From a virus (Duplodnaviria; Caudoviricetes): 57,838 bases of DNA. Below the pieces are notes generated by a model. The model was not told the origin of the DNA. It worked only from the letters and a program-made list of their open reading frames with translations, and did not search any database. A program made the position numbers and the translations under genes. The stretch lies in IMG/VR virus record IMGVR_UViG_3300047181_000043, positions 1 through 57,838 of that record; one strand, written 5' to 3'. This document shows positions 1 through 57,838 of the stretch, piece by piece. How positions within the stretch are numbered: position 1 is the first letter of the stretch; every line of letters begins with the position of its first letter.

Positions 1-107
1 CGTCCCGGAGGTACAGCTTATTAGCTACTACTAACATATGTTTATAATGAATGCGATTCATACGCGATACTAAAGATATCGCATCTTTCTCTTGAAAAAC
101 TGTAATG

Positions 108-135
108 AAAAAGCCTTCCATGTGGGAAGGCTTTT
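108..135. terminator. Intrinsic terminator, probably bidirectional; ends the leftward accessory-gene transcript
   Basis: AAAAAGCCTTCC-ATGTG-GGAAGGCTTTT hairpin with A/T tracts on both sides. Confidence 0.8.
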
Positions 136-138
136 GGT

Positions 139-360
139 TTAACTGAGAAGAGTTACCTGGGCGCTGCCGTAATTATGTTGTTCAATTAATGGATGAGTGA
201 ATCCATCATTGGCATTTAACCGACTGACTTCTAACGGCATTCCTTTGATTCCGCGTTTTGGTGTTTTTTGTAAACGTGGGTCAACTTCTTGATTGCTTTG
301 ATTCTGGAACATATGTGGTCCTGTTTTTTGATAGTTTATAACCACATATGAAATATTCAC
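139..360 (-). CDS. Hypothetical small protein (uncertain; overlaps 281-499)
   Basis: ORF track; same orientation as neighbours and stops just before the terminator. Confidence 0.3.
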   Translation of the reverse strand: MNISYVVINYQKTGPHMFQNQSNQEVDPRLQKTPKRGIKGMPLEVSRLNANDGFTHPLIEQHNYGSAQVTLLS

Positions 361-499
361 CTCTTTCTGTCGATTGAGTAGATATCACCATCAAATCGGA
401 TGAGTTTTCCATCGGAATTAATTGAGTTCGCGGATATTTGTATAATCGATTCTGTAATGATCTCGGTTGTTTCATAATTAATTCCACCGTTTCGATCAA
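281..499 (-). CDS. Hypothetical small protein (uncertain)
   Basis: ORF track; follows 515-724 on the same strand; TTG start; overlaps 139-360. Confidence 0.35.
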   Translation of the reverse strand: MIETVELIMKQPRSLQNRLYKYPRTQLIPMENSSDLMVISTQSTERGEYFICGYKLSKNRTTYVPESKQSRS

Positions 500-514
500 A
501 TATAATTATCCAGG

Positions 515-724
515 TCAGCATATCGGATCCAATCCATACGTGATCAATCTTTCATTTGCCAGTTTGAGCTTTTCTTCTAGATCACATGCTGTATATAACA
601 ATGCATAAATAGCACCGTCGCCGGTTTCATCGCGCCAGGACTCACCATGTCGATTACAGGTAAGTTTTGCTGTGGATTCATCAAAGATCCAGTTGTATTT
701 ACCATCTTCTACTTTAATATTCAT
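515..724 (-). CDS. Hypothetical small accessory/early protein
   Basis: ATG at 724 with GAGG Shine-Dalgarno upstream; MNIKVEDGKY... Confidence 0.7.
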   Translation of the reverse strand: MNIKVEDGKYNWIFDESTAKLTCNRHGESWRDETGDGAIYALLYTACDLEEKLKLANERLITYGLDPIC

Positions 725-810
725 ACAACACCTCATTTAATTATTTTTATTTAATTGGTTATATCAATCTGATTGAATGTGAATTTTACCTTCATTATCT
801 AGATATACTT

Positions 811-984
811 CTATTTCAGATCCATTAGTGTGTCGTTGTGGTGGATACCGCTTATGGTTGCCGCTAAGAATGGATATGAGCACATTTGGTCATACCCATT
901 TTTATAGGTAGCGTTTTTCTTTGGTTTAACCACTTTTCCCACAATGGATATTAGTTGCTCTATAGTCTGGTATGGTTTACTCAT
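811..984 (-). CDS. 57-aa hypothetical protein directly after attC (cassette 3 ORF; possibly frameshifted)
   Basis: Manual translation MSKPYQTIEQ...LMDLK*; AAGGA upstream of ATG; below the ORF-track length cutoff. Confidence 0.55.
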   Translation of the reverse strand: MSKPYQTIEQLISIVGKVVKPKKNATYKNGYDQMCSYPFLAATISGIHHNDTLMDLK

Positions 985-1004
985 TACATATCCTTATTTC
1001 GTAT

Positions 1005-1066
1005 GCCTAACGCTGAGGTCTACTGCAACTCGCATTTGGGGTTGTCAGTAGCACCGTTTGTTAGGC
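1005..1066 (-). other. attC-like integron cassette recombination site, 62 bp
   Basis: Minus strand: R'' GCCTAAC, spacer AAACG, L'' GTGCTACT (one extra G), G, extra A, CAAC, loop, GTTG, C, L' AGTAGAC, spacer CTCAGC, R' GTTAGGC. Confidence 0.85.
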
Positions 1067-1400
1067 TATGGGTTTCTTTGCAGTCCCTAATTGAGCATAG
1101 GACTTTTGGTGTTTTGTGTTCGTTGTATTCTACCATATCAAACGCTTCCTTTAGTGTTTTGTATGAGTTGATCCAATTCTCAAAAAAGTTCTCATCACAA
1201 ACGCTCCATAATTGTTCGCCAGTCTCATCATTATGATGGACGCAAATAATCATTGGGGTTACTCGCTCCCACATTACCGCTTTACCGCATTTTGAGCACC
1301 ATGTTTCTCTGTAGTTTCGCTCGATCCTTACACTCAGATTTTGGTGATGCTTTCCGTCATGGTGGACTTTTACAATTTCTACTAAACTTCGGCCGCGCAT
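1020..1400 (-). CDS. Hypothetical protein, cassette 2 ORF (CxxC motif; reads into attC)
   Basis: GGAG SD before ATG at 1400; flanked by GTTAGGCTA...TAGCCTAAC. Confidence 0.7.
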   Translation of the reverse strand: MRGRSLVEIVKVHHDGKHHQNLSVRIERNYRETWCSKCGKAVMWERVTPMIICVHHNDETGEQLWSVCDENFFENWINSYKTLKEAFDMVEYNEHKTPKVLCSIRDCKETHSLTNGATDNPKCELQ

Positions 1401-1414
1401 TGTATTCTCCATTA

Positions 1415-1446
1415 GCCTAACGCAGAGGTATCACCGTTTGTTAGGC
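1415..1446 (-). other. Internally deleted attC-like site, 32 bp
   Basis: GCCTAAC-AAACGGTG-AT-ACCTCTGC-GTTAGGC: both arms nearly identical to the 1005-1066 site, central stem missing; upstream gene's TAA lies inside GCCTAAC. Confidence 0.75.
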
Positions 1447-1842
1447 ATCCTCTTGTTCGTGGGTGTACTCGATCTCATAATCACGCCCATCATCCTTGAA
1501 GATGGAAAAACGAATACCGTCAGAGTTTGGTGTAGCGATATACATAAAATCGTTAGCACCGTGTATCTTCACGCATCGAGGGGAATCCGTATCAGAAACA
1601 GATACAGCAAACACATCATCATCGGGTGAGCATATGCCAACGGACTCAATCAACTTATTGAATTCATCTAGTGTCTGTGATGAGTTATCAAAGAACTCGG
1701 TTAGCTTACCACTAGGAACGCCAACCACAGTAACGTGATGTAAATCTACAAGGGATATATAGACGTGCTTATATTCTCCATCCAATAATCGAGTATCAAC
1801 CCTGTTGTATGTTCCTGTAATGATATTTCCATTGGTTTCCAT
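1441..1842 (-). CDS. Hypothetical protein, cassette 1 ORF (133 aa)
   Basis: AAAGGAG SD before ATG at 1842; stop codon inside the R'' box. Confidence 0.75.
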   Translation of the reverse strand: METNGNIITGTYNRVDTRLLDGEYKHVYISLVDLHHVTVVGVPSGKLTEFFDNSSQTLDEFNKLIESVGICSPDDDVFAVSVSDTDSPRCVKIHGANDFMYIATPNSDGIRFSIFKDDGRDYEIEYTHEQEDA

Positions 1843-1874
1843 TGTTTCTCCTTTCATTTCTTTTCGTTTCGTAT

Positions 1875-2046
1875 GCCTAACATCCAAGTTACCCCCGGAT
1901 TTCACATCCGTGTATCCAGAAGAAACTCGCGTTTTATACGGATAATATAATAAAAATTCAGGATAAAACGTAAATATTTTCCGGATAAGACTAAAGATTC
2001 CCGCTTTATCCAGATCCGGATAATGCGAAAATTGCATGATAAACTA
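1875..2046 (-). repeat. ~172-bp promoter/leader/attI-like module, left copy (inverted repeat of 57390-57562)
   Basis: Reverse complement aligns to 57390-57562 with about 20 differences by manual alignment; TTATCC repeats, AT-rich promoter-like tract, leader hairpin, ends GGGTAAC-TTGGAT-GTTAGGC. Confidence 0.95.
2039..2045 (+). promoter_or_regulatory. Putative late promoter ATAAACT (other copies: 7928, 21999, 23404, 26776-, 26791, 30797-, 33431, 35425, 44836, 57391-)
   Basis: Recurs just upstream of virion genes; analogous to the T4 late promoter TATAAATA. Confidence 0.75.
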
Positions 2047-2051
2047 CCAAT

Positions 2052-2768
2052 ATGTCAGCTTCCATTACATTTACTCCTCAGAAGATTAGGATAGGCAATT
2101 ACCTAAATATTTCGGTTTCAGGAACCACATTAGACACGTCAAATCCGGGAAAGGTGGTTGTATTGGTTAATGGGTTGTACGCCAGGATAGTATCGATTGA
2201 TACAAATAAGTTAATCGTAGTGGTGCCTAAAAAGTCTAGTAATGGAACGGTAAAGGTAATTCTCAAGAATATAACCTATTCAGGGGTTACTTATACAACT
2301 ATAGAATCGACTGATATACTAACCATTGCATATGATGATGTTCAATTTGACAGAACGGCTGTCGCCTCTGGGTTATTCAATCGAGGGCCTAGTAAGGATC
2401 CTATATATAATAAAGATATTACCATTGAAAATTTTTCAATGGTAACTGATGCAAGTTCTCTTATACAGAATGTATATAACATTCTATTAACCGCTCCGAG
2501 TGAACGGTTATTTAACGCGGAATTTGGAAATCCGTTACTTAATGATGTTTTTGCGCTTAACAATCTACCTGGTGAAAATGACACGGTAACATTAAACAAA
2601 CTAAAGAAACTAATAGAGATTCAAGAACCGAGGGTTATTGTGGATGCATCAAAATCTTATGCGTTCTACGATCCAAATTCAAATTCAATGAAGGTTCTTT
2701 TGATTATATTGTTACCAGCGGGAAAAAGTGAGCAGGTGGCTGTTTCACTCAAGGCGCTCGGAAATTAA
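2052..2768 (+). CDS. gp25: Baseplate wedge subunit, gp25-like, with N-terminal IPT/TIG Ig-like domain
   Basis: NILLTAPSERLFNAEFG...IEIQEPRV gp25 signature; beta-rich N-terminus. Confidence 0.8.
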   Translation: MSASITFTPQKIRIGNYLNISVSGTTLDTSNPGKVVVLVNGLYARIVSIDTNKLIVVVPKKSSNGTVKVILKNITYSGVTYTTIESTDILTIAYDDVQFDRTAVASGLFNRGPSKDPIYNKDITIENFSMVTDASSLIQNVYNILLTAPSERLFNAEFGNPLLNDVFALNNLPGENDTVTLNKLKKLIEIQEPRVIVDASKSYAFYDPNSNSMKVLLIILLPAGKSEQVAVSLKALGN

Positions 2769-3700
2769 TGCTTAAACGAAATACTACAGATGGTGAAATC
2801 CGATATTATCAGGATAGTTTGGATAATATTGATGAAATACTACGTGACTTAGGTTGTGTAACTAAGGATGGTAATATTACCAAGTCTTTAAAGTTGCGGA
2901 AGGTTGTGGGTAAATATCAAATCCCAAATTCTAGTTATTATAGTCCGTGTATAGACGTTACATATGAAAATAAGACTGCTAAGATTATTCGGGGTAGTTC
3001 TGATGTATTTCAGTTTACCGGGAATCTTTATGATTTAATTCCACCGATGAAGTGGTTTGGTCGCCTGGTAGATAGTGTAACGATAGATGGACATGAATTT
3101 AGTCCGGATTTTGTAGTTGATGGTGATGTAATAAGAAATGGTCAGGGAATACGAATTGCTGCGGGTACATTTAGAGAATCGGCTGAAACCTCGTCTATGG
3201 CTGCTAATTTTTATATGGGGTGTAATGATTCCCGAGGTGGTGCTGCTCTGCCGCTGTTAAGGGGATATCGGGATTTTATATATAGATTAGGATTTGGTAC
3301 AGAACCTATAGTTGGATTTGCCGATCTTAATGAATATGTATCGAGAATGTCATTGGATAAGGCGTTTAAAGTATCTGGAGCATTGCCTACATGTGATTAT
3401 TTATTGAACTTCTCGGAGATGGGAAGTAAGATGTATTCGAGATTAACTGAGGTGAAATCGAATAAGCAATTCAAATCAGAATTTATTTTTTCAGGAAAAT
3501 GCACCCCATCTGGTTCAAGTGGAATGAACGTTCCATATGTGATTTTTTATCCAGGCCCGATTCAGATTGCTGGCACAAAATTGTTGCAACGGGCATATCA
3601 GATTCAGGAATATAATATAAATATGGCTATCGGATTGTTCAGTACTACTCCACCATTTGTTAAGAATGGGTTAAATTTGTTAGGTAACAAAAAAAGTTAA
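2768..3700 (+). CDS. Hypothetical protein, coupled to gp25
   Basis: 310-aa ORF, TAATG overlap; no motif recognised. Confidence 0.7.
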   Translation: MLKRNTTDGEIRYYQDSLDNIDEILRDLGCVTKDGNITKSLKLRKVVGKYQIPNSSYYSPCIDVTYENKTAKIIRGSSDVFQFTGNLYDLIPPMKWFGRLVDSVTIDGHEFSPDFVVDGDVIRNGQGIRIAAGTFRESAETSSMAANFYMGCNDSRGGAALPLLRGYRDFIYRLGFGTEPIVGFADLNEYVSRMSLDKAFKVSGALPTCDYLLNFSEMGSKMYSRLTEVKSNKQFKSEFIFSGKCTPSGSSGMNVPYVIFYPGPIQIAGTKLLQRAYQIQEYNINMAIGLFSTTPPFVKNGLNLLGNKKS

Positions 3701-3780
3701 TAAATTGCTGTTTTCGGATCAACAAAAACCAATATTGTTAATAGTTAACAATATTGCGCCCAGTGGGCGAAGGATCAGAT

Positions 3781-5043
3781 ATGGCAAAGAAAAACCAATC
3801 CGCGGAAAGTTCCGCACCATCATATTTTTCATCCCTCAAGAAGATCAAGACCGGAAACGAGCTTGCTGATTCCGGTAAGAAGTTAGTCATCGCCGACTAC
3901 ACTGATACTGGATCTCTTATTCTGAACGTAGGCCTTACGGGAGATCTGACGAAGGGAATTCCTTCCGGAAAGGTTATCATGCTTGCCGGTGAAAAGCAGA
4001 CCGGTAAAACCTTTATTGCCGCTTACTGCTACTGCAGACCGCTACAAAATAAGGGTTACTTTATTTTCTGGATCGATACCGAAAATGCGATGGATGACGA
4101 TCGCTTGGCCGGTTATGGTTTGAATCCTGATGGATTTAGAATTATCAAGGAAAACATCGCCGAACAAGTTCGCTTCCAGGTAAATACAATTCTCGATGAA
4201 ATTGAAGAATTGAAGAAGAAGGATCCAAATCTTAAGGCAGCGATTGTGCTTGATTCCCAGGGACAGATGTCTACCATGAAGGCCGTTTCCGATACTGAAA
4301 AGGGTGAGAAGAAGCAAGATTATACCAAGCAGAAGGAACTCAAGACGTTTTATAATCTGACTACCCATCGCCTGGGTGTATTGGATGTTCCTATGTTGGT
4401 GACTAACCACGTTTATGCAGATGTGAATAATCCATTTGCTGGTAATACTAAGGTTATCAGTGGCGGTGAAGGTGGAATGTTTTCCGCTGAAATTATTTTC
4501 TACTGTCGTAAATTTGCACATAAGGATGGAAAATCTGGTCCGAAGACAGGCATCATTTTTGAAATGACTCTTTTCAAGAATCGTTTCTGTGAAGAAGGCA
4601 AGAAGATCCGTATGTACCTGGATAGAAATACTGGCCCAAATCGTTATTACGGAATTCATCTACTCGCCGAAGAAGCCGGCATTATCGAAGAATGGGATGA
4701 AAAGAAGCATGAAAAGAAGGGACTGAAACTTCCTGAAAAGATTGATAAGAAAGACCGCAAGGCATATGTTATCAAGATCGGAACTGAAGTTGTTAATTGG
4801 AAGGTGGTCTGGGATAAATTTGTATATACTCCAGAAATTACCGATGCTATATCTGAAGATTTACAGCGCTGGTTGGATAAGGCGTTCAAATTGATCAATC
4901 CAATCAACTTTCTCAAGGAAAATCCTGATTATGTTGACGGAATCGATCTTTCCGAAAAGGAAGTTGAGGATGCTGCAGCATATACAGACGAGCTCGAGGT
5001 TGAAGCGGGAAAGAAAGTGGATTCTAAGAAATCTAAGCGATAA
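3781..5043 (+). CDS. uvsX: RecA-like recombinase UvsX
   Basis: TDTGSLILN, Walker A GEKQTGKT, IDTENA, IVLDS, TNHVY, SGG; ATG at 3781. Confidence 0.92.
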   Translation: MAKKNQSAESSAPSYFSSLKKIKTGNELADSGKKLVIADYTDTGSLILNVGLTGDLTKGIPSGKVIMLAGEKQTGKTFIAAYCYCRPLQNKGYFIFWIDTENAMDDDRLAGYGLNPDGFRIIKENIAEQVRFQVNTILDEIEELKKKDPNLKAAIVLDSQGQMSTMKAVSDTEKGEKKQDYTKQKELKTFYNLTTHRLGVLDVPMLVTNHVYADVNNPFAGNTKVISGGEGGMFSAEIIFYCRKFAHKDGKSGPKTGIIFEMTLFKNRFCEEGKKIRMYLDRNTGPNRYYGIHLLAEEAGIIEEWDEKKHEKKGLKLPEKIDKKDRKAYVIKIGTEVVNWKVVWDKFVYTPEITDAISEDLQRWLDKAFKLINPINFLKENPDYVDGIDLSEKEVEDAAAYTDELEVEAGKKVDSKKSKR

Positions 5044-5047
5044 CTAT

Positions 5048-5071
5048 AAGGGGGCCTAACGGCCCCTTTTT
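5048..5071 (+). terminator. Intrinsic terminator
   Basis: GGGGCC-TAAC-GGCCCC-TTTTT. Confidence 0.85.
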
Positions 5072-5104
5072 ATTTGTTATCTTTGTTATTCATAACATTT
5101 TTAA

Positions 5105-5113
5105 TTATCTTTG
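5105..5113 (+). promoter_or_regulatory. Putative early/middle promoter element TTATCTTTG (other copies: 5077, 17150, 22480, 27392, 30772, 35390-, 39618-, 40441; variant 12764)
   Basis: Exact 9-mer upstream of replication/recombination genes on both strands; fits TAnnTTTG. Confidence 0.8.
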
Positions 5114-5119
5114 TTTTAG

Positions 5120-6871
5120 ATGAACCAAACTGTCCCAAATCCTTTAGCATATCGACCACTGGCCCCGCCTGTCGGCAACTTGCCAATGCAAGTGGGGGTT
5201 CCTGGAATCTCAAGTAATGATATTGCTATGTCATCGTTCATGACTCAGGAAGACATTGTTCTTCGTCATATAATGGCAGATTTTTCGCTACAAAATCGCA
5301 TCGTAGCACATTTGGACCAAGAATTATTTGAATTGGATGATAATAAGCACATATGCTATGCGATTCGAGAATATAATAAAAAGTTCTCTAGGTTTCCGAC
5401 ATATCAGGAAATAAAGCTTACTCTACCCCAGGGATCCGTAGCTTCTTATCATCTTGACCAGGTAATGGCATATCCGATGACAAGCGTGGGGCCGGAATTT
5501 ATTCATCATACCGTGATGAAGTTCTTCAAAACTCGAAGAACCAAACAAATTCTAATCAAAGCCGCCGAAAAGATTCATTCGGATCGTATTGATGATATTG
5601 ATTCCATTGTTCCTGAGCTAGAGAAGGCCCTAGGATTCAATCTTGTCAGTGGGGTAGGCTTCGACCTTATCGATGACTTAAGGACCCTCCTGCTCAAGAT
5701 GAAGGCCATTGCCAATGCCATTCCTTCCGCAATATCGGAACTTAACGCCGCCACCAAGAAGAAAGGCACTCACGGCGGATACTATAAGAAAGCGGTTTCC
5801 CTTTATATGGGTCAACCGAATGTAGGAAAAACTCTATTTCTATGTAATGATGCCGCCCACGCCTTCCGGCTAGGTTATAATGTTCTTTATATTTCACTTG
5901 AAATGGCAGAAGAACTACTTGCCGAACGCGTTATAGCCAATCTATGTAATGTTCCAATCTTTGATGTTGTCGATTATGATGCAGATGATCTTACTGATCG
6001 ATTGAATAAGAACTTTACTGAAGAAAACACTCCAGGTAAGTTCTTTTTTCGTAGGCTTCCTACTACCACAAATCCAGCCGATATCGAACGCTGTATAAAT
6101 GAAATTCTTTTGACCAAGGCCGTCGCCATTGACCTGGTTGTTGTTGATTATCTAGGCATCATGAAGCCACAGAAACGCGCTGGAGTCGATACCAATTCCC
6201 TATATTCTATCGGTAAGGATGTTATTGAACAACTCCGCGATATGGCGGATAGAACAAACACTGCAGTTCTCACCGCATCTCAGATGAATAGAGATGGATA
6301 TGACGAATTGATGGCATCCCTTAAAAACACTGCAGGTTCCGCTGGAATCAACGAGACAGCTGACCTGATTGTAACCATTGCCCGGGATGCTGCGCTTAGA
6401 GAACGTAACATGTTCTTCCATATGATTCTAAAAAATCGATTTGGTGAAAACTGCCAGGTATTCCATTCAGAATTTGAACGAAAATATATGCGAGTCACTG
6501 ACGCAACCCAATCTAGCGTTGATGGATATCATCAAACTCTCGGTGCTAAACAGGTCGATATTAAGAACTTTACCCGAGTGGCTAGTTCTATTCCTGATAT
6601 AAGTGGAAAATCAAAGGAAGAGAAAAAAGAACAGGAACAAAAATATATCGAGAAATTTGGCGGTGCCACTAATCCAGTATATGCTCCCGAACAACACTAT
6701 CCACTAAATCCGGAAATAATCCCAGAGGCCACCAATGCATTTACAGGATTGGTTGCACTTGATATTGACCCGACCCATTCCAACGGACCTATGACTATGG
6801 CTGAAGTTTCCAATATGCCAAATAGATCCCTAGCCGAAGCCGCTGCTAATTTTGGAAGAAATTTCAGATGA
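5120..6871 (+). CDS. gp41: Replicative DnaB-family helicase, gp41-like
   Basis: GQPNVGKT, VLYISLEMAEE, VVVDYL, TASQMNRDG, LKNRFG. Confidence 0.92.
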   Translation: MNQTVPNPLAYRPLAPPVGNLPMQVGVPGISSNDIAMSSFMTQEDIVLRHIMADFSLQNRIVAHLDQELFELDDNKHICYAIREYNKKFSRFPTYQEIKLTLPQGSVASYHLDQVMAYPMTSVGPEFIHHTVMKFFKTRRTKQILIKAAEKIHSDRIDDIDSIVPELEKALGFNLVSGVGFDLIDDLRTLLLKMKAIANAIPSAISELNAATKKKGTHGGYYKKAVSLYMGQPNVGKTLFLCNDAAHAFRLGYNVLYISLEMAEELLAERVIANLCNVPIFDVVDYDADDLTDRLNKNFTEENTPGKFFFRRLPTTTNPADIERCINEILLTKAVAIDLVVVDYLGIMKPQKRAGVDTNSLYSIGKDVIEQLRDMADRTNTAVLTASQMNRDGYDELMASLKNTAGSAGINETADLIVTIARDAALRERNMFFHMILKNRFGENCQVFHSEFERKYMRVTDATQSSVDGYHQTLGAKQVDIKNFTRVASSIPDISGKSKEEKKEQEQKYIEKFGGATNPVYAPEQHYPLNPEIIPEATNAFTGLVALDIDPTHSNGPMTMAEVSNMPNRSLAEAAANFGRNFR

Positions 6872-6882
6872 AATATTGAAAT

Positions 6883-7290
6883 ATGTTAGTAGTTATGGGA
6901 TTTATAAATAACTACTTTCAACAGGTCCAACAAAAACTCGCCGTTATCCATGATGAAAACGATGAGGCAATCTCCTTGTTCTATCCGGAACCGAAACTTA
7001 AGCGGTTTTCTGAGAAAATTAACAAGGCTATCAAAGAAGTATATGCTGAAAATAATCATCCCGAAATGAGGATGTATTTCATCATTCTATCATTCCATGA
7101 ACTATTTGATTATAATAAATTTGTTAAATCCATGCTGGATGATGAGTTGAAGCGACAGCTCGAATCCGAAATGGCTGCTGATTATCATATCCGAAAGGGA
7201 ATATCAATTCCTAAGAAATCCAAGAAAAAGAAACTTGAAATAGTAGATGTTGAGCCCGAAACACTCACCACCGTCTCCGAGGTGGTATAA
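6883..7290 (+). CDS. Hypothetical protein; weak resemblance to late-transcription coactivator gp33
   Basis: 135-aa ORF; segment MLDDELKRQLESEM recalls the gp33 C-terminal helix. Confidence 0.35.
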   Translation: MLVVMGFINNYFQQVQQKLAVIHDENDEAISLFYPEPKLKRFSEKINKAIKEVYAENNHPEMRMYFIILSFHELFDYNKFVKSMLDDELKRQLESEMAADYHIRKGISIPKKSKKKKLEIVDVEPETLTTVSEVV

Positions 7291-7862
7291 TGCAAGCAAC
7301 TCTTAAACATTCGGCTATCAACGCAGGTTGCAATGATATACATCTCGACGGTCACGTAAACATCGATATTGATAAAAACAATAATCCTGAAATCGTATAT
7401 GATGTTACCAAATTAGAAGAAATCATAGAACCGGGAACTATACAGCATATCTATGCTGGCCATTTGTTAGAACATCTTACTAAAGAACAGGGAATGGAAT
7501 TCCTACAGACCTGTAAGAAATTGCTAGTTTCTCATGGAGTTCTTACCGTGGTTGTTCCGGACTGGAGAAAGTGCGCACTGTGTAAATCGCACCAGGAAGC
7601 GGAGAATACAATTCTTGCATACGGTCAACACCTCAGATTATATGATGAGGAAACACTAGAATCCGAACTTAAAAGCGTATTCAGTGAAGTCCACGTTGTA
7701 GATCATAAAAATGTTAAATATACAATACATAAAGACGATCCTCTAGCAACGGCAGCTATTGCGATCAACCATCCAGAATGTGAATGGAAATACGTTTTTA
7801 GGAAATCTGAACATCCCTCTACTGTGGAATGGAAGAAAACCCAACCACATAAGGAAGGGTAA
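7290..7862 (+). CDS. SAM-dependent methyltransferase-like protein (type often found with glycosyltransferases)
   Basis: INAGC, HVNID, YDV, HIYAGHLLEHL, GVLTVVVPD. Confidence 0.75.
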   Translation: MQATLKHSAINAGCNDIHLDGHVNIDIDKNNNPEIVYDVTKLEEIIEPGTIQHIYAGHLLEHLTKEQGMEFLQTCKKLLVSHGVLTVVVPDWRKCALCKSHQEAENTILAYGQHLRLYDEETLESELKSVFSEVHVVDHKNVKYTIHKDDPLATAAIAINHPECEWKYVFRKSEHPSTVEWKKTQPHKEG

Positions 7863-7891
7863 TTGACAGTTGAGAAAATAATTACTACTTT
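7863..7891 (+). promoter_or_regulatory. Sigma70-type promoter in the IS607 left end
   Basis: TTGACA-17 nt-TACTTT. Confidence 0.6.
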
Positions 7892-7948
7892 CTACTTCAA
7901 ATTAACTGAATCTAATAACCTGTTTGTATAAACTAAAAGGAGAAGAGG

Positions 7949-8131
7949 ATGAAACGCATGAAAGTAGTACGAGTGACAAAGGAAGAGTTCGAGCTTGAGG
8001 ATGGCACCGTCCAGCCCATGATCGTGGATCTGGGCTATGTCCCAACCGTTGAAGAGTTCCAGCAGATGCTGGATGAGTCCTGCAAATTCGCAGGTATCGA
8101 GGTTGAGGAAGACAAAGATGCCAGTAAATGA
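7949..8131 (+). CDS. 60-aa acidic accessory protein of the IS607 element
   Basis: AGGAG/GAGG SD; overlaps the tnpA start. Confidence 0.7.
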   Translation: MKRMKVVRVTKEEFELEDGTVQPMIVDLGYVPTVEEFQQMLDESCKFAGIEVEEDKDASK

Positions 8132-8777
8132 AAATGACAGGATGATACGCATTCGAGAAGCATGCGAGATGCTTGGTGTTCACCAGAACACGTTGCGTAT
8201 GTGGACGGAACAGGGGAAGATCCAAGCATACCGTGGTGAGAACTCTGATCGTGGTCAGAGACGTTACCGTATTGGTGACATCAAAGCACTGCTTGGTATG
8301 AAGCAGTTGGATGCACCAGTTGAAGCACTTCCTGTAGCCATCTACTGTCGTGTGAGTTCACATGACCAGAAAAAACATGGTGACTTAGAGCGACAGAAAG
8401 GAAGGATGCTGGAATTCGCAGTACATAAGAAGTACCACGTCGAGTACATACTGGATGAAGTTGGTTCTGGACTTAATGATAAGCGAAAGAAGCTACATAA
8501 GTTGATGGAACTGGCAGAACAACATAAGATATCCAAAATCATAGTGGAACATAAGGATCGGCTGACTCGTTTCAACTACGAGATCCTTGTCCGTTTCTTC
8601 AACAGCCACGGAGTTTCCGTTGAATATGTGGAAGAAACGCTTGGTGGTACGTTTGAAGCGGAACTGGTGAAGGATCTACTTTCCCTCATCACCGTGTTTT
8701 CAGCGAAGCTGCATGGCAAGCGGAGCAAGGAAAACCGTGAGCGCACTAAGAAGATGAAGGAAGACGGATTGCTATGA
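8118..8777 (+). CDS. tnpA: IS607 transposase TnpA (MerR-like HTH + serine recombinase)
   Basis: IREACEMLGVHQNTLRMW HTH; YCRVSS, EVGSGLN, EHKDRLTRF, ELVKDL...FSAKLHG. Confidence 0.95.
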   Translation: MPVNENDRMIRIREACEMLGVHQNTLRMWTEQGKIQAYRGENSDRGQRRYRIGDIKALLGMKQLDAPVEALPVAIYCRVSSHDQKKHGDLERQKGRMLEFAVHKKYHVEYILDEVGSGLNDKRKKLHKLMELAEQHKISKIIVEHKDRLTRFNYEILVRFFNSHGVSVEYVEETLGGTFEAELVKDLLSLITVFSAKLHGKRSKENRERTKKMKEDGLL

Positions 8778-10582
8778 AGCACTTGGACAACTACAGGGAA
8801 ATGGATTCCACCTACTCGGTGGCATTCTTTCCCCACATGTTGTCCAGAAGCAAGAAGCGTGAGATCCTTCGCATGGCGAAGAAGATCCTTGCACTCAGGA
8901 ACGAAATATCAGAAATCGTACAGGGTGACCTGTTAAAGTTCCTGAACATGAGCAAGTTCGAGTTCTTCAACTACTTCAATCCGATCCTATCAGGAAGGAT
9001 CTCCAGTCATTTCATCAAGAAGATCATGGAAGATGTACATGAAGCATACCAGAGAAGATCCGAAGCGATAGATAAGCATATCCAGTTCCAGATAGTAACC
9101 TCATTGACTCCTGTATTCTACAAGCGTAGAACCAAGGACAAACAGGTTGGTGACCTGAAATCAATCACCAGAAAAACCAAGAAGACTGACATATCGATCA
9201 CATTAACCTACCTTGCTCGTTATGGTCATACGGGAACATTGCAGTTCCTTCGTGGCGCAATAGAGAATACAGAGGTCAAGGAAGACAAGACGTGGTTTTA
9301 TCTTAAATTGTTGGACATGTGTGATCGTTATGGATTTGGTAGGTTGATGACACTCGCTATGTCAAAACGTGAGCAAGTATATTCTCGTTACGAGGATCGT
9401 GGTGCTATCTGCTTCAGTTCCCTATCGTTCAAGGGAAGATCAAGAATAACACGTCCTATCGTAGCTCGTTCCTCCAAGAAGAATTCTAGGATCAGTCACT
9501 TCGTTGAGTTGTCATGGGAGTGGTCAGAGACGAAAGGTAAACGGAAGAAATCTGACACGATGTGCATTCCTGTTAAGTATAATGCTAAGTATCACAGGAA
9601 CCTAAAAAGATACAGCAACGGAACAGATACCAGCTATACGGTAGTTGTCCGTGGTAAAGATATTCATGTTGTGCTTACCCGTGATGGTAAAAGGTATGTA
9701 CCACTAGCAGAAATAGAGCAGGAGAAAGTTGTTGGTGCTGATGTGAATCAGAAGCATAACATGCTTTCCTGTAGTGATGGATTCACTGTAGATCATAACA
9801 GAGAATTGATTGATGATCTACAGAAAGAACTACTGAAGATAGATAAGAATCGGGAAGTCCACGACAAGCATCAGAAGCTCATCATCGAAGCCAAGAAGCA
9901 GGAAGCTAGGGATTCCGGTGACAAGTATATCAAGTCCAAGAAAGTTGCATACAAACCTACTCGTAAGGAACTTCGGATAATAGATGCATTGTCACGCAAG
10001 AATACCCACTACCAAGAACAGAAGATTGCAGAAATACTGAATCATATGGTGGCTTGTGGATTCAACCACATCGTCCTTGAGGACTTGGATGGATTCATTG
10101 GTGCGAAAACATATGGTGACACCGAAGGTGGTGTGAATACAGGTCGTCTTGGTAAAGCTCTACAACTTTCATCAATCAAGGATATCATTCTCCACATGGC
10201 AACCAGATACGGTGTTTCCGTGTCTCTAGTGCATAAGGAATATTCATCGAAGCAATGTCCGTTATGTGACTGCATCGATGACCTGAACAGGACATCACAG
10301 GAGAAATTTGTTTGTGTGAGATGTGGTTACAGTGATAACGCTGACCACAACTCATCAGTTAATTTGAAAATCCGGCTTACCTCGACCGTGTTAAGAGGGA
10401 AGTTGCTCACGCAACAGACTACCGGATACAGTGCGTTCTTGCCAAAGAACCTTCCTAGATGGAAGGTGAAGGATGCTCTGGAAAAATATCGTCATGGAAT
10501 GGATCTCGATCCATTCGGAAACTTCGTGGAGCCTAAAGTGGTCAGAAATGACCACTATGAAGTTCTGTTAGGTTTGCAGTGA
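8774..10582 (+). CDS. tnpB: TnpB RNA-guided nuclease, long form (602 aa), RuvC triad intact
   Basis: VVGADVN, IVLEDL, CPLC...CVRC zinc finger, NADHNSSVNL. Confidence 0.92.
   Translation: MKHLDNYREMDSTYSVAFFPHMLSRSKKREILRMAKKILALRNEISEIVQGDLLKFLNMSKFEFFNYFNPILSGRISSHFIKKIMEDVHEAYQRRSEAIDKHIQFQIVTSLTPVFYKRRTKDKQVGDLKSITRKTKKTDISITLTYLARYGHTGTLQFLRGAIENTEVKEDKTWFYLKLLDMCDRYGFGRLMTLAMSKREQVYSRYEDRGAICFSSLSFKGRSRITRPIVARSSKKNSRISHFVELSWEWSETKGKRKKSDTMCIPVKYNAKYHRNLKRYSNGTDTSYTVVVRGKDIHVVLTRDGKRYVPLAEIEQEKVVGADVNQKHNMLSCSDGFTVDHNRELIDDLQKELLKIDKNREVHDKHQKLIIEAKKQEARDSGDKYIKSKKVAYKPTRKELRIIDALSRKNTHYQEQKIAEILNHMVACGFNHIVLEDLDGFIGAKTYGDTEGGVNTGRLGKALQLSSIKDIILHMATRYGVSVSLVHKEYSSKQCPLCDCIDDLNRTSQEKFVCVRCGYSDNADHNSSVNLKIRLTSTVLRGKLLTQQTTGYSAFLPKNLPRWKVKDALEKYRHGMDLDPFGNFVEPKVVRNDHYEVLLGLQ
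10434..10579 (+). ncRNA. TnpB omegaRNA scaffold overlapping the tnpB 3' end (5' boundary uncertain)
   Basis: Hairpins 10449-10467, 10497-10516, 10537-10556 (GAAA loop); stem 10520-27/10557-64; pseudoknot-like pairing 10531-36/10568-73. Confidence 0.8.
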
Positions 10583-11520
10583 CGGTGATAATGTGTACAT
10601 TCTGTTCAAATACTGTACCGGAGACTGCAATTGAATTACAATATTCCGAAATTCGTAATGAATTCACTTCACCTACCAATATAACGGATCTTTCTATTGT
10701 ATATAGAAAGGTGCCTAGTGGGATGTTTCCTATAGGTGAATTGGGATTTTCGCCTGACCGGTCGGGCTCATATTCCGGATGTACCGGACTTCCTTTTATG
10801 CCACTGATGATATCGAAACGACATGACTGTCCGATTTTATCGCCTGGTGGTGATGAAATAATTCTGGGAACAAACCAATGGATGTTGTTATATAACTTGA
10901 ACTCAGATGTTAATAAGTTAATTAAATCAATTCCCCATATAGAAGATTTCAAATGGCGCTATGGAGCCGATAGCACCATGGTTATATCATATTCAACCGT
11001 TCCTAAAAAATTAATGGATCACTACCCACGGTTCCCGGATAAAAAATTATTTAATATAAATGCGTTCGAAGTATTGCGTATTTGCTACGCTTCCGGTGAA
11101 GAATTGGAATCTTTGTTACATAATTTTGCGTTTAGTAAGATTGAGAGATTAGATGATGATGAACGTATAATATTATGTGACATGGTAGAAGCTAAAATTA
11201 AATTGGAAAAGGATTCAAATATGAAAGACGAAGCGCCTGTCGGCCTTATTATAGATTCATTATCATCGACTCATAAAAATAACGATGCAGAATCTCAAAA
11301 ATATTATTCACCTACGCCTATAGTAACTATTGGAAGTGGTGGGGTGGTTACTTCTTCGGGACCTATCAACAACATTTCTGAAGTGGCGACAGCCGAAACT
11401 GGGGAAGTGGCGACAGCCAGAGATAATATAATAAAAATAATCGATCGCGAGTTAGAACAACTGTCCATAATTCAGATTGTTAATGTGTTAGATAATATAA
11501 TAAAGTTGAAAATAAAATAA
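10579..11520 (+). CDS. Hypothetical protein (start GTG 10579 or ATG 10591)
   Basis: 313-aa ORF, N-terminal CxxC. Confidence 0.7.
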   Translation: MTVIMCTFCSNTVPETAIELQYSEIRNEFTSPTNITDLSIVYRKVPSGMFPIGELGFSPDRSGSYSGCTGLPFMPLMISKRHDCPILSPGGDEIILGTNQWMLLYNLNSDVNKLIKSIPHIEDFKWRYGADSTMVISYSTVPKKLMDHYPRFPDKKLFNINAFEVLRICYASGEELESLLHNFAFSKIERLDDDERIILCDMVEAKIKLEKDSNMKDEAPVGLIIDSLSSTHKNNDAESQKYYSPTPIVTIGSGGVVTSSGPINNISEVATAETGEVATARDNIIKIIDRELEQLSIIQIVNVLDNIIKLKIK

Positions 11521-11534
11521 AAAAGGAATTACAT

Positions 11535-12593
11535 ATGTCAAAAATACAAGGCATTCCAGATTATAGCGGGGACAGCTTTCCTGACGCGGATTTAAAAACC
11601 GGTGGGAGTCATATTAGTAATATTTCTAATGGAATAAAGTCTGTAGAATCTGAGTTGGATACATTATATCGAACTTCTTTTATTGATGCGTGCACCAATG
11701 AACCTGATAATTTACACATGACCGTTTTGTATGATGAATTTTCTGGATATCATCCATCACTACATGGTGGTAAGTATTATCGCGATACAAAAACTATTGA
11801 ATGTGCGACACAATTTGAAATAGTAGATCCTGATAATAATCTTTCCATCATTGATCCAGAAACCGGTGAGATTTATACACATATTGTAGATTCTGACGGA
11901 ACGCGAATTAAAAGTGAATTAAAAATAAGTGAAAATCCTGGTGCAATTTCGATAATTGAAGAATATCCACAATTTATGGATGAGCAGCTCGCGCTGATCA
12001 AATCATATAAAAATAATGCGTTTAATAAACGAATATTAAAGAAATTGGTTATGGGTAGAAATGGAATGCCTCCACAACATCAGTACATATCCATTTCTGA
12101 TGTTATATTCTGTGGAATTAAATATATATCTGATCATCGATTTGGTAATCATACTGAGTTGTTTGAACAATTACTTGAATTAGGTCGATTATATAAGAAA
12201 TGTAATATTACATCAATGTTATATAATGCAGATAGTACAAACTTTGGTTTTATTTTGAATCGATTAAAATGTCTATTGACATTTAATTTAAATCTCGTGT
12301 GTTGCGATGTCGATGCTGGTGGATTAAATGTATTCAATAAGTTAAATTCCGAGGATATTAGTGAAATTGAATCTTTGCGACGTAAATTACAAACTCCTCT
12401 ACTAGAAATAGTGGACCCTGCTACTCTTGTATTTATACAACAACAACGGGAATTTATGGCAAATCTGCCTATGGAGGGGCCAGGTTCTCCTGGTGATTTA
12501 TTAAAACAACATCAGGAATATATGGAATCGTTGGATATGGCATGTAAATCTAAAGAGTCTGTTTCTCCCAGTGATCTGAATTCAGTCGAATAA
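11535..12593 (+). CDS. Hypothetical protein
   Basis: 352-aa ORF with AAGGA SD. Confidence 0.75.
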   Translation: MSKIQGIPDYSGDSFPDADLKTGGSHISNISNGIKSVESELDTLYRTSFIDACTNEPDNLHMTVLYDEFSGYHPSLHGGKYYRDTKTIECATQFEIVDPDNNLSIIDPETGEIYTHIVDSDGTRIKSELKISENPGAISIIEEYPQFMDEQLALIKSYKNNAFNKRILKKLVMGRNGMPPQHQYISISDVIFCGIKYISDHRFGNHTELFEQLLELGRLYKKCNITSMLYNADSTNFGFILNRLKCLLTFNLNLVCCDVDAGGLNVFNKLNSEDISEIESLRRKLQTPLLEIVDPATLVFIQQQREFMANLPMEGPGSPGDLLKQHQEYMESLDMACKSKESVSPSDLNSVE

Positions 12594-12796
12594 TATCTAA
12601 AATAACTAAATCTGATCTATCAACATATGTTGATAGATTGTTAGTATTTTATTATATTTAAAATAAATTTGTTATTTCGGATAACCAGTTTATCGAGCAG
12701 GTTTTTAATGATAACAATCATAAACCAGATCCACGAAAATCTCACACAAACTAAGATTTTTTGTTAACTTTGTTATAGTTTGTACAAGGAAATAAA

Positions 12797-15700
12797 ATGA
12801 CACAACGAAATTCAAATTACCTCCCACTGAAGCTCACCAAAAACGCTATCAAGGTACTCGAAGCGCGATACCTGAAAAAGGTCGAAGGAAAGATCGTAGA
12901 AACCCCAGAAGATTTGTTCTACCGAGTGGCTGACGCCATGGCCAACGTCGATGAAAGATATGGCGCGAGTGCCGAAGAAATCGAAGCACTTCGCGTTAAA
13001 TTCTACAATATGATGGTAGAAGGAAAGTTCATGCCAAATAGCCCCGCACTGATGAACGCGGGAAAGAACAATGGCAACAGCTTCTCTGCATGTATTCACG
13101 GAGATTCACCGGTGTTGACTAACAGTGGTTATGTGCCTATGCGAGAAATATATGACCGGGTGAATTCAGGCGAGACTGTTATTGTATCTAATGGATTTAA
13201 TGAATGGGTCCCTGTATTAGCTGCCATAAATCAAGGTATTAAACCAGTATATAGGATCAATACACGAGCAGGTCGTTATGTAGATTGTACTTTAGATCAT
13301 AAATTCTATACATTCGAGCCAGGAAATAGAGATAATGGTGCATATGAAACCGGAAGCTTTAAATGGGCTCCCATTGGAGAAATTCCTTGTGGTAGGAGGT
13401 TGGCATATGGGATGCAGTCACCAATCGTGGAAGATAATAATGAAATTGATTCGGAGATAGCGTTAGCCGCCTGGATATTAACTGATGGAGGTTGCGGATG
13501 GTACAAGCAATCTAAGGGAACTACAGGGGAGTTTTTTGTTGGTGAAATTCAAGTTATAGATGATCGATCCCTAGATAACGTTATTAATCATATTAACAAG
13601 TTGGGATTTTCATATACACAAAAAGATATTTCAGGTGTGGGTGGAGTAGAACGATTTACTAGAATCAGATCATATGATAGAAAATTAGCTAAGTTTTGTG
13701 AAAAATTTGAGTTATTTAATAGAACTAACACAAAAATAGTGTCTTCCTTAATAAGAAATTCTTCGTATTCAAATAAGAGAGAATTTTTGCGAATCGTATT
13801 TGAAGCAGATGGATGTATAACAGGAACTGGAATAGGATTTCAATCTGTTTCTCAAGTATTAGTTGAAAACATTTCTGAGATGTTAGATTTATTTGGGATT
13901 GCTCATACCATAAATTTCAAAAAAGAACGCCGGGTAGGGAGATTGGATGGTTGGTCAATCCAAATTAATCACACCCGAAGTATCTTATTGTTTAAGGAAA
14001 GAATTGGGTTTATATCTGATCGTAAGCAATTGAAATTATCACAATGGCCGGAAAAGAATCCATATCCAGAAAATATAAAATATGTAGGTAATGAATATTT
14101 AGGTGAAGATGAAGTATTTGATATTCAAACCGCTATAGATGGGAATGGGAGTTTTGTTGTTGATGGTATTATTGTACATAACTGTTTTGTCCTACCTCTC
14201 AATGATTCTATTCGTGATATATTTACAACTGCTTTGAATACCGCCCTTGTACAGAAGGCTGGAGGTGGTACGGGATTTAGCTTCGACAAGCTTCGGCCGA
14301 CAGGCGATTTTATCAATAGCTCCGGTGGAACTACATCAGGTCCTATTTCCTTTTGGAAGGTACTCGCAGAAACTACCAATTCAATTCAGCAAGGATGTTT
14401 TGTAGGATCTACCCTTATTGGAATGCCTGGTCAGAACAAGCAGATCAGAGACATTAAAAAAGGTGATGTTGTCTATTCATATGATACTAATATAGGACAT
14501 GTAGTGTATAAGAAAGCTGCGTGTGATGCGTTCAAGACTAAAGAAAACGCACCCGTTTTTAAACTCTCAACGAATCGAGGACTTGATGTTTTCGTTACAG
14601 AAAATCATCAATTCTTACTTCGTAGTAATGATTACATAGAATTAAAGGATTTAGATTCTCGTTTGCCTATAATGTCCCTACTTCGCCGATTGGACGTTTC
14701 TCAAGTCGATGCCACATACCCAGCACAAACAACTGATGGAATTGATTATTCATTTGTGTCAAATAACTATTTAGATTCTGTATATGACACCGTAGTTGCG
14801 TCAATTGAATTTTCACATCATGAAGATGTGTGGGATTTTGAAGTTGAAGACACTCATAATTTTAGCGTGGTAGGAAATGATGGTGAGGGTATATTTGTAC
14901 ATAATTCCATGCGTCGCGGTGCAAACATGGGTATGATGACCATTACCCATCCTGATATTCTCAAGTTCATCACAGCCAAGCAAGATCTAAGTAAGTTCAC
15001 TAATTACAATATTTCGATCAAGATTCCCGATGCCTGGATGGTCGAGTATAAGAAATGTCCAGATGCTCCACACGTCGCTATTAATTTCCGTACTGGAGAT
15101 CGTTATGTTATTCCAAAGACAGTTCCGATCGAAACATATGAAATCAATGAGTTGATCAGATATGAAGATTATGTAGAGGGTTCTGTTAAAATTTGGACCA
15201 TGCGCGAAATCTTTGGAATCATTATTGATTGTGCTTGGAAAACTGGCGAACCCGGTCTTTTCTTTATTGATAAAGTCAATGAAAAAAATGCAACTCCTCA
15301 CGTTGGTGAAATCGAGGCAAGTAACCCCTGCGGCGAATTACCCTTACTCCCATATGAAGCTTGCAACTTAGGATCGCTAAATATTGCTGCATTTGTTACT
15401 GAAAATGGTCTTGACTGGGAATCCCTCGGACAATATATCAGAACCGCAACATATTTCCTGGATACCGTTATTGACGCGAGTCCTTTCCCAATTCCAGAGA
15501 TCAAGAAGATGTGCGATGAGAATCGCAAGATCGGTTTGGGTTTGATGGGATTTGCTGATGCGATGTTCCTGTTAGGAATCTCCTATAATTCAGATGAAGG
15601 AATTGAGTTCGGTCGCAAATTGATGAAGTTCATTAATGATACTGCACTGGATGAATCTGAATCGATTGCCAAGAAGAAGGGAGTATTCCCTAATTATGTA

Positions 15701-17071
15701 GGATCTCGTTGGGAGACCGAATGGAACCGAACCTTACGTAATGCCGGAGTGACAACAGTTGCCCCAACAGGAACCATTTCAATTATTGCGGATTGTTCTG
15801 GTGGCATCGAGCCAATGTTCTCGCTGGCATTTGAACGTAACGTGTTAAATGGCCAGAAGTTAATCGAAGTGAATAAGATATTTGAGAAGGTTGCTAAGGA
15901 CCGAGGATTTTATTCTCCGGAACTTATGGAACGTTTGGCTAAGGAAGGAACGCTTCAACATATTGATGAAGTTCCTGATGATATCAAGAAAATCTATGTA
16001 TGTTCTCATGATATCGCTCCAGAATGGCATATCCGCATGCAGGCAGCCTTCCAGGAATCCTGTAGTTCTTCCATATCCAAAACAATCAATATGCCCCACA
16101 CGGCCTCCAGAGAGGATGTGGAACAGACTTACTTGATGGCCTGGGAGATGAATTGCAAGGGCATCACGGTATACCGTGACGGTTGTCGCGATATGCAGCC
16201 CATGTCGCTTAAGAAGGAATCTGCCAAGATGGAGATTCCCGAAGCCAAGGAAGAGGCTAAGCATATCGAGGAACAGCAGATCGAATTGCAAAATATTTTC
16301 GTAGGCGTTCCTGAAGGCCAAATCATTTCTGATGTTTCGTTCCCAGATCGTTCCCACTCGGAGACCTATGTTATCCGCGCCGGCAAGAAGGGTTCAAAGA
16401 CGCACAAGAAGATATATACAACCCTAGCATTCGCGGATAAGGATTTGACTCGTCCATTTGCGATGTTTGTTAATTCCAATTCGTTCACCTCGAATGAAGT
16501 CACTGATGAGATTGTGAAGATTCTGAAGGCGCTTGCTAAGGAAAAGCTTTCTGAGGATGCGATCCATGCTTTGCGCGAATCCATGAAGGGCCAGAGTAAG
16601 ATTTCCCAGTTGATCCACATAACATCGGCTGTCGCCACTGTGGGAGTGACTGCGCAAGATATCATAGCAGTTCTTCCACATGAGAACAAGACTGACGAGG
16701 ATCCTGTGGTGACGGCGGACATTATTTCAATTCTTACCAAGCTTGCTGCGGAAAAGGGAATTCGCAAGGAATTGGTAGAGGATCTTGAAAAGAAGTATCG
16801 CAATCAGGTTAACGTGGTCAAGATTGCTCGTTTGATAGGCATGTTGCTTCGTCATAACGTTCGAATCTCGGATGTGGTTGAATCATTCGACCAGGTGCAA
16901 TTCCCAGTTACCTCATTCGTTTTCCAGATCAAGAAGTTGTTATCCAAGTTCATTAAGGATGGCACTGAAGTGACTGGCAAAACAGGATGTCCTGAATGTG
17001 GTGGTAAGATGGTCTACCAAGAAGGGTGTTTGAAATGTGCATCCGGCTGTGGTTGGTCAAAGTGCAAATAA
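12797..17071 (+). CDS. nrdJ: Class II (adenosylcobalamin-dependent) ribonucleotide reductase with two inteins
   Basis: FMPNSPALMNAG, GGGTGFSF, RRGANMG, GEPGLFFID, SNPCGELPL, TTVAPTGTIS, KGITVYRDG, C-terminal CPECG...CLKC. Confidence 0.95.
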   Translation: MTQRNSNYLPLKLTKNAIKVLEARYLKKVEGKIVETPEDLFYRVADAMANVDERYGASAEEIEALRVKFYNMMVEGKFMPNSPALMNAGKNNGNSFSACIHGDSPVLTNSGYVPMREIYDRVNSGETVIVSNGFNEWVPVLAAINQGIKPVYRINTRAGRYVDCTLDHKFYTFEPGNRDNGAYETGSFKWAPIGEIPCGRRLAYGMQSPIVEDNNEIDSEIALAAWILTDGGCGWYKQSKGTTGEFFVGEIQVIDDRSLDNVINHINKLGFSYTQKDISGVGGVERFTRIRSYDRKLAKFCEKFELFNRTNTKIVSSLIRNSSYSNKREFLRIVFEADGCITGTGIGFQSVSQVLVENISEMLDLFGIAHTINFKKERRVGRLDGWSIQINHTRSILLFKERIGFISDRKQLKLSQWPEKNPYPENIKYVGNEYLGEDEVFDIQTAIDGNGSFVVDGIIVHNCFVLPLNDSIRDIFTTALNTALVQKAGGGTGFSFDKLRPTGDFINSSGGTTSGPISFWKVLAETTNSIQQGCFVGSTLIGMPGQNKQIRDIKKGDVVYSYDTNIGHVVYKKAACDAFKTKENAPVFKLSTNRGLDVFVTENHQFLLRSNDYIELKDLDSRLPIMSLLRRLDVSQVDATYPAQTTDGIDYSFVSNNYLDSVYDTVVASIEFSHHEDVWDFEVEDTHNFSVVGNDGEGIFVHNSMRRGANMGMMTITHPDILKFITAKQDLSKFTNYNISIKIPDAWMVEYKKCPDAPHVAINFRTGDRYVIPKTVPIETYEINELIRYEDYVEGSVKIWTMREIFGIIIDCAWKTGEPGLFFIDKVNEKNATPHVGEIEASNPCGELPLLPYEACNLGSLNIAAFVTENGLDWESLGQYIRTATYFLDTVIDASPFPIPEIKKMCDENRKIGLGLMGFADAMFLLGISYNSDEGIEFGRKLMKFINDTALDESESIAKKKGVFPNYVGSRWETEWNRTLRNAGVTTVAPTGTISIIADCSGGIEPMFSLAFERNVLNGQKLIEVNKIFEKVAKDRGFYSPELMERLAKEGTLQHIDEVPDDIKKIYVCSHDIAPEWHIRMQAAFQESCSSSISKTINMPHTASREDVEQTYLMAWEMNCKGITVYRDGCRDMQPMSLKKESAKMEIPEAKEEAKHIEEQQIELQNIFVGVPEGQIISDVSFPDRSHSETYVIRAGKKGSKTHKKIYTTLAFADKDLTRPFAMFVNSNSFTSNEVTDEIVKILKALAKEKLSEDAIHALRESMKGQSKISQLIHITSAVATVGVTAQDIIAVLPHENKTDEDPVVTADIISILTKLAAEKGIRKELVEDLEKKYRNQVNVVKIARLIGMLLRHNVRISDVVESFDQVQFPVTSFVFQIKKLLSKFIKDGTEVTGKTGCPECGGKMVYQEGCLKCASGCGWSKCK
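13091..14182 (+). mobile_element. Intein 1 in NrdJ, 364 aa, with LAGLIDADG homing endonuclease
   Basis: SA|CIHGDS...TLDHKF...IIVHN|CFV; AAWILTDGG and LRIVFEADG motifs. Confidence 0.93.
14396..14905 (+). mobile_element. Intein 2 in NrdJ, 170-aa mini-intein
   Basis: QQG|CFVGST...TENHQF...VWDFEVEDTHNF...FVHN|SMRRGA; no endonuclease motifs. Confidence 0.93.
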
Positions 17072-17074
17072 TCG

Positions 17075-17099
17075 AAAGGCTCCGAAAGGAGCCTTTTTT
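17075..17099 (+). terminator. Intrinsic terminator
   Basis: AAAGGCTCC-GAAA-GGAGCCTTTTTT. Confidence 0.9.
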
Positions 17100-17162
17100 A
17101 TATTTATTTTTAAATTTGTTATTCTGGATGACAAGTTAATGTGAATTAATTATCTTTGTTAC

Positions 17163-17900
17163 ATGAGAGAAAAATTATTTACAAAACAAGATGTTCAACA
17201 GGAAGTTCTAGAAGCTACTGTTGCGGGTGAAATTGCGGCATTTGGTAAGGCGGAGACCAATATTGAAACCGGTGAGAAGGTAACCGGCGATTATAGGTCC
17301 CTGATGCCTGCCGGCATGTCTACAGAGATGGAGATAGATTCTCCATATTACCAGAAATGGATCGAGGCTAGGCAGCTTCGGAATCCCCTTCTAGGAAAGA
17401 AGTATTTTGAAAAATCCTATGAAGATTGTGTAGATGATAAGGTTCTTGATGACCAGGTAGAACTGACAGGAACTCAGATTACACCTGGCTTGGGTGAAGC
17501 AATTGATAGTGGTGATTTCGATAACTTTATGATTGAGGCTCAAGGGTCTGAAGACATCCAATTGGATGCGATTGATACGCAGGAGCTTATTGACGGATTG
17601 GATAACATTGATGACAAGCTTTTGGATATCAGCATTATCACCAATGTGGTTAACCGTAACCCAGGGCTGTCGCCTGAAGAACTCGCCGAGAAGGCATCGG
17701 TAGCAATGCAAGATTACTACCATAACGCAGAATACAAGACCTTGTTGGATCTTTTCAAAGTTATAAACAAATGCAAGACTCGAATTGAGATTAGCAAGTC
17801 TAGTGAATCTGTAGCGGGAACGCTTGAGTATTACAAGGACATTGCTGATATTGGTTCTGTCTTTACTGGAATAAATTTGAAAAGTTCTGGAAATAACTGA
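17163..17900 (+). CDS. Hypothetical acidic protein
   Basis: 245-aa ORF 4 nt after a TTATCTTTG motif. Confidence 0.75.
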   Translation: MREKLFTKQDVQQEVLEATVAGEIAAFGKAETNIETGEKVTGDYRSLMPAGMSTEMEIDSPYYQKWIEARQLRNPLLGKKYFEKSYEDCVDDKVLDDQVELTGTQITPGLGEAIDSGDFDNFMIEAQGSEDIQLDAIDTQELIDGLDNIDDKLLDISIITNVVNRNPGLSPEELAEKASVAMQDYYHNAEYKTLLDLFKVINKCKTRIEISKSSESVAGTLEYYKDIADIGSVFTGINLKSSGNN

Positions 17901-17936
17901 AAAACGTATTGAAAACATATTGAAAAAGGAGTCATT

Positions 17937-19271
17937 ATGACTAATCAAAATCTCGCTGGTATTCCAGCATCCGCCCAAATGCCTGATTTTAATAACCAGG
18001 TAGAACTCGCCCAAAGATTAATGGGAAATTTCGACAGAGCGCCTAAGGGTGATCGTAAGCCCAAGGAATCCGAAGATCCCCGGTACTGGAAACTTATTTG
18101 TTCCGAAAAGGTTCCTACAAGTCGAGCATTGATTCGACCACTTCCAGATGCAGGTGACGTTAATAAGTTGTTTTCGGTTCCACAGGCTGTCCATAAGCTA
18201 TGGGATGATGCATCTCGAACATTTGTCGAGTTTAAGTGCCGCAAGACCTTGGGACCCAATGAAAAGTGCCTTGGTTGTGAAATGAACATGAAGATGTCTC
18301 GCAATGCCACTCCTGAGCAGAAGAAGGGTTTTATCAAGGAGCGTTATGCGAAGAATAGCTTTATTTCGAATATTTACGTTATCAATGATATTCTTACCCC
18401 AACCAATAACTTCTCGGTTAAATTGTATCGTCATTCTGAAAAGATGGCTAAGACATTGATGTCTCCGATTAGTAAAGAAGGATATAGTGTAGTGGATCCA
18501 AATGCTGGATTTAATGCGGAGGCACAGATTTTCCGTTTCTCCCCACATAATCCATTTGATTCCTATAATTTTATAGTATCTGCTGCGTATGATTATCAGA
18601 AGAAGATGCCTGATTATTTTGGAAATCTAAGCTCTTCTAAGTTTGATCTCTCATGGCACGGTCCTCTAGGAAATACACAGCAGGAAGTTGATGCTATTCT
18701 TTCACAATGTGTTGATTTGACCACCATGTTCTTGTCTGATATTCCAACTGTTGAAGAAACTGGAATTTTGTTCCAGAAGTTCTTGGATGGTGTTGCTCAG
18801 GGTGGATTTGCTCAGCCCGGCGTTCAGGGATATGTACAAGGTGGTCTTGGTGCTCCATCTGCTCCCAACTTTGCCAAACCTGCCGGAGCACCATCGGCGT
18901 CGCCAATGAGCCTTGGTAACCCAACAGGATTCCCACAAACACCAGCACAGCCAATGCCAGCATTCGGAGGATTCCCACAATCCGGTCCTATTCAGGCGCC
19001 TGCGCAAAAACCTCAAGGACAACCAGGGTTTAGCCAAGCTTCTGTTGCTGGGTTTAATGCTCCTGGTCAGCAACAATATCAACCACAAGGATTCCCTCAA
19101 CAGGCAAATCCAATGTTTGGTAACGTTCAGCCCTCTGCGGCGGCATCGGCTCCTCAATATCATGCACCACAGCGTCAGCAAATTAATACATTCGGCCCAA
19201 CTCCTGTAGAACCGGGTCCTGCTCAGAATGAAGTTGAGCCCATCGATGCAGTCGATGATCTTCCATTCTAA
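17937..19271 (+). CDS. gp32: ssDNA-binding protein, gp32-like, with long P/Q/G-rich tail
   Basis: EDPRYWKL, ALIRPLP, CRKTLG...CLGCE zinc site, NIYVIND, HNPFD; ends DDLPF. Confidence 0.85.
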   Translation: MTNQNLAGIPASAQMPDFNNQVELAQRLMGNFDRAPKGDRKPKESEDPRYWKLICSEKVPTSRALIRPLPDAGDVNKLFSVPQAVHKLWDDASRTFVEFKCRKTLGPNEKCLGCEMNMKMSRNATPEQKKGFIKERYAKNSFISNIYVINDILTPTNNFSVKLYRHSEKMAKTLMSPISKEGYSVVDPNAGFNAEAQIFRFSPHNPFDSYNFIVSAAYDYQKKMPDYFGNLSSSKFDLSWHGPLGNTQQEVDAILSQCVDLTTMFLSDIPTVEETGILFQKFLDGVAQGGFAQPGVQGYVQGGLGAPSAPNFAKPAGAPSASPMSLGNPTGFPQTPAQPMPAFGGFPQSGPIQAPAQKPQGQPGFSQASVAGFNAPGQQQYQPQGFPQQANPMFGNVQPSAAASAPQYHAPQRQQINTFGPTPVEPGPAQNEVEPIDAVDDLPF

Positions 19272-19294
19272 GATAACGGATGAAATATATTGTT

Positions 19295-19320
19295 AAGAGG
19301 CGGGAAACCGCCTCTTTTTT
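19295..19320 (+). terminator. Intrinsic terminator after the SSB gene
   Basis: AAGAGGCGG-GAAA-CCGCCTCTTTTTT. Confidence 0.9.
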
Positions 19321-19333
19321 ATTTGGGGAATAT

Positions 19334-19657
19334 ATGCATCGCGATTATATGAAACGTCAACGAGCTATTTTGGTAGATACTTTAAATCGAGTTCTTGATC
19401 AGATCAAGATCAAGTCAAATTGCGCAGATCATTTTCTAAAATCTGAACAGATTGCCAAGGTTAGACGGTATGGGAAGAAGCGATTTAGGGAATTATATAT
19501 TTTTAATAAATATGGAAATCTCTGCGGTCATATGAATGCGTATAGGCTATTGGAATCTGAAGAAGGGGAATTGGACCTATTGAAGCATACCTTCGAAGAA
19601 AAGATTCGTGAAATAGATCAATATTTATTATCTTTGTTAGATGAGCCAGATATCTGA
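19334..19657 (+). CDS. Hypothetical protein
   Basis: Start moved to ATG 19334 (GGGGA SD, downstream of terminator); overlaps primase start. Confidence 0.65.
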   Translation: MHRDYMKRQRAILVDTLNRVLDQIKIKSNCADHFLKSEQIAKVRRYGKKRFRELYIFNKYGNLCGHMNAYRLLESEEGELDLLKHTFEEKIREIDQYLLSLLDEPDI

Positions 19658-20798
19658 AGAATCACTTGAATATGCGGTTCACGCATCTTTAGGTGCATGT
19701 AATTTGAGCGGTGGTGGATCCAAGCCATATAATTTTAGATGTCCAATATGTGGAGATTCTAAGAAGAACCAGTTCAAAAAGCGCGGTTTTGTTCTTCAAA
19801 ACGATGAAGGTTGGACTTATATATGCCATAATGAATGTGGTAGCATGAGTTTTATCAACTTTCTTAAGCAATATCATCCTCAAGTATACCAAGAAATGAT
19901 TTTTAGATCTTTCAGTTCTAAGAAGAAAGGTCCTAGAAAAACACAACCTAAAGAAATAACGGATCCAAACAAGGACCATAAGGCCAATGTATTTAAGCCG
20001 GGCGAACTGATTTCGGTATTAGACCCTACTAATGAAATGGCTATAAAGGGTTTAGAATATTGCCTATCCCGTCAAATTAGAAGAAAGGTATACGAGAAAT
20101 GGTTTGTATGTCTTGAAGATGATAAATTCCATGACAAGTATCCCAATGGCGAATACGTATTAAATGGAAAAGGGTATCCTTCGGGAAACGAATATCATAG
20201 CAGATTAATAATTCCATATTATCGATTTGGTGGATCTTGGGTGCAATTTGATGCCCGAGCGCTGGAAGCGTCTGCATTGCGGTATCGAAATCTCGAGGGA
20301 GCTAAACGCGAATATTATAATGTCGATTGGTTAGATGTAAATCGACCCTTCTTTATGCTTGAAGGTGCAATCAATTCAACATTTATCGAAAACGCGGTTG
20401 CCTTTGGTGGTACTGAACACTTTGATGGTTTTATCCAGGAAAACCCACAAGTGTTAAAAAATGCCAAAAATGGAATCTTGATATTTGATAACGACGATGC
20501 GGGAAAGATAAAATTGCAGAAAGTTATGAAATATGGATTTAGTTGGTTCAATTGGAAATCTATAAAGATTGACCCGGCTGCCGCCTCTGAAGGAAATATT
20601 ATAAAAGATATCAATGATCTAGTCAGATTTGGTAAGGATGTTGAACTAGACGATAAAGGCTATGTAAAAAGCGAGTGGATAAAAAAATATGTTGAAGGAA
20701 CGGGCGCGACTGAAGTCTTGTTTACTTTGCAATACGGGGATATGCAAGGAATGCAACAAAAACGAGTTGAATCAGAACGGTTCCGATTGAACATCTAG
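19641..20798 (+). CDS. gp61: DNA primase, gp61-like
   Basis: NFRCPICGDS...CHNECG zinc domain; RLIIPY; EGAINS; IFDNDDAG; KDINDL. Confidence 0.92.
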   Translation: MSQISEESLEYAVHASLGACNLSGGGSKPYNFRCPICGDSKKNQFKKRGFVLQNDEGWTYICHNECGSMSFINFLKQYHPQVYQEMIFRSFSSKKKGPRKTQPKEITDPNKDHKANVFKPGELISVLDPTNEMAIKGLEYCLSRQIRRKVYEKWFVCLEDDKFHDKYPNGEYVLNGKGYPSGNEYHSRLIIPYYRFGGSWVQFDARALEASALRYRNLEGAKREYYNVDWLDVNRPFFMLEGAINSTFIENAVAFGGTEHFDGFIQENPQVLKNAKNGILIFDNDDAGKIKLQKVMKYGFSWFNWKSIKIDPAAASEGNIIKDINDLVRFGKDVELDDKGYVKSEWIKKYVEGTGATEVLFTLQYGDMQGMQQKRVESERFRLNI

Positions 20799-20808
20799 GA
20801 GTTCACAT

Positions 20809-22002
20809 ATGCCAATGGATAAAAGTAAAAAGAGGCTTATCGAGAGTTTGGGTGCCGGTCCTATTGACCGAAATAAACTTCTCAACGTGGTTAGCCAGAC
20901 ATTGGCTGCGTATGAAGCACCGACTCCAGGTAATATAGACGGAACTGATTTTGAAGGTGATGGTAAGATTCCTAGTGAAATCTCACCTACTAGCGATTAT
21001 TTATTTGCGCCGGCGCTAAAGAAGATCGAAACTCCGACCGTTGAATCGGATGAAGTTGTCGAAGAAGCCTTTCCTGGAGATGTAATAACACCGCCTCCAG
21101 CCAAGGAGAAGAAGAAAAAGTTTTATCCTAAGTGTGAAGATGCGAACATTCGTCGCGCAGCAAAGATGCAAAAGAAGCAAGAAGCTGGAGTTGCTCCGGC
21201 CGCGTATAGAGAATCTTTGTGGAATACACGAACATATGACTATCTTAGCATGGATCTTCCCGCGGTTCATTTTGTTCTTAACCGGGTGGAATCGAGTTAT
21301 TATTATGAAGCGCCTCGTATCGCCCCTACTAAGCTAATTGGAATTCCAGCGTTCGGCAATCCTTGCACGAAGAACGCGTTCGAGCATTTTATGTGGATTC
21401 AGAATAAGATTCGTGAATATCGAGGCAAGGATCCTAAGAATGCACCTGACTGGATTCTTATCAGTCAATCCACATCAATGCTCTCCGATCTTGGTTTGAT
21501 AAAGAGATTGTCTGCCCTGCAGCCTGAAACATGTCTGGCTGGCGCCTTTGGTTTTAACCAAGTTAGAGCTGATGGTAAGTGGTGGAATATTGGTAGTGGT
21601 GATGTTACGCGTGGAAATTATGTTCAGGCCAATATTGAAACTCTTGAATGGGATTACGTACGCGGTAAGGATTTTCATGAATCCGACCGATATCGTACTT
21701 TGATTATTCATGGTCCTTTTATTGCGGTTCGTGGCTCTTTCTTTATGCAATTGGATTTTACTGCTTGTGCTCGTGGATATCAGGGTGGTGGTTATTGGCA
21801 TATGATGGCCGAACTGTCAATGATGTGTGCTGGTCTTGGAAAGAAGGCGGCTACTCTTAAGACACATTCCATGCAATATGACTCAATGAAACCACATATC
21901 GATACGGATACATTCAAGAATGATCATAAGTTCTTTGTTGAAAAGTGGATTGATTATCTCCCTGTTCTGCAGCCGGATACGCTGACAAAGCGGAAATTAT
22001 AA
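20809..22002 (+). CDS. Protein with disordered N-terminus and degenerate GT-A glycosyltransferase-like C-terminal domain
   Basis: Pattern WILISQS...LAGAFG...IHGPFIAVRG...AELSM...FFVEKW resembles GT2-like domains; no DxD. Confidence 0.4.
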   Translation: MPMDKSKKRLIESLGAGPIDRNKLLNVVSQTLAAYEAPTPGNIDGTDFEGDGKIPSEISPTSDYLFAPALKKIETPTVESDEVVEEAFPGDVITPPPAKEKKKKFYPKCEDANIRRAAKMQKKQEAGVAPAAYRESLWNTRTYDYLSMDLPAVHFVLNRVESSYYYEAPRIAPTKLIGIPAFGNPCTKNAFEHFMWIQNKIREYRGKDPKNAPDWILISQSTSMLSDLGLIKRLSALQPETCLAGAFGFNQVRADGKWWNIGSGDVTRGNYVQANIETLEWDYVRGKDFHESDRYRTLIIHGPFIAVRGSFFMQLDFTACARGYQGGGYWHMMAELSMMCAGLGKKAATLKTHSMQYDSMKPHIDTDTFKNDHKFFVEKWIDYLPVLQPDTLTKRKL

Positions 22003-22023
22003 ACTGATTGTGAGGTTATCACA

Positions 22024-22398
22024 ATGGGTCATTATAAGTTGCAAGGTTTCATGGAGCAGTTCAATCAAATCACGCTTCCTGAAGGTACTGAACAGGCGTC
22101 TCCGTTCTATGGCGAGAAGAAGCCTTCCGCTTCCGGTGCATTGGTAGAATCTGATATTTCGGATGTCAATGCTTGCATAACTAGCATGGCCCCATATCAT
22201 TCCCCCCTGGCTGTCGCCAATGGTAAGGTTACGGGAGGTCTTAGTAAGATGGTAGCACTGTCGGAATGTGAAAATGGCATGAAGCTCCAAGACGCTCCTA
22301 AGGGTTTTGAAGTAACTGATAAGGATATTGCTGAACAGTTCGCACCGACCTTTGGTTATTTTAAGGCCAAGGGAAAGTTCGGTAAGAATAAGGATTAG
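22024..22398 (+). CDS. Hypothetical late protein (possible internal head protein)
   Basis: ATAAACT upstream, GAGG SD. Confidence 0.7.
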   Translation: MGHYKLQGFMEQFNQITLPEGTEQASPFYGEKKPSASGALVESDISDVNACITSMAPYHSPLAVANGKVTGGLSKMVALSECENGMKLQDAPKGFEVTDKDIAEQFAPTFGYFKAKGKFGKNKD

Positions 22399-22418
22399 GC
22401 CTCATCGGAATGGGACCG

Positions 22419-22448
22419 GGCGTTAGGATAAATCCTAGCGCCTTTTTT
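22419..22448 (+). terminator. Intrinsic terminator
   Basis: GGCGTTAGGAT-AA-ATCCTAGCGCC-TTTTTT. Confidence 0.8.
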
Positions 22449-22492
22449 GTTATCCGGTCACTATTATACAAAAAATTAATTATCTTTGTTAT

Positions 22493-23395
22493 ATGAGTGA
22501 AATATACTTTTCTAAAGACTATGTAAATGTGATGGATCGATTTGTCAAAATCCTAGATGGATTAAAGGCAAATGGCCAGAATACTTCACATGCCATGATT
22601 TTCCGTTCTGGTGAAGAATATTATCTATCCAAGATGGGGCTAGATACCTTGGCTTGTGTGAAGGCGACAGCCGATCACGTTAAGTTTGAGTCAGAAGAGT
22701 TGATGTTTACCAATTTGCGAAATTTTATGGATTATCTGGGTTATGTTGAATATCCAGAAAATGAAAAATCCAAGGTGCAAACTACGATGTGTACAACTCG
22801 TGACGGGGCAATTATACCAACTTTCTCATTAAAAGGGAATCGGGTTAAGTATTTTGTTCCATGTGCGGCACCGGTTGTTTTTGAAACTGAATTTGATAAG
22901 ATGATTCCCAGTCCAAAAACCTTTAGTGATTTTCCATTAGTTGCTGAATTTGTGATGGATAAGGATGTGGTTAAGTTAATTACCGATAACATGGGAATGT
23001 TGGGAGTAAATGGAAAGAGTGGTTCCTTATTCGGATTGAAGATTGATGGTGGGATTGAACTGGCTATCCGAGGTGGAAACTCACAGTCATTTTTCTATGA
23101 GTTTGATACTACGAAGGTTCGGATTAATGGTGGTTATAAGAGCATATCTACGGAAACTCAGAAAATAGGATCAAAGTTATTCTCAACTACAGTTTTCAAG
23201 ACCATGCAGCAGTTTCCGGTAGAATGGTATATCCAATTGCGATATATCGAAGAGGATGATCGATTAACATTTAAAGCATTTTCTGATATGGTTCCTGGCA
23301 TAGAGATTATCGTAGGAACTACTGAGAATAACAAAACCCAGGAAATTGAGGGTGATTATGATGTAGTCACCGAGTTGGTTGAAGTGGAAACCTGA
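22493..23395 (+). CDS. Probable DNA sliding clamp (gp45-like)
   Basis: Alpha/beta pattern including FTNLRNFMDYL and LVAEFVMDKD; replication-type promoter; clamp loader in the window. Confidence 0.45.
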   Translation: MSEIYFSKDYVNVMDRFVKILDGLKANGQNTSHAMIFRSGEEYYLSKMGLDTLACVKATADHVKFESEELMFTNLRNFMDYLGYVEYPENEKSKVQTTMCTTRDGAIIPTFSLKGNRVKYFVPCAAPVVFETEFDKMIPSPKTFSDFPLVAEFVMDKDVVKLITDNMGMLGVNGKSGSLFGLKIDGGIELAIRGGNSQSFFYEFDTTKVRINGGYKSISTETQKIGSKLFSTTVFKTMQQFPVEWYIQLRYIEEDDRLTFKAFSDMVPGIEIIVGTTENNKTQEIEGDYDVVTELVEVET

Positions 23396-23430
23396 GTTTC
23401 CTTATAAACTCTTGAAAACTTGGGATCACA

Positions 23431-25014
23431 ATGACAGGACTAACATTTAATCGCGACTCACTTATTGAAGCTATCAGCAAGAAAGCTGTCAAGAACCCTT
23501 CCTCAAAGAATGTGGAAGAAATTAAATCCCTTATCGGTGATGTCAAGAAGCCATCCACCAAGGATTCTAGTGTTATCGACACTACGAAGTGGGGAACGGT
23601 TAAACCTGTCGGTGTGAAACTCGAGTCAATAATTAAAAAGACATCTGCTGCAAATATTGCTACCCGGGCATTGTATGAAGCGGAAAACGCAGCAGTTTCA
23701 AAATCTGGGGCATTCCGACTAATATCAGGAATTGTTGCCGATCGCGGGCATGCAAAGTTTGCATTTAGCCGGCGCGGAGTTCCTGTTAAAGTTGAAATTA
23801 TGTATCCGAATGCAAACGGAATGATTTCGTTGAAGGTCATGGTTGATGGTTCTGAGGATAAGACCACGGAAATCCGCCTGGACGATGAAAGATACATTAA
23901 CAATTTTGGTTCATTCATCATCTCAGTAGTAGATGAAATTCTTGATGAAGCGGGAATGCGGTCCAATATTGGTTCTGGATATGATCCTTATACGGATATT
24001 GCAGGGCAGATTGATGATAGCACTCAAAAGGACGCAACTCCAGTTTCTGCCGCAGGTAATTCAGGTGCGATGCCTATCTGGGTAATGGAATCCAAATTTA
24101 GTAAGGCGTTTGCTTTAGTTGAAGCTGAACAGGGCAAGGATGAGGAAGAGACTCCCACCCCTTCTACGGTTAATGCTGAGACTCCTCCTATTGGGGCAGA
24201 TGAGCTTGGATTTGACCTTTCTACTATGGGTACCGATACTACAGCTCCCGTTGATTCCGGAGCCATTGGCGGCATTCCTGCGGGCGCTGGTGACATGGGT
24301 GATTTGGGTGGACTTGCTGGTTTGGGTGGTAATGATCCATTGAGCACAGGAATGCCCGCTGGTATGCCCGGTACAGGTGCGGTAGAACCATCTGCTCCAG
24401 TAGCTGATGCTCCCACTGTTGATGTTTCCAATGTTTCTAGCTGGAGCCAAGACGCCGTTCGTGGAATGGCTAAGTTGCTGGCTCGCGCCGCATACAACTC
24501 TGCAAAGCGCGGAAACGCTCCTATTCCAAGTGAACGCGATCTACTCAACGGTTCCACTGGATACGTAACTGAAGATTCTAATAAGTTGCGCGATCAATTC
24601 CTTGACGTATATTCGGAACTTAAGGGTGCACAAATGGATGAGAACTTATTCAATAAGTTTGAAACCGCTCTTGCTGATGCATCGATAAATCCAGATAGCT
24701 TTAACGCTTGGCTTCAGGAAAACTTGGATCAGATTCAAGGATCGGTCACTATGGATGATTCGATTGATGAAGATCTATTTAAGGACCAGACTCAGAATTT
24801 TCCCAAAGGTGGTGAAAAGAAGCAGACTGCAGCGCCTAGCGGTAGCGGCGACTTCGATTCTTTCCTATCCAGTTTGGATAATTTTGGTGCAGGTGAAAAG
24901 ACTTCTGATGTTCCTGGAATCACTCCCGAAGAACTTGGCGCAAGTGCTGATATCTTTGGTTTGAAGAAAGAAGCGAAGAAGGTGGAAAAAGAACCTTTGC
25001 CAAATCTTCAATAA
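23431..25014 (+). CDS. Acidic, low-complexity late protein (possible head-core/internal protein)
   Basis: ATAAACT upstream; G/P/D/A-rich middle; several L/I/V-x-E-A/S motifs. Confidence 0.7.
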   Translation: MTGLTFNRDSLIEAISKKAVKNPSSKNVEEIKSLIGDVKKPSTKDSSVIDTTKWGTVKPVGVKLESIIKKTSAANIATRALYEAENAAVSKSGAFRLISGIVADRGHAKFAFSRRGVPVKVEIMYPNANGMISLKVMVDGSEDKTTEIRLDDERYINNFGSFIISVVDEILDEAGMRSNIGSGYDPYTDIAGQIDDSTQKDATPVSAAGNSGAMPIWVMESKFSKAFALVEAEQGKDEEETPTPSTVNAETPPIGADELGFDLSTMGTDTTAPVDSGAIGGIPAGAGDMGDLGGLAGLGGNDPLSTGMPAGMPGTGAVEPSAPVADAPTVDVSNVSSWSQDAVRGMAKLLARAAYNSAKRGNAPIPSERDLLNGSTGYVTEDSNKLRDQFLDVYSELKGAQMDENLFNKFETALADASINPDSFNAWLQENLDQIQGSVTMDDSIDEDLFKDQTQNFPKGGEKKQTAAPSGSGDFDSFLSSLDNFGAGEKTSDVPGITPEELGASADIFGLKKEAKKVEKEPLPNLQ

Positions 25015-25038
25015 TATTATTATATTTTCGTATAGAAC

Positions 25039-25063
25039 AAAGCCGGATATTTCCGGCTTTTTT
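25039..25063 (+). terminator. Intrinsic terminator
   Basis: AAAGCCGGA-TATT-TCCGGCTTTTTT. Confidence 0.85.
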
Positions 25064-25073
25064 CGTATATGTT

Positions 25074-26276
25074 ATGTACATGGAAAACATTACTAATCTA
25101 CCGACTATACAAAACACAGTTTCAAATACCCCCGTGGTGGTATCCGTATATTCAAGCATCAAAAGCCGCCTGTCATTTCTAGGCGGTATGATTGCGAATC
25201 AAAAGGATGCGGATAAGCAAACTGTGATCATTTCCAGTATGATCCATAAGAATGACAAGGATCAGGAATATAGCTGTCTCCGATTCTGTACATCGGATTT
25301 CGAAATTTTTACTGAAGTTCCTAATCTATCACAATTTAAGAAACCAGTTTTACCTAGCATTGTCGAAGTGAATCTTTACGATCTGATCGCATTTGTTAAT
25401 TCTGATCTGGATGATTCCATTACATTCTTTGTAAATGGTGATGAGTTGATTGTGAGTTCATATTATTCTCCTGAATTGGATATGGACCAGGTGCAGGTAA
25501 GTTTGAAGATCATTCGTAAATATGAGAATATTATAGATCCTGTGGCAGGTGATGTTGAATTTGCTCATATGGACGCTGTAGATTTCTTTATCTTCACTCG
25601 TGATATGAATCTGTTAGGTAGAAATAAGACTGCTGATCTATATGTAAACGGAAATATTCTGATTTTTACTGCGGAATGTACCGGCTTGTATACTAAAGTT
25701 TCTCTGGATAAGAAAGATTATAATTTTTCTCCAGTTCTTAAGCATTACACAGTCCCACATCGTTTGTTTTCTATGTTGGGAATTAGCGATCGAGGAAGCT
25801 CTATCAAAATGATGCTTCGATATAATCGTATAGTTGTTGAAACTGAGGAATATGTATTTAGTGTGCCAGTTACCGAAGTAGTGGCGCCCATAGAAGAACC
25901 GCCTGTCGGCTCGCCTGTCGGCATATTTACAATACTTCGCAAGGTATTTGCTGAGAAGATGTCCTGGTTTGAAGGAATGAATTCACCAAACCCTAGTAAG
26001 AATATTAAGATTTCTAAGTATTCTGATACAGTAGCTGAGTTTGTTGCCGATTATGAAGGTAGATATTCACTATCATTTCTCGTTGCCGGCGCTATAGAAT
26101 TTGAAAATCAATTTGAATTGTACTTGCCTCTATTTGTGAATCTCTTTAAGGATGAACGGATAGATGCAGTTAAGTTTCAGCTATATGATGACGGTTCAAT
26201 TAGGATTGATACTGAAATACCGGGAATGAAAAAGAACATGGTATATAACCATTCTAGGTTTGATGAACATAATTGA
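25074..26276 (+). CDS. Hypothetical beta-rich protein (possible clamp-like fold)
   Basis: 400-aa ORF; fold is a guess only. Confidence 0.6.
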   Translation: MYMENITNLPTIQNTVSNTPVVVSVYSSIKSRLSFLGGMIANQKDADKQTVIISSMIHKNDKDQEYSCLRFCTSDFEIFTEVPNLSQFKKPVLPSIVEVNLYDLIAFVNSDLDDSITFFVNGDELIVSSYYSPELDMDQVQVSLKIIRKYENIIDPVAGDVEFAHMDAVDFFIFTRDMNLLGRNKTADLYVNGNILIFTAECTGLYTKVSLDKKDYNFSPVLKHYTVPHRLFSMLGISDRGSSIKMMLRYNRIVVETEEYVFSVPVTEVVAPIEEPPVGSPVGIFTILRKVFAEKMSWFEGMNSPNPSKNIKISKYSDTVAEFVADYEGRYSLSFLVAGAIEFENQFELYLPLFVNLFKDERIDAVKFQLYDDGSIRIDTEIPGMKKNMVYNHSRFDEHN

Positions 26277-26280
26277 TCGA

Positions 26281-26751
26281 TTAGCCTTCCGGAGTTTCTT
26301 CGGAAGGCTTTTTGTTAAGCTCGGAATTGATCAAATCTTCTAAAGGATCTGATTCAACCGTAATGTCATTATCTAGAATTGAATCCCAGTCTGGAGAAGC
26401 TTCGAGTCCTTCTTCTGCGTTATCAATAATATTATCGACTTGATTATCTGGATTATTCAATATTTCATCCAATGCGTCCAATTCGGTCTCGAGATTGCCG
26501 ACAGGCTTTACTTCGGGTTGTGAGTTTTCAGAAGATGCGTTTTTAACAATATCTTTAAACTCATCCATGATAAGGATATTTATTGAACCGTCACTGGTTC
26601 TGAATTTTCCGTAAATTTTAGGATTATCCATTTGCATTTGCATCACTTTGTCTGCAGCCTGCTTCCACATATATTCCAGTTGGTTCAGGGACAGTCCTGG
26701 ATATTGTTCTGCCATATCTCGGATGATAAAACTGTGTTTTGAGGATTGCAT
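26281..26751 (-). CDS. Hypothetical acidic late protein
   Basis: Minus-strand ATAAACT at 26776-26782 and AAGG SD. Confidence 0.7.
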   Translation of the reverse strand: MQSSKHSFIIRDMAEQYPGLSLNQLEYMWKQAADKVMQMQMDNPKIYGKFRTSDGSINILIMDEFKDIVKNASSENSQPEVKPVGNLETELDALDEILNNPDNQVDNIIDNAEEGLEASPDWDSILDNDITVESDPLEDLINSELNKKPSEETPEG

Positions 26752-26820
26752 AAATATACCTTATGAATATGCGTTAGTTTATCTTGGGTGATAAACTAGC
26801 GAGTAGTTAAAGGCGGTTTT

Positions 26821-27348
26821 ATGTATAAGAAGGATAATTTACTTTCCCTTAATAGTGGAGTTGATATTTTCTCGCAGATCGAGGATGATATTGTAAACTC
26901 GTCTCCCCACACATTTCAACCGACTAATGAATTTCGTAGTCTGTACAAGCGACAGTCCGGACCAATTACAGAAACTTCATCCGGACCCCAGGATATTCCT
27001 GATGATGAAGGTATTGCTGATATGACCGGAGATTGGGATAAATATAATAAAAAGCCATTTTCAGCTAAAGCAACGCAAGCCCGCCAGGGGGCGACGCAAC
27101 AGGCACGTAATGTCCAGCAAGGTAAAGGACCCGTACTGCCTCCATCTCAACCAGTGCGTCGCCCCCAGACCGAGCAACCCAAGGTTACTATACCACCCAA
27201 TCCATTTACTGAGGCGGTTGGTAGATATAATCAATATTTGTCATCGGAATATAATAAACCTGGACTGACAGAATCACAGAAGAAGACAATCAGCGCAATG
27301 CATAAGGCATTCAACGCGGTTGCTCAAGAAGCGTTAAAAAAGTTATAA
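26821..27348 (+). CDS. Hypothetical late protein (P/Q-rich)
   Basis: ATAAACT at 26791; divergent from 26281-26751. Confidence 0.7.
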   Translation: MYKKDNLLSLNSGVDIFSQIEDDIVNSSPHTFQPTNEFRSLYKRQSGPITETSSGPQDIPDDEGIADMTGDWDKYNKKPFSAKATQARQGATQQARNVQQGKGPVLPPSQPVRRPQTEQPKVTIPPNPFTEAVGRYNQYLSSEYNKPGLTESQKKTISAMHKAFNAVAQEALKKL

Positions 27349-27353
27349 TAATT

Positions 27354-27379
27354 AAAAGGTTCCATCCGGGACCTTTTTT
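27354..27379 (+). terminator. Intrinsic terminator
   Basis: AAAAGGTTCC-ATCC-GGGACCTTTTTT. Confidence 0.8.
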
Positions 27380-27406
27380 CATGTAAAATTATTATCTTTG
27401 TTATTG

Positions 27407-30364
27407 ATGTCAGCTTTACCAACTCAACAAACAACCATTCCCATGTACCGATCTGTCTCGTATGACAGGCGGAAAGGGTTAATGTTTGTATATTATGAAG
27501 ATGGCTCGCGCAATGCCTATAACGTAAAACATTGCCTATATACCCCCAACCAGGGCCAGTACGGGTCACAACGATGCGGAATGCGGGACATCTATGGTAA
27601 GGAGATGTATGTCTCCTACGTAGATGCTAATGAGGAGATGGAGATTAGGCGCCGGCATGAAGGCGCTCGTAATGATATTTCAGAATGTGATGTTGATATA
27701 ACTACGCGATTCTTGCAGCAACACTATGCCGGCATTAAAGAACTAAAGTTTGACAGTAAGAAAATTAACAAGGGCTATATAGATATCGAAGTAGCCGCTC
27801 TGGATAAATTTCCAGTAGCTTCTAGGGCCGACAGGCCTATAAATTGCGTTACCTTTTATTGTACTTATGACGACAAGTATATAGTATATGGACTTAATCG
27901 CGAACTGTCTCCTCAAATGCAACAAAAGTTTGCTGACGAGAATGCCATTTATATTAGCTGCCGAGATGAAGCCACCCTTTTAACTGAGCTATTTACTAGA
28001 ATCGGCAATTCCGATTTGGATATTTTTACAGGTTATAATTCTGACTGGTTTGATATTCCATATTTGGTAAACCGGGCACAAAAACTGGATGTTGATATTC
28101 GTCTGATGTCCCGTCTACCCGGTCAGTATAAATCGGCATATATAAATAAGAATGATGGTAAGTTGATACTTGCTGGCACTGAAATCATTGACTATCTGAC
28201 ACTTTATAAGAAATATTCTCGTTCCGAGCGCGATTCATATAAGTTGGACGCGGTTGGAAAGGATGAAGTAAAGGAACAGAAGGCACCACTGCCTGACGGC
28301 TATCGTTCATATATTAAATATTGGGATGAATTTGCCTTTTATAACTTGAAAGACGTTAAGCTGCTTGTTAAGATTGAAAACAAGAAAAAACTATTTGATA
28401 TGGTTATTGGAACGTGTTCCGAGGCCCGAGTCAAATTCTCAAGTATTTTTTCTGCTAAGCAAATATTAGTTGGATTCATCTTAAATTATCTACATGATAA
28501 GAAGATTGCACTTCCTCCCCTTCGTAGACATGAAGCTAAAACCTTCCCAGGTGCTTATGTTTACTCAGTTCCGGGTCATTATAGATATCTAGTAAATTAC
28601 GATTATCGCTCCATGTATCCATCCATCATGATGGGCGCCAACATTTCTCCTGAAACCAAGGTAGAATATAAGGCAGGATATGAAGTTCCTGCGGATGTTA
28701 AGAATAATCTGGTACAATCTCCTTGGACCGCCGATGGTACGAAACAAGTATTCTATCGCAAGGATATTGTAGGTATTGTTCCTTCCATCACCAAGATTAT
28801 TTTTGATGGAAGAACTGCATTGAAGAAGACGATGCAGCAGATGGAGCGCGAAGGAAAGACAGTAGAAGCTCAGTATTACGATACCAAGCAGAATTCATAT
28901 AAGACGTTTGGTAACTCACTATATGGTTTGTTGGGCATGCCCCATTTCCATTTCTATGATATTGATAATTCCGCCTCGATTACTGGATTTGGCGTGCAGC
29001 TTATTAAGACAACGGTCAAAAAATTAGCTGATTACTTCGAAAATGGGTTACCTAGAGATGATAGGTATTTTAAAACCTTCGATTCCTGGCCAACGATGAA
29101 TGAAAAGTATCGAGGGATTCATGTTGGTATTGATGGCGAATCTTATCAAAACCGAATGAGTCATGGTGATACTGATTCCTTCTTTGTCAAGTATGATGAT
29201 TTATATGCACCATTCGAGGAATTGGCTAGTACCAATTTGGAAACCGTGATATTTGATAAGGGAAAGGTAGTATTTAAGAAGCGGTTCCAATACAAGGATA
29301 AAAAGTCGTTTAAGGAAATTGAAAAGATATGTGCTTCCAACACTCCCGGTTGGGATGATTTGGAAGATGATGTTAGAGATGATAAGGCAACCATCGAATA
29401 TGCAAAACATTTATATGTGGTTGAAAAGGACGCGTGGGATTGTTATTTCGCGGAATCTACTAAATACACTGATGCTATAGTCAATATGACCGAGATCGAT
29501 CGTGCTCGATTGATGTGGGACGGTTGTTTTAAGGATAAAAAGAGTGACGTTCGTATTATCATGAACCGGTTCACATTAACCGATTTCAGTCGTATGCTAG
29601 ATACTTGTATCATGGAAGAAAAACTGGCTGAGATTATGTTGGATTTTTCTAATTATTGGAATTTCTATGAAAACACCTTGTTCTTGAAGCGCGAGAAATG
29701 CATTCTTCAGGCAATTGTGTTGGCTAAGAAAAAATATATCTGCTATATCGAATCAAACGAAGATATCAAAACCCACGAGGCTAAGTTTAAATCCACGGGT
29801 GTTGAAATCGTGCGTTCATCTACTCCAGCATTTACCCGAAAATACATTCTCGACCTGGTTAAAGAAATGGTTAAGAAGATGGATAAGGATGCGGTTCGTA
29901 AGAGATATTTTGAAATCAAAAAAGAATTTTACTCATTGGTGGCAAAGGGTGATGTTGCATCTATCTCATTGCCGTCAGGTGTCAAAAAAGATCCTCCTAT
30001 CTGGAAAGAATACATAAGGTATTCGGACGAAGAAAAGAAGAAGTGGGACTGGCGTATCAAAGTGTCCGCTGTTTGGAACCATTTGATTGAAACGGACGAG
30101 GAACTTAAGAAACTACCTCTCGAGCCGGTGTTTGAATCCTCTAAGGTCAAGTTCTTAAAGGTTAAGGAAAATCGATTTGGACTTACTGCAATTGCATATG
30201 TGGGTACCGAATGTCCTAAGCGCCTGTTTGAATTATTTAGTGTGGACTGGGATATGCAATGGGATAAGACTTTCGGTGAAACTATGGGAAGATTCTTTGA
30301 GGCTGTGGGATGGTCAAAAGAATTTGAACGGGATCAGCGCCACATTATGAAGCGTCTACTTTGA
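27407..30364 (+). CDS. gp43: Family B DNA polymerase, gp43-like
   Basis: Exo DIEV, GYNSDWFDIPYL, YNLKDV; pol DYRSMYPS, KTFGNSLYG, HGDTDS, KKKY, GVEIVRSSTP. Confidence 0.95.
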   Translation: MSALPTQQTTIPMYRSVSYDRRKGLMFVYYEDGSRNAYNVKHCLYTPNQGQYGSQRCGMRDIYGKEMYVSYVDANEEMEIRRRHEGARNDISECDVDITTRFLQQHYAGIKELKFDSKKINKGYIDIEVAALDKFPVASRADRPINCVTFYCTYDDKYIVYGLNRELSPQMQQKFADENAIYISCRDEATLLTELFTRIGNSDLDIFTGYNSDWFDIPYLVNRAQKLDVDIRLMSRLPGQYKSAYINKNDGKLILAGTEIIDYLTLYKKYSRSERDSYKLDAVGKDEVKEQKAPLPDGYRSYIKYWDEFAFYNLKDVKLLVKIENKKKLFDMVIGTCSEARVKFSSIFSAKQILVGFILNYLHDKKIALPPLRRHEAKTFPGAYVYSVPGHYRYLVNYDYRSMYPSIMMGANISPETKVEYKAGYEVPADVKNNLVQSPWTADGTKQVFYRKDIVGIVPSITKIIFDGRTALKKTMQQMEREGKTVEAQYYDTKQNSYKTFGNSLYGLLGMPHFHFYDIDNSASITGFGVQLIKTTVKKLADYFENGLPRDDRYFKTFDSWPTMNEKYRGIHVGIDGESYQNRMSHGDTDSFFVKYDDLYAPFEELASTNLETVIFDKGKVVFKKRFQYKDKKSFKEIEKICASNTPGWDDLEDDVRDDKATIEYAKHLYVVEKDAWDCYFAESTKYTDAIVNMTEIDRARLMWDGCFKDKKSDVRIIMNRFTLTDFSRMLDTCIMEEKLAEIMLDFSNYWNFYENTLFLKREKCILQAIVLAKKKYICYIESNEDIKTHEAKFKSTGVEIVRSSTPAFTRKYILDLVKEMVKKMDKDAVRKRYFEIKKEFYSLVAKGDVASISLPSGVKKDPPIWKEYIRYSDEEKKKWDWRIKVSAVWNHLIETDEELKKLPLEPVFESSKVKFLKVKENRFGLTAIAYVGTECPKRLFELFSVDWDMQWDKTFGETMGRFFEAVGWSKEFERDQRHIMKRLL

Positions 30365-30787
30365 TGCACCTGCATATGCGCAAGTTCCGTATTGCTTTCC
30401 GCCACCTGAAGCCTGTGTAAATTTTCCTGGTGATTTGTAGAATGGGCGGAAGGTATCACCTGAATACTTTTTAGCAACTGATCTATTCGCTAAATGCACA
30501 ATGTGTTGATTATTTAGTTGTTTTTCTATGCCATTCAATTTTTCATCTTTCTCAAAGTAGTCGGATCCACTACCATCAACAACATTGGATGTTGGCTTTT
30601 CATATTTATCGATGGGAATAACGGAATTTCCAACAGGAACTCCATCGGTTACCATCATGAACTGGTTTCCATTATAATCCGGATTTCCTCCGCTTTCATA
30701 TATAGTGACCAACGCTTCCATAATTGAGTTTTTAATATTATAACTCAAGTCGCTTTTTTCTAATAAAAATGTTATCTTTGTTATCAC
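30356..30787 (-). CDS. Hypothetical late protein
   Basis: Minus-strand ATAAACT at 30797-30803; fills the gap between polymerase and clamp loader. Confidence 0.6.
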   Translation of the reverse strand: MITKITFLLEKSDLSYNIKNSIMEALVTIYESGGNPDYNGNQFMMVTDGVPVGNSVIPIDKYEKPTSNVVDGSGSDYFEKDEKLNGIEKQLNNQHIVHLANRSVAKKYSGDTFRPFYKSPGKFTQASGGGKQYGTCAYAGASK

Positions 30788-30801
30788 TGTAGAGGTAGTT
30801 T

Positions 30802-31833
30802 ATGACTAATGCGTTAGGAAGTATTGCTCCAAGTTCGGAAAAAGCCGTTACCAAGATAGGCGAAGCTGCTCGTATATCCGGAAAGGGTCTTCCTTGGGAC
30901 ATTAAATATGCCCCAACCACCTATCAACAGGTTTTGATTCCTAAGTCGATTAGATCACTTCTGGATGGCTTTATTCAGAATGGCATGCCACATCTTATTT
31001 TTTATTCTAAGAAGCCAGGAACCGCTAAAACGACTGTAGCAAGTCTTATTCCAAAGATAACGGGATCCCAGGTTAGATTTTATAATGCTTCTCGAAAAGC
31101 CGTTCAATCTACTATTGATGAAATTGAAGAATTTGCAAAACAGGCAGGTTCGGCAATAAAGTTCGTTATTTTGGATGAAGCTGACTCTGCAAGAAATGCC
31201 GCCTTTATGGAATCCTTAAGATCGTTGATGACTTCTTTGAATGGTAGAGTAATCTTTATTCTTACCTGTAACGAAGTTCAAAATATTCCTGAACCTATTG
31301 AATCCAGATGTACTAAGGTTAACTTTGATGTTCCAGAAGATCCAAAGAAGCCGCAAGATTCATTAAAGATTCCGCTGTTTAATAGATTGATTGAAATCGC
31401 AACTACAGAAACCACTATCAGTGGTGGAACGTTCGATAAAAAAACTATTGCTGCGATAGCTAAAAAGAATTTCCCTGATGTTAGACATACTCTATTATCA
31501 ATGATGGAAACATTCAATGTCAATGGTGGATCGATTGTTGGCGATCCTGTTGAAGCGGTTAAAACAGATGATGTTAAAGTGATCTGGGCACATCTTGTTG
31601 CAGGTGATCTAGTTGCCGCTAGGCAGCACTTCTATGAACAGGTAAATGAATATTCTGCATTCTTTACAGAAATCCTTGATTATGCACAAACCCAAGTGGT
31701 AGGCGTTAATCTGGCATATGTTACAAGCATCGTGGCGGAACATCAATTTAAGTCGGCATATGATAGAGTGGTCCAAGAATTGAATATTCAGGGCATGTTT
31801 GCTAAGATAATCCTTCGGCTCGCGGGAAAATAA
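30802..31833 (+). CDS. gp44: Clamp loader AAA+ subunit, gp44-like
   Basis: WDIKYAP, PGTAKTT, VILDEAD, FILTCN, PIESRC, FPDVR. Confidence 0.92.
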   Translation: MTNALGSIAPSSEKAVTKIGEAARISGKGLPWDIKYAPTTYQQVLIPKSIRSLLDGFIQNGMPHLIFYSKKPGTAKTTVASLIPKITGSQVRFYNASRKAVQSTIDEIEEFAKQAGSAIKFVILDEADSARNAAFMESLRSLMTSLNGRVIFILTCNEVQNIPEPIESRCTKVNFDVPEDPKKPQDSLKIPLFNRLIEIATTETTISGGTFDKKTIAAIAKKNFPDVRHTLLSMMETFNVNGGSIVGDPVEAVKTDDVKVIWAHLVAGDLVAARQHFYEQVNEYSAFFTEILDYAQTQVVGVNLAYVTSIVAEHQFKSAYDRVVQELNIQGMFAKIILRLAGK

Positions 31834-32300
31834 TGGCCAGGTTTGATTGTTTCCGTTTTCTATCTGATAGAAAAGATGGTATAGTCCCGTCAAATGACGA
31901 TATGGATACATTCGACTTGTTTCAAACAAATCGTGCATTTTCCATGAGCGCCAACGATCCTCGTTATAGGGATATAAAAGTAAAGATAGACCTGATCGAT
32001 AAATTCGACGCGCTGTCATTTCATCGATTGGAGAAGAAACACCAATGCATGGCATATACAGCTTTGAATGATATGTTCTGTCAGGGTAGATGGATTTTCC
32101 CTAAAAAGGAAGCGAGTAACCAAACAAAGATATCTGACCTTATAGATAAGTTATGTAAGATATTTGATTGCGGTGACAGTACAGCCCGGGAGTGGTTGCG
32201 ACGCAAACTATACACCCCGGAAGAGATTGATATGATGTATACATACCTTTTCGATAGAGATTCCCTAATAAATAAAAAATCAGGCACCGCTAAAAAGTAA
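31833..32300 (+). CDS. gp62: Clamp loader small subunit, gp62-like
   Basis: Coupled to gp44; FQTNRAFSM and RWIFPKK...AREWL pattern. Confidence 0.65.
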   Translation: MARFDCFRFLSDRKDGIVPSNDDMDTFDLFQTNRAFSMSANDPRYRDIKVKIDLIDKFDALSFHRLEKKHQCMAYTALNDMFCQGRWIFPKKEASNQTKISDLIDKLCKIFDCGDSTAREWLRRKLYTPEEIDMMYTYLFDRDSLINKKSGTAKK

Positions 32301-32319
32301 TTTTTCTTATATTTCGGAT

Positions 32320-33180
32320 ATGAGCGAAAATTCTTTACTTTTAGCGGTCTCCGGAGGGTCCGATTCCATGTGCATGCTGCATATGTATCGAAACCTACCA
32401 GGCATCCAGGTTGCTCATGTAAATTATAATTTTAGAGATGATTCCATAGAGGATCAGGAACTGGTATTCCACTTTTGTAATAAATACAAAATTCCAGTTC
32501 ATGTAAAAACGATCTCTAAATCCGATATTCCAGCTACAGGATTCGAAGCCTGGGCTCGAGATATTAGATATGACTTTTTTAACAAAATCATGAAATCCGA
32601 AGGAATCTCGAAGCTGGCGACAGCCCATAATAAGAATGATCAAGCAGAAACCGTAATTATGCGGATCATGCGCGGGACCGGATTGAAGGGTCTGCGCGGA
32701 ATTCATAGGGAATCTGATTCGATAATTCGTCCTATTCTGGATATGAATAAGACAGAGGTATACACATACTGTAAAGAACATTCAGTGCCGTATCGGGAAG
32801 ATTCTACTAATTCAGATACAATATATCTTAGAAATAAGATTAGACATACGATGATCCCTCATGTAGATATCGATGCACTGTCTAGAATTGCTGATATTTC
32901 ACAAAAAATATATCCGAAAGTATTAAAATTGTCGCTAGATCGGCTGGCGCCATATGTTAAAGTTTCTGCTAATTTAATTGAAATTGATAGACATGCTACC
33001 CTGGATGAACTGGCATTTTATGGTTTGTCTAAATATTTTGAGAATTGGTTTTCATTATCATCTGAAATCTACCAACAAATCAAATCTGATATGGGTTGTG
33101 ATCGTAGATTTTATATAAATGCAAAAGTAATATGTGACAAGCGTAGCCCTAAACGGATTCGAATTTTCTTTGAACAATAA
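32320..33180 (+). CDS. tilS: tRNA(Ile)-lysidine synthase
   Basis: AVSGGSDS PP-loop, HVNYNFR, EAWARDIRY, TAHNKNDQAET, GTGLKGL, IRPIL, EDSTN, RNKIR. Confidence 0.93.
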   Translation: MSENSLLLAVSGGSDSMCMLHMYRNLPGIQVAHVNYNFRDDSIEDQELVFHFCNKYKIPVHVKTISKSDIPATGFEAWARDIRYDFFNKIMKSEGISKLATAHNKNDQAETVIMRIMRGTGLKGLRGIHRESDSIIRPILDMNKTEVYTYCKEHSVPYREDSTNSDTIYLRNKIRHTMIPHVDIDALSRIADISQKIYPKVLKLSLDRLAPYVKVSANLIEIDRHATLDELAFYGLSKYFENWFSLSSEIYQQIKSDMGCDRRFYINAKVICDKRSPKRIRIFFEQ

Positions 33181-33194
33181 TCTATTTTGCATTT

Positions 33195-33434
33195 ATGCAA
33201 GATGAAGAAAATATTTCCGCGGTTTCTGCACTATTAGGAATATCTAGAGATCGAGCACAACAGGCCATAAACGATGGTCTTGATTTAAGCATGTTGTTTG
33301 GTGGGTGGCAGCGTGAGCTAATACGCGATGTAAGCAGCATGGGAACCGAAATAACCGAAAAAGTAGATTATGTACAGGCAGATCTATTATCTGATTTGAA
33401 AAAGATTAGTGAAGAAATCCGCGGACAACAATAA
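33195..33434 (+). CDS. Hypothetical protein
   Basis: 79-aa ORF in operon orientation. Confidence 0.65.
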   Translation: MQDEENISAVSALLGISRDRAQQAINDGLDLSMLFGGWQRELIRDVSSMGTEITEKVDYVQADLLSDLKKISEEIRGQQ

Positions 33435-33458
33435 ACTAGAAAAAAGTGGAATCCTAAG

Positions 33459-34133
33459 ATGTCGGATAATCGGAAAATAGTTGCGTATTTATCTCTGTTG
33501 CGCGGAGCATATCCAGACTCACTGGCATTGGTTGAAGCACTTGAAGAAGAAATTCAGAAAGTTGTGCCATCGATTACACCAGAAGAGAAGCGGGCGATTC
33601 GCCAATTTCCAATGCAGTATACAAAGCCGATATCCCAATCCCAGGGCGTTGGTGATTGGACTACGCAACTTCATATTTGGGCAGAACAAGGAATTCCTGA
33701 CATTTTGAAGGTATCTCCTCAAATTTTAGCATATAAAAATTCGTTCGGTGATAGTATTATCATGTCATTGGTGGCCGGTGCTACTGGTGCAATTACTGGT
33801 AAAATTGATTATAAATTGATTCGGGATATTTTGGATACTGATATGAGTTATCTTGATAATTCTTCAGATATGAAGGAATTCAATGCGTTGGATGAGACGG
33901 ATATTGAAGGAAAGACCCCAATCGATCATCTAGTAGAAATCGCGTATGGTATAGGTGAATATACCGGCGATACTCCAGACGAAATCCTTAAAAAGATGCT
34001 AAGAAACTTCGCCGAGAACAAATCAAATGATGATCTCGAGTTTTCTGAGCAGGTCGATTCGGTAATTGATACTCATTTGGAAGATCCCATTATAAACAAC
34101 ACAAAACCGGAGATTATCCAAAATGACGCCTGA
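33459..34133 (+). CDS. Late protein with degenerate ankyrin-like repeats
   Basis: WTTQLHIWAEQG, KNSFGDSII, DIEGKTPIDHLV; ATAAACT upstream. Confidence 0.5.
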   Translation: MSDNRKIVAYLSLLRGAYPDSLALVEALEEEIQKVVPSITPEEKRAIRQFPMQYTKPISQSQGVGDWTTQLHIWAEQGIPDILKVSPQILAYKNSFGDSIIMSLVAGATGAITGKIDYKLIRDILDTDMSYLDNSSDMKEFNALDETDIEGKTPIDHLVEIAYGIGEYTGDTPDEILKKMLRNFAENKSNDDLEFSEQVDSVIDTHLEDPIINNTKPEIIQNDA

Positions 34134-34875
34134 ACAGCAAGAATTCGTAAATTTTATATCAACTCTCGGACAGGCACTCCCAGAAGCGTCAGCTAACAAG
34201 CAGGGTCTTGTCGCATTCCAGGATGAAGTGATATCAATGTTCGAAAATTCAGATCCAGCAATCCAACTTGCAAATAAGGATTTTTATTCATTCCTTACTA
34301 TGCTTGAATCTGAATTGCCTGATGGTAAGAATCGCACCGCAGTTCGCGCAATGATGGAAGATGTCAGTGCTGCCATGGAATTGGTTCCAGTAGAGACTGA
34401 ACAAGAGGTAGATCCTCGGATGATAATTGCAATGACTGCTGCAGGAATTCCCCAGGATCAGATCGAAAAGGTAGTTGCTGAAATGAAAGTAAAGGCTGAA
34501 CAGACGGCAGAAGCACAACCACAAATACTGGAAGAACCCGCGGTCGAAACTCCTGAAGTATCCGTTGAAGTAGAACCGGTTGTGGAATTGGATGAAACCG
34601 CAGTTGAACCTGAATTGCTTGCCGAATCTGCAGATAATGAATTTGCCAACTTCTTGTTGCTACTCGAATCCAAAATTTCGGATGCTGATACTAAGATTAA
34701 GTTATTGACATTAGCTGAAAGTGTTATCGGTACTGATTCCGTAGAACCTACTGATGAAGAGAAGTTCATCGGATTCTTGCAGAATTTACATGAAAATGTA
34801 CAATCTCCTGAATGGAAACTTGTTGCCAAGCGGGCTTTGGCGGGAACCAAGGCTATAGTGGAATCGATGAAGTGA
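34123..34875 (+). CDS. Acidic repeat-containing protein (possible prohead core/internal protein)
   Basis: Four FxxF(L/I)xxL helical repeats; many xxE-S/A motifs. Confidence 0.65.
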   Translation: MTPEQQEFVNFISTLGQALPEASANKQGLVAFQDEVISMFENSDPAIQLANKDFYSFLTMLESELPDGKNRTAVRAMMEDVSAAMELVPVETEQEVDPRMIIAMTAAGIPQDQIEKVVAEMKVKAEQTAEAQPQILEEPAVETPEVSVEVEPVVELDETAVEPELLAESADNEFANFLLLLESKISDADTKIKLLTLAESVIGTDSVEPTDEEKFIGFLQNLHENVQSPEWKLVAKRALAGTKAIVESMK

Positions 34876-34886
34876 TTGATTGAATC

Positions 34887-34918
34887 AAAAAAGAAAGGCG
34901 CCACGCGGCGCCTTTTTT
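34887..34918. terminator. Bidirectional terminator between convergent genes
   Basis: AAAGGCGCC-ACGC-GGCGCCTTTTTT. Confidence 0.85.
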
Positions 34919-35364
34919 CATTGAATATTTTTGTTATCGTCTTCTGTTTTACTTGCCTTGGAATAATCATTTTCCTGGCGCTTGATATTGACTTCATTCT
35001 TCTTGACATAGATATCATATACTTTGTCCGCATCCATGCCCGCAACCATTGCGAGACTAATCCAGAAATGTAATTGATCGATGATTTCTACTCGAATATT
35101 CTGCATATTCAGTGTGTCCTTTGACCACCACTTCCACAACAATTCATCGCGCAATTCTCGGGATTCATCATCCATTGCGGTCAAAAAATTCAACAGCCAT
35201 TTGTTTGTGTTGGTGTTTGGGCCAATCGCTTCTTCGGATTTACCCTCTTGTATGAGTTGATCTGAAGACAAAATTGATCCATCGATTCCTGTGATTCCTT
35301 TCTTTTGGAATACAAAATCGTTGAGTTTTGCTTGCATTTGGAACAATGATTCGAGCTTATCCAT
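34918..35364 (-). CDS. Dimeric all-alpha dUTPase/dCTPase (dUTPase_2/gp56-like)
   Basis: DESRELRDELLWKWW, EIIDQLHF, YVKKNEVNIKRQENDY. Confidence 0.88.
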   Translation of the reverse strand: MDKLESLFQMQAKLNDFVFQKKGITGIDGSILSSDQLIQEGKSEEAIGPNTNTNKWLLNFLTAMDDESRELRDELLWKWWSKDTLNMQNIRVEIIDQLHFWISLAMVAGMDADKVYDIYVKKNEVNIKRQENDYSKASKTEDDNKNIQ

Positions 35365-35459
35365 ATGATTTCCTTTGTTAACGATCTAACAAAGATAATA
35401 AAAAGTATGAAAAGCGGCATTAATATAAACTCATTCAGAAGCGAAAAGGAGTTTCCGAA

Positions 35460-38372
35460 ATGGGTACTAGAAGCGGGCAAGGCGCACCTGGCGTAAAAGA
35501 TGAATTAATTGACAATAGCTCTTATGCTACGGTCCCAAATACCATAATCACTGGTGGTTTTGTCGGATTTGCTCCTCGGGGCGAACTCAATACTATCCTT
35601 GATATTGCAGATACGGGATCTATGGATACGGTTCTTGGTAATGGTTATAACAATCCTAAGTTTAATCAAGCACTATATGGCGCTCGTGCCGTGCTTGAAA
35701 ATGGCGGAGCTGTTCAGTTTATTCGCCCATATGGCGAAACTGTAATAACTGACCATCAAGATCCTAACTATGCAACAAATCAAGAATTAAAAACAGATGC
35801 ATTCATAGTCACCTATGATTGGTCAGTTGGTGCTAAAAACAGCATCGGAATTTCACATTTTGCATCATCGAGATATATTTCCGATGCTGCTTCTTCCGAC
35901 AGCATTTTTGCCGGAACCGAACGTGAAATATTCACCGCTGCTCGAGCATTGGCTGAAAATACAAATAAGAATTTTGCTTTGGATTGTGCATCTGCGGGAA
36001 ATAAGATTCCTCTGTTTGCTATAATGAATACAGATCCAACGGTATCGAACCGTTCTGATCTTGCAGATGTAACAAAGGCAACCTTCGCATTTACATCCAC
36101 TAATGTAACCGCGGGTCAGCAAACTGCAATAGCAATCGACAACGCACCTGCGTTCTTCACGATTGGTGATTCGGTTATCTTCGTTGCCGGAAACGGCGCT
36201 ACGTTGCCATCCAACATTCTTTCAAATGTTGCGTACAAGGTATCACAAGTTACTGGTAATTCGGTAACTATTGATGTGTATACTGTAAGTGCCGGTACTG
36301 GTTCTAGTACGCTTATCAATATTTCAGCAGATGTTACCATAAGCGGTAATGATTATTTGCAAGTTAAGACTGCTGCGGTTGGTACATCTGCACAGTATAC
36401 TCAGGTAATTACTCTTGCCGGTACGCCAACAACAGGTGACCTAGTAACGACACTTAATTCGGATGGATCCTTCACAAACTTCCAATTTATAAAGTTGGGT
36501 GAAAGTGCGGATACTGGGAATTCTCCAGTGCTGATATCTTTGTCTGATTTCAGTTCTTCTGCAGTTATCTCCGGAACGACAACGAGCATTCCAGTTCCTA
36601 GCGCAAACACCGTGTTCTCGATTGGTGATGCTGTGAAAGCTGTGGCTGGTACAGGCACTCTTCCTACAGGAATAACCGCGGGTAATACGTATTTGGTTAC
36701 TGGGGTCACTGCTAGTGCGGTTACTTTGGGCGTGACCACATCCGCTGCAGGAACAGGAACTTGCACACTTTCGAACCTCACCGGTACGGTGCGAAACCTT
36801 AAGTCTGCATTTGTAAATGCTGGTTTTGGTTCTGCTTGGGTTACAAGTGACACTGCAGTCCTTACTGTGACCGTTACTGCAGGTCCTAAAATAGCTAAAA
36901 CCGGAACACCTTCCTTCATATCATCTTCGAATGTAGTTGCGGTTACAGTTGGTACTGCAGCGTTGGTATCAAATAGTGAAACTGCTGAATACATTATCGA
37001 TTCTGATATCGGTCGTTCGTTTGTTGGTAATGGTTTGGCAACTCAGGCTTATATCGATACGAACTTTGATGGTAGCGGCGAACGCGTCTATATTCTGAAC
37101 ACTGCAGGTGTTTCCGTTGCTTCTCATTACGTGTTTGTTAACTACTACTTTGCCGGCACATTGTACAGCTTCGGCGGTACTATTGGTCAACAGGTTGTTA
37201 ATACAAACAATCTATTCATTGGAAACGCAGCAAAGGCTGTGGCTAGTGGATGGCAGTTTGTTCTTAATACAAGCGATGATCTTGCCTATGCGCTAGAAGA
37301 TTCTCAGTTTGATCTGAGCAATTCTGTAAGTGAAGGTCAGATTCGTTCATTGTTCCAGAGCCCTGCATTCAATCCTATTGACCCCGCGGTTGTACAAAAC
37401 GTTATTTGGTCATATGATCCACGTAAGAACGGCACCAGCGCGGTGTTCCAGAACGCTTGGCAGCTCTTCCTGAATAAGGATGTCGGTGATGCGGATGCTC
37501 TGTTTGCTTGCGGTACAGCTATTAGCAATTTGTTTGTTCGCGGTCAGGAAACCATTGATTATAACGTTATGAATGTTATGCTTGATGTCTGTGAAAAGCG
37601 CAAGGATTGCTTCTCAATATTTGATGGTATCGACGAACCTAACGTTAAGAAAGCGTTGATGAAATATTCTGCAATCGGTAGCCAAGGTGACGTTGCTCAT
37701 TGGGGTGCTATTTATGATGGTCGTTCTTTGATGAACGATACCACATATACACAACTGACAGATGTTTCTCTGGTGAAGAGTGTGGAACTTGCTAGAATCA
37801 TCACCTCTAACCGAGCTGGCGGAATCTGGTGGTTGCCTCCTGCAGGTCCTACTGGAACTCTGCAGTATGGTGAAAAGTTCACTCGCTCCTATGGTTACGG
37901 CGCTGCTGATGCTAGTTCTGATATTGCTCTTCTCTATGATAGCAATGTCAATCCTACACGCGTTACTCGTGCCGGCTCTGCCGTTTATGGCGACAAGAGC
38001 ATGCAGAAGCGCGAAACAGCGCTTGATCGAATCCATGTAATCATGTTGATCGCTGGAATTCACAAGCAGTTCAACGCATATCTGGACGGTCAAGTATTCC
38101 GTCTTAATACCCCACAGTTGCGCTCAGAAACACAGTCTACATTACAATCCAGAATCAATTTGATCACTGGCGCAAATCCTGCTGGTCTTTACAGTGGTGT
38201 TGTTATCTGTGATAAGACAAATAATACAGACGCTATAATTGCGGCAAACGAGCTGATTGTCGATCTACAGCTTGTTCCTACTAAGGGAGCAGAGTTCATA
38301 ACTCTCCGCACAACAGTTGAAAAGAACGGCAATAACATGAGCGTCAAGAGCTCGCAAATTATCGGGGGTTAA
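35460..38372 (+). CDS. gp18: Contractile tail sheath protein, gp18-like, with inserted repeats
   Basis: APGVKDELID, FVGFAPRG, CEKRKDC, WWLPPAG, LYDSNVNP, YGDKS, DRIHV, VICDKTNNT, AEFITL. Confidence 0.93.
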   Translation: MGTRSGQGAPGVKDELIDNSSYATVPNTIITGGFVGFAPRGELNTILDIADTGSMDTVLGNGYNNPKFNQALYGARAVLENGGAVQFIRPYGETVITDHQDPNYATNQELKTDAFIVTYDWSVGAKNSIGISHFASSRYISDAASSDSIFAGTEREIFTAARALAENTNKNFALDCASAGNKIPLFAIMNTDPTVSNRSDLADVTKATFAFTSTNVTAGQQTAIAIDNAPAFFTIGDSVIFVAGNGATLPSNILSNVAYKVSQVTGNSVTIDVYTVSAGTGSSTLINISADVTISGNDYLQVKTAAVGTSAQYTQVITLAGTPTTGDLVTTLNSDGSFTNFQFIKLGESADTGNSPVLISLSDFSSSAVISGTTTSIPVPSANTVFSIGDAVKAVAGTGTLPTGITAGNTYLVTGVTASAVTLGVTTSAAGTGTCTLSNLTGTVRNLKSAFVNAGFGSAWVTSDTAVLTVTVTAGPKIAKTGTPSFISSSNVVAVTVGTAALVSNSETAEYIIDSDIGRSFVGNGLATQAYIDTNFDGSGERVYILNTAGVSVASHYVFVNYYFAGTLYSFGGTIGQQVVNTNNLFIGNAAKAVASGWQFVLNTSDDLAYALEDSQFDLSNSVSEGQIRSLFQSPAFNPIDPAVVQNVIWSYDPRKNGTSAVFQNAWQLFLNKDVGDADALFACGTAISNLFVRGQETIDYNVMNVMLDVCEKRKDCFSIFDGIDEPNVKKALMKYSAIGSQGDVAHWGAIYDGRSLMNDTTYTQLTDVSLVKSVELARIITSNRAGGIWWLPPAGPTGTLQYGEKFTRSYGYGAADASSDIALLYDSNVNPTRVTRAGSAVYGDKSMQKRETALDRIHVIMLIAGIHKQFNAYLDGQVFRLNTPQLRSETQSTLQSRINLITGANPAGLYSGVVICDKTNNTDAIIAANELIVDLQLVPTKGAEFITLRTTVEKNGNNMSVKSSQIIGG

Positions 38373-38374
38373 TA

Positions 38375-39058
38375 ATGGCTGATAATACATCACCAAGCAC
38401 GACAATGTTCTACCAGAGTGGTATCGATACCATTCGGGATCCTGTAAGAAGTACCCGTTGGAGAATGTTCTTCGGAGCAGAGCTATTCAAGGCACTTCCA
38501 ATTAAACCAACTAATGGTACTCCATTTGATGGTGAAGCGGGAACCGACGAAGTTTCTATCCATATCAAGAGTTCCCAGATTCCTGGCGTTCGTATTGATT
38601 TAGATAAAATCTGGTATATGGGATTTCCTTCCAACTACGCAACTAATGTGCAGCTTGAAGGAGATATTCCTGTTGAATTCATTATGACTGAAGACATGCG
38701 TTCATTTGAGCTCGTATATGCTTGGGTAGAATCTGTAATCAATGCCGGCATTCTCGTAAATCCTACAGGCGGCGCCAGCCGTACTGCAGAAGCGGGACGT
38801 GCTCTTGGTTTAGGCACACATAAGGATGCACAGGATAGCGCACACACTGTTGTTCGCAATTCCGGAATTATCAAAACCAATTTGTACAACTGGCATACTG
38901 GTGCTGAAATTCTTACGGTGAATCTGATCAATGCTATCCCAACTAGCATCGATCCTACTTCTCTACAATATCAACAGGGTCAACTTGTATCGTTTAGGAC
39001 TAATATCCATTACGATCGATTCTCACTGTCGATCCCAACTCCATATAGTGCAGGTTAA
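38375..39058 (+). CDS. gp19: Tail tube protein, gp19-like
   Basis: Directly after sheath; RSTRWRM, SSQIPG, LINAIPTSI, FRTNIHYD. Confidence 0.8.
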   Translation: MADNTSPSTTMFYQSGIDTIRDPVRSTRWRMFFGAELFKALPIKPTNGTPFDGEAGTDEVSIHIKSSQIPGVRIDLDKIWYMGFPSNYATNVQLEGDIPVEFIMTEDMRSFELVYAWVESVINAGILVNPTGGASRTAEAGRALGLGTHKDAQDSAHTVVRNSGIIKTNLYNWHTGAEILTVNLINAIPTSIDPTSLQYQQGQLVSFRTNIHYDRFSLSIPTPYSAG

Positions 39059-39059
39059 T

Positions 39060-39089
39060 AAAAAAGGCGGTTTTAAAACCGCCTTTTTT
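39060..39089. terminator. Bidirectional terminator
   Basis: AAAAAAGGCGGTTTTAAAACCGCCTTTTTT perfect palindrome. Confidence 0.9.
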
Positions 39090-39582
39090 AATATATTCCT
39101 TTCTTCATTTTTTCTAGTTCAACTATGGTACGTAGATTATTTGGGATGTACCTACATTGATCTAGAAGATTCTTTAGCCATGCTAGATATGCCTTCTGCT
39201 TGGTAAGATCAGCCTTTGCCTTTGGAACATCACCATAACCATCGATGATGTTTTCCATATCCTTTCCTTTTAGATCATAACCACGATATTCTTTTTGAAT
39301 TAATTCGACAGCCTTGCTTTTTGCCACCGCTACCTTTTCTTCAAGATCAGCGGATACAATTTGTTCATGTAGCATCATGGTATTTATATAATTAAATATT
39401 TTACCCCAGGCATGCTGCATGAGGCGCTGACACTTATCCCAATCTAAAGTGCCATCTTTTTTTATATATTCCGCGCTTTTATTTAGATAGTTTTCAATTT
39501 TTACTAAAGTATCATTGGTGATTACAGATGGCAATGCGGGAAATTCCGGATCGCCTGTCATTATTGGTCCATTTGGTGTCAT
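39088..39582 (-). CDS. uvsY: Recombination mediator UvsY
   Basis: Helical protein with DMENIIDG...LKNLLDQ...NLRTIVELEK UvsY-type C-terminus; TTATCTTTG upstream. Confidence 0.7.
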   Translation of the reverse strand: MTPNGPIMTGDPEFPALPSVITNDTLVKIENYLNKSAEYIKKDGTLDWDKCQRLMQHAWGKIFNYINTMMLHEQIVSADLEEKVAVAKSKAVELIQKEYRGYDLKGKDMENIIDGYGDVPKAKADLTKQKAYLAWLKNLLDQCRYIPNNLRTIVELEKMKKGIY

Positions 39583-39635
39583 ATCTTGCCTCTGTAATAA
39601 ACATAAGTTCTATATAACAAAGATAATTAAAAATT

Positions 39636-40415
39636 ATGGATGATTACAGTGTCATTGAACGAATGCTAGGATTGCCTATCGGCTCTACTAAAGAATTAAA
39701 CCCAGACCAGGCTACGCCGGTCCTGGCTGCCGCCACTTCCAAGCGTTCTATTGAATTAGTTGCTAAGGATAAGCAAGTTGATACTACGCGGGAGAATCTT
39801 ACGTGGGTAGCATCTCTTATATCTGAATTGGGTGAATTGGAATCCGTTATTGCTCAATCTAAGCAAAAAATTGAAAATATAAATATCAAGAAGAACGCTC
39901 CTGAATACTTATTTAGTTTTGATAATTTGGTCGAATTTGATGCTGAGGTGGATTCATTAAATAAGAAGATCAATTCTTCTGAGATCCGAATGGTTGAGAT
40001 CAATAAAGAAATTTCTGTTATAATACCAGATACCAAGCCGGATAACTTACCAGAAATCAAAAAGAATAATGAAATTACCATGGCATTGCTTGAAGAGGAT
40101 CGGATTCGGATCCGCAATGACTCATATGATATTTTCAATATGACCCATGCTATCCTCAAAAAAGTATATTTGGACATGACTAATTCAACCGCGCCCAGTG
40201 ATAAGATGCTGGTGGCGTTTGCCAGGTTATCCGATTCCGCCTCGTCTACGTTGGAACGTCTTAATATGTTAGTTCAAAAATATAGACGTGAAGAGGAGCT
40301 AAGAGGTGCCACGGTAGCCAAACAGATCAATCCTGAAGAAATCGAGATGAGCAATAACGATTTCCTCGCGGTTATCGATGATGCTAGATCCGAAGATGTG
40401 ACTCCTGCTAATTAA
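39636..40415 (+). CDS. Coiled-coil protein, possible terminase small subunit (gp16-like)
   Basis: DRIRIRNDSYDI...LVAFARL...SNNDFLAVI resembles T4-type small terminase helices; ATAAACA upstream. Confidence 0.45.
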   Translation: MDDYSVIERMLGLPIGSTKELNPDQATPVLAAATSKRSIELVAKDKQVDTTRENLTWVASLISELGELESVIAQSKQKIENINIKKNAPEYLFSFDNLVEFDAEVDSLNKKINSSEIRMVEINKEISVIIPDTKPDNLPEIKKNNEITMALLEEDRIRIRNDSYDIFNMTHAILKKVYLDMTNSTAPSDKMLVAFARLSDSASSTLERLNMLVQKYRREEELRGATVAKQINPEEIEMSNNDFLAVIDDARSEDVTPAN

Positions 40416-40454
40416 GTTATCCACAAACCAATAATTTTTATTATCTTTGTTATT

Positions 40455-41555
40455 ATGAAAAAAGTAGCAATTATTGGTGATCCCCATTTTGATAGAAAGG
40501 CAGAAAATGCCGTAGTCAAGGAACATATTACCCGTGGACAGAAGGCTTTCTTTGAAAACCTTAAAATCGACCTCGAGTCCCGTGGAATTGATACCTTGAT
40601 TATGACAGGTGATCTATTTGATAACCGCGTCATAGTTGATATTGAAGAAATGGTCCTGGTGCGCAGGATGTTGAAGACCTATTTTTCCAAATTTACCGTA
40701 TATTTGTTATTGGGAAACCATGATTTGTATTATGAAAATAGCTTAGATATTTCAATTCTTGAGATGTTTGAGGATTTGCCTAATATAAAAATTATAATGA
40801 ATTCACCGGAATCCTTTAATATCATGGGCAAAGAATGGTTGATGTGTCCTTGGATATTGAAAGAAAAACATGATGAAATGTTACAATATTTCAATACTCT
40901 TTCAAAGAAAGGTAAAGACCGAGTTATCGTTGGTCATTTCGATACGGTCGATATTCAGATGGAACCTGGCAATATATCGCAATCCGGGTTTTCTGCAGAT
41001 ACTTATATGGCTGCCGCCAGGCTGGTAATCAGTGGGCATTACCATGGTCCTTCTCTTCTAGAAAAAGATAATAGTCGCCTTTTATATGTAGGGACTCCTT
41101 ATCCATTGACATTTATAAATTCTAATCAACGTCATGGATATTGGGTTGTCTCTGAAGATCTGACTACTGAGTTTGTTCCAAACATGTTATCACCGATGTT
41201 TTATACAATTTATGATACTGATAACATTGATAATCTTGATTTCGAAAACTCATTTGTCCGTGCTTATGTGTCGGATACGATGGATAATGCAGATTATTTA
41301 AATTTTCGCACTTTACTGGAAAGTAAAAAGCCTATATTGAAAAAGGTGATCCGATATCGTGGTGCTAAGGCTACGGTCGAATCTGCAAGTCCTGTTTCCC
41401 GGAATGGTGAAAAACTGGTCGGAATGGATACGGTAAGTATAAGTGCGGTGTATATCAATCACTTCAAGGATACTTTACCAAAGCTAAAAACTCACGCGGA
41501 TCCATCTATGGTTATCATGGATCGGGTCCATAAGATTAACTCTACCATTAGGTAA
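40455..41555 (+). CDS. gp47: Mre11/SbcD-like recombination nuclease, gp47-like
   Basis: IGDPHF, TGDLFDNR, LGNHD, VGHF, SGHYH, YVGTPY. Confidence 0.92.
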   Translation: MKKVAIIGDPHFDRKAENAVVKEHITRGQKAFFENLKIDLESRGIDTLIMTGDLFDNRVIVDIEEMVLVRRMLKTYFSKFTVYLLLGNHDLYYENSLDISILEMFEDLPNIKIIMNSPESFNIMGKEWLMCPWILKEKHDEMLQYFNTLSKKGKDRVIVGHFDTVDIQMEPGNISQSGFSADTYMAAARLVISGHYHGPSLLEKDNSRLLYVGTPYPLTFINSNQRHGYWVVSEDLTTEFVPNMLSPMFYTIYDTDNIDNLDFENSFVRAYVSDTMDNADYLNFRTLLESKKPILKKVIRYRGAKATVESASPVSRNGEKLVGMDTVSISAVYINHFKDTLPKLKTHADPSMVIMDRVHKINSTIR

Positions 41556-41560
41556 AAAAT

Positions 41561-42931
41561 ATGAATGAATTGAAAAACAGATTTGATTCCGAACTAGGGA
41601 TCACTACTCTGAACGTGTTATATGTTGGGGATGGCGACAGCCATCTGTATCCGGTGCGCGGCGAAGCCATCATTCGACAGATCGCCCAGTTTTACGAACG
41701 CACTACGCCAATTGATTATATCACCACCAGCTCAAAGAGCTTCGCTAAGAAGACATTGGCAGACCTGGGCGATATCAACACTATCTTTATTGATAATGTT
41801 AAGGATTATCGCTCGCTCAAGGCGCTTATTTCCATTGTAAATTCATTGAATGATATTGTTCATCCGGGTTGGCAGGACGAAGCTAAGGCTTTGCCTGAAA
41901 CCGAAGTTGAAGCATTCATGAAGGAACTTGCGAAGGCTCGTTCCACTAAGTTCCGTATTATCTATGCGATCGATGAATTTGTTTGGGATGCTCCTGCTGG
42001 TCGTATGTGCGATTTGCAGACTGTGCAAATTGTTGAAAGCTTTATTGAAATTGCCGATTCCGTCCTGGTGCCAACTGCGGATCTCGCGGATGCGGTAAAG
42101 TATTTCAAGTTTGTTGATGAAGAAAAGGAAATTCATGTAATTCCTTCCATGCTTACCAAGGAAATCGCTCAAGTATATCGTGATTTCACTCGTAAGTGGA
42201 ATTTGAGTTCTACTTCCGCACAGCGCACTCCTCGGGTTCTTATCAAGGGATTGGAGCTTCCTGCCAATGTTCAGGAATTCATTCAGAACCATTTTAAGAA
42301 ATTTGATATTACTATTTGTTCTGTTGGTGAAATTGATGACCACACTGCAGGCCTGATCAATGCTCGTAAGGTCGGTCATATTATGCATTGGGCAAACCCA
42401 AGCGTGAACAAGGCTAACATAGGAACTACATATGCTATGGAACGTGATGTCGGCTATGATTTCGTTATTCTCTGCAAGCCAGATGCGATGGAAGGCAAGA
42501 TGTATGAAATCTGTTCCGGTGATGATGATATTATCTTCTCCGCTTCTTATGGTGCGGTAGTGGTGTGTGGTTGGGACCATCTGGAATTGGGCGCGGATCA
42601 TATTTCCAAGAAGAGCGGAATGCATTTTGGTAAGGATACCGATGCGGTTCAGATCAAGAATATGCTCGAGAGCATGGTGAATTTCTATGATAAGTGGAAT
42701 GCCGCTTATAATGAAGTTCGTCGTTATCTCGAATCCCGAATTTTGGATACAAGCAGCTTTGCCCAATCCGCTTATTACAATCTCATTGCCGGTCCAGAAT
42801 GGACAGCATATGTAGAAAGTAAGACCAACACGGCTCCAGAATCTGTACAGGAAACTGCTGCAGCAGAGCCAATTGCGGATGAAGATATGCCTGAGAATGC
42901 AATCCGTCTACCATTTGGAAAGGAAGGTTAA
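41561..42931 (+). CDS. GT-B-fold glycosyltransferase-like protein (divergent)
   Basis: IIYAIDEFVWD...ADSVLVPTADLAD...IHVIPSML matches a common GT4-like pattern. Confidence 0.5.
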   Translation: MNELKNRFDSELGITTLNVLYVGDGDSHLYPVRGEAIIRQIAQFYERTTPIDYITTSSKSFAKKTLADLGDINTIFIDNVKDYRSLKALISIVNSLNDIVHPGWQDEAKALPETEVEAFMKELAKARSTKFRIIYAIDEFVWDAPAGRMCDLQTVQIVESFIEIADSVLVPTADLADAVKYFKFVDEEKEIHVIPSMLTKEIAQVYRDFTRKWNLSSTSAQRTPRVLIKGLELPANVQEFIQNHFKKFDITICSVGEIDDHTAGLINARKVGHIMHWANPSVNKANIGTTYAMERDVGYDFVILCKPDAMEGKMYEICSGDDDIIFSASYGAVVVCGWDHLELGADHISKKSGMHFGKDTDAVQIKNMLESMVNFYDKWNAAYNEVRRYLESRILDTSSFAQSAYYNLIAGPEWTAYVESKTNTAPESVQETAAAEPIADEDMPENAIRLPFGKEG

Positions 42932-42932
42932 T

Positions 42933-43655
42933 ATGGGAATCTTTGCAAAGCGCAATGATCTTAAGGTAGTTGGTCTGTTTGGTCAATCCGGTTCCGGAAA
43001 GACCACCGCGATCAAGGCTGCCGCCGGTTTGTCAAATGGTTGGAATCTTCTTCCATATACCGGAACAATTCGACATCTTTTCATTAAGAATGCGTCGTAT
43101 GTTGAACCTCATAAGCTTATCGAGAAGGCACCTGAAATTCTGGCACAGAACAGCCCTGAAAAAATTGATGCGATCTATGAAGACTACGCTCGTTCGCAGC
43201 GCCAGCTTCTTTGTGATTTTGATTCTGAAGTTTTCAAGGAATGCTTCCAGGGCAAAACCGTAGGTCGTACAGTTCTTTTGGTAGATCGTTCCCCATTTGA
43301 TTTCTATGTATTGACCCTGTGTGGTTTGGATGATCTCAAGGCTACATATAAAAAGGATTTTGGTCCTGCTGTGCTTGATATTGTAAAATCTATCAAGACC
43401 ATCGCTGAACGGGATTCTGAAAACTTCTTTGATGCGATTATCGTATCACATGCCTGGACAGATGATCATTCGCGCACTGTTGATGGTGTGCGTGATTATT
43501 ATTTGTCCGAATTTTATACCGGAACACCTTGGTATTCTCGATTGGATGATGTGGAATTTCGAAAGACAAAGAAATACAATCTTAATAAGGAACTTAACTC
43601 GATCGATTCTCGGGTAGTTGATATTAAGAAGATTGTAGCTGATTTGTTGAAATAA
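42933..43655 (+). CDS. P-loop nucleotide-kinase-like protein
   Basis: GQSGSGKTT; LLVDRSPFD; ATG at 42933 after AGGAAGG. Confidence 0.7.
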   Translation: MGIFAKRNDLKVVGLFGQSGSGKTTAIKAAAGLSNGWNLLPYTGTIRHLFIKNASYVEPHKLIEKAPEILAQNSPEKIDAIYEDYARSQRQLLCDFDSEVFKECFQGKTVGRTVLLVDRSPFDFYVLTLCGLDDLKATYKKDFGPAVLDIVKSIKTIAERDSENFFDAIIVSHAWTDDHSRTVDGVRDYYLSEFYTGTPWYSRLDDVEFRKTKKYNLNKELNSIDSRVVDIKKIVADLLK

Positions 43656-43675
43656 CCAATTAAATAACTTATACG

Positions 43676-43705
43676 AAAAGGCGAGGATTTTTCCTCGCCT
43701 TTTTT
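43676..43705 (+). terminator. Intrinsic terminator
   Basis: AAAAGGCGAGGA-TTTT-TCCTCGCCTTTTTT. Confidence 0.9.
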
Positions 43706-43738
43706 CGCATATATTGGATTTATGAAAATGAGGAACAT

Positions 43739-44680
43739 ATGCCAGCTGAAAAAATAGACCCCGCCACGATCATGAATATGGCTCGTACCATGTCAAACCA
43801 AAATGATGGTAATGTGCAACCTATGGATAATCCGATTTTACAGCAAGTCCAGAGCCAGATCGCCGCAGCTACTGCTGCAGGTTTTAATATTTTGGAAACA
43901 AGCCCGGCTGTCGCCGTTAACCAGGAATCCAATTTTGTTGAAGTTGCCCCTCCACCCAGTGGTGGTAGTTTTTACAAGGGATTTGTTTATGGTCAGCCAT
44001 TGCGAGTTGATGATTTGACACAGATCGAAACCATGGATTCAAATAATTCAGATGATCGCATCAGTGTAATCTTTAGTAGGGCATTGCGTGGCTTGGATCC
44101 CAAGGAAATTCTCCAGGGGGATGAGTTTTATTATATTCACTGGCTTCGCGCAAATACTTTCCCAGGAATGCCGTTTGATAATATGGCATATGAATGCATG
44201 CATTGTCAAAAAGAAGTTATTGATGGGGCCTCGCCATTTGGATTTGCTGAAATGCATCATGTGGTTGCTGATAGAGAAGCTAAAATTGCCGAACTTAAGG
44301 GAAGTGATTGTGCTGAGATTACTATTGGTGGGCGTTCCGGTAAGGTTTTTGTTCGTCGGCGCCGGCATAATTCCCGATTGAAATATCTTCTGAAGCGTGA
44401 TTTTGGTGATATTGGTCAGAAACCAACTGAGGCGGACATGCTTCGGTATGTTACTGCGGTTGTGGTTGATTTTGGTTTTGGTGATATTAAGGATACCATT
44501 ACGTTCATCCGCTCACTGTCTCCGATGGATTATGCGAAGCTCAAGTCTGCGGTAAAACGATATAATTTTGCATCAACTACAATCGTTGATCTGACCTGCC
44601 CATATTGCAAGGAGGTTACCCCGGTTCCGGGGTATACGTTTCCATTCTACGACTTTATTCCCAAAGTATCTTTCTCATGA
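43739..44680 (+). CDS. Baseplate hub assembly chaperone, gp26-like
   Basis: PSGGSFY, GDEFYYIHWLR, CMHC and CPYC zinc pairs, upstream of the tape-measure-like gene. Confidence 0.7.
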   Translation: MPAEKIDPATIMNMARTMSNQNDGNVQPMDNPILQQVQSQIAAATAAGFNILETSPAVAVNQESNFVEVAPPPSGGSFYKGFVYGQPLRVDDLTQIETMDSNNSDDRISVIFSRALRGLDPKEILQGDEFYYIHWLRANTFPGMPFDNMAYECMHCQKEVIDGASPFGFAEMHHVVADREAKIAELKGSDCAEITIGGRSGKVFVRRRRHNSRLKYLLKRDFGDIGQKPTEADMLRYVTAVVVDFGFGDIKDTITFIRSLSPMDYAKLKSAVKRYNFASTTIVDLTCPYCKEVTPVPGYTFPFYDFIPKVSFS

Positions 44681-44684
44681 TATA

Positions 44685-44828
44685 ATGGCGGCTAAAAATA
44701 GAATAACATCTAATTCATCTACTTCATATATGGAACTGGGCAGGTTGTTTTTCCCGGAATTCTTGTCTTTACATGATTATGTATTGACTACCATGCAAGA
44801 AAAGATACGAAAAGCAAATTCGACCTAA
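44685..44828 (+). CDS. 47-aa protein, gp51-like / tail chaperone C-terminal partner
   Basis: Manual translation MAAKNRITSNSSTSYMELGRLFFPEFLSLHDYVLTTMQEKIRKANST*; position between chaperone and tape measure. Confidence 0.55.
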   Translation: MAAKNRITSNSSTSYMELGRLFFPEFLSLHDYVLTTMQEKIRKANST

Positions 44829-44848
44829 ATCGAAGATAAACTAGGACC

Positions 44849-47044
44849 ATGGGTGAAGGTGATTTAAACAATTTTTTGACGCTGACTGGAACGACATTAA
44901 ATGCGTTTCTGAAGGCAAGCGAGGAATCTAGTCGAGGCAATAAGCAGCTATCGGATAGTATTTCTCGTTTAGTTCGTGCGATCGAGGGCGAACGTCAGAA
45001 AAAGCAGATGGATGAAGCGTCCTCCAAATCTAAAACAAAAGATCCCGCGCCTGGAATGCATAAAGATTCTGCGGTTCCTGGACAATTAACAATGCCAACC
45101 GCAGGAGCGGTTTCCAAGATAGAACGCACGGGAACTGAACGCAATCTAGATCTCCTATCAAATAGTCAGCAACGGATGATGACGATTCAAATGAATCAGA
45201 ATCGTCATTTGGAGAACTTAGTTGATTTATATTCAAAGGTTCATCCAGATAAAAGCGGAATCGGAGATTATTGGGTAAATCGCGGTAATAGCGGAGCTGG
45301 TCCTGTATCCGGTTTTACGGGTGGTGCTGTCGAGTTTTTCCGTGGATGGAAGGACAGGGCACAGAATATAAAAGAAGGCGCTCAGAAGGCTTATAACGGC
45401 ATTGGTGAGTTTGGTGAAAATTATGCCGCTGCTCGAATGACTGGATCCAATCAAGTGATGTCAGTTTTGAGGGCTGGCGCCTCCGCGCTACCTGGTGCTA
45501 GTGAAACCAGCATGAATGCTATAAAAAAATATAGCAAGGAGATCAGTAAGGGTCGTCTTAGTTTAAGTGCCACCATAATTCAATTAGAAACTATAGATGA
45601 GGCGTTAAAAGAAAAGCCGGGTAATCCCGATTTGATTGCTGCTAGAAAAACACTAGAAGAATCTCTGATTCAACAAACTGCAAATATTGCACAGAATACG
45701 GAAAAAATGGCTCCGTTGGTAGTTCAGCGTACTCAGCGGTTAAACAAGCAGCTTAATGGTAATATGTTCAAGGGGTTGCCTGAAGGCACTGAACAAATTC
45801 TAAAGACTCGGGCGACTAAGGAAATGTCTGCAGAATCTTTACAAGATATACAATCTGTTAGAAACGCATACTTGCCGCCATCCAATCCAGAACCCTCGGA
45901 AGATAATGATAAAAATCAATCAATGATGGAGCAACGTAAAGTTGATCTAGCTTCCGTGATGGAGTCTGCCTTGGCTCCTAGAGATATAGATATTAAAACC
46001 CCCCAATCTACCGCGGAATCAATTTCAACTTCTAACGAAACGCAGACTGTACCAAGCACAACATCTGCAGTTGATTTGGCAAGTGTAATAGAAAAATCAT
46101 TTAAAGGAATGGCTGCACAGTCTACCGGAGAAACAATTTCTGGAAATTCTATATCTGCGGGTGCCTCCGTTACCAACGAGGCCGGTGATAATGCATTTAC
46201 ATCAGCTCCTATAAATTCCGGAATTGATGAAAATCCAAAAACTGTTGGTGAGGCATTCGGTGCTATATATAATCAGCTCCATAAATTAAATGAAACCGAA
46301 ACTGCAGTTCTGCAAAAAGAAATTCCTAGTGGTGGATCCGGGTCGGGTGGAATACTTAGTGAATTGGGTGATGTTGCGTCGGTAAGTAACTTATTAAGTA
46401 AAGCTAAAAACGTGGCTGGAATTGCTGGAGCTACTGCGCTTGCCGGTGCTGGGATTGCCACGGCAAGTAATGCGGTCGGTGAATATGTAACTCCAGATTC
46501 GATGAAAACGGATTATGAATTGGAAGGACATACCGGAGGCACTAGCGAATTAGTCGGTAAGGGTGTTGGAAAGGGATTTACTAAGGGAGCCGGTAAGCTT
46601 GCTGCTAAAACTGGCGCTAAATTCTTAGGTAAAGAAGTTGCTAAGATGATTCCTGGAGTAGGACTCGTCATGGGTGCTACATATGCTGCCAAGCGTGCTT
46701 GGGATGGTGATTATCTTGGTGCTGCCGGTGAACTCGGATCCGGTGCTCTTAGTATGATACCTGGTGTAGGCACCGCGGCAAGTCTTGGAATCGATGCTGC
46801 GTTGGCGATTAGAGATGCCAGTGGATCTATGAATCCTAAGGGGTCCTCTGTTAATTCACCAACGGCACAAATGACTACAGATCGATACATTGATACAAAA
46901 TCCAGAGAAGCGGACGCAAAAATACAAGCTAATATGATGCGTCAGGTGTATATTGACGCGCTCACGCATCCTAAAGTAATTGAATCACAGAAGATGATTC
47001 AAAACGATTCTTCCGATAAAATTGTGGAAACTCTTAAGAGGTAA
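44849..47044 (+). CDS. Tape-measure / baseplate hub protein (gp29-like)
   Basis: Helical, A/G-rich; KMIPGVGLVMG...GDYLGAAGELGSGALSMIPGVG motif; ATAAACT upstream. Confidence 0.7.
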   Translation: MGEGDLNNFLTLTGTTLNAFLKASEESSRGNKQLSDSISRLVRAIEGERQKKQMDEASSKSKTKDPAPGMHKDSAVPGQLTMPTAGAVSKIERTGTERNLDLLSNSQQRMMTIQMNQNRHLENLVDLYSKVHPDKSGIGDYWVNRGNSGAGPVSGFTGGAVEFFRGWKDRAQNIKEGAQKAYNGIGEFGENYAAARMTGSNQVMSVLRAGASALPGASETSMNAIKKYSKEISKGRLSLSATIIQLETIDEALKEKPGNPDLIAARKTLEESLIQQTANIAQNTEKMAPLVVQRTQRLNKQLNGNMFKGLPEGTEQILKTRATKEMSAESLQDIQSVRNAYLPPSNPEPSEDNDKNQSMMEQRKVDLASVMESALAPRDIDIKTPQSTAESISTSNETQTVPSTTSAVDLASVIEKSFKGMAAQSTGETISGNSISAGASVTNEAGDNAFTSAPINSGIDENPKTVGEAFGAIYNQLHKLNETETAVLQKEIPSGGSGSGGILSELGDVASVSNLLSKAKNVAGIAGATALAGAGIATASNAVGEYVTPDSMKTDYELEGHTGGTSELVGKGVGKGFTKGAGKLAAKTGAKFLGKEVAKMIPGVGLVMGATYAAKRAWDGDYLGAAGELGSGALSMIPGVGTAASLGIDAALAIRDASGSMNPKGSSVNSPTAQMTTDRYIDTKSREADAKIQANMMRQVYIDALTHPKVIESQKMIQNDSSDKIVETLKR

Positions 47045-47046
47045 TT

Positions 47047-48198
47047 ATGGCCGACGCAAAAAAAACAGAAACAGATACTCGGCTAAGAACTCAACTTAAT
47101 ACGCCGAAAACAAATATTGTTAAAATAGTGACTTTGACTGGTGAACAGCGTGCTCGTTATTTAGGCGGAATACAGCAATTATCAAATAGCACGCGTGAAG
47201 CGTTCTATGATGTTTCGGTCAATTATAAATTGAGAACCTTCTATGGTTTTATTAAGCAGGGTGCTATCCAGGGAATGAAGATAACCCCTAAATGGGTATC
47301 TGATACTACCGGTGGTGGTTTGATGGGATCCATCAAAGATGTTGTCACCGCAACTATCGATCCTAGTGGTGGAGGCGCGGCAAAAATGTTTAATGCTGCG
47401 TCTACCCTGGCAAATGATCTCACCGGCATAAGCATGTCGGTAACCGGGTCTAGTTCGTTAAAACGCTTTACCGGTGTGGATTTGGGTGGATTTAATATTC
47501 AGTGTGGTTGGTCTGTGCGTGAACAACTTGATCAATGTCGAAATGAATTAATGATATTGACTCGAATGGCATATCCGGTACAGGCGGAACAACAGAACAT
47601 ATTAAAGGTGTTGGATGGAGTTGTTAAAAGTTCCGGTAAATTGATAACCGACACAGCTTCTATATTAGGGCCTGTCGGCGCATCCGCTATTTCTGGGGCC
47701 ACTAAGGGAGTTGATGCGATTGTAACAAATGGCGCCAGCGCTATTATGAACATGGCCAACCTTTTTGGAAATAACTTTACCGTAGATCCCATTCCAGTTC
47801 GAGTGATGGTAGGTAATTACATCGATCTCGAGCCATTGGTTATAGATGATGTTTCCGTTTCATTTTCAAAGGAAAACTTTAGAGCGGATGATGGATATGA
47901 TTATCCTTTAACCGTCGATGTTACCATAGCATTCTCATTCTGGCTGACGCCTGCACCAAAGCTTGAATTTATGAAATTCCTTGGTCAAGAAATGTTTGGT
48001 CCTAATGCGGACGCTAAGTTAACTGCGATGTATTCTGAAATATTGGCACAAGATCCAAGCGCGACACCATCAGAAAAAGACAGCAGTAAAACATCAGATG
48101 CTATACAAGCAAACACATTTGCCACCTCAGATAGTGCATTATTGACTAAACCAGGTACGCGGCCGGTAGCGGAGAGCACCAACGTGGTTACTAGATAA
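47047..48198 (+). CDS. Baseplate tail-tube cap, gp48-like
   Basis: LTRMAYP, PLVIDDVSVSF, YPLTVDVTIAF; position. Confidence 0.55.
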   Translation: MADAKKTETDTRLRTQLNTPKTNIVKIVTLTGEQRARYLGGIQQLSNSTREAFYDVSVNYKLRTFYGFIKQGAIQGMKITPKWVSDTTGGGLMGSIKDVVTATIDPSGGGAAKMFNAASTLANDLTGISMSVTGSSSLKRFTGVDLGGFNIQCGWSVREQLDQCRNELMILTRMAYPVQAEQQNILKVLDGVVKSSGKLITDTASILGPVGASAISGATKGVDAIVTNGASAIMNMANLFGNNFTVDPIPVRVMVGNYIDLEPLVIDDVSVSFSKENFRADDGYDYPLTVDVTIAFSFWLTPAPKLEFMKFLGQEMFGPNADAKLTAMYSEILAQDPSATPSEKDSSKTSDAIQANTFATSDSALLTKPGTRPVAESTNVVTR

Positions 48199-48206
48199 AG
48201 GATTAT

Positions 48207-48620
48207 ATGTTAACATTTCCACGAATAAAACCATTTAAGTTTGAATATCAAAATCCATATGTGATTCCACAAAAATTTGTGGGTCGGGTAGATTTGATTG
48301 CACACGAGATATATGGATATACTTCATTATATAAGCCATTGGCGGCAGCCAACCATATACGAATGACGTTGGGACACCGTTTGGGAATTCGTCCGATTGG
48401 TGAGGCCATTGAAAAAGATAGGGTATTTCTCGGGGAATCTACAACCTATGTTAGTCAATATATGGAGAACCATATAGAAACTGAATTTGACTGGATGCGA
48501 TACGGAGATATATCGAAAGGTAGTTTTAGTGACGCATATGAAGGCAGACTTCTATTAGTCCCATCATTCCAGTCAGCGAAGGCCTGGATGGATCAGTATA
48601 ATATTGTTGAGGTGAAATAA
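48207..48620 (+). CDS. Baseplate wedge protein, gp53-like (LysM-like)
   Basis: GRVDLIAHEIYG...LAAANHI...GRLLLVP. Confidence 0.65.
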   Translation: MLTFPRIKPFKFEYQNPYVIPQKFVGRVDLIAHEIYGYTSLYKPLAAANHIRMTLGHRLGIRPIGEAIEKDRVFLGESTTYVSQYMENHIETEFDWMRYGDISKGSFSDAYEGRLLLVPSFQSAKAWMDQYNIVEVK

Positions 48621-48621
48621 A

Positions 48622-49920
48622 TTGGCCGCTGGTACGATTAGAGACGCGAGTTCGCTCAATATTTTCGTTCAATTTGGAAATGTTACCTTTACTACGGGTG
48701 ATATTATTTATTTTCAATATACTAATCAAATGAATCAACCGCCTAGCGGCCGCTTGATATTAATCGATAGAAACTCAACTACGATGAATACTACTAATTC
48801 GGATAGTGGTACAATTATATTTTCTAAAACAAATGATGGAACCGAGAATAAGGCATCTGGATTAAGTATCCTAGTTACTGGAAATGTCCAGACAAGCAGA
48901 AATGGAACCAATACCATATATGAATTTTCCTGGATTGCCGGAACTAACCAGACCAGCAAAAAGCATTCGTTAGCATTTGTTGGTACAAGTGGTTCGGTAA
49001 TGCAGCAAATATTAAAGAATGTGGATCAGCCACAACTTAATACTAAAATAAACGTGAACCAATTGACCGATTCCCAGGTATGGAGATTTTACTCAAAGAA
49101 TGCGTGGGAACAATTAAGTGCGGTAAGTGATCATTCCATGTTGAAGAACGATTATATCTTCTGGGCATGGGATGAAGTAAACAATCAATTTAGATTAACT
49201 TCAATAAATACCGAGATGGGATCTCATAGTGGATATGCTATTATGCAATCAGATGATTCCAATCAGGCCAATGAGAATTTGATGACTTTTGATAATCCAA
49301 AATATACGGTGTGGAAGTGTAAACGAGTAGCTAAAAATAATAATCTATTTGAAAACCGAGAATTCTTATATCCTAATACCATGTTTGAAGTTGTTGATGG
49401 CACTACGCGTGGTTCGGGTAATGTAGCCGGTGTTTGTTTCGATCAGATCGTTACTGATATTGGTGATAGTAAGATGACTGCAGTAAATTCATTAAAGAGC
49501 GCCGGTGCGGTAGGCCCCGTTGGAAATCACATAGTGAAGCGAGCATTTCCAAACAATACCCACAAGCTATATGATTTTGCCGATGTATATCGAAAATATA
49601 AAATCTCCACATTTTGTAAAAGCCTAACTTTTGATTTGAGTAATGCCATAGGTCCACCAGTAGGATCTTCAATTGAAGTCTTATTGATGCCGGATAATTA
49701 TAACCAGAGCTCGGTAAAGGTTGATATGGATTTTTCTGATAAATATATAATAACAGAAAAAGAAATAATTTTTTCAACAATAGATCAGAATAACTATGGT
49801 AAGGCAATTGCTGCCAATCCGGTATTTACTACTACTTTCCGAGTATCTACAGATAATTTTGACAAACCAGGATTTCCAAATGTTGAAACCGCGGCTAAAC
49901 TACTGAGTAAATTAGCATGA
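48622..49920 (+). CDS. Baseplate hub protein, gp27-like
   Basis: Beta-rich, between gp53-like and gp5-like genes; PSGRLILID, YIFWAWDE. Confidence 0.55.
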   Translation: MAAGTIRDASSLNIFVQFGNVTFTTGDIIYFQYTNQMNQPPSGRLILIDRNSTTMNTTNSDSGTIIFSKTNDGTENKASGLSILVTGNVQTSRNGTNTIYEFSWIAGTNQTSKKHSLAFVGTSGSVMQQILKNVDQPQLNTKINVNQLTDSQVWRFYSKNAWEQLSAVSDHSMLKNDYIFWAWDEVNNQFRLTSINTEMGSHSGYAIMQSDDSNQANENLMTFDNPKYTVWKCKRVAKNNNLFENREFLYPNTMFEVVDGTTRGSGNVAGVCFDQIVTDIGDSKMTAVNSLKSAGAVGPVGNHIVKRAFPNNTHKLYDFADVYRKYKISTFCKSLTFDLSNAIGPPVGSSIEVLLMPDNYNQSSVKVDMDFSDKYIITEKEIIFSTIDQNNYGKAIAANPVFTTTFRVSTDNFDKPGFPNVETAAKLLSKLA

Positions 49921-51098
49921 TAAATGATGGATATTTAAATGGAGTTGTGTTTTCTGACGACGTGGATCCGTACAAGGCGGGTGCTGTAAAGGTTCATATC
50001 CCAGGAATTACGGATGGATGGGATTCTTCTCTCCTTCCATATGCATTACCACTATCAGGAGCAACTCATTCGGTGCCTACCAAGGGAACTAACCTGGTAA
50101 TACATCTCGAGGACCATGGTGATCTTAACAAACCTAGATATTCATTTGCATCACAAAACAAAAGCGCTCTACCGGAAGAATACGTAAACAATTATCCAGA
50201 TGTTGCAGTTACTAATCTGGGTGATGATGGATTTAAGATGGTACATAATAGAGCCACCTCTTCTACTACTTGGATTCATCCTAATCAAAGCACCATAACA
50301 TGGGATGGTGTTGGTAAAATGGTATTTGATAATGAGCAGGCATTTGGTAATACCGGCCGCGGTGCGAAGAATAACCAGGGCAATAGAACCCAGCCTGTAT
50401 TAACTGGTGGAACTATAGATATATTTACAGCAAAAGCATTTGGCGCCAGCCAGGGATCATCCTATTTTGCAGTTCCTCATCTGGACAACCCACAACCTAG
50501 CAATGTGAATACGGACACCATTCCTGATGATAATTCGGTTGTCGAACCAGCAACTACCAGATTCATTCTGGATGAAGAAATAGAATTTATACAATCGTCA
50601 AATTACACTAGAAGTGTTGTGTGGAAGGCGGTTAAATTATTCATTACTACATCAAACGCCCAGGATTTTTATTCAGTTTCAAAGAAATGTGCTGATTCGA
50701 ATTCAAAAAAATCATTTCATTATGTTGTAGGAAAAACATATTCTGGATTAAACGCATCATCGGGTCCTAGTAGAAATGCTGATCAGGTAGCCGGTGGTGT
50801 AGAAGGATTGATCCAAACAGTTGATTTAAATCAACAGGCAATGTCCGTTTCTAACGGAACATATAAAGGAAAATCGGTTGATTCAATCTCAATATCGGTT
50901 TGCTTGATCGACGGTTCATCAACCCCATCGCTTACTGGATATAGACCAAACCAATTCCAGATCAAGACTTTGCAGAACATCTACAAGCATATTAAACAAA
51001 ACGTCGGAAATATATCGGTGATATTAATAAACGATATTACAATTCCCGGATTGATATCTTCCGGTATTGATATGGATATAGCAGAGGTTGCTGGATAA
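49917..51098 (+). CDS. gp5: Central spike, gp5-like: N-terminal OB fold plus degenerate Amidase_2-like domain
   Basis: DPYKAGAVKVHIPG, HSVPTKGT...GDLNKP; C-terminal SFHYVVG...IQTVD...SISVCL...QIKTL. Confidence 0.75.
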   Translation: MINDGYLNGVVFSDDVDPYKAGAVKVHIPGITDGWDSSLLPYALPLSGATHSVPTKGTNLVIHLEDHGDLNKPRYSFASQNKSALPEEYVNNYPDVAVTNLGDDGFKMVHNRATSSTTWIHPNQSTITWDGVGKMVFDNEQAFGNTGRGAKNNQGNRTQPVLTGGTIDIFTAKAFGASQGSSYFAVPHLDNPQPSNVNTDTIPDDNSVVEPATTRFILDEEIEFIQSSNYTRSVVWKAVKLFITTSNAQDFYSVSKKCADSNSKKSFHYVVGKTYSGLNASSGPSRNADQVAGGVEGLIQTVDLNQQAMSVSNGTYKGKSVDSISISVCLIDGSSTPSLTGYRPNQFQIKTLQNIYKHIKQNVGNISVILINDITIPGLISSGIDMDIAEVAG

Positions 51099-52999
51099 TG
51101 GCCTGTAATGTAAAAGATTTGATTGAAGGTAAAGTTAGTGGCGGGAAGTTTCTCGGCCTAGAAGGCAATTCTGCGGCCCAAGGCGAGCGTTCTACCGGAG
51201 TTTCCGCTGCCATAAACGGCGGAAGCGTTGCAAATCGTGCTGGAGGTCCTGGAATTGGAGCCACTAGTAAGAATTCATCGAATACTGTACCATCTGCTGC
51301 AGGATCTTCCGGTTCTGCGGTTACCTCAGCCACCCCACCATATAACCCTACCTCGCTATCATATTTAGAAAGTGCTGTAAATAATATACGGAATGTTGAC
51401 TGTATTCAAAATGTAAAGAATTTCGTAGGTGTTGGTAAAGGTGGTTATGTTGATTCGGCTGCCGCCATTTACAATAATTATCTTAAAGGTATTGTTGGTG
51501 AAAAATTTCTTCAAGATATTGGGCAGCTAGTAGGATATCAGGATTCCAGTTTTACCATGAAAGACCGGATAATACGTCTGATCTGTGTAAATGTATCATC
51601 TTGGTTCCAAGTATTATCGGCTTTGATAGAACAAGTTCTTAAGATAGTACCTACTATATTTGATAAAATTGATAAGTTGTTGAATAAAGCCATGAGATTG
51701 TTGGCAGAGTTATCTAGTATAATAAGTCAGTGCTTATTGCAGGTATTATCTAATCTGAAAAACCTCGCTAAAAATCTTATAACTGGATTGTTGGATCTCG
51801 AGAGCCTACGAAATGCAATGGCTGAATGTCCATGTATTCTACATATGGTAGCTAAATTATTTGGATGTCCCGATTCATATACTGCGGATGAAGTTATTTC
51901 ATGCCTAACTGAAAAATTTAATGATTTGGTAGGTCCTATTCTGAAAGCTATAGAAAAAGGCTTCCAAGTAATTGTTAAAATGATAGAAGGCATATTTGAA
52001 AGATTGAACGCTACTATCAAGAAAATAATGGATTCGATTTTTGCAGTTCTGCGTTCGTTAATGCGCCAGTATTGCAAGCTGCTATCTAAGAAAATGAATG
52101 TCGATCCCATAGTTAAGATTGCTAAATCTTTTAATATGGAATGCTTGCTGGTATATACCCAGGAAAATGGACCATTAGGTACTAAATATTATGGCATGAA
52201 TGTTTATGATATTATGAATACCTTTACTATTTGGGGAAATTGTATTACCGATATATGTGACTTGTTAGGTCCAAATATTCGTCTGCAGATGAAGCAGTAT
52301 ACCGAAAAACTGCGTCTTAACATACAGTTTTGGGATAATCCATTAACTGCGGATTTATTTACCGTATGTACGCAATCGATGCAATATTCGGCGAGTGATG
52401 TTGGTGTGGATAAATTGCGATCTATATGGAGTGCAGGTAAGCCATCAAAATCGGTAGTTGATAATTTTCATGACTCTATCAAGAATGCGCAGACCGAATT
52501 TTCTAACGCAAATCCACCGGTGACGGACGATCCTACTTATTATCCGGCTACTGCTAATATGATATCACCGGAAGGCGGAACTTCAGATGGCGAACCTAGC
52601 ATATCTGGGATTCAGCCTACATATGGAGTGCTGAGTCATTATCCAAATATATCCGGTGATTTATCTAAGATAGTAGAATCTATGTCCAAGTTCTTTCCTA
52701 CCGATACGTTCTACAGAAAATTCCTAGAAATGAAGGATTGGTTGATGATGTATAAGTCAAGTGCTGAATTATATAATTCAATAACCAAGGCAAGTTCTAA
52801 TTTTATGAACTCTCTATCTAAAGAAGTTAATTTTTCCGGTTTGGTTGGAATTGATCTAACTAAAGATGAACCCTCGCCGGATTATGCAGTATCATCTGAC
52901 CTACATTATTATGATTTTGGCTCGCGCCCAACAATGGAAAATGGCGAGAGCCGTCAGGCATTGTATAAAAAATGGTTTTCTCAAGCGCATATAGCATAA
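51098..52999 (+). CDS. Hypothetical Cys-rich helical protein coupled to gp5
   Basis: 633-aa ORF, TAATG overlap; G/S-rich N-terminus. Confidence 0.75.
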   Translation: MACNVKDLIEGKVSGGKFLGLEGNSAAQGERSTGVSAAINGGSVANRAGGPGIGATSKNSSNTVPSAAGSSGSAVTSATPPYNPTSLSYLESAVNNIRNVDCIQNVKNFVGVGKGGYVDSAAAIYNNYLKGIVGEKFLQDIGQLVGYQDSSFTMKDRIIRLICVNVSSWFQVLSALIEQVLKIVPTIFDKIDKLLNKAMRLLAELSSIISQCLLQVLSNLKNLAKNLITGLLDLESLRNAMAECPCILHMVAKLFGCPDSYTADEVISCLTEKFNDLVGPILKAIEKGFQVIVKMIEGIFERLNATIKKIMDSIFAVLRSLMRQYCKLLSKKMNVDPIVKIAKSFNMECLLVYTQENGPLGTKYYGMNVYDIMNTFTIWGNCITDICDLLGPNIRLQMKQYTEKLRLNIQFWDNPLTADLFTVCTQSMQYSASDVGVDKLRSIWSAGKPSKSVVDNFHDSIKNAQTEFSNANPPVTDDPTYYPATANMISPEGGTSDGEPSISGIQPTYGVLSHYPNISGDLSKIVESMSKFFPTDTFYRKFLEMKDWLMMYKSSAELYNSITKASSNFMNSLSKEVNFSGLVGIDLTKDEPSPDYAVSSDLHYYDFGSRPTMENGESRQALYKKWFSQAHIA

Positions 53000-53008
53000 A
53001 CAGGTAAC

Positions 53009-53509
53009 GTGAACTACAAGCAGGACTGTCATAAGGGTGTATACCCAATAACCAATCGGGAAAAATATATAGGTGCTGCCTATCCCGAATTTAAATCTAA
53101 TTGGGAAAAGCGGATATTTTATATGTTAGACACTAACCCATTCGTATTGAAATGGGGATATGAATTTGTTCGCATCAACTATGTCCACCCAGTGACTGGC
53201 AAATTTGCAATATATCTGCCTGATATTTTCTGCCAGGCGAAAACCGAAAGTGGTCGGGTTATGAATTACTTGATCGAAATAAAACCGGCCAAAATGAAAG
53301 AAGCTCCGAAGGAACCAAAACAACCAAAAAGCTTTGAAGCTTCTAGCGGTCCTAAGTATCAAAAATCAATTGCTAGATATAATAGCGAAATGGTTGATTA
53401 TGCTATTAATCGCGCAAAATGGGATGCTGCTGAGCGCTGGTGTCTAACAAATCAAGTTACTTGGATAATACTTACCGAAAATGAAGCAAAGGCGTTATTC
53501 CGAAGTTAA
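53009..53509 (+). CDS. gp4: Head completion nuclease, gp4-like (TnsA-type PD-(D/E)xK)
   Basis: KGVYPITNREKYIG, KSNWE, KWGYE, YLPD, LIEIKP, NRAKWDAA, ILTE. Confidence 0.88.
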   Translation: MNYKQDCHKGVYPITNREKYIGAAYPEFKSNWEKRIFYMLDTNPFVLKWGYEFVRINYVHPVTGKFAIYLPDIFCQAKTESGRVMNYLIEIKPAKMKEAPKEPKQPKSFEASSGPKYQKSIARYNSEMVDYAINRAKWDAAERWCLTNQVTWIILTENEAKALFRS

Positions 53510-53529
53510 AATTCAAATATCTTATTTGA

Positions 53530-53946
53530 ATGAGTTGTTGCGGCGGAGAGCCATATACCGGTGAAATCTATATACCACTTCCACAGAGATTGGTAGAATA
53601 CGGCCAAACCACGGTCGGATTGGAAGTTATGAATAGATTTCCGAGTACCCGGCTTTGGATATTTTCTTTTATCCAGGACGTGGAAGGATGTTCGTCTTGT
53701 GTAGACGCGTTTACACAAATGATATCATGGTTTCGCAAACGTGATTTTTTGGATAATCCATCGAATAATGTGAAATTCATATATGAAGATAATATTTTAG
53801 GAAATCCTATAGCTAGAGATATAGGTATAGTAAAATCACCAACTCATATCTTTTGCGGTCCTGACGGAACTATACATGATATTGTTCTAGGTACTCCAAA
53901 TGATGAATGGTTGGATCAATATATTTTGCCAAAGTTGGTATCATGA
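53530..53946 (+). CDS. Thioredoxin-fold protein
   Basis: CSSC motif; IARDIGIVKSPTHIF..PDG. Confidence 0.7.
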   Translation: MSCCGGEPYTGEIYIPLPQRLVEYGQTTVGLEVMNRFPSTRLWIFSFIQDVEGCSSCVDAFTQMISWFRKRDFLDNPSNNVKFIYEDNILGNPIARDIGIVKSPTHIFCGPDGTIHDIVLGTPNDEWLDQYILPKLVS

Positions 53947-54998
53947 AAAATAATGAAGTTTACATAGTAGGTTATTCACTGGATTCTTGTGTTGCTGCTA
54001 GAAAGTTCGCACAAGAAGGAAATCACGTTTATCATGTTTGTACGGGTCCATTGGGGTACCCACATGATGAAATTGGTGAATTTTTAACTGAGGAAGGGCG
54101 TAAGGTATTACTCACTTATATACCCGGACTGAAGCTAATCCCAGTATTCAATTCGCGCTATCTGTTTGTTCCATATGACTCACTCAAGATGATCAATAAT
54201 AAAAATGGATTGATTAGCTTTCCATTAAACAAATCAAGCTTTGAGACCGCATCAGAACTAGAGCAGATGTGTGCTGTAAATTTAGATGGCTTTGTCTCTG
54301 AAATAGTTGAATCACAAAATCCATCATCCGTAATAAAGAAACACTTTCCTAAATGGATGTATGAGAGTATTGGGAAGGTGATGCTTGGGAATAAGTGGGG
54401 ATTTAAGCAGAATAAGTTGTCCGCTGGCGCGTTTATAAAGGAATTTGGTATAACTTATGGCAAGGATTATAAGAAGTCTAAAATGTTAGGACTTAACGAT
54501 ACCAATAATGGCACCATTTATTATCCATCTGTTTCTTATGCTGATTTGTGTGAACAATTCTTAGATCATCCAAATATTAGCAAGGAAACTCGCAATATTG
54601 AATGGTTGCAAAAAAATATTAATTCGCGAATAAAAGCAAAAGAATATATAGTGATGGATAATCGAATTGATTTTGCGTGTAAGTATATGGCCGGTAAGTT
54701 AGATCGCTCTACTATGTGGTCAGAAACAATAGATCCAAACGCGGCGGAAGAACTAATTGATATGGGAGAGGGTGTGGTTCAGACGCCTATGAAAGATCAT
54801 TGGTGTGTTTCTGTTCAAGGTAAACAGGTAAAGAAAATATTCTCCAAGCCTATAGTATCGATTAATACCCCAGTTCTGGGAGAATTGGCAGATACATTAG
54901 CCAACGAAAAAACATATCAGGAATATCAAGAAATGATTCAATTGTATTCCAGGAAGCACTTATCGTTGCGCAGATTGATAAAAACTGTATTGATATGA
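53943..54998 (+). CDS. UDP-galactopyranose mutase-like protein (divergent)
   Basis: VYIVGYSLDSCVAARKFAQEG Rossmann start, SFPLN, YYPSVSYADLCEQFLDHPNI, GKLDRS, NEKTYQEY. Confidence 0.6.
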   Translation: MKNNEVYIVGYSLDSCVAARKFAQEGNHVYHVCTGPLGYPHDEIGEFLTEEGRKVLLTYIPGLKLIPVFNSRYLFVPYDSLKMINNKNGLISFPLNKSSFETASELEQMCAVNLDGFVSEIVESQNPSSVIKKHFPKWMYESIGKVMLGNKWGFKQNKLSAGAFIKEFGITYGKDYKKSKMLGLNDTNNGTIYYPSVSYADLCEQFLDHPNISKETRNIEWLQKNINSRIKAKEYIVMDNRIDFACKYMAGKLDRSTMWSETIDPNAAEELIDMGEGVVQTPMKDHWCVSVQGKQVKKIFSKPIVSINTPVLGELADTLANEKTYQEYQEMIQLYSRKHLSLRRLIKTVLI

Positions 54999-55855
54999 TC
55001 TCGGTAATTATAATATTACATAACCAATCAAAAAATTTAGATCCGATTTTATTAGGATTGTCTAGACAATCTATATCTGATTTTTCAGTAATTGTAATTG
55101 AAGACCGTCCTACCGAATCAGATCATGCTGAACATTTGTTAGCAATATCAAGTTCTAATATTTCAGACAAAATATTATTACACACATTATCCAATCATCC
55201 ATTAGTTTCTCGTAAAAATCCTGATGGGTCTACATTCCTTGCTCCATATGCTAGAGAAGTTGGGTTGGATATGGCGATTGCGTCGGGAAGCGAGTATTTT
55301 ATATTTATAGATGGTGATTGCATTCCATTGTCAGGTATGATAAGTGGTCACTTGGATTCACTTAAATATAATATTCCAGTTCTTACGTGTGGACGAAGAA
55401 GGGAAAAAAAGTATAGATGGCAGGATATGCGCGAATGCGAACCAGGAATAATGAATTATGGTATTTTTCGCGGAAAAGGAATGCTCGTAAATAATCCAGA
55501 TTTATTGATTAAATCATTATTGGTTTGGTCATGTAATATTGGATTGAATCTGGCTGCGGTGCGCCGTATCCGCGAATTAAATAGGATGTTTACCGGACAC
55601 TCGGATTTATTCTGTCGCCATTTCTGGGGAGCCTGGGGCGGCGAAGACGGCTTTCTAGGAATTCAGGCATGGACAACGCGCACGTATATTAAAATGCTGG
55701 GTGATCCGATGTCTGGAGTTGATCATATAGATCATCCGCGCCCCGCAGAAATATATAATCCAGACCACTCTAAATTTTTATCAGATATTTCTGATAAATT
55801 AAGAAAGTATTTAGTTATAAATCCATTGGATTTGGCATTCTTCACGAATTTTTAG
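54995..55855 (+). CDS. Family 2 glycosyltransferase
   Basis: ISVIIILHNQ, VIVIED, FIFIDGDCIP, SCNIG, WGGED. Confidence 0.88.
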   Translation: MISVIIILHNQSKNLDPILLGLSRQSISDFSVIVIEDRPTESDHAEHLLAISSSNISDKILLHTLSNHPLVSRKNPDGSTFLAPYAREVGLDMAIASGSEYFIFIDGDCIPLSGMISGHLDSLKYNIPVLTCGRRREKKYRWQDMRECEPGIMNYGIFRGKGMLVNNPDLLIKSLLVWSCNIGLNLAAVRRIRELNRMFTGHSDLFCRHFWGAWGGEDGFLGIQAWTTRTYIKMLGDPMSGVDHIDHPRPAEIYNPDHSKFLSDISDKLRKYLVINPLDLAFFTNF

Positions 55856-56732
55856 ATCTGGCTTTTGCCGATGCGGGACTGTCTTCAAATCGATTTATCT
55901 TCAACGCCTTTACTGATCCACTGCCTGACAACATTTCTTTATCACTCATGTTATCACTAATTCCCCGGAAAGTTCCAAATTCTTTAAATGGTTGCTGGAA
56001 TAAATCGGGGCATTCAAATGATACATTATACATCATTTTTTTGGCATCGCTAGATACGAATCTAGGAGATCCTGGATCCTTCAGTACAATAGAATTAAAT
56101 TCGAACACCTGAGTAGGTACCATATCATATGTACCTGAACCCATATTATGGCCTTGAAAGGTGGCCACATAAGCACATAACTTCTGAAATGAAGATGTTG
56201 GCTTCAGTAGCTGCGGAGAAAAGAAGCAGTTAATAAGAGCATTAAAAAATTGATACCATATAAGATCTTTATTTTCGATTACGGTCAGATTTAATAATCC
56301 TGGGCCGGCATGACTTCTAACTAATGGAAATTGTATAGACTTCTCCGTATCAACCGTGTATCCAGTTTCTGTTATAGTCTTTACCGTGGGAACGTCAACA
56401 TGATCAACTACCCATTTCATTTCTACCGAAAATCCCCTGCCTTTATTGTCTTTATTTACATGTCCCGCGATCCAACGATTTAGCATTTCCTTATATATAG
56501 GACGCCCGTTATACTCTTTTGGGATGTTAGTTACCATATCACGAGCAGCATATTTAATTAGCGAATCAACCGCTTTTTGTACATATTCACCATAAAAACC
56601 AACTAGGTATTTATTTCCTACATAGATTGAACCATTAGAATAAAATCCGGAGTTCCATTCTTCTGCAGTCTTGTCTTTTTCAATGGATTTAGTTCCACTG
56701 CTTGCAGCAATTGCTTGTGTAATTTGGCTCAT
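55842..56732 (-). CDS. Tail-tube-fold baseplate protein (gp54-like)
   Basis: VDHVDVPT, LNLTVIE, QVFEFNSI, YNVSFE; late operon with 56735-57385. Confidence 0.5.
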   Translation of the reverse strand: MSQITQAIAASSGTKSIEKDKTAEEWNSGFYSNGSIYVGNKYLVGFYGEYVQKAVDSLIKYAARDMVTNIPKEYNGRPIYKEMLNRWIAGHVNKDNKGRGFSVEMKWVVDHVDVPTVKTITETGYTVDTEKSIQFPLVRSHAGPGLLNLTVIENKDLIWYQFFNALINCFFSPQLLKPTSSFQKLCAYVATFQGHNMGSGTYDMVPTQVFEFNSIVLKDPGSPRFVSSDAKKMMYNVSFECPDLFQQPFKEFGTFRGISDNMSDKEMLSGSGSVKALKINRFEDSPASAKARSKNS

Positions 56733-56734
56733 AT

Positions 56735-57385
56735 TTACGTTTTTCCTGCAGTTGTATCAACGATGCTTGCTGGTGGTGTTGGATAATGTTGTGGTGAATC
56801 TGATCTAAATACATTGCGGAAACTAAATATACAGGACAAAGCAAATGTTTTTATAGAAGGATCTATGAAAGATTCTTCTGGTGTAGTCAGTCCCTGAGGA
56901 AAACATCTATAATATCTAGTTGTTTGATATATTTGATACGTATTGTCGCCGTCTATTATATCAATATATGGTATATACATCAGGCGATTTCTATAAAATC
57001 CATCATTTCCATAAACAAAATCTTTCTTATTTTGGATTGGATATCCATTTGTCTTTCCGCTTTGCACTGTTTGCATATATCTATATAATGCCCACCAATT
57101 TTCATTTCGCGAGTCCGCTATCATATTTATTGTGATAGTTTCGTTTAAATATTCATTATCTTCGGTGATGGGTATGTGAACCCTGGCCTTATAATGATAC
57201 TCTTTTTCATAATTCAATTGAATGTCGGGTGGTCTATACGACGTAATTAACGCGTTTATGGTTTCGCTTGGCGGCGAGTCGGACTGTGAAAATGATACTG
57301 GTAGGGGACCAATTACAATTTTTCCGGTGGCATTATGCCTACGGGTAAGTGAGTGGTCAAGTATAGGTGAAATTGTATCAATCAC
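56735..57385 (-). CDS. Tail-tube-fold protein (gp3/gp19-like tail completion)
   Basis: SYRPPDIQL, ITINMIADSRNENWWALYRYM, RYYRCFPQGLT; ATAAACT 5 nt upstream. Confidence 0.6.
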   Translation of the reverse strand: MIDTISPILDHSLTRRHNATGKIVIGPLPVSFSQSDSPPSETINALITSYRPPDIQLNYEKEYHYKARVHIPITEDNEYLNETITINMIADSRNENWWALYRYMQTVQSGKTNGYPIQNKKDFVYGNDGFYRNRLMYIPYIDIIDGDNTYQIYQTTRYYRCFPQGLTTPEESFIDPSIKTFALSCIFSFRNVFRSDSPQHYPTPPASIVDTTAGKT

Positions 57386-57389
57386 ATTC

Positions 57390-57562
57390 TAGTTTATCAA
57401 GTCAATTTCGCATTATCCGGATATGGATAAAACGGGAATCTTTAGCCTTATACGGAAAAAACTTTCGTTTTATCCGGATTTTTTATTATATTATCCGCAT
57501 AACGCGAGAGTTTTCTCCTGGATACACGGATGTGAAAACCAGGGGTAACTTGGATGTTAGGC
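57390..57562 (+). repeat. ~172-bp promoter/leader/attI-like module, right copy (inverted repeat of 1875-2046)
   Basis: Aligns to the reverse complement of 1875-2046; ends GGGTAAC-TTGGAT-GTTAGGC. Confidence 0.95.
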
Positions 57563-57578
57563 TAATGCGAGGAACATT

Positions 57579-57770
57579 ATGGACGCAAATCAAGTAGAAA
57601 AATCTCTTAGAACTCTTAGTGAATTACTCATATGCTTTCAATCTTGGGAACCTGAGTCTCGCGTTATGGGTAATGTGAAATCAAGTGACGCATCCGACGC
57701 TATAAGGATTTCAATAAATGCCATAATTAATAGTTACCTTTATTATAAAAATATATGTTATATTGTATAA
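57579..57770 (+). CDS. Hypothetical small protein, first ORF after the right attI-like site
   Basis: GAGGA SD; starts 16 nt after GTTAGGC. Confidence 0.65.
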   Translation: MDANQVEKSLRTLSELLICFQSWEPESRVMGNVKSSDASDAIRISINAIINSYLYYKNICYIV

Positions 57771-57838
57771 ACTGTTTATATGTGGTGTACTACCACTTGA
57801 AACCTGTACTGCCCGAATAAATGAAGTTATGGACATTA

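Follow-up and report, generated by a model that had tools for sequence, protein, structure and literature searches.

Does the group of small genes near the left end of this phage contig form an integron-type cassette array, and has integron chemistry acted on the phage itself? The window, i.e. the whole stretch of 57,838 nucleotides that was analysed, encodes UvsX, a DnaB-like helicase, a family-B polymerase, RNR and tail sheath, and belongs to a phage whose genome is estimated to be about 0.4 Mb. An earlier note on the window proposed an array that is read leftward on the minus strand, from a promoter module and an attI-like site through three ORFs and two attC sites, and all these elements were confirmed at the positions given below. 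Phage genes border the array at either end: UvsX and the gp25-like gene at one, a phrog_3052 gene (515-724) at the other. The locus is probably a platform of integron type, with no integrase next to it, in the genome of a T4-like myovirus of very large size. Four observations lead to this reading: the architecture of the sites, the boundaries of the cassettes, a multi-copy module followed by differing cargo, and an attC family that is common to the phage and to IntI-bearing bacteria.

The two attC sites are found on the minus strand at 1415-1446 and 1005-1066, 349 nt apart. The latter is a full site of 62 nt composed of R'' (GCCTAAC), a spacer, an L stem, a tip and R' (GTTAGGC), and it scores 67.1 bits (E = 2e-14) against the covariance model described below. 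The former, GCCTAACAAACGGTGATACCTCTGCGTTAGGC, is a truncated site of 32 nt that has kept R'', the spacer, GGT/ACC and R' and lost the core of the L stem and the tip; its score is 37.8 bits (E = 3.5e-7), and 51 positions of the model are not represented in it. Both sites contain the pairable core boxes GCCTAAC/GTTAGGC, in agreement with RYYYAAC for R'' and GTTRRRY for R'. When the bottom strand of the full site, which is the plus strand of the window, is folded, it forms a 7-bp R box, 5 and 4 unpaired nucleotides, and GGT/ACC with a 6-bp L stem. The 3' arm of this strand, opposite AAC, has a bulged C and a bulged T, and a variable tip is found above them. The unpaired spacer, L box, extrahelical bases and variable tip of a folded attC are thus all present at 1066-1005. 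The fold has a z-score of -3.9 on both strands, and none of 200 shuffled sequences folded as well.

Searched with filters off, the 57.8 kb gave only these two sites, and the next match, on the opposite strand, had E = 0.62. The 15-mer GCCTAACAAACGGTG occurs exactly twice. The shorter GCGTTAGGC has two exact copies, which are the two attC sites, and 11 matches when at most one mismatch is allowed, against 4.7 expected; 11 was reached in none of 100 shuffles. No attC-like family was found with Rfam in the whole window at the gathering threshold or in positions 1-2100 at an E-value threshold, where a chance match to Phe_leader (E = 0.67) was seen, and a BLAST search with the locus against 50,697 phage records gave no match. 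A cluster of at least two attC sites without an integrase nearby is in the IntegronFinder definition a CALIN, and the array, with two sites, one of them truncated, and no integrase in the 57.8 kb, falls under this term.

Cassette 1 (1421-1880) begins at the TT of G|TTAGGC (1880), ends at the G of the R' that follows (1421) and holds an ORF of 133 aa (1842-1441) preceded by the Shine-Dalgarno (SD) sequence AGGAG. Cassette 2 (1011-1420) holds an ORF of 126 aa (1400-1020) with a CxxC motif, the SD GGAG and an alternative upstream ATG at 1412, and the 3' end of this ORF runs into its attC. A third ORF (811-984, 57 aa) lies behind the last attC, with no covariance-model match downstream of it; it may be a final cassette whose site has been lost, or a gene that the phage already had downstream of where insertion took place. 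Each cassette has a single ORF, and all ORFs of the array run along the minus strand, which is the top-strand orientation of the attC sites. The SD sequences are situated 5-8 nt before the ATG, and the distances from GTTAGGC to the ATG are 32, 14 and 20 nt for the three ORFs in the order of reading. Cassette 1 runs GTTAGGCAT...ATGCCTAAC and cassette 2 GTTAGGCTA...TAGCCTAAC; in both, the start complements the cassette's own end, as it does in integron cassettes, which are bounded at G|TT and whose start pairs with their own 3' R''.

Each of the two cassette ORFs has one homologue. That of cassette 1 (66% identity) is found on a 1.5-kb contig and also ends in ...DA, residues encoded by the R'' box, and that of cassette 2 (73% identity) is found on a 689-nt contig and has kept HSLT, which is likewise encoded by R''. 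When it comes to function, comparison of the cassette ORFs with Pfam and PHROGs gave no match, or matches with E > 0.002, the Atlas search gave no usable match, and the AlphaFold models are poor (mean pLDDT 46 and 50). The anti-defence role suggested in the earlier note consequently found no support in family, atlas or fold assignments; our guess is that the products are early accessory or host-interaction proteins. In GC content the cassettes (0.39-0.42) equal the backbone of the phage (0.40), and composition thus gives no hint that they were imported recently.

A scan with the family pattern yielded 40 metagenome contigs and one genome contig, and the covariance model R1 was built from 41 aligned sites. 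Compensatory changes are present in 11 of the 20 consensus base pairs of this alignment, while the CTAAC/GTTAG pairs are invariant in all 41 sites. At E < 1e-3, R1 found 85 sites, in the window, a second phage contig (L003), 37 of the 40 metagenome contigs, and L044; 83 sites in 41 sources are counted as members of the family. Among 44 consecutive pairs of sites, the two nucleotides beyond the core of one R' complement those before R'' of the following site in 39 and 32 cases, respectively, and the third nucleotide does so in two. The corresponding numbers are 18 and 25 out of 81 when the comparison is made with the R'' of the same site, the partner in a local hairpin. Circular cassettes that are cut at G|TT leave this complementarity of ends as their footprint, and what had been noticed in two cassettes of the window is thus a rule for the family. 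R1 further matches the attC of the class 1 dfrA14 cassette over its full length (28.6 bits, E = 1.2e-5), the sole significant match in 10.9 kb; it missed two of the three expected class 1 sites (those of the blaIMP-1 and blaOXA cassettes, L076), with a best score of 7.2 bits (E = 2.2). The metagenome arrays of the R1 family contain defence-like and other bacterial cargo (AIPR, RE_Bpu10I, methylases, Fic, GNAT), whereas the phage cassettes hold ORFans. When 89 long ORFs of the metagenome and genome loci were tallied by Pfam family, Phage_integrase was not among the families listed (25 of 35).

The array is headed by a leader module of 166 nt (1876-2041, minus strand), which lies directly next to the divergent gp25-like gene, starting at 2052, and in which a motif scan detected at least seven TTATCCGGA-like motifs in both orientations. 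A second copy (57395-57561, plus strand) faces outward at the right contig end and is 87% identical to the first and 91% identical to a third, which is found at 5002-5168 in L003, an independent T4-like contig of 34 kb with RNase H-like and SMC-like genes. The identities among the three copies range from 85 to 91%. The unit behind the second copy begins GTTAGGCTAATG and encodes 63 aa (57579-57770, plus strand), and the contig ends before any attC. Conservation ceases after GTTAGG in all three copies; beyond this point the cassettes or ORFs are different, and the three genomic neighbourhoods also differ, the divergent neighbours being the gp25-like gene and two proteins without family. A search of viral contigs with the gp25-like protein gave no relatives. 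At least two arrays are thus found in 58 kb, and three modules in 92 kb of about 400 kb. It was considered whether the L003 locus (G001) is allelic to the left array of the window; this was rejected, as the upstream genes differ and no genes overlap. The gene turnover at G|TTAGGC that would be expected of such an array is accordingly seen among paralogous module copies at non-allelic loci, and no orthologous locus was found from close relatives.

Within the module, a consensus scan found a sigma-70-like candidate promoter, TTTACG-16-TATTAT (1947-1974, minus strand), which matches at 9 of 12 positions and is conserved in all three copies. On the minus strand between 1947 and 767 the scan gave no other promoter-like site, and the next one (767-740) lies upstream of the gene 736-515. 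According to the earlier note, ORFs so close behind GTTAGGC, each with its own SD, leave no room for promoters of their own. The candidate in the leader would then play the role of Pc. Of the promoter module first proposed, the module is conserved in three copies, and its promoter is a match to a consensus. The 3' end of the module forms the attI-like simple site at the junction with cassette 1 (1875-1894, minus strand), made up of GGGTAAC (1894-1888), TTGGAT (1887-1882) and G|TTAGGC (1881-1875), and identical up to GTTAGG in the three copies. It does not fold, as expected of a double-stranded site; attI sites are not known to have a general consensus. The junction is located at the same GTTAGG in all copies, and the first cassette obeys the circle rule in both cases that can be read, with the complementary ends CAT/ATG in the window and TCA/TGA in L003. 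The proposal of an integron-type array in a T4-like phage is thus borne out by attC architecture and covariation, by the rule for the cassette ends, by the turnover after GTTAGG and by the match to the dfrA14 attC.

The best of the alternatives, though an improbable one, is that a piece of a bacterial integron array was captured once by illegitimate or homologous recombination and has been inert since, so that integron chemistry never acted on the phage. No IntI is encoded in the two phage fragments, one attC is truncated, the last ORF lacks an attC and the GC content of the cassettes equals that of the backbone, all of which would fit such a fossil. Capture routes of this kind have been discussed for phage CALINs in the available text of Qi et al. 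(2023; PMC9892861). A single capture does not, however, explain a phage-specific module that occurs at three loci and in each of them is joined, always at GTTAGG, to a different set of cassettes. Since the first cassette obeys the circle rule both in the window and in L003, recombination would have taken place at the module itself rather than by import of a ready-made array. None of the 40 bacterial-like metagenome contigs, moreover, yielded a match to the module; among the 41 loci fetched, BLAST with it matched L003 only, and L003 was also the only match when viral contigs were scanned with two module patterns.

Gene shuffling in T4-like phages through repeated promoter/stem-loop motifs was reportedly described by Arbiol in 2010, and the hairpins could in principle be terminator or regulatory stem-loops of this type (PeSLs) that move genes by homologous recombination without any integrase. 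According to the available text of Comeau (2014; PMC4122927), repeated promoter/stem-loop motifs and mini-circles are involved in gene shuffling in the hyperplastic regions of T4-like genomes. As in the window, small accessory genes of variable regions are found between repeated intergenic stem-loops, and circular intermediates were proposed. PeSLs, however, have in every unit a strong sigma-70-like early promoter together with a terminator stem-loop and rely on homologous recombination, while the window has one promoter candidate in the leader, attC architecture and the footprints of site-specific junctions. The hairpins at 1005-1066 and 1415-1446 (minus strand) show neither a promoter-like site nor the T-run of a terminator, and hence are not PeSLs in that sense. 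Homologous exchange within repeats does not predict complementarity between the start and end of a cassette at the frequencies seen here, against about 25% for the local hairpin. The same attC family is also found in bacterial genomes with IntI, and R1 extends to a class 1 attC. It is very unlikely that stem-loops of this kind account for the array. Least probable of all is an assembly chimera of a bacterial integron array and a phage contig, since, although both contig ends lie in or near arrays and positions 1-105 of the window are 100% identical to a stretch of another contig, so that repeats break the assembly here, the left array has phage sequence on both sides within one contig, the same design recurs in L003, and the GC content is uniform.

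If the locus is an integron-type platform, an integrase must be sought. Searches with PF00589 and TIGR02249 at E ≤ 1 found none in the 57.8-kb window or the 34-kb contig, which are about 14 and 9% complete, respectively, and no adjacent or divergent intI accompanies the arrays in these two records as it does in a complete integron. An IS607-like serine recombinase TnpA is encoded at 8037-8777; it was considered as the recombinase of the array and rejected, since it is of another family, and since in bacteria the attC family is found together with IntI. Integrases were found on the bacterial side. R1-type sites are present in two Fibrobacteraceae genomes, G002 and G007 (2 of 121 genomes of the family, and the same 2 of 151 in a sample of the phylum). 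G002 encodes an IntI that scores 303 bits, above the TIGR02249 cut-off, and is 34.6% identical to IntI1; G007 has four to five sites, which obey the cassette rule, and an intI-like gene. No integrase was found when viral contigs were searched with the IntI of G002, and a BLAST search with the attC gave no match among 72,556 plasmids. The Fibrobacteraceae integrons resemble the phage arrays in their attC family (68-80 bits with R1), in the rule for the cassette ends and in GTTAG at the attI junction. They differ in having intI next to attI (...AAATGGGGTG|TTAG), while the phage has no adjacent intI and a different leader. As the attC family of the phage is that of Fibrobacteraceae chromosomal integrons, it points to this lineage as the host. 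As no IntI was found in either phage fragment, activity inside the phage is inferred.

In the mechanism that we propose, the leader of about 166 nt would offer a promoter-like site and the attI-like GGGTAAC-TTGGAT-G|TTAGGC, and cassettes consisting of an SD, a small ORF and an attC would be inserted there by an integron integrase. IntI cuts attC on its bottom strand, which is folded, and does so within AAC, between A and C, corresponding to G|TT on the top strand; transcription from the leader would read through the promoterless cassettes. The integrase would work in trans, being supplied either by a chromosomal integron of the host or by an unseen part of the phage genome, and recombination might still be going on in the phage today. 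According to the available part of one study, IntI can catalyse cassette insertion outside att sites, which gives a host integrase a route into phage DNA at GTT (bioRxiv 10.1101/2022.09.11.507474). Compared with such random genomic GTT sites, the target in the window, a conserved and repeated module with an inverted half-site, looks dedicated. Given the truncation of its attC, cassette 1 is probably now fixed together with cassette 2, and with this truncation and no attC after the third ORF the array of the window may be decaying.

A more far-reaching reading, which we regard as possible but doubtful, is that huge T4-like phages run a multi-platform integron of their own, with many leaders served by one integrase that is phage-encoded or hijacked from the host. 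Cassettes would then be drawn from, and returned to, a host pool, and early accessory genes, e.g. for counter-defence, would be shuffled during infection. Integron cassettes constitute a vast pool of small adaptive genes, many of which have recently been found to be anti-phage defences. As a lytic-type giant phage has the recombination sites of its presumed host's integron and a repeated promoter/insertion module of its own, phage and host would have a common cassette pool into which phages can plug for expression, beyond carrying stray sites. For this uncultured huge phage the attC family predicts a host among the Fibrobacteraceae, the leader module can serve as a search handle for similar platforms, and the cassette ORFs are candidates for early or counter-defence functions.

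The novelty of the array is smaller than the earlier note supposed. Qi et al. (2023; PMC9892861) reported, in Front Microbiol, both CALINs and integrons from temperate as well as virulent phages, with 17 CALIN phages in a supplementary list. Five of six phage attC sites recombined with attI1 under IntI1, and methyltransferase cassettes were found (PMC9892861); a methyltransferase cassette is also present in a related array (L038). The phage CALINs resemble the array of the window in having small, co-oriented, attC-bounded cassettes in a lytic-type phage with no integrase nearby. As far as they are described in the available text (PMC9892861), the window differs in that each array begins with a leader that is conserved and present in several copies, and that contains a promoter-like site and an attI-like junction. 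It also has at least two arrays in 58 kb, a T4-like carrier of about 0.4 Mb (estimated) and an attC family tied to one bacterial family. With phage attC sites and CALINs already published, the gain is thus one of architecture and scope rather than of kind.

The phage arrays share with the class 1 integron (L075, L076) the G|TT junction and a promoter, here a candidate, upstream of promoterless cassettes, and the start of the class 1 dfrA14 cassette complements its end (GTTAACCC...GGGTTAAC) as in the phage cassettes. The half-sites are spaced by 6 nt in the attI-like site of the phage and by 3 nt in attI1 (L075). The repeats of the leader are TTATCCGGA in the phage and direct repeats of the GTTA type in class 1, which has intI, while none was found in the phage. 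In the available text of Nivina (2016; PMC5027507), the central spacer of attC sites is described as unpaired (UCS) and their terminal structure as variable (VTS), and extrahelical bases (EHBs) are placed near L'' on the arm opposite AAC. The first bulged base of the bottom strand is G in the sites treated there (PMC5027507) and C in the full attC of the phage. The EHBs of the aadA7 attC are located at positions 16 and 23 (PMC5027507) and those of the full site in the window at 15 and 22, with a spacing of 7 nt in both.

The earlier note read the left end of the window as an array of integron-type gene cassettes carried by a T4-like phage, and this is both real and correctly interpreted. The layout that it described on the minus strand matches exactly: a GGGTAAC-TTGGAT-GTTAGGC site (1894-1875) is followed by ORF1 (1842-1441), a 32-nt GCCTAAC...GTTAGGC element (1446-1415), ORF2 (1400-1020), a 62-nt element (1066-1005), and ORF3 (984-811). 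Cassette 1 covers 1880-1421 and cassette 2 the adjoining 1420-1011. All three ORFs have a Shine-Dalgarno sequence and start 14-32 nt past a GTTAGGC. The 15-mer GCCTAACAAACGGTG, common to both elements, occurs at those two window positions only, and GCGTTAGGC-like words are enriched in the window, their count being reached in none of 100 shuffles. The GC content of the cassettes (0.39-0.42) equals that of the backbone (0.40). Family and atlas searches and structure models gave no assignable function for the array ORFs. One homologue was found for ORF1 and one for ORF2 (66 and 73% identity, respectively), in each case on a very short contig. Both homologues retain the C-terminus that the R'' box encodes (...DA in ORF1, ...HSLT in ORF2), which suggests that these genes also stand in front of an attC.

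The bottom strand of the 62-nt element (the plus strand of the window) folds into a 7-bp R box, then 5 and 4 unpaired nucleotides, GGT/ACC plus a 6-bp L stem, and a terminal stem-loop above. Two bases, a C and a T, bulge from the 3' arm of the L stem, i.e., the arm opposite 5'-AAC-3'. The fold has a z-score of -3.9, and none of 200 shuffles folded equally well. According to Nivina et al. 2016 (PMC5027507), three features define a folded attC site, namely an unpaired central spacer, a variable terminal structure, and extrahelical bases that lie close to L'' and opposite AAC; the 62-nt element has exactly these. Its extrahelical bases are at positions 15 and 22, compared with 16 and 23 in the attCaadA7 of that study, while the first bulged base of the bottom strand is a C instead of the G reported for the attC sites there.

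Using an exact pattern from the R''-L'' region as query, further sites were found in one viral contig (L003), 40 metagenome contigs, and one contig of a Fibrobacteraceae genome. The RNAalifold consensus of 41 non-identical aligned sites has 20 pairs, 11 of them with compensatory double changes, and the L-stem and tip pairs alternate between two to five pair types. The covariance model built from this alignment, R1, finds 85 sites at E < 1e-3, spread over the window, L003, 37 of the 40 metagenome contigs, and L044, another locus of the same attC family. Only a single weak match lies on the opposite strand, and site orientation is therefore defined. With filters off, R1 has just two matches in the window, at 1005-1066 (67 bits) and 1415-1446 (38 bits). 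The former, with its attC-type fold, is the full attC of the earlier note; the latter lacks 51 model positions and is thus a truncated site, as the term "deleted attC" had implied. Since this truncated site stands between them, cassettes 1 and 2 are probably no longer separable. R1 detects no attC behind ORF3, and a separate promoter-like site (767-740) precedes the gene that follows (736-515, phrog_3052); ORF3 may for these reasons be the gene that originally followed the insertion point.

Although R1 was trained on this attC family only, it aligns end to end, with both bulges, to the dfrA14 attC of a class 1 integron (28.6 bits, E = 1.2e-5), its sole significant match in 10.9 kb. In a second class 1 integron nothing significant was found at the attC positions expected behind blaIMP-1 and blaOXA-392 (best 7.2 bits, E = 2.2). 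Recognition of one in three expected class 1 sites is unsurprising for so narrow a model, and the dfrA14 match is direct evidence of an architecture common to both.

A cassette that was once a circle cut open at G|TT must have, after its leading TTAGGN, bases complementary to those before its own trailing R''; complementarity to the R'' of the site it now occupies is not required. Among 83 sites, namely the R1 sites at E < 1e-3 minus two cut by contig ends, 44 consecutive pairs were examined for this. At the two positions beyond the 7-bp core the cassette model gives a match in 39/44 and 32/44, against 18/81 and 25/81 for the local partner R''; the former scores are lowered where long-gap "consecutive" pairs may skip an undetected site. 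At the third position the cassette model matches in 2/44. The window contributes the pair GTTAGGCTA...TAGCCTAAC, and its first cassette also fits the circle rule, with GTTAGGCAT at the module and ATGCCTAAC at the cassette end. The complementarity of cassette ends beyond the core, claimed from the window, thus holds there and in the family. L003 adds four more junctions, one with a core mismatch, and the canonical dfrA14 cassette, used as a control, has the same end complementarity (GTTAACCC...GGGTTAAC). Such a footprint is predicted by IntI-type recombination and not by homologous exchange between repeats. T4-like phages are described as shuffling accessory genes by homologous recombination at PeSL promoter/stem-loop repeats (PMC4122927), but the window sites do not fit the promoter/stem-loop description given there and have a site-specific footprint instead.

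A stretch of 166 nt that leads up to the first junction (2041-1876, minus strand) recurs at the other contig end (57395-57561, plus strand) and in L003 (5002-5168), with 85-91% identity. The three copies of this leader module are alignable up to ...GGGGTAACTTGGATGTTAGG and diverge completely beyond. Their divergent neighbour genes differ (a gp25-like gene and proteins of 216 and 274 aa without family), as do the ORFs downstream, and G001, the 34-kb record holding L003, has no genes in common with the window apart from IS607-like ones; the copies are therefore distinct loci. The module has a sigma-70-like consensus match, TTTACG-16-TATTAT, within a 30-nt imperfect palindrome. At least seven copies of a TTATCCGGA-like motif, in both orientations, are found at 1906-2032, and at least six in the second module (57413-57502). 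Allowing one mismatch, the window has 37 matches where 18 are expected by chance, and 13 of the 37 are inside the two modules. These copies could be operator or accessory protein sites, and the motif-repeat region looks like an operator for a DNA-binding protein. GGGTAAC and GTTAGGC, the two half-sites, form an imperfect inverted repeat with 6 nt between them, compared with 3 nt in attI1. The 3' end of the module is thus attI-like, as first proposed, by position and junction behaviour, but not by sequence membership.

Neither the window nor G001, both small fractions of their genomes, has a match to PF00589 or TIGR02249. R1-type sites occur in two of 121 sampled Fibrobacteraceae genomes, and in the same two of 151 sampled from the phylum, counts that are floors given strict filters and incomplete genomes. 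One of them, G002, encodes an integron integrase (303 bits against a curated cut-off of 265) with 34.6% identity to IntI1, and its attI region ends in ...AAATGGGGTG|TTAG. The other, G007, shares this attI ending; on long chromosomal contigs it carries R1 sites, four of them strong and others weaker, that follow the cassette rule. Its intI-like gene (C11:94342-95028) has one in-frame TAA and scores 140 bits, under the family cut-off, and may be a pseudogene. The R1-family cassettes of G007 are scattered over at least three contigs. Cargo in the metagenome and genome arrays of the family (L004-L044) includes FRG, DUF3800, AIPR, a Bpu10I-type endonuclease, several DNA methylases, and Fic/DOC, GNAT, PhzF-like, and WYL/PafC proteins; it is defence-rich and typical of chromosomal integrons. 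We conclude that the sites of the phage would be substrates of an IntI of this Fibrobacteraceae lineage, which is probably the host lineage. A 31-kb metagenome contig (L038) with a RecT-like gene upstream has a four-site array of the family at 3300-6470. It starts ...AATAG|TTAGGTGG; the first cassette has its own TTGACA-17-TATATT promoter, and later ones encode a radical-SAM protein and an N6/N4 DNA methyltransferase.

An integron-type array in a phage is no new kind of system. Integrons or their parts are reported from 21 phages, including 17 CALINs (clusters of attC sites lacking integrase), some of these in virulent phages, and IntI1 recombined five of six phage attC sites (Qi et al. 2023, PMC9892861). 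The terms "T4-like" and "jumbo" are absent from the available text of that paper, and "attC sites" appears in none among the matches listed for full-text literature on integrons and jumbo or T4-like phage genomes. What is new is a promoter/attI-like leader that exists in several copies and has no integrase next to it, the integron-type platform in a huge T4-like phage, and its tie to Fibrobacteraceae integrons.

The window, a whole linear IMG/VR virus record of 57,838 bp, is a fragment of a T4-like myovirus, with nearly all genes between 2052 and 55855 on the plus strand, among them those for a gp25-like baseplate wedge protein, a UvsX-like recombinase, a DnaB-like helicase, ribonucleotide reductase, a family-B DNA polymerase, and tail sheath. 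CheckV estimates its completeness at ~14%, and the full genome would therefore be near 0.4 Mb. Each contig end (1-2041 and 57395-57838) falls within an array that faces outward behind the same leader module; the genome may therefore hold many of them, and they may fragment its assembly. Positions 1-105 are 100% identical to L003 7534-7638 (G001 13792-13896), where the stretch adjoins TnpB remnants distal to the array, while all surroundings differ. This repeat, just after a terminator-like hairpin at ~141-114 (minus strand), is probably why the assembly breaks there. The ribonucleotide reductase large-subunit ORF (12797-17071, plus strand; 1,424 aa) matches its family in three separate stretches, a pattern suggestive of inserted sequence (possibly an intein) or of an N-terminal fusion. 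An IS607-like pair lies at 8037-10582 (plus strand), with a TnpA, a MerR-HTH serine recombinase (8037-8777; Resolvase E = 2e-21), followed by a TnpB/Cas12f-like protein of 602 aa (8774-10582). A related TnpA and a seemingly fragmented TnpB are found in G001 just downstream of its cassette array.

Follow-up and report, generated by a model that had tools for sequence, protein, structure and literature searches.

The left end of the window (the whole stretch of DNA analyzed here, 57,838 bases) carries on its minus strand a compact array of small genes and repeated sites. Read along that strand, the array runs from a promoter-like module of ∼170 bp (1875–2046) through a lone GTTAGGC at the junction of this module and the first cassette (1875–1881), cassette 1 (460 bp), a shortened attC-like site of 32 nt (1415–1446) and cassette 2 (410 bp) to a full-length attC-like site of 62 nt (1005–1066). 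Beyond the full site lie four small ORFs on the same strand (811–984, 515–736, 357–521, and 139–360), with no attC between them, and then a terminator-like hairpin (109–135, inverted repeat I19) that ends the small-ORF run. The ORF of cassette 1 (1441–1851, minus strand, 136 aa) has its TAA stop inside the R'' box of the shortened site, and the ORF of cassette 2 (1020–1412, minus strand, 130 aa) passes through R'' of the full site (..HSLTN..) to stop inside the hairpin. Neither cassette ORF has a Pfam family, nor does any of the six ORFs of the array. The C-terminal half of the cassette 2 protein is 43% identical to cassette ORFs in another viral record, G004, and in metagenome contig L044; otherwise the protein has a single relative in a large protein collection. 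The first-pass annotation, which had singled out positions 1005–1066, had not seen the shortened copy, the lone GTTAGGC, or the ORF that ends inside the hairpin.

The window is an entire IMG/VR virus record, classed as linear. CheckV puts its completeness at 14%, which implies a genome of roughly 400 kb and hence a large phage. Its genes include those for a family B DNA polymerase, a ribonucleotide reductase, a DnaB-like helicase, a tail sheath protein, tape-measure-like proteins, and a gp25-like baseplate protein. The INPHARED phage collection held no close or near-identical relative of this phage, and the gp25-like neighbor had no relative in the viral contigs searched. The ORF for the ribonucleotide reductase large subunit (12797–17071) is, at 1424 aa, far above the usual length, with its main match confined to residues 705–1424; it may be a fusion or carry an inserted element. 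Between the convergent ORFs 38375–39058 (+) and 39088–39582 (−) lies a 38-nt near-perfect palindrome (39056–39093), probably a two-way terminator. An IS607-like pair occupies 8037–10582, in which a MerR-HTH and serine recombinase gene (8037–8777) is followed by a 602-aa TnpB-like gene (8774–10582) with a Cas12f1-like TNB domain. A diverged copy of this pair lies in viral record G001 (about 13,500–16,150), its tnpB part seemingly split into several ORFs. Bases 1–105 of the window are 100% identical to G001 13792–13896, the two records being otherwise dissimilar there; contig depth over these bases is ∼6 times that of the array, and they are a multi-copy element that forms the end of the contig. 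Broad synteny of the window with G001 was rejected, the common parts being only the promoter-like module, the 105-bp end piece, and the IS607-like genes.

The minus strand of the window, from which the local small genes are read, is the top strand of the 62-nt site. On this strand, the R'' box GCCTAAC (1066–1060) and the spacer AAACG are followed by GT[G]CTACTG, an [A], CAAC, an 11-nt loop region, GTTG, CAGTAGAC, and a second spacer, and the site closes with the R' box GTTAGGC (1011–1005). The order R''/L''/L'/R' agrees with what had been read in the first pass, provided that the "top strand" of that reading is taken to be the window minus strand. Folded as single-stranded DNA, the bottom (+) strand forms the expected R/L-box hairpin, comprising a 7-bp R box, an unpaired spacer of 5 + 4 nt, a 15-bp stem, and a loop. 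Two single-base bulges, T1045 and C1052, decorate the 3' arm only and are separated by 6 bp of stem; they are the same C and T that had been predicted to bulge on this strand. The fold has an energy of −13.4 kcal/mol (z = −4.0), equalled in none of 200 shuffles. The corresponding values for the minus strand are −12.8 kcal/mol and z = −3.3, equalled in 1 of 200 shuffles.

The shortened copy at 1415–1446, which is listed in repeat families D5 and D9, has the R boxes and spacers of 1005–1066 and is without the L-box stem, both bulges, and the terminal structure and loop. It is probably a deletion derivative that now recombines poorly. The heptamer GCCTAAC occurs nine times in the window, where 3.35 are expected, and only 1 of 100 shuffles gets to nine. 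Paired R boxes, by contrast with the reversed control pattern (no occurrence), are found in the window at 1005–1066 and 1415–1446 only.

According to the excerpts of PMC5027507 consulted, IntI1 needs a 6-bp stem between the extrahelical bases, which face the AAC triplet; the first extrahelical base of the bottom strand is usually a G, and the last is the conserved T. The core sites of 1005–1066 fit RYYYAAC/GTTRRRY. Both bulged bases face the AAC triplet from the other arm of the bottom-strand hairpin, and the last of them is T, the conserved one. The first is C, where the published usual base is G. The window site therefore fits all the attC requirements in these excerpts save the identity of the first bulged base and, since the wording there is "usually," the C is a departure rather than a failure. 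The earlier description of the site as canonical goes a little too far in view of this C. By analogy, the crossover would fall between 1010 and 1011.

The hairpin has no T/U run on its 3' side on the gene strand, and a terminator scan of the window gave no output at 1005–1066, which agrees with the first-pass view that a terminator is unlikely here. An Rfam search also returned nothing at these positions; this blank is uninformative because Rfam misses the known aadA1 attC as well.

Sites of the same family were collected with patterns derived from the two copies in the window, which makes the family count a minimum and favors sites similar to those two. It comprises at least 87 site hits, 13 in viral records and 74 in metagenomes. 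Pattern scans located it in four viral records besides the window: G001 (34 kb, 9% complete), with four sites behind the same promoter module; G004 (31 kb), with at least five sites and a truncated last one; G005, with one site and a truncated one; and G002, with one site, as has the near-identical record G003. Portal, head-closure, and terminase proteins are encoded in G004 and G005 and a tape-measure-like protein in G002; these three are phages of lineages other than that of the window, and the family is common to at least three phage lineages. The cassettes of G004 include genes for an N6/N4 methyltransferase and a radical-SAM protein.

An alignment of 13 sites from five viral records shows conserved ends. 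With the structure written by hand, 92.9% of the cells pair and 12 of the 20 pairs show a compensatory change. None of 500 shuffles matched these sites on four of five measures, and slid partners pair in 26%–46% of cases. Covariation is concentrated in the L-box and inner stems (CTACTG, TAGCTG, AACCCG, AATCCG), and the R-box pairs are nearly constant. A covariance model built from these 13 phage-contig sites only, R1, returned nothing but family members over 157 kb of collected sequence. In this first run of R1, none of them outscored 1005–1066 (75.6 bits, E 3e-19, hit on the minus strand only). Its sole other hit in the window was the shortened site (40.2 bits), also on the minus strand.

In metagenomes, R1 identified 74 sites on 27 contigs, co-oriented within every contig, 45–287 nt in length (median 83), and spaced 222–2773 bp apart. 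Site length in the whole family spans 32 to 287 nt, with conserved ends and a variable terminal structure. When the 74 sites are fitted to R1, an alignment that leans toward the structure of that model, 95.3% of positions pair and 13 of 20 pairs are compensatory; shuffles reached these values in 0 of 500 cases on four of five measures, and on the remaining measure, further pair types, 6 of 500 did so. On the top strand of 67 distinct sites, G occupies the first bulge in 65 and A the second in 62; CTAAC is present in 66 and GTTA in 65. The associated ORFs, promoterless and encoded by the top strand, frequently end in R'', and the sites follow 3' of them in co-oriented arrays in the window, G001, G004, and the metagenome contigs. 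One class within the family, of 83–85 nt, is very uniform and forms arrays with ∼1-kb cassettes.

Several members of the family depart from this plan. The arrays of G004 (L021, about 1396) and G005 (L022, about 1024) end in a half site, which consists of R'' and the L'' arm only and is followed by unrelated sequence; in G004, a terminator-like hairpin comes next. At the contig start of the G005 locus (L022 1–330), tandem TCGTCGCTC-like units of ∼9 nt lie upstream of the first cassette gene. Some sites have a common insert of ∼210–290 nt between their L arms (L032 1877–2088; L050 1103–1314 and 8269–8479; L051 about 2570–2782; L052 6255–6545). The same insert occurs in a Fibrobacteria metagenome-assembled genome (MAG), away from any detected site, and could represent a small mobile element directed at attC hairpins.

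We tested the model in the reverse direction by running R1, which contains phage-contig sites only, on proven attC sites. A filter-free search of 50 kb of plasmid R100 returned a single strong match, which is the 60-nt site directly behind aadA1 and lies on the gene strand (36.6 bits, E 2e-8; 12 bits for the runner-up). In two other class 1 integrons, hits fell behind all seven cassette genes (estX, a HAD-family gene, aadA2, cmlA1, aadA1, qacL, and dfrA14), six with E < 0.01 and one with E 0.13, and nothing else was found at E ≤ 1 in 30 kb. In total, R1 found eight of the eight attC positions expected in the three class 1 integrons, and no position besides these reached E ≤ 0.1. The model aligns the aadA1 site end to end with both bulges in register. 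Both have the A bulge; at the first top-strand bulge, aadA1 has C where the phage family has G. The IntI-type attC geometry put forward in the first pass is upheld by the structural features tested, by covariation within the family, and by this recognition of class 1 attC sites.

A breakpoint within the family lies at the R' box. Contigs L028 and L037 have different upstream cassettes and attC bodies and are the same from the R' box on, with 94% identity over 499 bp. Exchange between the G and the TT of R' would leave this very pattern, an indirect sign of recombination. Among the contigs of the three runs compared with the window, there was no attC-bounded deletion. Two joints, 105→1005 and 105→1052, were considered as excision products and rejected: the content between their ends is unknown, and they resemble G001-type contigs.

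The array begins at the promoter-like module, of which the window has two copies. The left copy (1875–2046, minus strand) includes TTATCCGGATAA-like repeats and a sigma-70-like site (1974–1947); the right copy (57390–57562, plus strand) likewise ends in GTTAGGC and is followed by a different small ORF (57579–57770). The copies are 88% identical, and the identity breaks off exactly at GTTAGGC. On their far side the genes also differ, with a gp25-like baseplate gene beside one copy and a 216-aa ORF beside the other. There are 15 TTATCCGGATAA-like repeats in the window, against 4.2 expected, and 7 of the 15 fall within the two module copies. The module holds four to five of them, spaced about 21–35 bp apart, and they look like binding sites of a regulator.

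The region is present in three freshwater-sediment runs, and no RNA run is among the sequencing runs listed with it. Contig depth over the module exceeds that over the array in both run X1 (∼265 versus ∼30) and run X2 (56 versus 11), indicating that the module is multi-copy. On the cassette side, contigs part from the window sequence at 1875/1876 (two contigs), 1871, and 1862; on the far side they do so at 2029 and 2046. The module is thus a repeated unit with different first cassettes after it. Within the viral collection it is found in the window and G001 only, and exact scans for the module end gave nothing beyond G001. Compared with the attI regions beside Fibrobacteria-type intI genes, the module shows no significant likeness, and on this ground we rejected the idea that it is a copy of a host attI. 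The GTTAGGC at 1875–1881 may be an attI-like junction. The module itself may be a landing site of the attI kind, one half of an attC, or simply a promoter recombined through sequence homology. A near-identical short leader (TAATGCGAGGAA..ATTATGGA) follows GTTAGGC in unrelated cassette ORFs (window 57563–57580; L021 about 1590–1611; L011 12356–12375), as though the R' end carried a translation-start module with it.

No tyrosine recombinase (PF00589) is encoded in the window or in the five other viral records, no IntI1-like ORF was found in those five records or the 27 metagenome loci, and the viral collection yielded no close IntI relative; because the contigs are mostly short and the window represents only ∼14% of its genome, these searches do not establish that an integrase is absent. 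The array differs from a complete integron in having no intI beside it. Two attC sites are the minimum stated for a CALIN in the excerpted text of PMC9892861, and the window has that number with no integrase nearby, narrowly so given that the second site is degenerate. The array is, on this definition, a small attC cluster without an integrase.

A scan of bacterial genomes with a gap range of 28–58, which leaves out the dominant 83–85-nt class, gave nothing. A scan for that class had hits in a Fibrobacteria MAG (two contigs), a Fibrobacteraceae MAG (one contig), and a Syntrophaceae bin (the end of one contig). The Syntrophaceae hit makes mis-binning possible, and the link to a host rests on metagenome bins. 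In the Fibrobacteria MAG, an array of at least five sites lies on a 51.8-kb contig, with cassettes of roughly 1–1.6 kb. The same MAG has an intI-like gene broken by a stop at a contig end, and R1 found no sites beyond the array or beside this broken gene over 51 kb. The integron integrase of the Fibrobacteraceae MAG scores 303 bits against an NCBIfam cut-off of 265 and has the expected tyrosine-recombinase domains. In both MAGs, the region upstream of intI ends in AAATGGGGTGTTAG. The G+C content of the window (40%) is compatible with that of the Fibrobacteria MAG contigs (32%–38%). The suggestion made in the first pass, that a search for the attC family in bacterial genomes could identify the host, has thus led to arrays of Fibrobacteria-type MAGs. 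We infer a host of this type for the window phage; the integrase is most likely supplied by the host, and phages and Fibrobacteria-type bacteria probably trade small gene cassettes.

From established attC behavior, the site could be expected to work as follows. The bottom (+) strand, once single-stranded, would fold into the R-box/spacer/L-box hairpin, in which the bulged T1045 and C1052 would mark the correct strand for binding by an integron integrase. The enzyme would cut between A1010 and C1011, and the strand would then be exchanged with that of a partner site, either a second attC or the GTTAGGY junction that heads an array. In this way, units of ∼410–460 bp (1011–1420 and 1421–1880) would be cut out, inserted, or swapped, and the cassettes would be read from the multi-copy, phage-specific promoter module that ends exactly at GTTAGGY.

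Given its structure, its family, the layout of the array, its likeness to proven attC sites, and the family-level breakpoint at R', the sequence at 1005–1066 is very likely an attC that forms the 3' end of a cassette in a short, integrase-less array (CALIN) of a large phage. The most substantial competing account accepts the descent from a real attC and holds that the site is a relic, a passenger that came with captured cassettes, is no longer recombined, and persists because it is young or harmless. Such a history would suit the lack of an integrase in any phage contig searched, the neighboring copy without L boxes, the half sites at the ends of the G004 and G005 arrays, and the lack of any attC-bounded joint. 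It sits poorly with an intact site that gave the best R1 score at the first run, with a family kept through compensatory changes in at least three phage lineages, and with the presence of a homologous cassette ORF in different arrays, and we consider it unlikely.

Two further accounts deny that an integron integrase is involved and are far less probable still. Because the small genes on either side are co-transcribed and a stop codon falls within it, the hairpin might act at the RNA level, as an mRNA terminator, a processing site, or a translational coupler, in the manner of the promoter-stem-loop cassettes (PeSLs) of T4-type phages, and attC sites are themselves thought to contain weak terminators (PMC9892861, excerpts). 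However, the hairpin has no U tract; its bulges and R boxes are conserved while the stems covary, which a plain terminator would not need; and the model built on it finds the DNA recombination sites of class 1 integrons, with the same family present in arrays of a MAG lineage that has IntI. We accordingly give this account very little weight. It is just as improbable that the sites serve another phage-encoded recombinase, either the serine recombinase at 8037–8777 or an unseen enzyme elsewhere. The MerR-HTH and Resolvase protein is encoded 6 kb from the array, and a relative is encoded 1.9 kb from the array of G001. Its gene is, however, directly upstream of the TnpB-like gene, and a serine recombinase in that position is the order typical of IS607-type elements. 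The protein is missing from G002, G004, and G005, which have the same sites, and we rejected it as the enzyme of the array for this reason; the geometry of the site, moreover, is that of an integron integrase substrate.

Returning to an attC in a phage CALIN, a broader picture can be sketched, possible but more doubtful than the assignment of the site itself. Large phages of Fibrobacteria-type hosts may run "integron outposts," in which the module would be the landing site and the host integrase would swap the cassettes. The host enzyme would be active during infection, and swaps would take place among the chromosomal array of the host, this phage, and unrelated phages of the community. The best-known cargo of integron cassettes is resistance genes; according to excerpts of two recent preprints, anti-phage defense systems travel in them too. 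If outposts exist, phages would sample small genes, perhaps for counter-defense (G004 has an orphan DNA methyltransferase), from the same cassette pool as the reported anti-phage defense bank of bacteria. The site family, shared by the phages, many freshwater-sediment contigs, and the arrays of an uncultured Fibrobacteria-type lineage, suggests a concrete route for this, with phages and hosts drawing on one pool. The locus is also a system open to test, with the intact 62-nt site, its naturally occurring 32-nt deletion form, and the module end as a candidate landing site. Some ∼97% of the family has C in place of G at the first bulge, and this natural variation could be used to probe the part of that base in strand choice.

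Compared with the class 1 attC of aadA1 in R100, a 59-base element of a mobile integron cassette, the window site has the same RYYYAAC/GTTRRRY core sites, unpaired spacer, and two bulges 6 bp apart, the same bulged A on the top strand (T on the bottom), a similar length of ∼60 nt, and the same position just 3' of an ORF. In contrast, its first top-strand bulge is G rather than C, its spacer beside R'' is one base shorter, and it has no intI1 or attI1 nearby and a phage as its carrier. Near-uniform attC sites are a mark of sedentary chromosomal integrons of the Vibrio VCR type. The uniform 83–85-nt class in arrays of ∼1-kb cassettes, together with IntI in the Fibrobacteria lineage, resembles these integrons, whereas the window site is a short 62-nt form, borne by a phage, in an array of two sites only. 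An intrinsic terminator is likewise a stem-loop between genes; the window hairpin differs from it in having no T/U run and in its conserved bulges and invariant flanking heptamers. The PeSLs of T4-type phages, each a sigma-70-type promoter joined to a terminator, are repeated regulatory modules beside small novel genes in the variable regions of large myoviruses, and homologous recombination between them allows these genes to shuffle (PMC2839356, excerpts). The ∼170-bp module behaves alike in being multi-copy with different genes after it, but the window hairpin has no U tract and has integrase-type geometry.

The literature searched held no description of this attC family or of integrons of Fibrobacteria-type bacteria, and no report of an attC family common to phages and Fibrobacteria-type hosts. 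The kind of element is already known, as CALINs in virulent phages have been published: according to excerpts of Qi et al. (2023; PMC9892861), attC clusters without an integrase occur in 17 phages, virulent ones included, IntI1 recombined five of six phage attC sites tested, and DNA methyltransferases are among the phage cassettes. To the extent that these excerpts allow comparison, the window array agrees with those phage CALINs in its two or more attC sites without an integrase, its co-oriented cassettes, and, in the related array of G004, a methyltransferase cargo. It differs in belonging to another site family, common to at least three phage lineages and also present in Fibrobacteria-type chromosomal arrays, and in that the array of the window lineage hangs on a multi-copy phage promoter module. 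What sets this locus apart is a single site family that spans phage lineages and an IntI-encoding bacterial lineage, together with the C at the first bulge, the natural mini-site, and the attachment to the promoter module.

Follow-up and report, generated by a model that had tools for sequence, protein, structure and literature searches.

T4-type phages reportedly carry mobile regulatory cassettes termed PeSLs, a description attributed to Arbiol et al. in 2010. Virulent phages have also been found to harbour CALINs, integrase-less rows of cassettes bounded by attC sites, in which DNA methyltransferases are a recurrent cargo (Qi et al. 2023, PMC9892861). According to the same article, five of six phage attC sites recombined with attI1 under IntI1, and one of its legends depicts attI1 with L and R boxes together with the direct repeats DR1 and DR2. 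Seventeen CALIN phages are listed in its supplementary tables; in its main text, those tables aside, phages of the T4-like, jumbo or Myoviridae type are not mentioned. An integrase can also insert cassettes outside att sites, at attG sites, as described by Loot et al. (bioRxiv 10.1101/2022.09.11.507474).

The DNA analysed here (the window) comprises positions 1 to 57,838 of IMG/VR record IMGVR_UViG_3300047181_000043, and its source is a giant T4-like phage from freshwater sediment. By completeness estimate the record represents approximately 14% of the genome, the whole phage amounting to about 400 kb. UvsX is encoded at 3754-5043. The best protein match of the polymerase was a T4-like cyanophage gp43 at approximately 27% identity, and a 224-kb relative possesses a polymerase 44% identical to that of the window phage; in this relative, no attC array rose above control level and no match to the tyrosine recombinase family PF00589 was found. 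No GenBank phage matched 8 kb of the core by blastn, and a related-locus search with both platform-adjacent proteins returned zero relatives.

The platform and its two inverted copies

The original prediction held that the two ends of the window carry inverted repeats whose likeness stops at a GTTAGGC core, and both repeat search and alignment bear this out. Copy L of the repeat, here termed the platform (1875-2050, minus strand), fills the whole gap between a gp25-like baseplate gene (2052, plus strand) and the left cassette array (minus strand). Copy R (57390-57562, plus strand) likewise fills the gap between a gene encoding 216 aa (57385, minus strand) and the right cassette array (plus strand). 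Repeat searching recovered two inverted arms, 1923-2046/57390-57513 (124 nt, 86%) and 1875-1925/57512-57562 (51 nt, 94%); after these, the longest inverted pair within the window measures 31 nt at 74%. When aligned with MAFFT, the copies gave an unbroken match of about 175 nt with a mean column identity of 87% and a longest exact identity of 21 bp. This match runs from GCCTAAC (1875) to about 6 nt from the flanking start codons, and its outer edge is the GTTAGG/Y core.

The bases following the core recur where they had been predicted: ATACGAAA follows it at 1875-1881 and 1005-1011 (both minus strand), and TAATG at 1415-1421 (minus strand) and 57556-57562 (plus strand). GTTAGGC was observed nine times in the window against 3.6 expected, with six of the nine occurrences in the two end regions. 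The occurrence at 5054-5060 was set aside, as it falls within an ordinary terminator hairpin, partly in the loop and partly in the stem.

Each copy ends in a simple site with the L-box/6-nt/R-box layout GTAAC-N6-GTTAGGC (1875-1892, minus strand, in copy L; 57545-57562, plus strand, in copy R), in keeping with the attI-like end foreseen in the original prediction. Across 1875-1897, no variant was present among the metagenome contigs. Further into copy L lie four direct TTATCCGNA repeats on the minus strand (2015-2023, 1980-1988, 1958-1966 and 1937-1945, at -142, -107, -85 and -64 from the core) and one inverted copy (2006-2014) within the repeat region 1937-2023. The repeats have matching positions in copy R (57413-57499) and in a related array-bearing viral contig (the sister contig), and are likely to be protein-binding sites. 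Immediately upstream of the simple site, a conserved hairpin (1893-1925, minus strand) is predicted from RNA folds of three copies, between which the differences convert G-U pairs to Watson-Crick pairs. The platform also holds an invariant AT-rich box resembling a -10 element. Its sole sigma-70-like promoter match scored 9/12, and such matches were no commoner than in shuffled sequences.

attC-type sites and their cassettes

The left array begins with a cassette ORF of 133 aa (1441-1842, minus strand), an ORFan with one homologue cluster among 5.8 billion proteins. It is followed by a truncated attC-type site of 32 nt (1415-1446, plus strand as the bottom strand; 41.3 bits) in which R stem and spacer are intact but the L stem is reduced to its first 3 bp. 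The second cassette ORF (130 aa; 1020-1412, minus strand), whose homologue (43% identity over 67 aa) resides in a cassette of the unrelated viral contig L028, overlaps at its end with a full attC-type site of 62 nt (1005-1066, plus strand as the bottom strand; 72.3 bits). Beyond this lie four distal small ORFs (811-984, 515-736, 357-521 and 139-360; together 139-984, minus strand), of which 515-736 matches phrog_3052, and then a hairpin with a T-run at approximately 110-135. Two features of the left array speak against the explanation proposed below: one of the window's two attC sites is cut to 32 nt, and the last four ORFs have no attC between them. On the right, the first cassette ORF (63 aa; 57579-57770, plus strand) lies behind a common TAATGCGAGGAA leader, and the contig ends 68 nt later.

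All cassette ORFs are tightly packed and oriented away from the platform. They are unrelated to each other within and between arrays, and cassette content varies between platform copies and between samples. The left array of the window holds two attC sites and the array of the sister contig four, and no integrase was found; under the definition in PMC9892861 (at least two attC in a row without an integrase) these are CALINs. Sister arrays carry DNA methylases and a Tad8 Thoeris inhibitor, and DNA methylase cassettes are common to three other contigs. The variable regions formed by the cassettes probably carry counter-defence genes. A distinction between cassettes and core by Shine-Dalgarno motif or base composition was considered and rejected, with such motifs in 6/12 cassette ORFs against 20/50 core ORFs and GC contents of 0.39 and 0.40.

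For comparison with integron sites, 24 sites from nine viral contigs were assembled and set against the attC features given in the account of Nivina et al. (2016; PMC5027507). When six bottom strands were folded unaided, four gave a 7-bp R stem separated by a 5/4-nt spacer from an L stem that carries two bulges and ends in a variable loop. In a first, independent MAFFT set, 94.9% of cells paired, against 21-48% when partners were slid, with compensatory change in 10 of 15 L-stem pairs; the 24-site set again gave 94.9%, against 20-45%, with compensatory change in 13 of the 15.

By that account, the R box is formed by complementary sequences at the two ends of the attC bottom strand, 5'-RYYYAAC-3' (R') at its start and 5'-GTTRRRY-3' (R'') at its end (PMC5027507). 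The R helix of our set was paired in 94% of cells; of the 24 sites, 23-24 retain the inner five pairs and 21 retain the CG pair beside the outermost. The central spacer is described as unpaired, usually with 5-6 nt per arm, and not conserved in sequence; here it comprises 5 nt in the bottom strand's 5' arm and 4 nt in its 3' arm, one base below the usual on one arm, and its sequence is fairly conserved within the family. Two or three extrahelical bases are described on the R''-L'' arm, with a 6-bp stem from first to last and a conserved T as the distal one. In our sites the bottom strand has two bulges on its 3' arm, separated by 6 bp; the distal one is T in 23 of 23 full sites. At the proximal position, 22 of 24 sites have C, one has A and one lacks the base; as the source states that this base is "usually" G, we regard this as a deviation and not as an exclusion. 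Lengths of 52-93 nt, besides the truncated 32-nt site, compare with 57-141 bp in the source, and in both cases the distal stem and loop account for the variation. The strand that folds is non-coding, with 19 G:T pairs on the bottom strand against 10 on the top, and each site lies downstream of its ORF with the longer arm adjoining the ORF end.

The R'' box of each site matches the 5' GTTAGGY of its own cassette in all 14 informative cases (nine internal cassettes and five first ones) and that of the neighbour in none; nine further cassettes were uninformative and one had no upstream half-site. Read from the sequences, this match is the footprint of a G/TT crossover. The seventh base of the platform core, which is C in copy L but T in the sister contig, agrees with the first cassette's R'' box in both readable cases. 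Neither 1005-1066 nor 1415-1446 contains a promoter-like or terminator-like match, and the stems run into GTTAGGC and the leader without a T-run; the pairing of early promoter and stem-loop terminator by which PeSLs are recognised between variable ORFs is accordingly absent from the attC sites of the window. Rfam returned nothing above thresholds on either array. On their predicted folds and base changes, the palindromes that separate the small ORFs are sites of attC type.

Copy number, recombinase search and competing explanations

The module of about 170 bases occurs about ten times in its metagenome, a count that the contigs cannot assign to one genome or to several co-occurring relatives. 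The data are contigs of three runs, which are unitig-like and break inside the repeat. Module depth is about 8-17 times that of the flanks. Over 1801-2000, X1 has a depth of 231 compared with 23-30, and X2 one of 43 compared with about 5-11. Position 1960 is crossed by eight contigs in X1, all of which carry C where the window has A, and by five in X2. At least eight sequence variants of the module are present in X1, with flanks that differ on both sides. Towards the cassettes, loose ends at 1862, 1871, 1875 and 1876 lead to four different continuations; towards the gene, those at 2029 and 2046 lead to two more. Five other platform contigs have depths (24.4-24.8, with two at 45.8) near the 22.8-30.3 of the window's own contigs. 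No metagenome contig matches the middle of copy L (about 1940-2016) without differences, and a 10.7-kb X1 contig begins inside copy L and enters the core without any. Among viral contigs, an exact 21-mer of the platform found no match and an exact 18-mer matched the sister contig only; the same 18-mer had six matches in metagenome contigs, all due to chance, with upstream sequence unlike the platform.

That the two copies specially bracket the core genome, as had been claimed, did not survive this analysis. A third assembled copy lies in the sister contig beside a RuvC-like gene, and the left end of the window stops in a repeated element (1-105) that is 100% identical to 13896-13792 of the sister contig and has about five-fold depth. 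The three assembled copies have about 165 nt in common at 85-91% identity and adjoin three unrelated genes (gp25-like, tail-tube-like and RuvC-like). Apart from the platform, the sister contig and the window have only three things in common: the 105-nt element, one attC site and, at about 70% identity, a gene for an IS607-like recombinase. Joints from 105 to 1005, 1052 and 4898 were weak (a side of 24-28 nt and one contig each) and were not counted as evidence. Because the record represents 14% of the genome and copies are many, copies L and R are not special, and the apparent bracketing of a 55-kb core by two sites results largely from where the ends of this 14%-complete contig chance to fall. 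Of the capture hotspots once proposed at the core edges, cassette capture is retained on the strength of attC anatomy and the G/TT footprint, whilst the bracketing of the core is lost.

A search for PF00589 gave no match in any of ten viral records (the window, the sister contig, the 224-kb relative and seven other array-bearing contigs), among which one is 98% complete and one has terminal repeats; a recombinase is therefore something that we infer entirely. A complete integron was likewise not found in the window, there being no intI beside the attI-like site. A serine recombinase was rejected as the cassette enzyme, since PF00239 was present in none of the seven sister array-bearing records, yet occurs in the array-less relative. 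One whole-collection pattern scan for a matching attC array in bacteria gave three weak singletons, to which the model assigned 15-17 bits, and no attC match was present in the three genomes from which they came; 151 Verrucomicrobiota genomes had no match to this attC type. The platform is missing from seven other contigs with the same attC family, in which arrays begin at lone GTTAGGY half-sites in unrelated contexts. The platform is thus unnecessary for insertion, and insertion at attG sites, as described by Loot et al., could explain the first cassettes of these contigs.

We lean towards the view that each repeat is the docking-plus-expression head module of an integrase-less integron-type cassette array. 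The proposal builds on these observations: a repeat present in multiple copies, attC anatomy with compensatory changes, the G/TT footprint and cargo that differs per copy. The module fills the gap between an ordinary phage gene on one side and a one-directional row of small genes on the other. A tyrosine recombinase of the integron-integrase type, coming in trans from the host or from an unsequenced part of the phage, would act on the sites; recombination between attC sites would excise cassettes as circles, which would be inserted at the platform G/TT and then transcribed from the platform. Dispersed integrase-less integron heads would thereby constitute the variable regions of the phage. The recombinase, the promoter and the use of the platform as docking site, in place of attC sites alone, are what we infer. 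Several findings stand against the proposal: no PF00589 match in ten records, arrays that lack the platform in seven contigs, the proximal C and the 4-nt spacer arm, a promoter match no commoner than in shuffles, and no matching attC array among the bacteria scanned.

The same module could instead be a repeated divergent promoter or regulatory region of the PeSL kind, which spreads and reshuffles the genes beside it through UvsX homologous recombination, with GTTAGG as a relic of the neighbouring attC and without docking. Such an origin would suit a T4-like phage encoding UvsX, and PeSLs are reported in PMC4122927 to mediate indels in T4-like variable regions. The positioned repeats, the AT-rich box and the reach to about 6 nt from the neighbour's start codon are promoter-like, phages with the same attC family manage without the platform, and no integrase was found. 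We nevertheless hold this account to be unlikely. In three assemblies the homology stops at one and the same base, with four more contig ends falling within 1862-1876, and this end is the crossover point of every cassette; moreover, the seventh core base tracks the R'' box of the first cassette, the module terminates as L-box/6-nt/R-box, and the sites between cassettes lack both a promoter-like match and a T-run. The original prediction had named many copies followed by conserved genes without attC as the mark of an ordinary repeated early promoter: the many copies are indeed there, but variable cassettes lie behind them.

We give still less credence to a multi-copy signal arising from several related phages with one or two copies each, or from mis-joined assembly through the repeat, in place of a genome with about ten copies. 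Contigs are the data, none matches the middle of copy L exactly, and the sister contig shares little with the window, all of which would fit; against this, the window alone has two copies beside unique genes, the 10.7-kb X1 contig runs from copy L into the core without differences, and five other platform contigs lie at depths of 24-46, compared with 23-30 for the window's own. Very improbable, finally, is the suggestion that the two core-edge copies recombine, through UvsX or IntI, and flip the block of about 55 kb into inversion isomers. The copies are inverted and 87% identical and UvsX is encoded in the window, but the record covers 14% of a genome with many copies, the longest exact identity is 21 bp and no IntI was found. 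Furthermore, the copies are still 9-15% diverged, which argues against frequent exchange.

Extending the head-module reading, we tentatively raise the possibility of a "multi-headed integron", in which about ten dispersed platforms with their own attC arrays might draw on a pool shared with unrelated phages and rich in counter-defence genes (methylases, Tad8), and in which a phage factor bound at TTATCCGNA might recruit or regulate the in-trans recombinase. If this were true, integron-type recombination would be the engine of T4-like variable regions, a role so far given to PeSL-mediated homologous exchange. That unrelated phages have one attC family in common, along with methylase and Tad8 cassettes, points to a shared pool of counter-defence cassettes. 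The duplicated head with its attI-like end also offers a defined DNA substrate for work on recombination, promoter activity and repeat binding. If the copies share one genome, this would be, to our knowledge, the first case of integron-type sites organising the variable regions of a T4-like jumbo phage.

Relation to PeSLs, integron attI sites and phage CALINs

Like PeSLs as described by Comeau et al. (2014, PMC4122927), the sites are short repeated motifs between small variable genes and exchange points in T4-like plastic regions. PeSLs, however, combine a promoter with a stem-loop terminator and act through homologous recombination, whereas the sites of the window have integron R and L boxes, bulges and the G/TT footprint. 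The platform resembles integron attI, as portrayed in the sources cited, in being a double-stranded simple site that ends in G/TTRRRY and is preceded by direct repeats. It differs in showing no sequence likeness to the Shewanella attI, in having TTATCCGNA repeats unlike the core and in lacking an adjacent intI. More than one attI copy per element has a precedent in the literature consulted, with two copies in place of the approximately ten of the platform. Unlike attG insertion as presented by Loot et al., which uses arbitrary genomic sites, the window lineage has a conserved, duplicated platform. With phage CALINs it shares integrase-less attC rows and methylase cargo, and it departs from them in that the phage is a giant T4-like one with a conserved head of about 170 bp that has an attI-like end and exists in many copies. 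Phage cassette arrays of this kind are thus already published, and it is the multi-copy platform that appears to be new.

Platform copies at the window ends and beyond

The inverted repeat that the original prediction placed at 1875-2046 and 57390-57562 proved to be real. A repeat search of the window recovered arms at 1923-2046/57390-57513 (124 nt, 86%) and 1875-1925/57512-57562 (51 nt, 94%), the runner-up inverted pair being only 31 nt long at 74%. When aligned, the two copies of this platform (copy L, minus strand; copy R, plus strand) gave an unbroken match of ~175 nt at 87% identity. The match is limited on one side by the GTTAGGC core, from which the cassette arrays run outward, and on the other stops ~6 nt short of the flanking start codons (2052, plus strand; 57385, minus strand). 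Thus, each copy is an entire divergent intergenic region. GTTAGGC occurs nine times in the window, six of them within the two end regions.

A third copy was located in sister IMG/VR contig G001 (34 kb, also labelled L002) at 11260-11426, followed by four attC-type palindromes. The three assembled copies share ~165 nt (85-91% identity). The gene whose start codon adjoins the platform differs from copy to copy, the three (gp25-like, a 216-aa ORF and RuvC-like) being unrelated. As had been predicted, similarity stops at the core: homology ends after GTTAGG in all three. The platform carries TTATCCGNA repeats at about -142, -107, -85 and -64 from the core, read towards the cassettes, an inverted TTATCCGNA at -133, an AT-rich box invariant in every copy and a hairpin in which between-copy differences keep pairing. 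It terminates in GTAAC-N6-GTTAGGY, the L-box/spacer/R-box layout of a simple site, resembling the L'-R' end of the family's own attC sites. Copy L has C as its seventh core base and the sister contig has T; each fits the R'' box of the first cassette that follows it.

Copy number was assessed by placing Logan contigs from three freshwater-sediment runs on window positions 1-6000; one of these runs, X1, may derive from the source sample. Summed depth over 1801-2000 reached 231 in run X1 against 23-30 either side, and 43 in run X2 against about 5-11. Position 1960 was covered by eight X1 contigs (total X1 depth 386) and five X2 contigs. Loose ends on the cassette side (1862, 1871, 1875, 1876) led into four different continuations, one of them the first cassette of the sister contig, and those on the gene side (2029, 2046) into two more. 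Five other platform contigs had depths of 24-46, comparable to the window's own contigs. Depth and loose ends together place the module at roughly 8-17 copy-equivalents across contigs, of one genome or several, with differing neighbours on both sides.

Positions 1-105, which follow the terminator of the left array, are 100% identical to 13792-13896 of the sister contig, where the element lies between the TnpB fragments of a split IS607/TnpB element. Since this element is repeated and stands at ~5x local depth in X1, the assembly most likely broke there, and the contig probably ends at position 1 for this reason. An intact IS607-like pair, comprising a MerR-HTH serine recombinase (246 aa) and TnpB (602 aa, Cas12f1-like TNB domain), was observed inside the replication-gene block at 8037-10582; the sister contig has a related recombinase (53% identical), whose TnpB partner is split, just downstream of its cassette array.

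The region between the copies had been described as a core genome. It is merely part of a large phage within one linear contig, whose CheckV completeness estimate of 14% implies a full genome of the order of 400 kb. The window encodes T4-like structural proteins (gp25-like baseplate wedge, tail sheath, tail tube), UvsX and Mre11/Rad50-like gp47/46 for recombination, and a DnaB-like helicase, gp32, primase, clamp loader and family-B polymerase, the last with only ~27% identity to T4-like cyanophage polymerases. The large subunit of ribonucleotide reductase (1424 aa, 12797-17071) harbours an intein, which itself carries a LAGLIDADG homing-endonuclease domain, and a 296-aa gene two positions inward of copy R resembles tail-tube proteins. 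Located among tail or baseplate genes, 53009-53509 encodes a stand-alone protein of 166 aa with a TnsA-like endonuclease N-terminal domain. Separately, TTATCTTTGTTA occurs 11 times in the window at up to 1 mismatch against 0.8 expected, including 5077, 17150, 19628, 22480, 27392, 30772 and 40441 (plus strand) and 35387 and 39615 (minus strand), with most copies 1-30 nt upstream of start codons, those of replication genes among others. Its TAnnTTTG word resembles the Bacteroidota -7 promoter element; TTATCTTTGTTA may be a promoter of the phage, or may hint at its host.

attC-type sites and the crossover footprint

Beyond copy L, the small ORFs of the minus strand have GCCTAAC...GTTAGGC palindromes between them, one of 32 nt at 1415-1446 and one of 62 nt at 1005-1066. 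When six sites were folded as single-stranded DNA, four of the six non-coding strands adopted a common fold unaided. In this fold a 7-bp R stem and an L stem of 3 + 6 + n bp are set apart by an unpaired spacer (5/4 nt), the L stem bears two single-base bulges on its 3' arm, and the loop varies in length. The six were also aligned with MAFFT, structure being left out of account; 94.9% of cells pair, compared with 21-48% once the partners are slid, and compensatory change is seen in 10 of the 15 L-stem pairs.

A covariance model of the six (R1) found no further site in the window. A broader arm pattern recovered 28 additional viral loci, among which R1 recognised 18 strong sites in seven contigs. 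The resulting 24-site alignment, which was fitted to the model and hence leans towards structure, gave 94.9% of cells pairing (slid controls, 20-45%) and compensatory change in 13/15 L-stem pairs. Sites are 52-93 nt long, the distal bulge is T in all 23 full sites, and G:T pairs are more numerous on the bottom strand (19) than on the top (10). These properties are those by which Nivina et al. 2016 (PMC5027507) define integron attC sites, with two deviations: according to the same source, the proximal bulge is usually G (here C in 22/24) and spacers are usually 5-6 nt (here 5/4). We therefore assign the palindromes to the attC type. In three cassette ORFs of the sister contig, the stop codon is the TAA within the R'' box (CCTAAC; 12274-12276, 12779-12781, 13201-13203), and window ORF 1020-1412 terminates inside the 1005-1066 site.

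Were cassettes excised as circles and then inserted at G|TT, R'' would be expected to pair with the 5' TTAGGY of its own cassette and not with that of its neighbour. Fourteen cassettes with two differing boundaries (9 internal, 5 first-in-array) were informative, after leaving out 9 uninformative cassettes and 1 without a half-site within reach. R'' fits its own cassette start better in 14/14, which also establishes the polarity as canonical, with the site downstream of the ORF and the non-coding strand folding.

Arrays and cargo in other viral contigs

Across the available sequence of the seven further contigs, no non-cassette gene was common to the window or to one another, and the platform was absent. 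Their arrays begin at lone GTTAGGY half-sites in unrelated contexts. In contig L038 (~2775-2807), an ATCTGGA/TCCAGAT inverted repeat stands upstream of the lone GTTAGGC that heads the array, recalling the TTATCCGGATCTGGATAA palindrome at the window platform's far end. The predicted recurrence of the bases after GTTAGGC held as written, because cassette leaders belong to a few classes common to several contigs (e.g. TAATGCGAGGAA, ATACRAAA, TGATTAAA). One class, at four cassette starts in three contigs (L028, L037, L033), places a CAACC-TTCG-GGTTG hairpin immediately ahead of the ribosome-binding site and so constitutes a reusable 5'-UTR module.

Pfam searches of the cassettes identified four N6_N4 DNA methylases, a radical-SAM protein, a Tad8 Thoeris inhibitor (E = 1.4e-18), a weak Lar-like match, DUF7446 and DUF7448. 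The Tad8, methylase and radical-SAM cassettes lie at L036 335-640, L028 1661-2410 and 2627-3481, L037 3417-4226 and 5160-5822, and L031 2354-3100. Bounded by attC sites in unrelated contigs, they are counter-defence cargo of a common cassette pool. Window cassette 1020-1412 has a homologue in an L028 cassette (43% identity over 67 aa); the remaining window cassettes are ORFans.

Role of the platform and comparison with known systems

The tyrosine recombinase family PF00589 had no match in any of 10 viral records, including one 98% complete and one with terminal repeats. The enzyme acting on the attC-type and platform sites would therefore be a recombinase supplied in trans. A search of a small genome sample yielded no bacterial array with attC sites of this type. 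Serine recombinase was rejected as the cassette enzyme, showing no co-occurrence with the arrays (0/7 sister records).

We lean, with some reserve, towards the platform being a docking-plus-expression head for integrase-less integron arrays. The main alternative, conceivable though rather unlikely, sees in the platform no more than a regulatory module that was repeated and spread through homologous recombination, on the model put forward for PeSLs of T4-like phages (PMC4122927), its GTTAGG end being a relic. That other phages do without a platform, and that no integrase was found, would suit such a module; the base-exact homology break at the site used by every cassette, the simple-site layout at the module's end and the fit of the seventh core base to the first cassette all argue against it. 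The original prediction also envisaged recombination between copies L and R inverting the 55-kb block, which we regard as highly improbable given that their longest exact identity is 21 bp and that the copies are still 9-15% diverged.

Integrase-less attC clusters with methylase cargo in virulent phages were described by Qi et al. 2023 (PMC9892861); IntI1-mediated recombination is reported for 5/6 phage attC sites tested, as is one prophage with two attI copies. Phage-borne integrase-less attC arrays as a general kind are thus already in print. T4-like or jumbo phages are not mentioned in the main text of that paper, and our literature search found no report of attC with jumbo, giant or T4-like phages. 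What appears to be new is a conserved, many-copy platform in a giant T4-like phage, together with one attC family common to unrelated phages and bearing a clean 14/14 footprint.

Follow-up and report, generated by a model that had tools for sequence, protein, structure and literature searches.

Integrons are viewed as bacterial gene-capture devices in which tyrosine recombinases act on attC and attI sites. A folded attC single strand has a central spacer that stays unpaired, a short L box, extrahelical bases confined to one arm, and a tip that varies. Two or more neighbouring attC sites with no intI nearby are defined as a CALIN (PMC4889954). The first report of such integrase-less cassette clusters in virulent phages dates from 2023 and concerns a handful of genomes (PMC9892861). 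According to the accessible text of that report (Qi et al. 2023), 17 CALINs are present in phages, IntI1 recombined five of the six tested sites from virulent phages, and methyltransferases are also found among the phage cassettes. A second system bearing on the present case is the PeSL shuffling described in T4-type phages, where, in the accessible parts of the papers (PMC2839356, PMC4122927), small accessory genes of plastic genome regions lie between repeated intergenic hairpins.

The window analysed here is the whole of a 57.8-kb virus record (57,838 nucleotides), with a CheckV completeness estimate of 14%. It encodes gp43-, gp32-, gp41-, gp44-, gp47-, gp25- and tail-sheath-like proteins and is part of a large T4-like phage. 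The DNA polymerase is ~27% identical to cyanophage gp43 and 44% identical to that of a 224-kb IMG/VR relative (G003), in which neither an attC site nor an integrase was found. Megablast of 25 kb of the window against GenBank phages gave no match, an Rfam scan returned no family, and the window has no tRNA genes. A language-model atlas search with its PP-loop protein found matches from mixed phyla.

The window arrays share with the published phage CALINs, as the accessible text of PMC9892861 presents them, attC cassettes in the same direction, the lack of an integrase and DNA-methyltransferase cargo, and on sequence their sites are likened to phage sites that a bacterial IntI can use. They differ in being headed by a conserved, multi-copy 172-nt platform, none being described for CALINs in that text, and in that the carrier is a large T4-like phage whose site family is common to unrelated uncultured phages; Polaribacter phage P12002L, with a published Bacteroidota-phage CALIN, gave no match to our site model. 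Complete integrons in Acidobacteriota and Gemmatimonadaceae MAGs have the same attC architecture, with ends CCTAACA..CG.TG ... A.CT...CGTTAGG, and a docking site ending, like the predicted ones of the window, in GTTAGGC. Unlike them, the window has late phage genes in the position of intI and several platforms in place of one attI, of a sequence unlike the bacterial attI regions compared. The phage sites are often 55-70 nt long, whereas bacterial sites of the family belong to the longer pattern class alone (~75-105 nt). In contrast to PeSL modules, which pair an early promoter with a stem-loop, the window repeats have the R and L boxes of integrons and lack a promoter (neither TAnnTTTG nor ATAAACT occurs in six aligned sites), and repeats of the window type recur in non-T4 phages and beside bacterial IntI genes.

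Arrays, platforms and their neighbouring genes

The features are as follows, with docking roles and promoter assignments being predictions.

1..105, no strand assigned: terminal part of a second mobile element, truncated by the contig end
811..984, minus: third left-array cassette ORF, 57 aa, from the ORF list; follows the second attC site
1005..1066, minus: attC-type site, 62 nt, GCCTAAC...GTTAGGC; 76.9 bits with model R1
1020..1412, minus: cassette ORF, 130 aa, terminating within the attC site 1005..1066
1415..1446, minus: minimal attC-type site, 32 nt; 46.3 bits with model R1
1441..1842, minus: first left-array cassette ORF, ~133 aa; start after GGAG, stop codon in the R'' box
1875..2046, minus: left docking platform (attI-like), its GTTAGGC end at 1881-1875
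2039..2045, plus: inward-facing ATAAACT inside the left platform, a candidate late promoter element
2052..2768, plus: gp25-like baseplate wedge gene, N-terminus TIG-like; weak Pfam and PHROG matches
8037..10582, plus: IS607-type pair, TnpA serine recombinase (8037-8777) and TnpB (8774-10582)
56735..57385, minus: inward gene beside the right platform, GTG start; no family match
57390..57562, plus: right docking platform (attI-like), its GTTAGGC end at 57556-57562
57391..57397, minus: ATAAACT, facing inward inside the right platform
57579..57770, plus: first right-array cassette ORF, ~63 aa, read by eye; preceded by the leader TAATGCGAGG

The two platforms are inverted copies of ~172 nt, ~88% identical, each ending exactly in GTTAGGC. 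The inverted repeat (1875-2046 / 57390-57562) consists of 124 nt at 86% plus 51 nt at 94%, blastn of both copies gives 173 nt at 87.9%, and the similarity begins at AGTTTAT and breaks off exactly at GTTAGGC. Within the platform lie a TAAC-N6-GTTA core and repeated TTATCC/GGATAA, GGATG and GGATA motifs. We propose from this arrangement that the platform may act as attI. The array order is platform-GTTAGGC, ORF, GCCTAAC...GTTAGGC, ORF, with attC sites in uniform direction at the 3' ends of the cassette ORFs and stop codons inside R''. The mechanically called 198-aa ORF at 1441-2037 continues from the first left cassette through the platform. No attC site lies beyond the third left cassette (the model finds none between 137 and 1000), and the right array is cut after one cassette, the contig ending 68 nt past 57579..57770. 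The left array, with 349 nt between its two attC sites and intI lacking over 57 kb, is a CALIN by the published definition. In favour of cassette mobility, a relative of the cassette at 1020-1412 adjoins an attC site in an unrelated P22-like phage (G004). The leader TAATGCGAGG recurs behind attC sites of L015 and of G005 and behind a platform in L028, and identical cassette leaders are seen after platforms, attC sites and lone GTTAGG sites.

On the inner side of each platform, ATAAACT lies 5-6 nt before a start codon, just as the sequence-only reading had placed it within the repeats. The number of ATAAACT copies in the window does not exceed chance (16 versus 12.6 expected; at least 16 in 23 of 100 shuffles), but their placement does, 12 of the 16 falling in the non-coding 6% of the window. 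Ten of the 16 precede the start of a gene on the same strand by no more than 45 nt, and among the genes behind the motif are the tail sheath gene, a baseplate-wedge-like gene and one whose domain is of the peptidase/endolysin type. The ATAAACT copies in the platforms probably drive the neighbouring late genes. The promoter type also suggests a host in the Bacteroidota; the habitat labels of the sequencing runs were given no weight as to the host. The further claim that tail genes flank both platforms is not confirmed and holds at the left one only: the left neighbour is weakly gp25-like (Pfam E 6.6e-5, under the curated cut-off; PHROG baseplate wedge E 3.3e-5), and the right neighbour, like the gene next to it at 55842-56732, matches nothing in Pfam or PHROGs.

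Both attC sites carry GCCTAAC/GTTAGGC as their R'' (RYYYAAC) and R' (GTTRRRY) boxes. In the fold of the site at 1005..1066 (z -4.0), an internal loop separates the 7-bp R box from a 3-bp L box, and two bases are bulged; the site at 1415..1446 folds into an R box, a loop and a 3-bp L box, with nothing more. Across the family, whose members range from 32 to 93 nt, the 7-bp R box is followed by an unpaired spacer and a 3-bp L box, two conserved bases bulge from one arm, the tip is variable, and 14-nt ends are conserved on each side. In an alignment of six sites, nine of 20 pairs show compensatory change. In 54 further sites (53 distinct), 93.9% of cells are paired, as against 30-36% with partners slid, and there are 194 double changes versus 59.8 in shuffles, a number reached in none of 500. 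The bulged G and A are retained in 53 and 51 of the 54, and the CCTAAC/GTTAGG columns are conserved in 51-54 of 54, in a set that was partly found with these letters. The last base of R' shares 0.63 bits of mutual information with the downstream leader (reached by 3 of 2000 shuffles) and 0.17 with its pairing partner; that it tracks the leader more closely than the partner fits a crossover inside GTT. This evidence supports the assignment of the window sites as putative genuine attC-type hairpins of the kind used by IntI.

Copies of the platform and of the arrays occur elsewhere. The core of the left platform is also in G001 and G006/G010, and the arrays of these records, like those of the window, start at a conserved platform. 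In IMG/VR, a degenerate 33-nt core returned just four loci already known, a platform 19-mer ending in GGC matched nothing, and an 18-mer picked up one relative, ending in GGT. In run X1, from a sediment sample, platform read depth is 331 versus ~30 in the flanks (~11 times), with ~8 variant platform contigs whose neighbours differ, a difference that is not a direct sight of recombination products. By eye, the start of the platform neighbour in L015 resembles a RuvC-type resolvase. The arrays of G004, G005, G007 and G008 begin instead at a lone GTTAGG with unrelated DNA upstream, as expected from chance insertion, and resemble IntI secondary-site insertion as the accessible part of a preprint describes it (bioRxiv 10.1101/2022.09.11.507474); the platform-headed arrays of the window, G001 and G006/G010 differ from it in employing a conserved platform. 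An attC 15-mer yielded 15 loci, one of which (L015) holds an array. A plain 31-nt hairpin stands alone at L013, and the other 13, without the GCCTAAC...GTTAGGC pair, resemble chance matches. A blastn search of the L015 array against GenBank phages produced one match, of 35 nt, due to chance.

Integrase genes and the spread of the site family

The absence of a tyrosine recombinase, noted in the sequence-only reading, is borne out by a six-frame search of the window with PF00589, which gave no match (controls matched in 14 of 14 genomes), and by TIGR02249, the integron integrase model, with none at E<=1; no intI adjoins either array, as it would in a complete integron. Among 52 main ORFs screened with Pfam, the sole recombinase is, as had been claimed, the IS607-type serine transposase (Resolvase E 2.1e-21 plus HTH_17/MerR; its TnpB partner has a Cas12f1-like TNB domain, E 6.2e-13). 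A MerR-type N-terminal HTH on a serine recombinase followed by tnpB is what we take to define IS607, and the pair at 8037..10582 has this layout. The lack of an integrase beside the platforms is a correct negative, and a known class is defined by just this lack: with no integrase by the platforms or within 57.8 kb, the arrays are of CALIN type.

The same holds in related phages. Neither PF00589 nor TIGR02249 matched in any of 11 phage records, one of them rated 98% complete; nine of the 11 carry this attC family, and in four of the nine (G000, G001, G006, G010) the platform core is demonstrated. The P22-like genome G004, with a terminal repeat of 127 nt and 4-5 attC sites, has no recombinase family among 30 ORFs, and a Pfam scan of the 78 ORFs on 26 short metagenome contigs holding 54 attC sites found no tyrosine recombinase. 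Seven of those 78 ORFs are DNA methyltransferases. No protein family is common to all array-bearing records, and the candidate array-linked proteins of G006 and G007 belong to no Pfam family; by eye they resemble coiled-coil and single-strand-annealing module proteins.

A model built from window-type sites finds arrays in all nine phage records tested and, built from the phage sites, 37 sites at 14 bacterial loci. IntI (TIGR02249 over its curated cut-off) is present in 5/5 model-matched bacterial genomes tested versus 0/14 controls, and at three of six IntI loci a site of 32-51 bits (one of 50.9) lies within ~1.1 kb of intI. Together with the pairing and the double changes, this supports the view that the sites are of the kind used by IntI. 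The short attC class (50-80 nt) was found in eight viral and 31 metagenome stretches and had no match in 185,579 species genomes. The long class occurs at 14 stretches in high-GC MAGs, with lower model scores. The suggestion that the phage could sample the host cassette pool finds no backing in either distribution.

IntI relatives are encoded in at least 507 IMG/VR stretches. The best 80 of these hold no platform-like sequence and no high-scoring site, only five weak ones of 31-39 bits (best 38.6), and no cognate integrase has therefore been found among them. With filters off, the four lowest-GC IntI loci plus L142 yielded sites in L147 alone, at 15-29 bits.

Proposed source of the recombinase

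We propose that these are CALIN-type phage arrays served in trans by an IntI-type tyrosine recombinase, most likely from the integron of the infected cell, a reading to which we give about an even chance. Integron-type sites, the lack of a phage integrase and kin sites beside IntI together lead to supply in trans, and the earlier idea of a borrowed enzyme fits the relatives, with no integrase in the 11 phage records. An array would begin at the 172-nt platform, in the role of attI and with the GTTAGGC R box at its end, and small genes closing in folded attC sites would extend it outward; the far end of the platform, with its inward ATAAACT, would serve the neighbouring late gene. Cassettes would be excised and inserted by the enzyme acting in trans, the cell's integron being a likelier source than a gene in the 86% of the phage genome that is unseen. 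We infer both that recombination takes place in the phage and who supplies the enzyme. Several observations weigh against supply by host IntI. A phage integrase may lie in the unseen 86%, if the CheckV figure is right; a conserved platform present in ~8 variants within a single sample is more suggestive of a dedicated system than of random insertion by an enzyme of the host; the short attC class is absent from the cellular genomes searched; no cognate integrase is among the best 80 of the IntI-bearing IMG/VR loci; and the host, if it is one of the Bacteroidota, belongs to a group in which complete integrons are rare, as stated in the accessible part of PMC9024848. Finally, use of an induced host IntI would be limited by the early shut-off of host expression that is usual in T4-like phages.

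Three other explanations could account for the arrays. The unassembled part of the genome may hold a phage gene for an integron integrase or for some other dedicated recombinase, and the platforms would then be attI sites of a complete phage integron with several arrays. The ~14% of the genome in hand leaves room for such a gene, and the conserved platform with its TTATCC/GGATAA and GGATG motifs, the variant contigs at ~11 times flanking depth, a 33-nt core retained in a second phage lineage and the presence of at least 507 IntI-bearing stretches in records classed as viral all speak for it. Nevertheless, we consider it rather unlikely, as the 11 phage records are all negative (nine with the attC family, four with the platform core), G004 has terminal repeats and no recombinase family, and the platform is in none of the best 80 of the IntI loci. 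It is less probable still that the arrays were acquired once and are now reshuffled solely by phage homologous recombination, in PeSL fashion, the hairpins being mainly terminators. The RecA/UvsX-like gene at 3754-5043, the 14-nt conserved site ends and the shuffling described in T4-type phages, in the accessible parts of the papers cited above, would suit such a history. Against it, the features important to IntI (R box, bulged bases and unpaired spacer, with covarying stems) are kept in phages of 38-55% GC and in bacteria, platform similarity stops exactly at GTTAGGC, and the sites lack TAnnTTTG and ATAAACT.

The last explanation, movement of cassettes by an IS607-type serine recombinase, is close to refuted. 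The left platform has a resolvase gene 6 kb away, the L015 array has another just past it, and a mobile-element end abuts the left array: positions 1..105 are 100% identical to L015 7534-7638, with the resolvase gene beyond in L015, and have a read depth in run X1 of 226 versus 30 alongside. However, resolvases occur in just two of nine array-bearing records, the two genes align over just 265 nt at ~70% identity and belong to ordinary TnpA-TnpB units, and attC and attI sites are, as noted, tyrosine recombinase substrates. The joints 105>1005 and 105>1052 in run X1 (24-28 nt, one contig each) were given no weight.

Possible cassette exchange among phages

Supply of IntI by the infected cell is the reading we prefer, and several features extend what the published cases show: a conserved platform in multiple copies, a short attC class found in phages and short metagenome contigs and in none of the 185,579 cellular species genomes, at least two arrays (by depth perhaps ~8) in one large T4-like phage, and a site family with methyltransferase cargo that spans unrelated uncultured phages. 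More tentatively, and with low confidence, phages might run an integron system of their own, with many platform-headed arrays, a phage-borne or otherwise specialised recombinase, and a cassette pool shared by unrelated phages (T4-like, P22-like and others) instead of bacteria and rich in DNA-modification genes used against host restriction. If phages do exchange accessory genes through integron chemistry, anti-restriction genes in the plastic regions of their genomes would have a defined mechanism of turnover.

Recombinases of the window

The window is an entire IMG/VR virus record, linear and 57,838 bases long, with a CheckV completeness of 14%, so that, if this figure is right, the full phage genome is ~400 kb. 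Its genes place it as a distant T4-like phage, with a DNA polymerase that shares just some 27% identity with cyanophage gp43; no DNA-level likeness to the window was found among GenBank phages.

Features of the window
Left array, in cassette direction: platform (attI-like docking repeat) ending in GTTAGGC; ORF 1441–1842; GCCTAAC...GTTAGGC site of 32 nt; ORF 1020–1412; GCCTAAC...GTTAGGC site of 62 nt; more small ORFs
Inner gene of the left platform: weakly gp25-like baseplate wedge protein
8037–8777: Resolvase with MerR-type HTH, then a TnpB-like gene (element 8037–10582)
12797–17071: ribonucleotide reductase large subunit, 1424 aa, with an intein with a LAGLIDADG domain
Right array: platform, then leader TAATGCGAGG, 63-aa ORF, contig end
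In the window: RecA/UvsX-like protein
In the window: DnaB-type helicase
In the window: gp32-like protein
In the window: family B DNA polymerase
In the window: clamp-loader ATPase
In the window: Mre11-like phosphoesterase
In the window: tail sheath, 970 aa

Beside the Mre11-like gene, 41561–43655 holds overlapping ORFs of 456 and 260 aa, both weakly P-loop/ABC and possibly the two parts of a split Rad50/gp46-like gene. At 32320–33180 lies a PP-loop ATPase (TilS/ATP_bind_3 family; E 1e-55) without the lysidine synthase C-terminal domains.

The sequence-only reading saw no tyrosine recombinase in the window and took an IS607 serine transposase to be its only site-specific recombinase, and both statements held up. 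Six-frame searches with the tyrosine recombinase family PF00589 gave 0 matches (14/14 controls positive), as did the integron integrase (IntI) model TIGR02249 at E ≤ 1, and the sole recombinase among the 52 ORFs scanned is the Resolvase protein, which with its TnpB-like neighbor makes up an IS607-type TnpA–TnpB unit. The unit lies among T4-like replication genes; just upstream is an ATAAACT, 14 nt ahead of a small ORF at 7949. Positions 1–105 of the window match, at 100% identity, a stretch inside L015, a related phage record (7534–7638, between a TnpB remnant and genes towards a resolvase), and are multi-copy in the metagenome run X1 (depth 226 versus 30); the window's contig breaks there. 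This stretch resembles a terminus of a second mobile element that was active recently.

Neither PF00589 nor TIGR02249 matched any of 11 phage records, which include one with terminal repeats (G004) and one rated 98% complete (G008), and a resolvase is present in just two of nine. The 78 ORFs of 26 metagenome contigs, taken from 94 frames of ≥100 aa, include seven DNA methyltransferases, one restriction enzyme, and no tyrosine recombinase. A protein family common to all array-bearing records was not found. IntI relatives are common in IMG/VR, in at least 507 stretches; the best 80 of these showed no platform-like sequence and, of the phage family, weak sites only.

The attC family in phages and bacteria

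As folded single strands, the attC sites have a 7-bp outer stem, a 4–5-nt internal loop, and a 3-bp GGT/ACC stem, with two bulged bases on a single arm and a tip of varying length: the architecture of integron attC sites. Stop codons of the left array sit within the GCCTAAC box. Phage sites often measure 55–70 nt; the smaller of the window's two has just 32 nt.

A 15-mer from the window's sites led to L015 (34 kb, rated 9% complete), which has a platform like the window's (91% across 157 nt) along with four sites measuring 55–93 nt. A covariance model, R1, was built on six phage sites, and a degenerate pattern of the conserved attC ends was searched in viral, metagenome, species-genome, and MAG sequences. 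The pattern matched 8 viral and 31 metagenome stretches; its 50–80-nt class matched 0 stretches in 185,579 species genomes, and its longer class matched 14, in MAGs. R1 sites occur in all nine phage records at E ≤ 0.001 (2, 4, 4, 5, 5, 4, 1, 4, and 5), and 54, 53 of them distinct, lie on the 26 short metagenome contigs. In an alignment of these 54 that was fitted to R1, and is therefore biased toward structure, 93.9% of cells pair, versus 30–36% with partners slid, and double changes number 194, versus 59.8 ± 6.9 in shuffles; slid controls and compensatory changes in a free MAFFT alignment of the six sites agree with this pairing. Phage records with arrays range from 38 to 55% GC and include at least three phage types: a T4-like pair (G000, G001), phages of about 30 kb with common structural genes (G004, G005, G006/G010), and G007 and G008. 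Of these, G004, a P22-like podovirus, has 30 ORFs that include RecT, the large terminase, and the portal and coat proteins, and an exact terminal repeat of 127 nt.

The phage-only R1 model found 37 same-strand sites across the 14 bacterial loci; bacterial sites of the family measure about 75–105 nt and were found only through the longer pattern class. IntI exceeded the TIGR02249 curated cut-off in 5/5 tested genomes with such loci versus 0/14 control genomes, and three of six IntI loci have a site of 32–51 bits no farther than about 1.1 kb from intI (50.9 bits in a Gemmatimonadaceae MAG). Because kin sites occur in IntI-bearing genomes and near intI, the phage sites are members of a family whose bacterial sites are served by IntI enzymes.

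Platforms and cassette mobility

The two platforms described earlier, each with an inward ATAAACT inside the repeat, are borne out by the inverted repeat 1875–2046/57390–57562 (in two segments, 124 nt at 86% and 51 nt at 94%; by blastn, 173 nt at 87.9% identity). The copies are alike from AGTTTAT up to exactly GTTAGGC, and in both ATAAACT lies 5–6 nt ahead of the inner gene's start codon. Tail genes had been placed beside both platforms; this is true of one side only, since the left inner gene is weakly gp25-like but the right inner genes have no family match.

The platform's last 33 nt, GGATG..AAA..C..GGGT.ACT.GG.TGTTAG, are found twice in an unrelated phage (G006/G010), with an inverted TTATC...GATAA farther upstream, as in the window. 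The core holds TAAC-N6-GTTA and three GGATA/GGATG repeats. As attI1 is described in PMC9892861, with L and R boxes and two direct repeats, the two are alike in plan but unlike in sequence. In run X1, summed platform depth is 331 versus about 23–36 at its sides, eight variant contigs cover one platform position, and several differing sequences extend from either edge; a second run, X2, has a similar pattern at lower depth (5 contigs). The platform is thus multi-copy with differing neighbors, within one genome or among co-occurring relatives, contig depth fitting either. In other phages arrays begin at a lone GTTAGG with unrelated DNA upstream, as insertion at secondary sites would give. By eye, a partial tRNA-gene-like stretch lies just upstream of the array-starting lone GTTAGGT of L022/G004 (~20800–20900, minus strand).

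A relative of cassette 1020–1412 adjoins an attC in G004, and the leaders TAATGCGAGG, GAACAAAAGGAAC, and CAACAGA... recur across different phages, where they follow platforms, attC sites, or lone sites. Mutual information between the final base of R' (GTTAGGC) and the downstream leader is 0.63 bits, a value reached by 3 of 2000 shuffles; between that base and its pairing partner it is lower, at 0.17. Crossover within GTT would give such a tie, to which neighboring-base linkage could contribute.

Host and source of the integrase

The Bacteroidota −7 promoter consensus is TAnnTTTG. TATCTTTG matches this consensus and lies upstream of replication genes (≤45 nt from a start codon in 10/14 copies). 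The promoter type suggests a Bacteroidota host. TATCTTTG often ends just 1–5 nt from the ATG of replication genes (5106, 17151, 19629, 22481, 27393, 40442, and others), which suggests that early transcripts are leaderless. Unlike TATCTTTG, ATAAACT stands upstream of structural genes; 12 of its 16 copies lie in the non-coding 6% of the window and 10 lie ≤45 nt before a same-strand start, and a divergent pair occurs at 26776–26797.

The missing integrase is real, and the lack of one is what defines an already known class, the phage CALIN (a cluster of attC sites without an integrase). PMC9892861 describes 17 phage CALINs and recombination of virulent-phage sites by IntI1, and the integrase-less arrays here fit the CALINs as described there. 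Of the two sources first proposed, a host IntI or one encoded elsewhere by the phage, either would fit a window estimated at 14% of the genome; the relatives favor a supply of IntI in trans, and a phage-borne enzyme is kept in play by the conserved, multi-copy platform. Complete integrons are described as rare in Bacteroidota (PMC9024848). The suggestion that the phage samples the host cassette pool is unsupported: none of the 185,579 species genomes has the short site class, and the cargo looks phage-serving.

The inverted platforms (1875–2046 and 57390–57562) bracket 55 kb of core genes, and recombination between the two copies would flip this core block.
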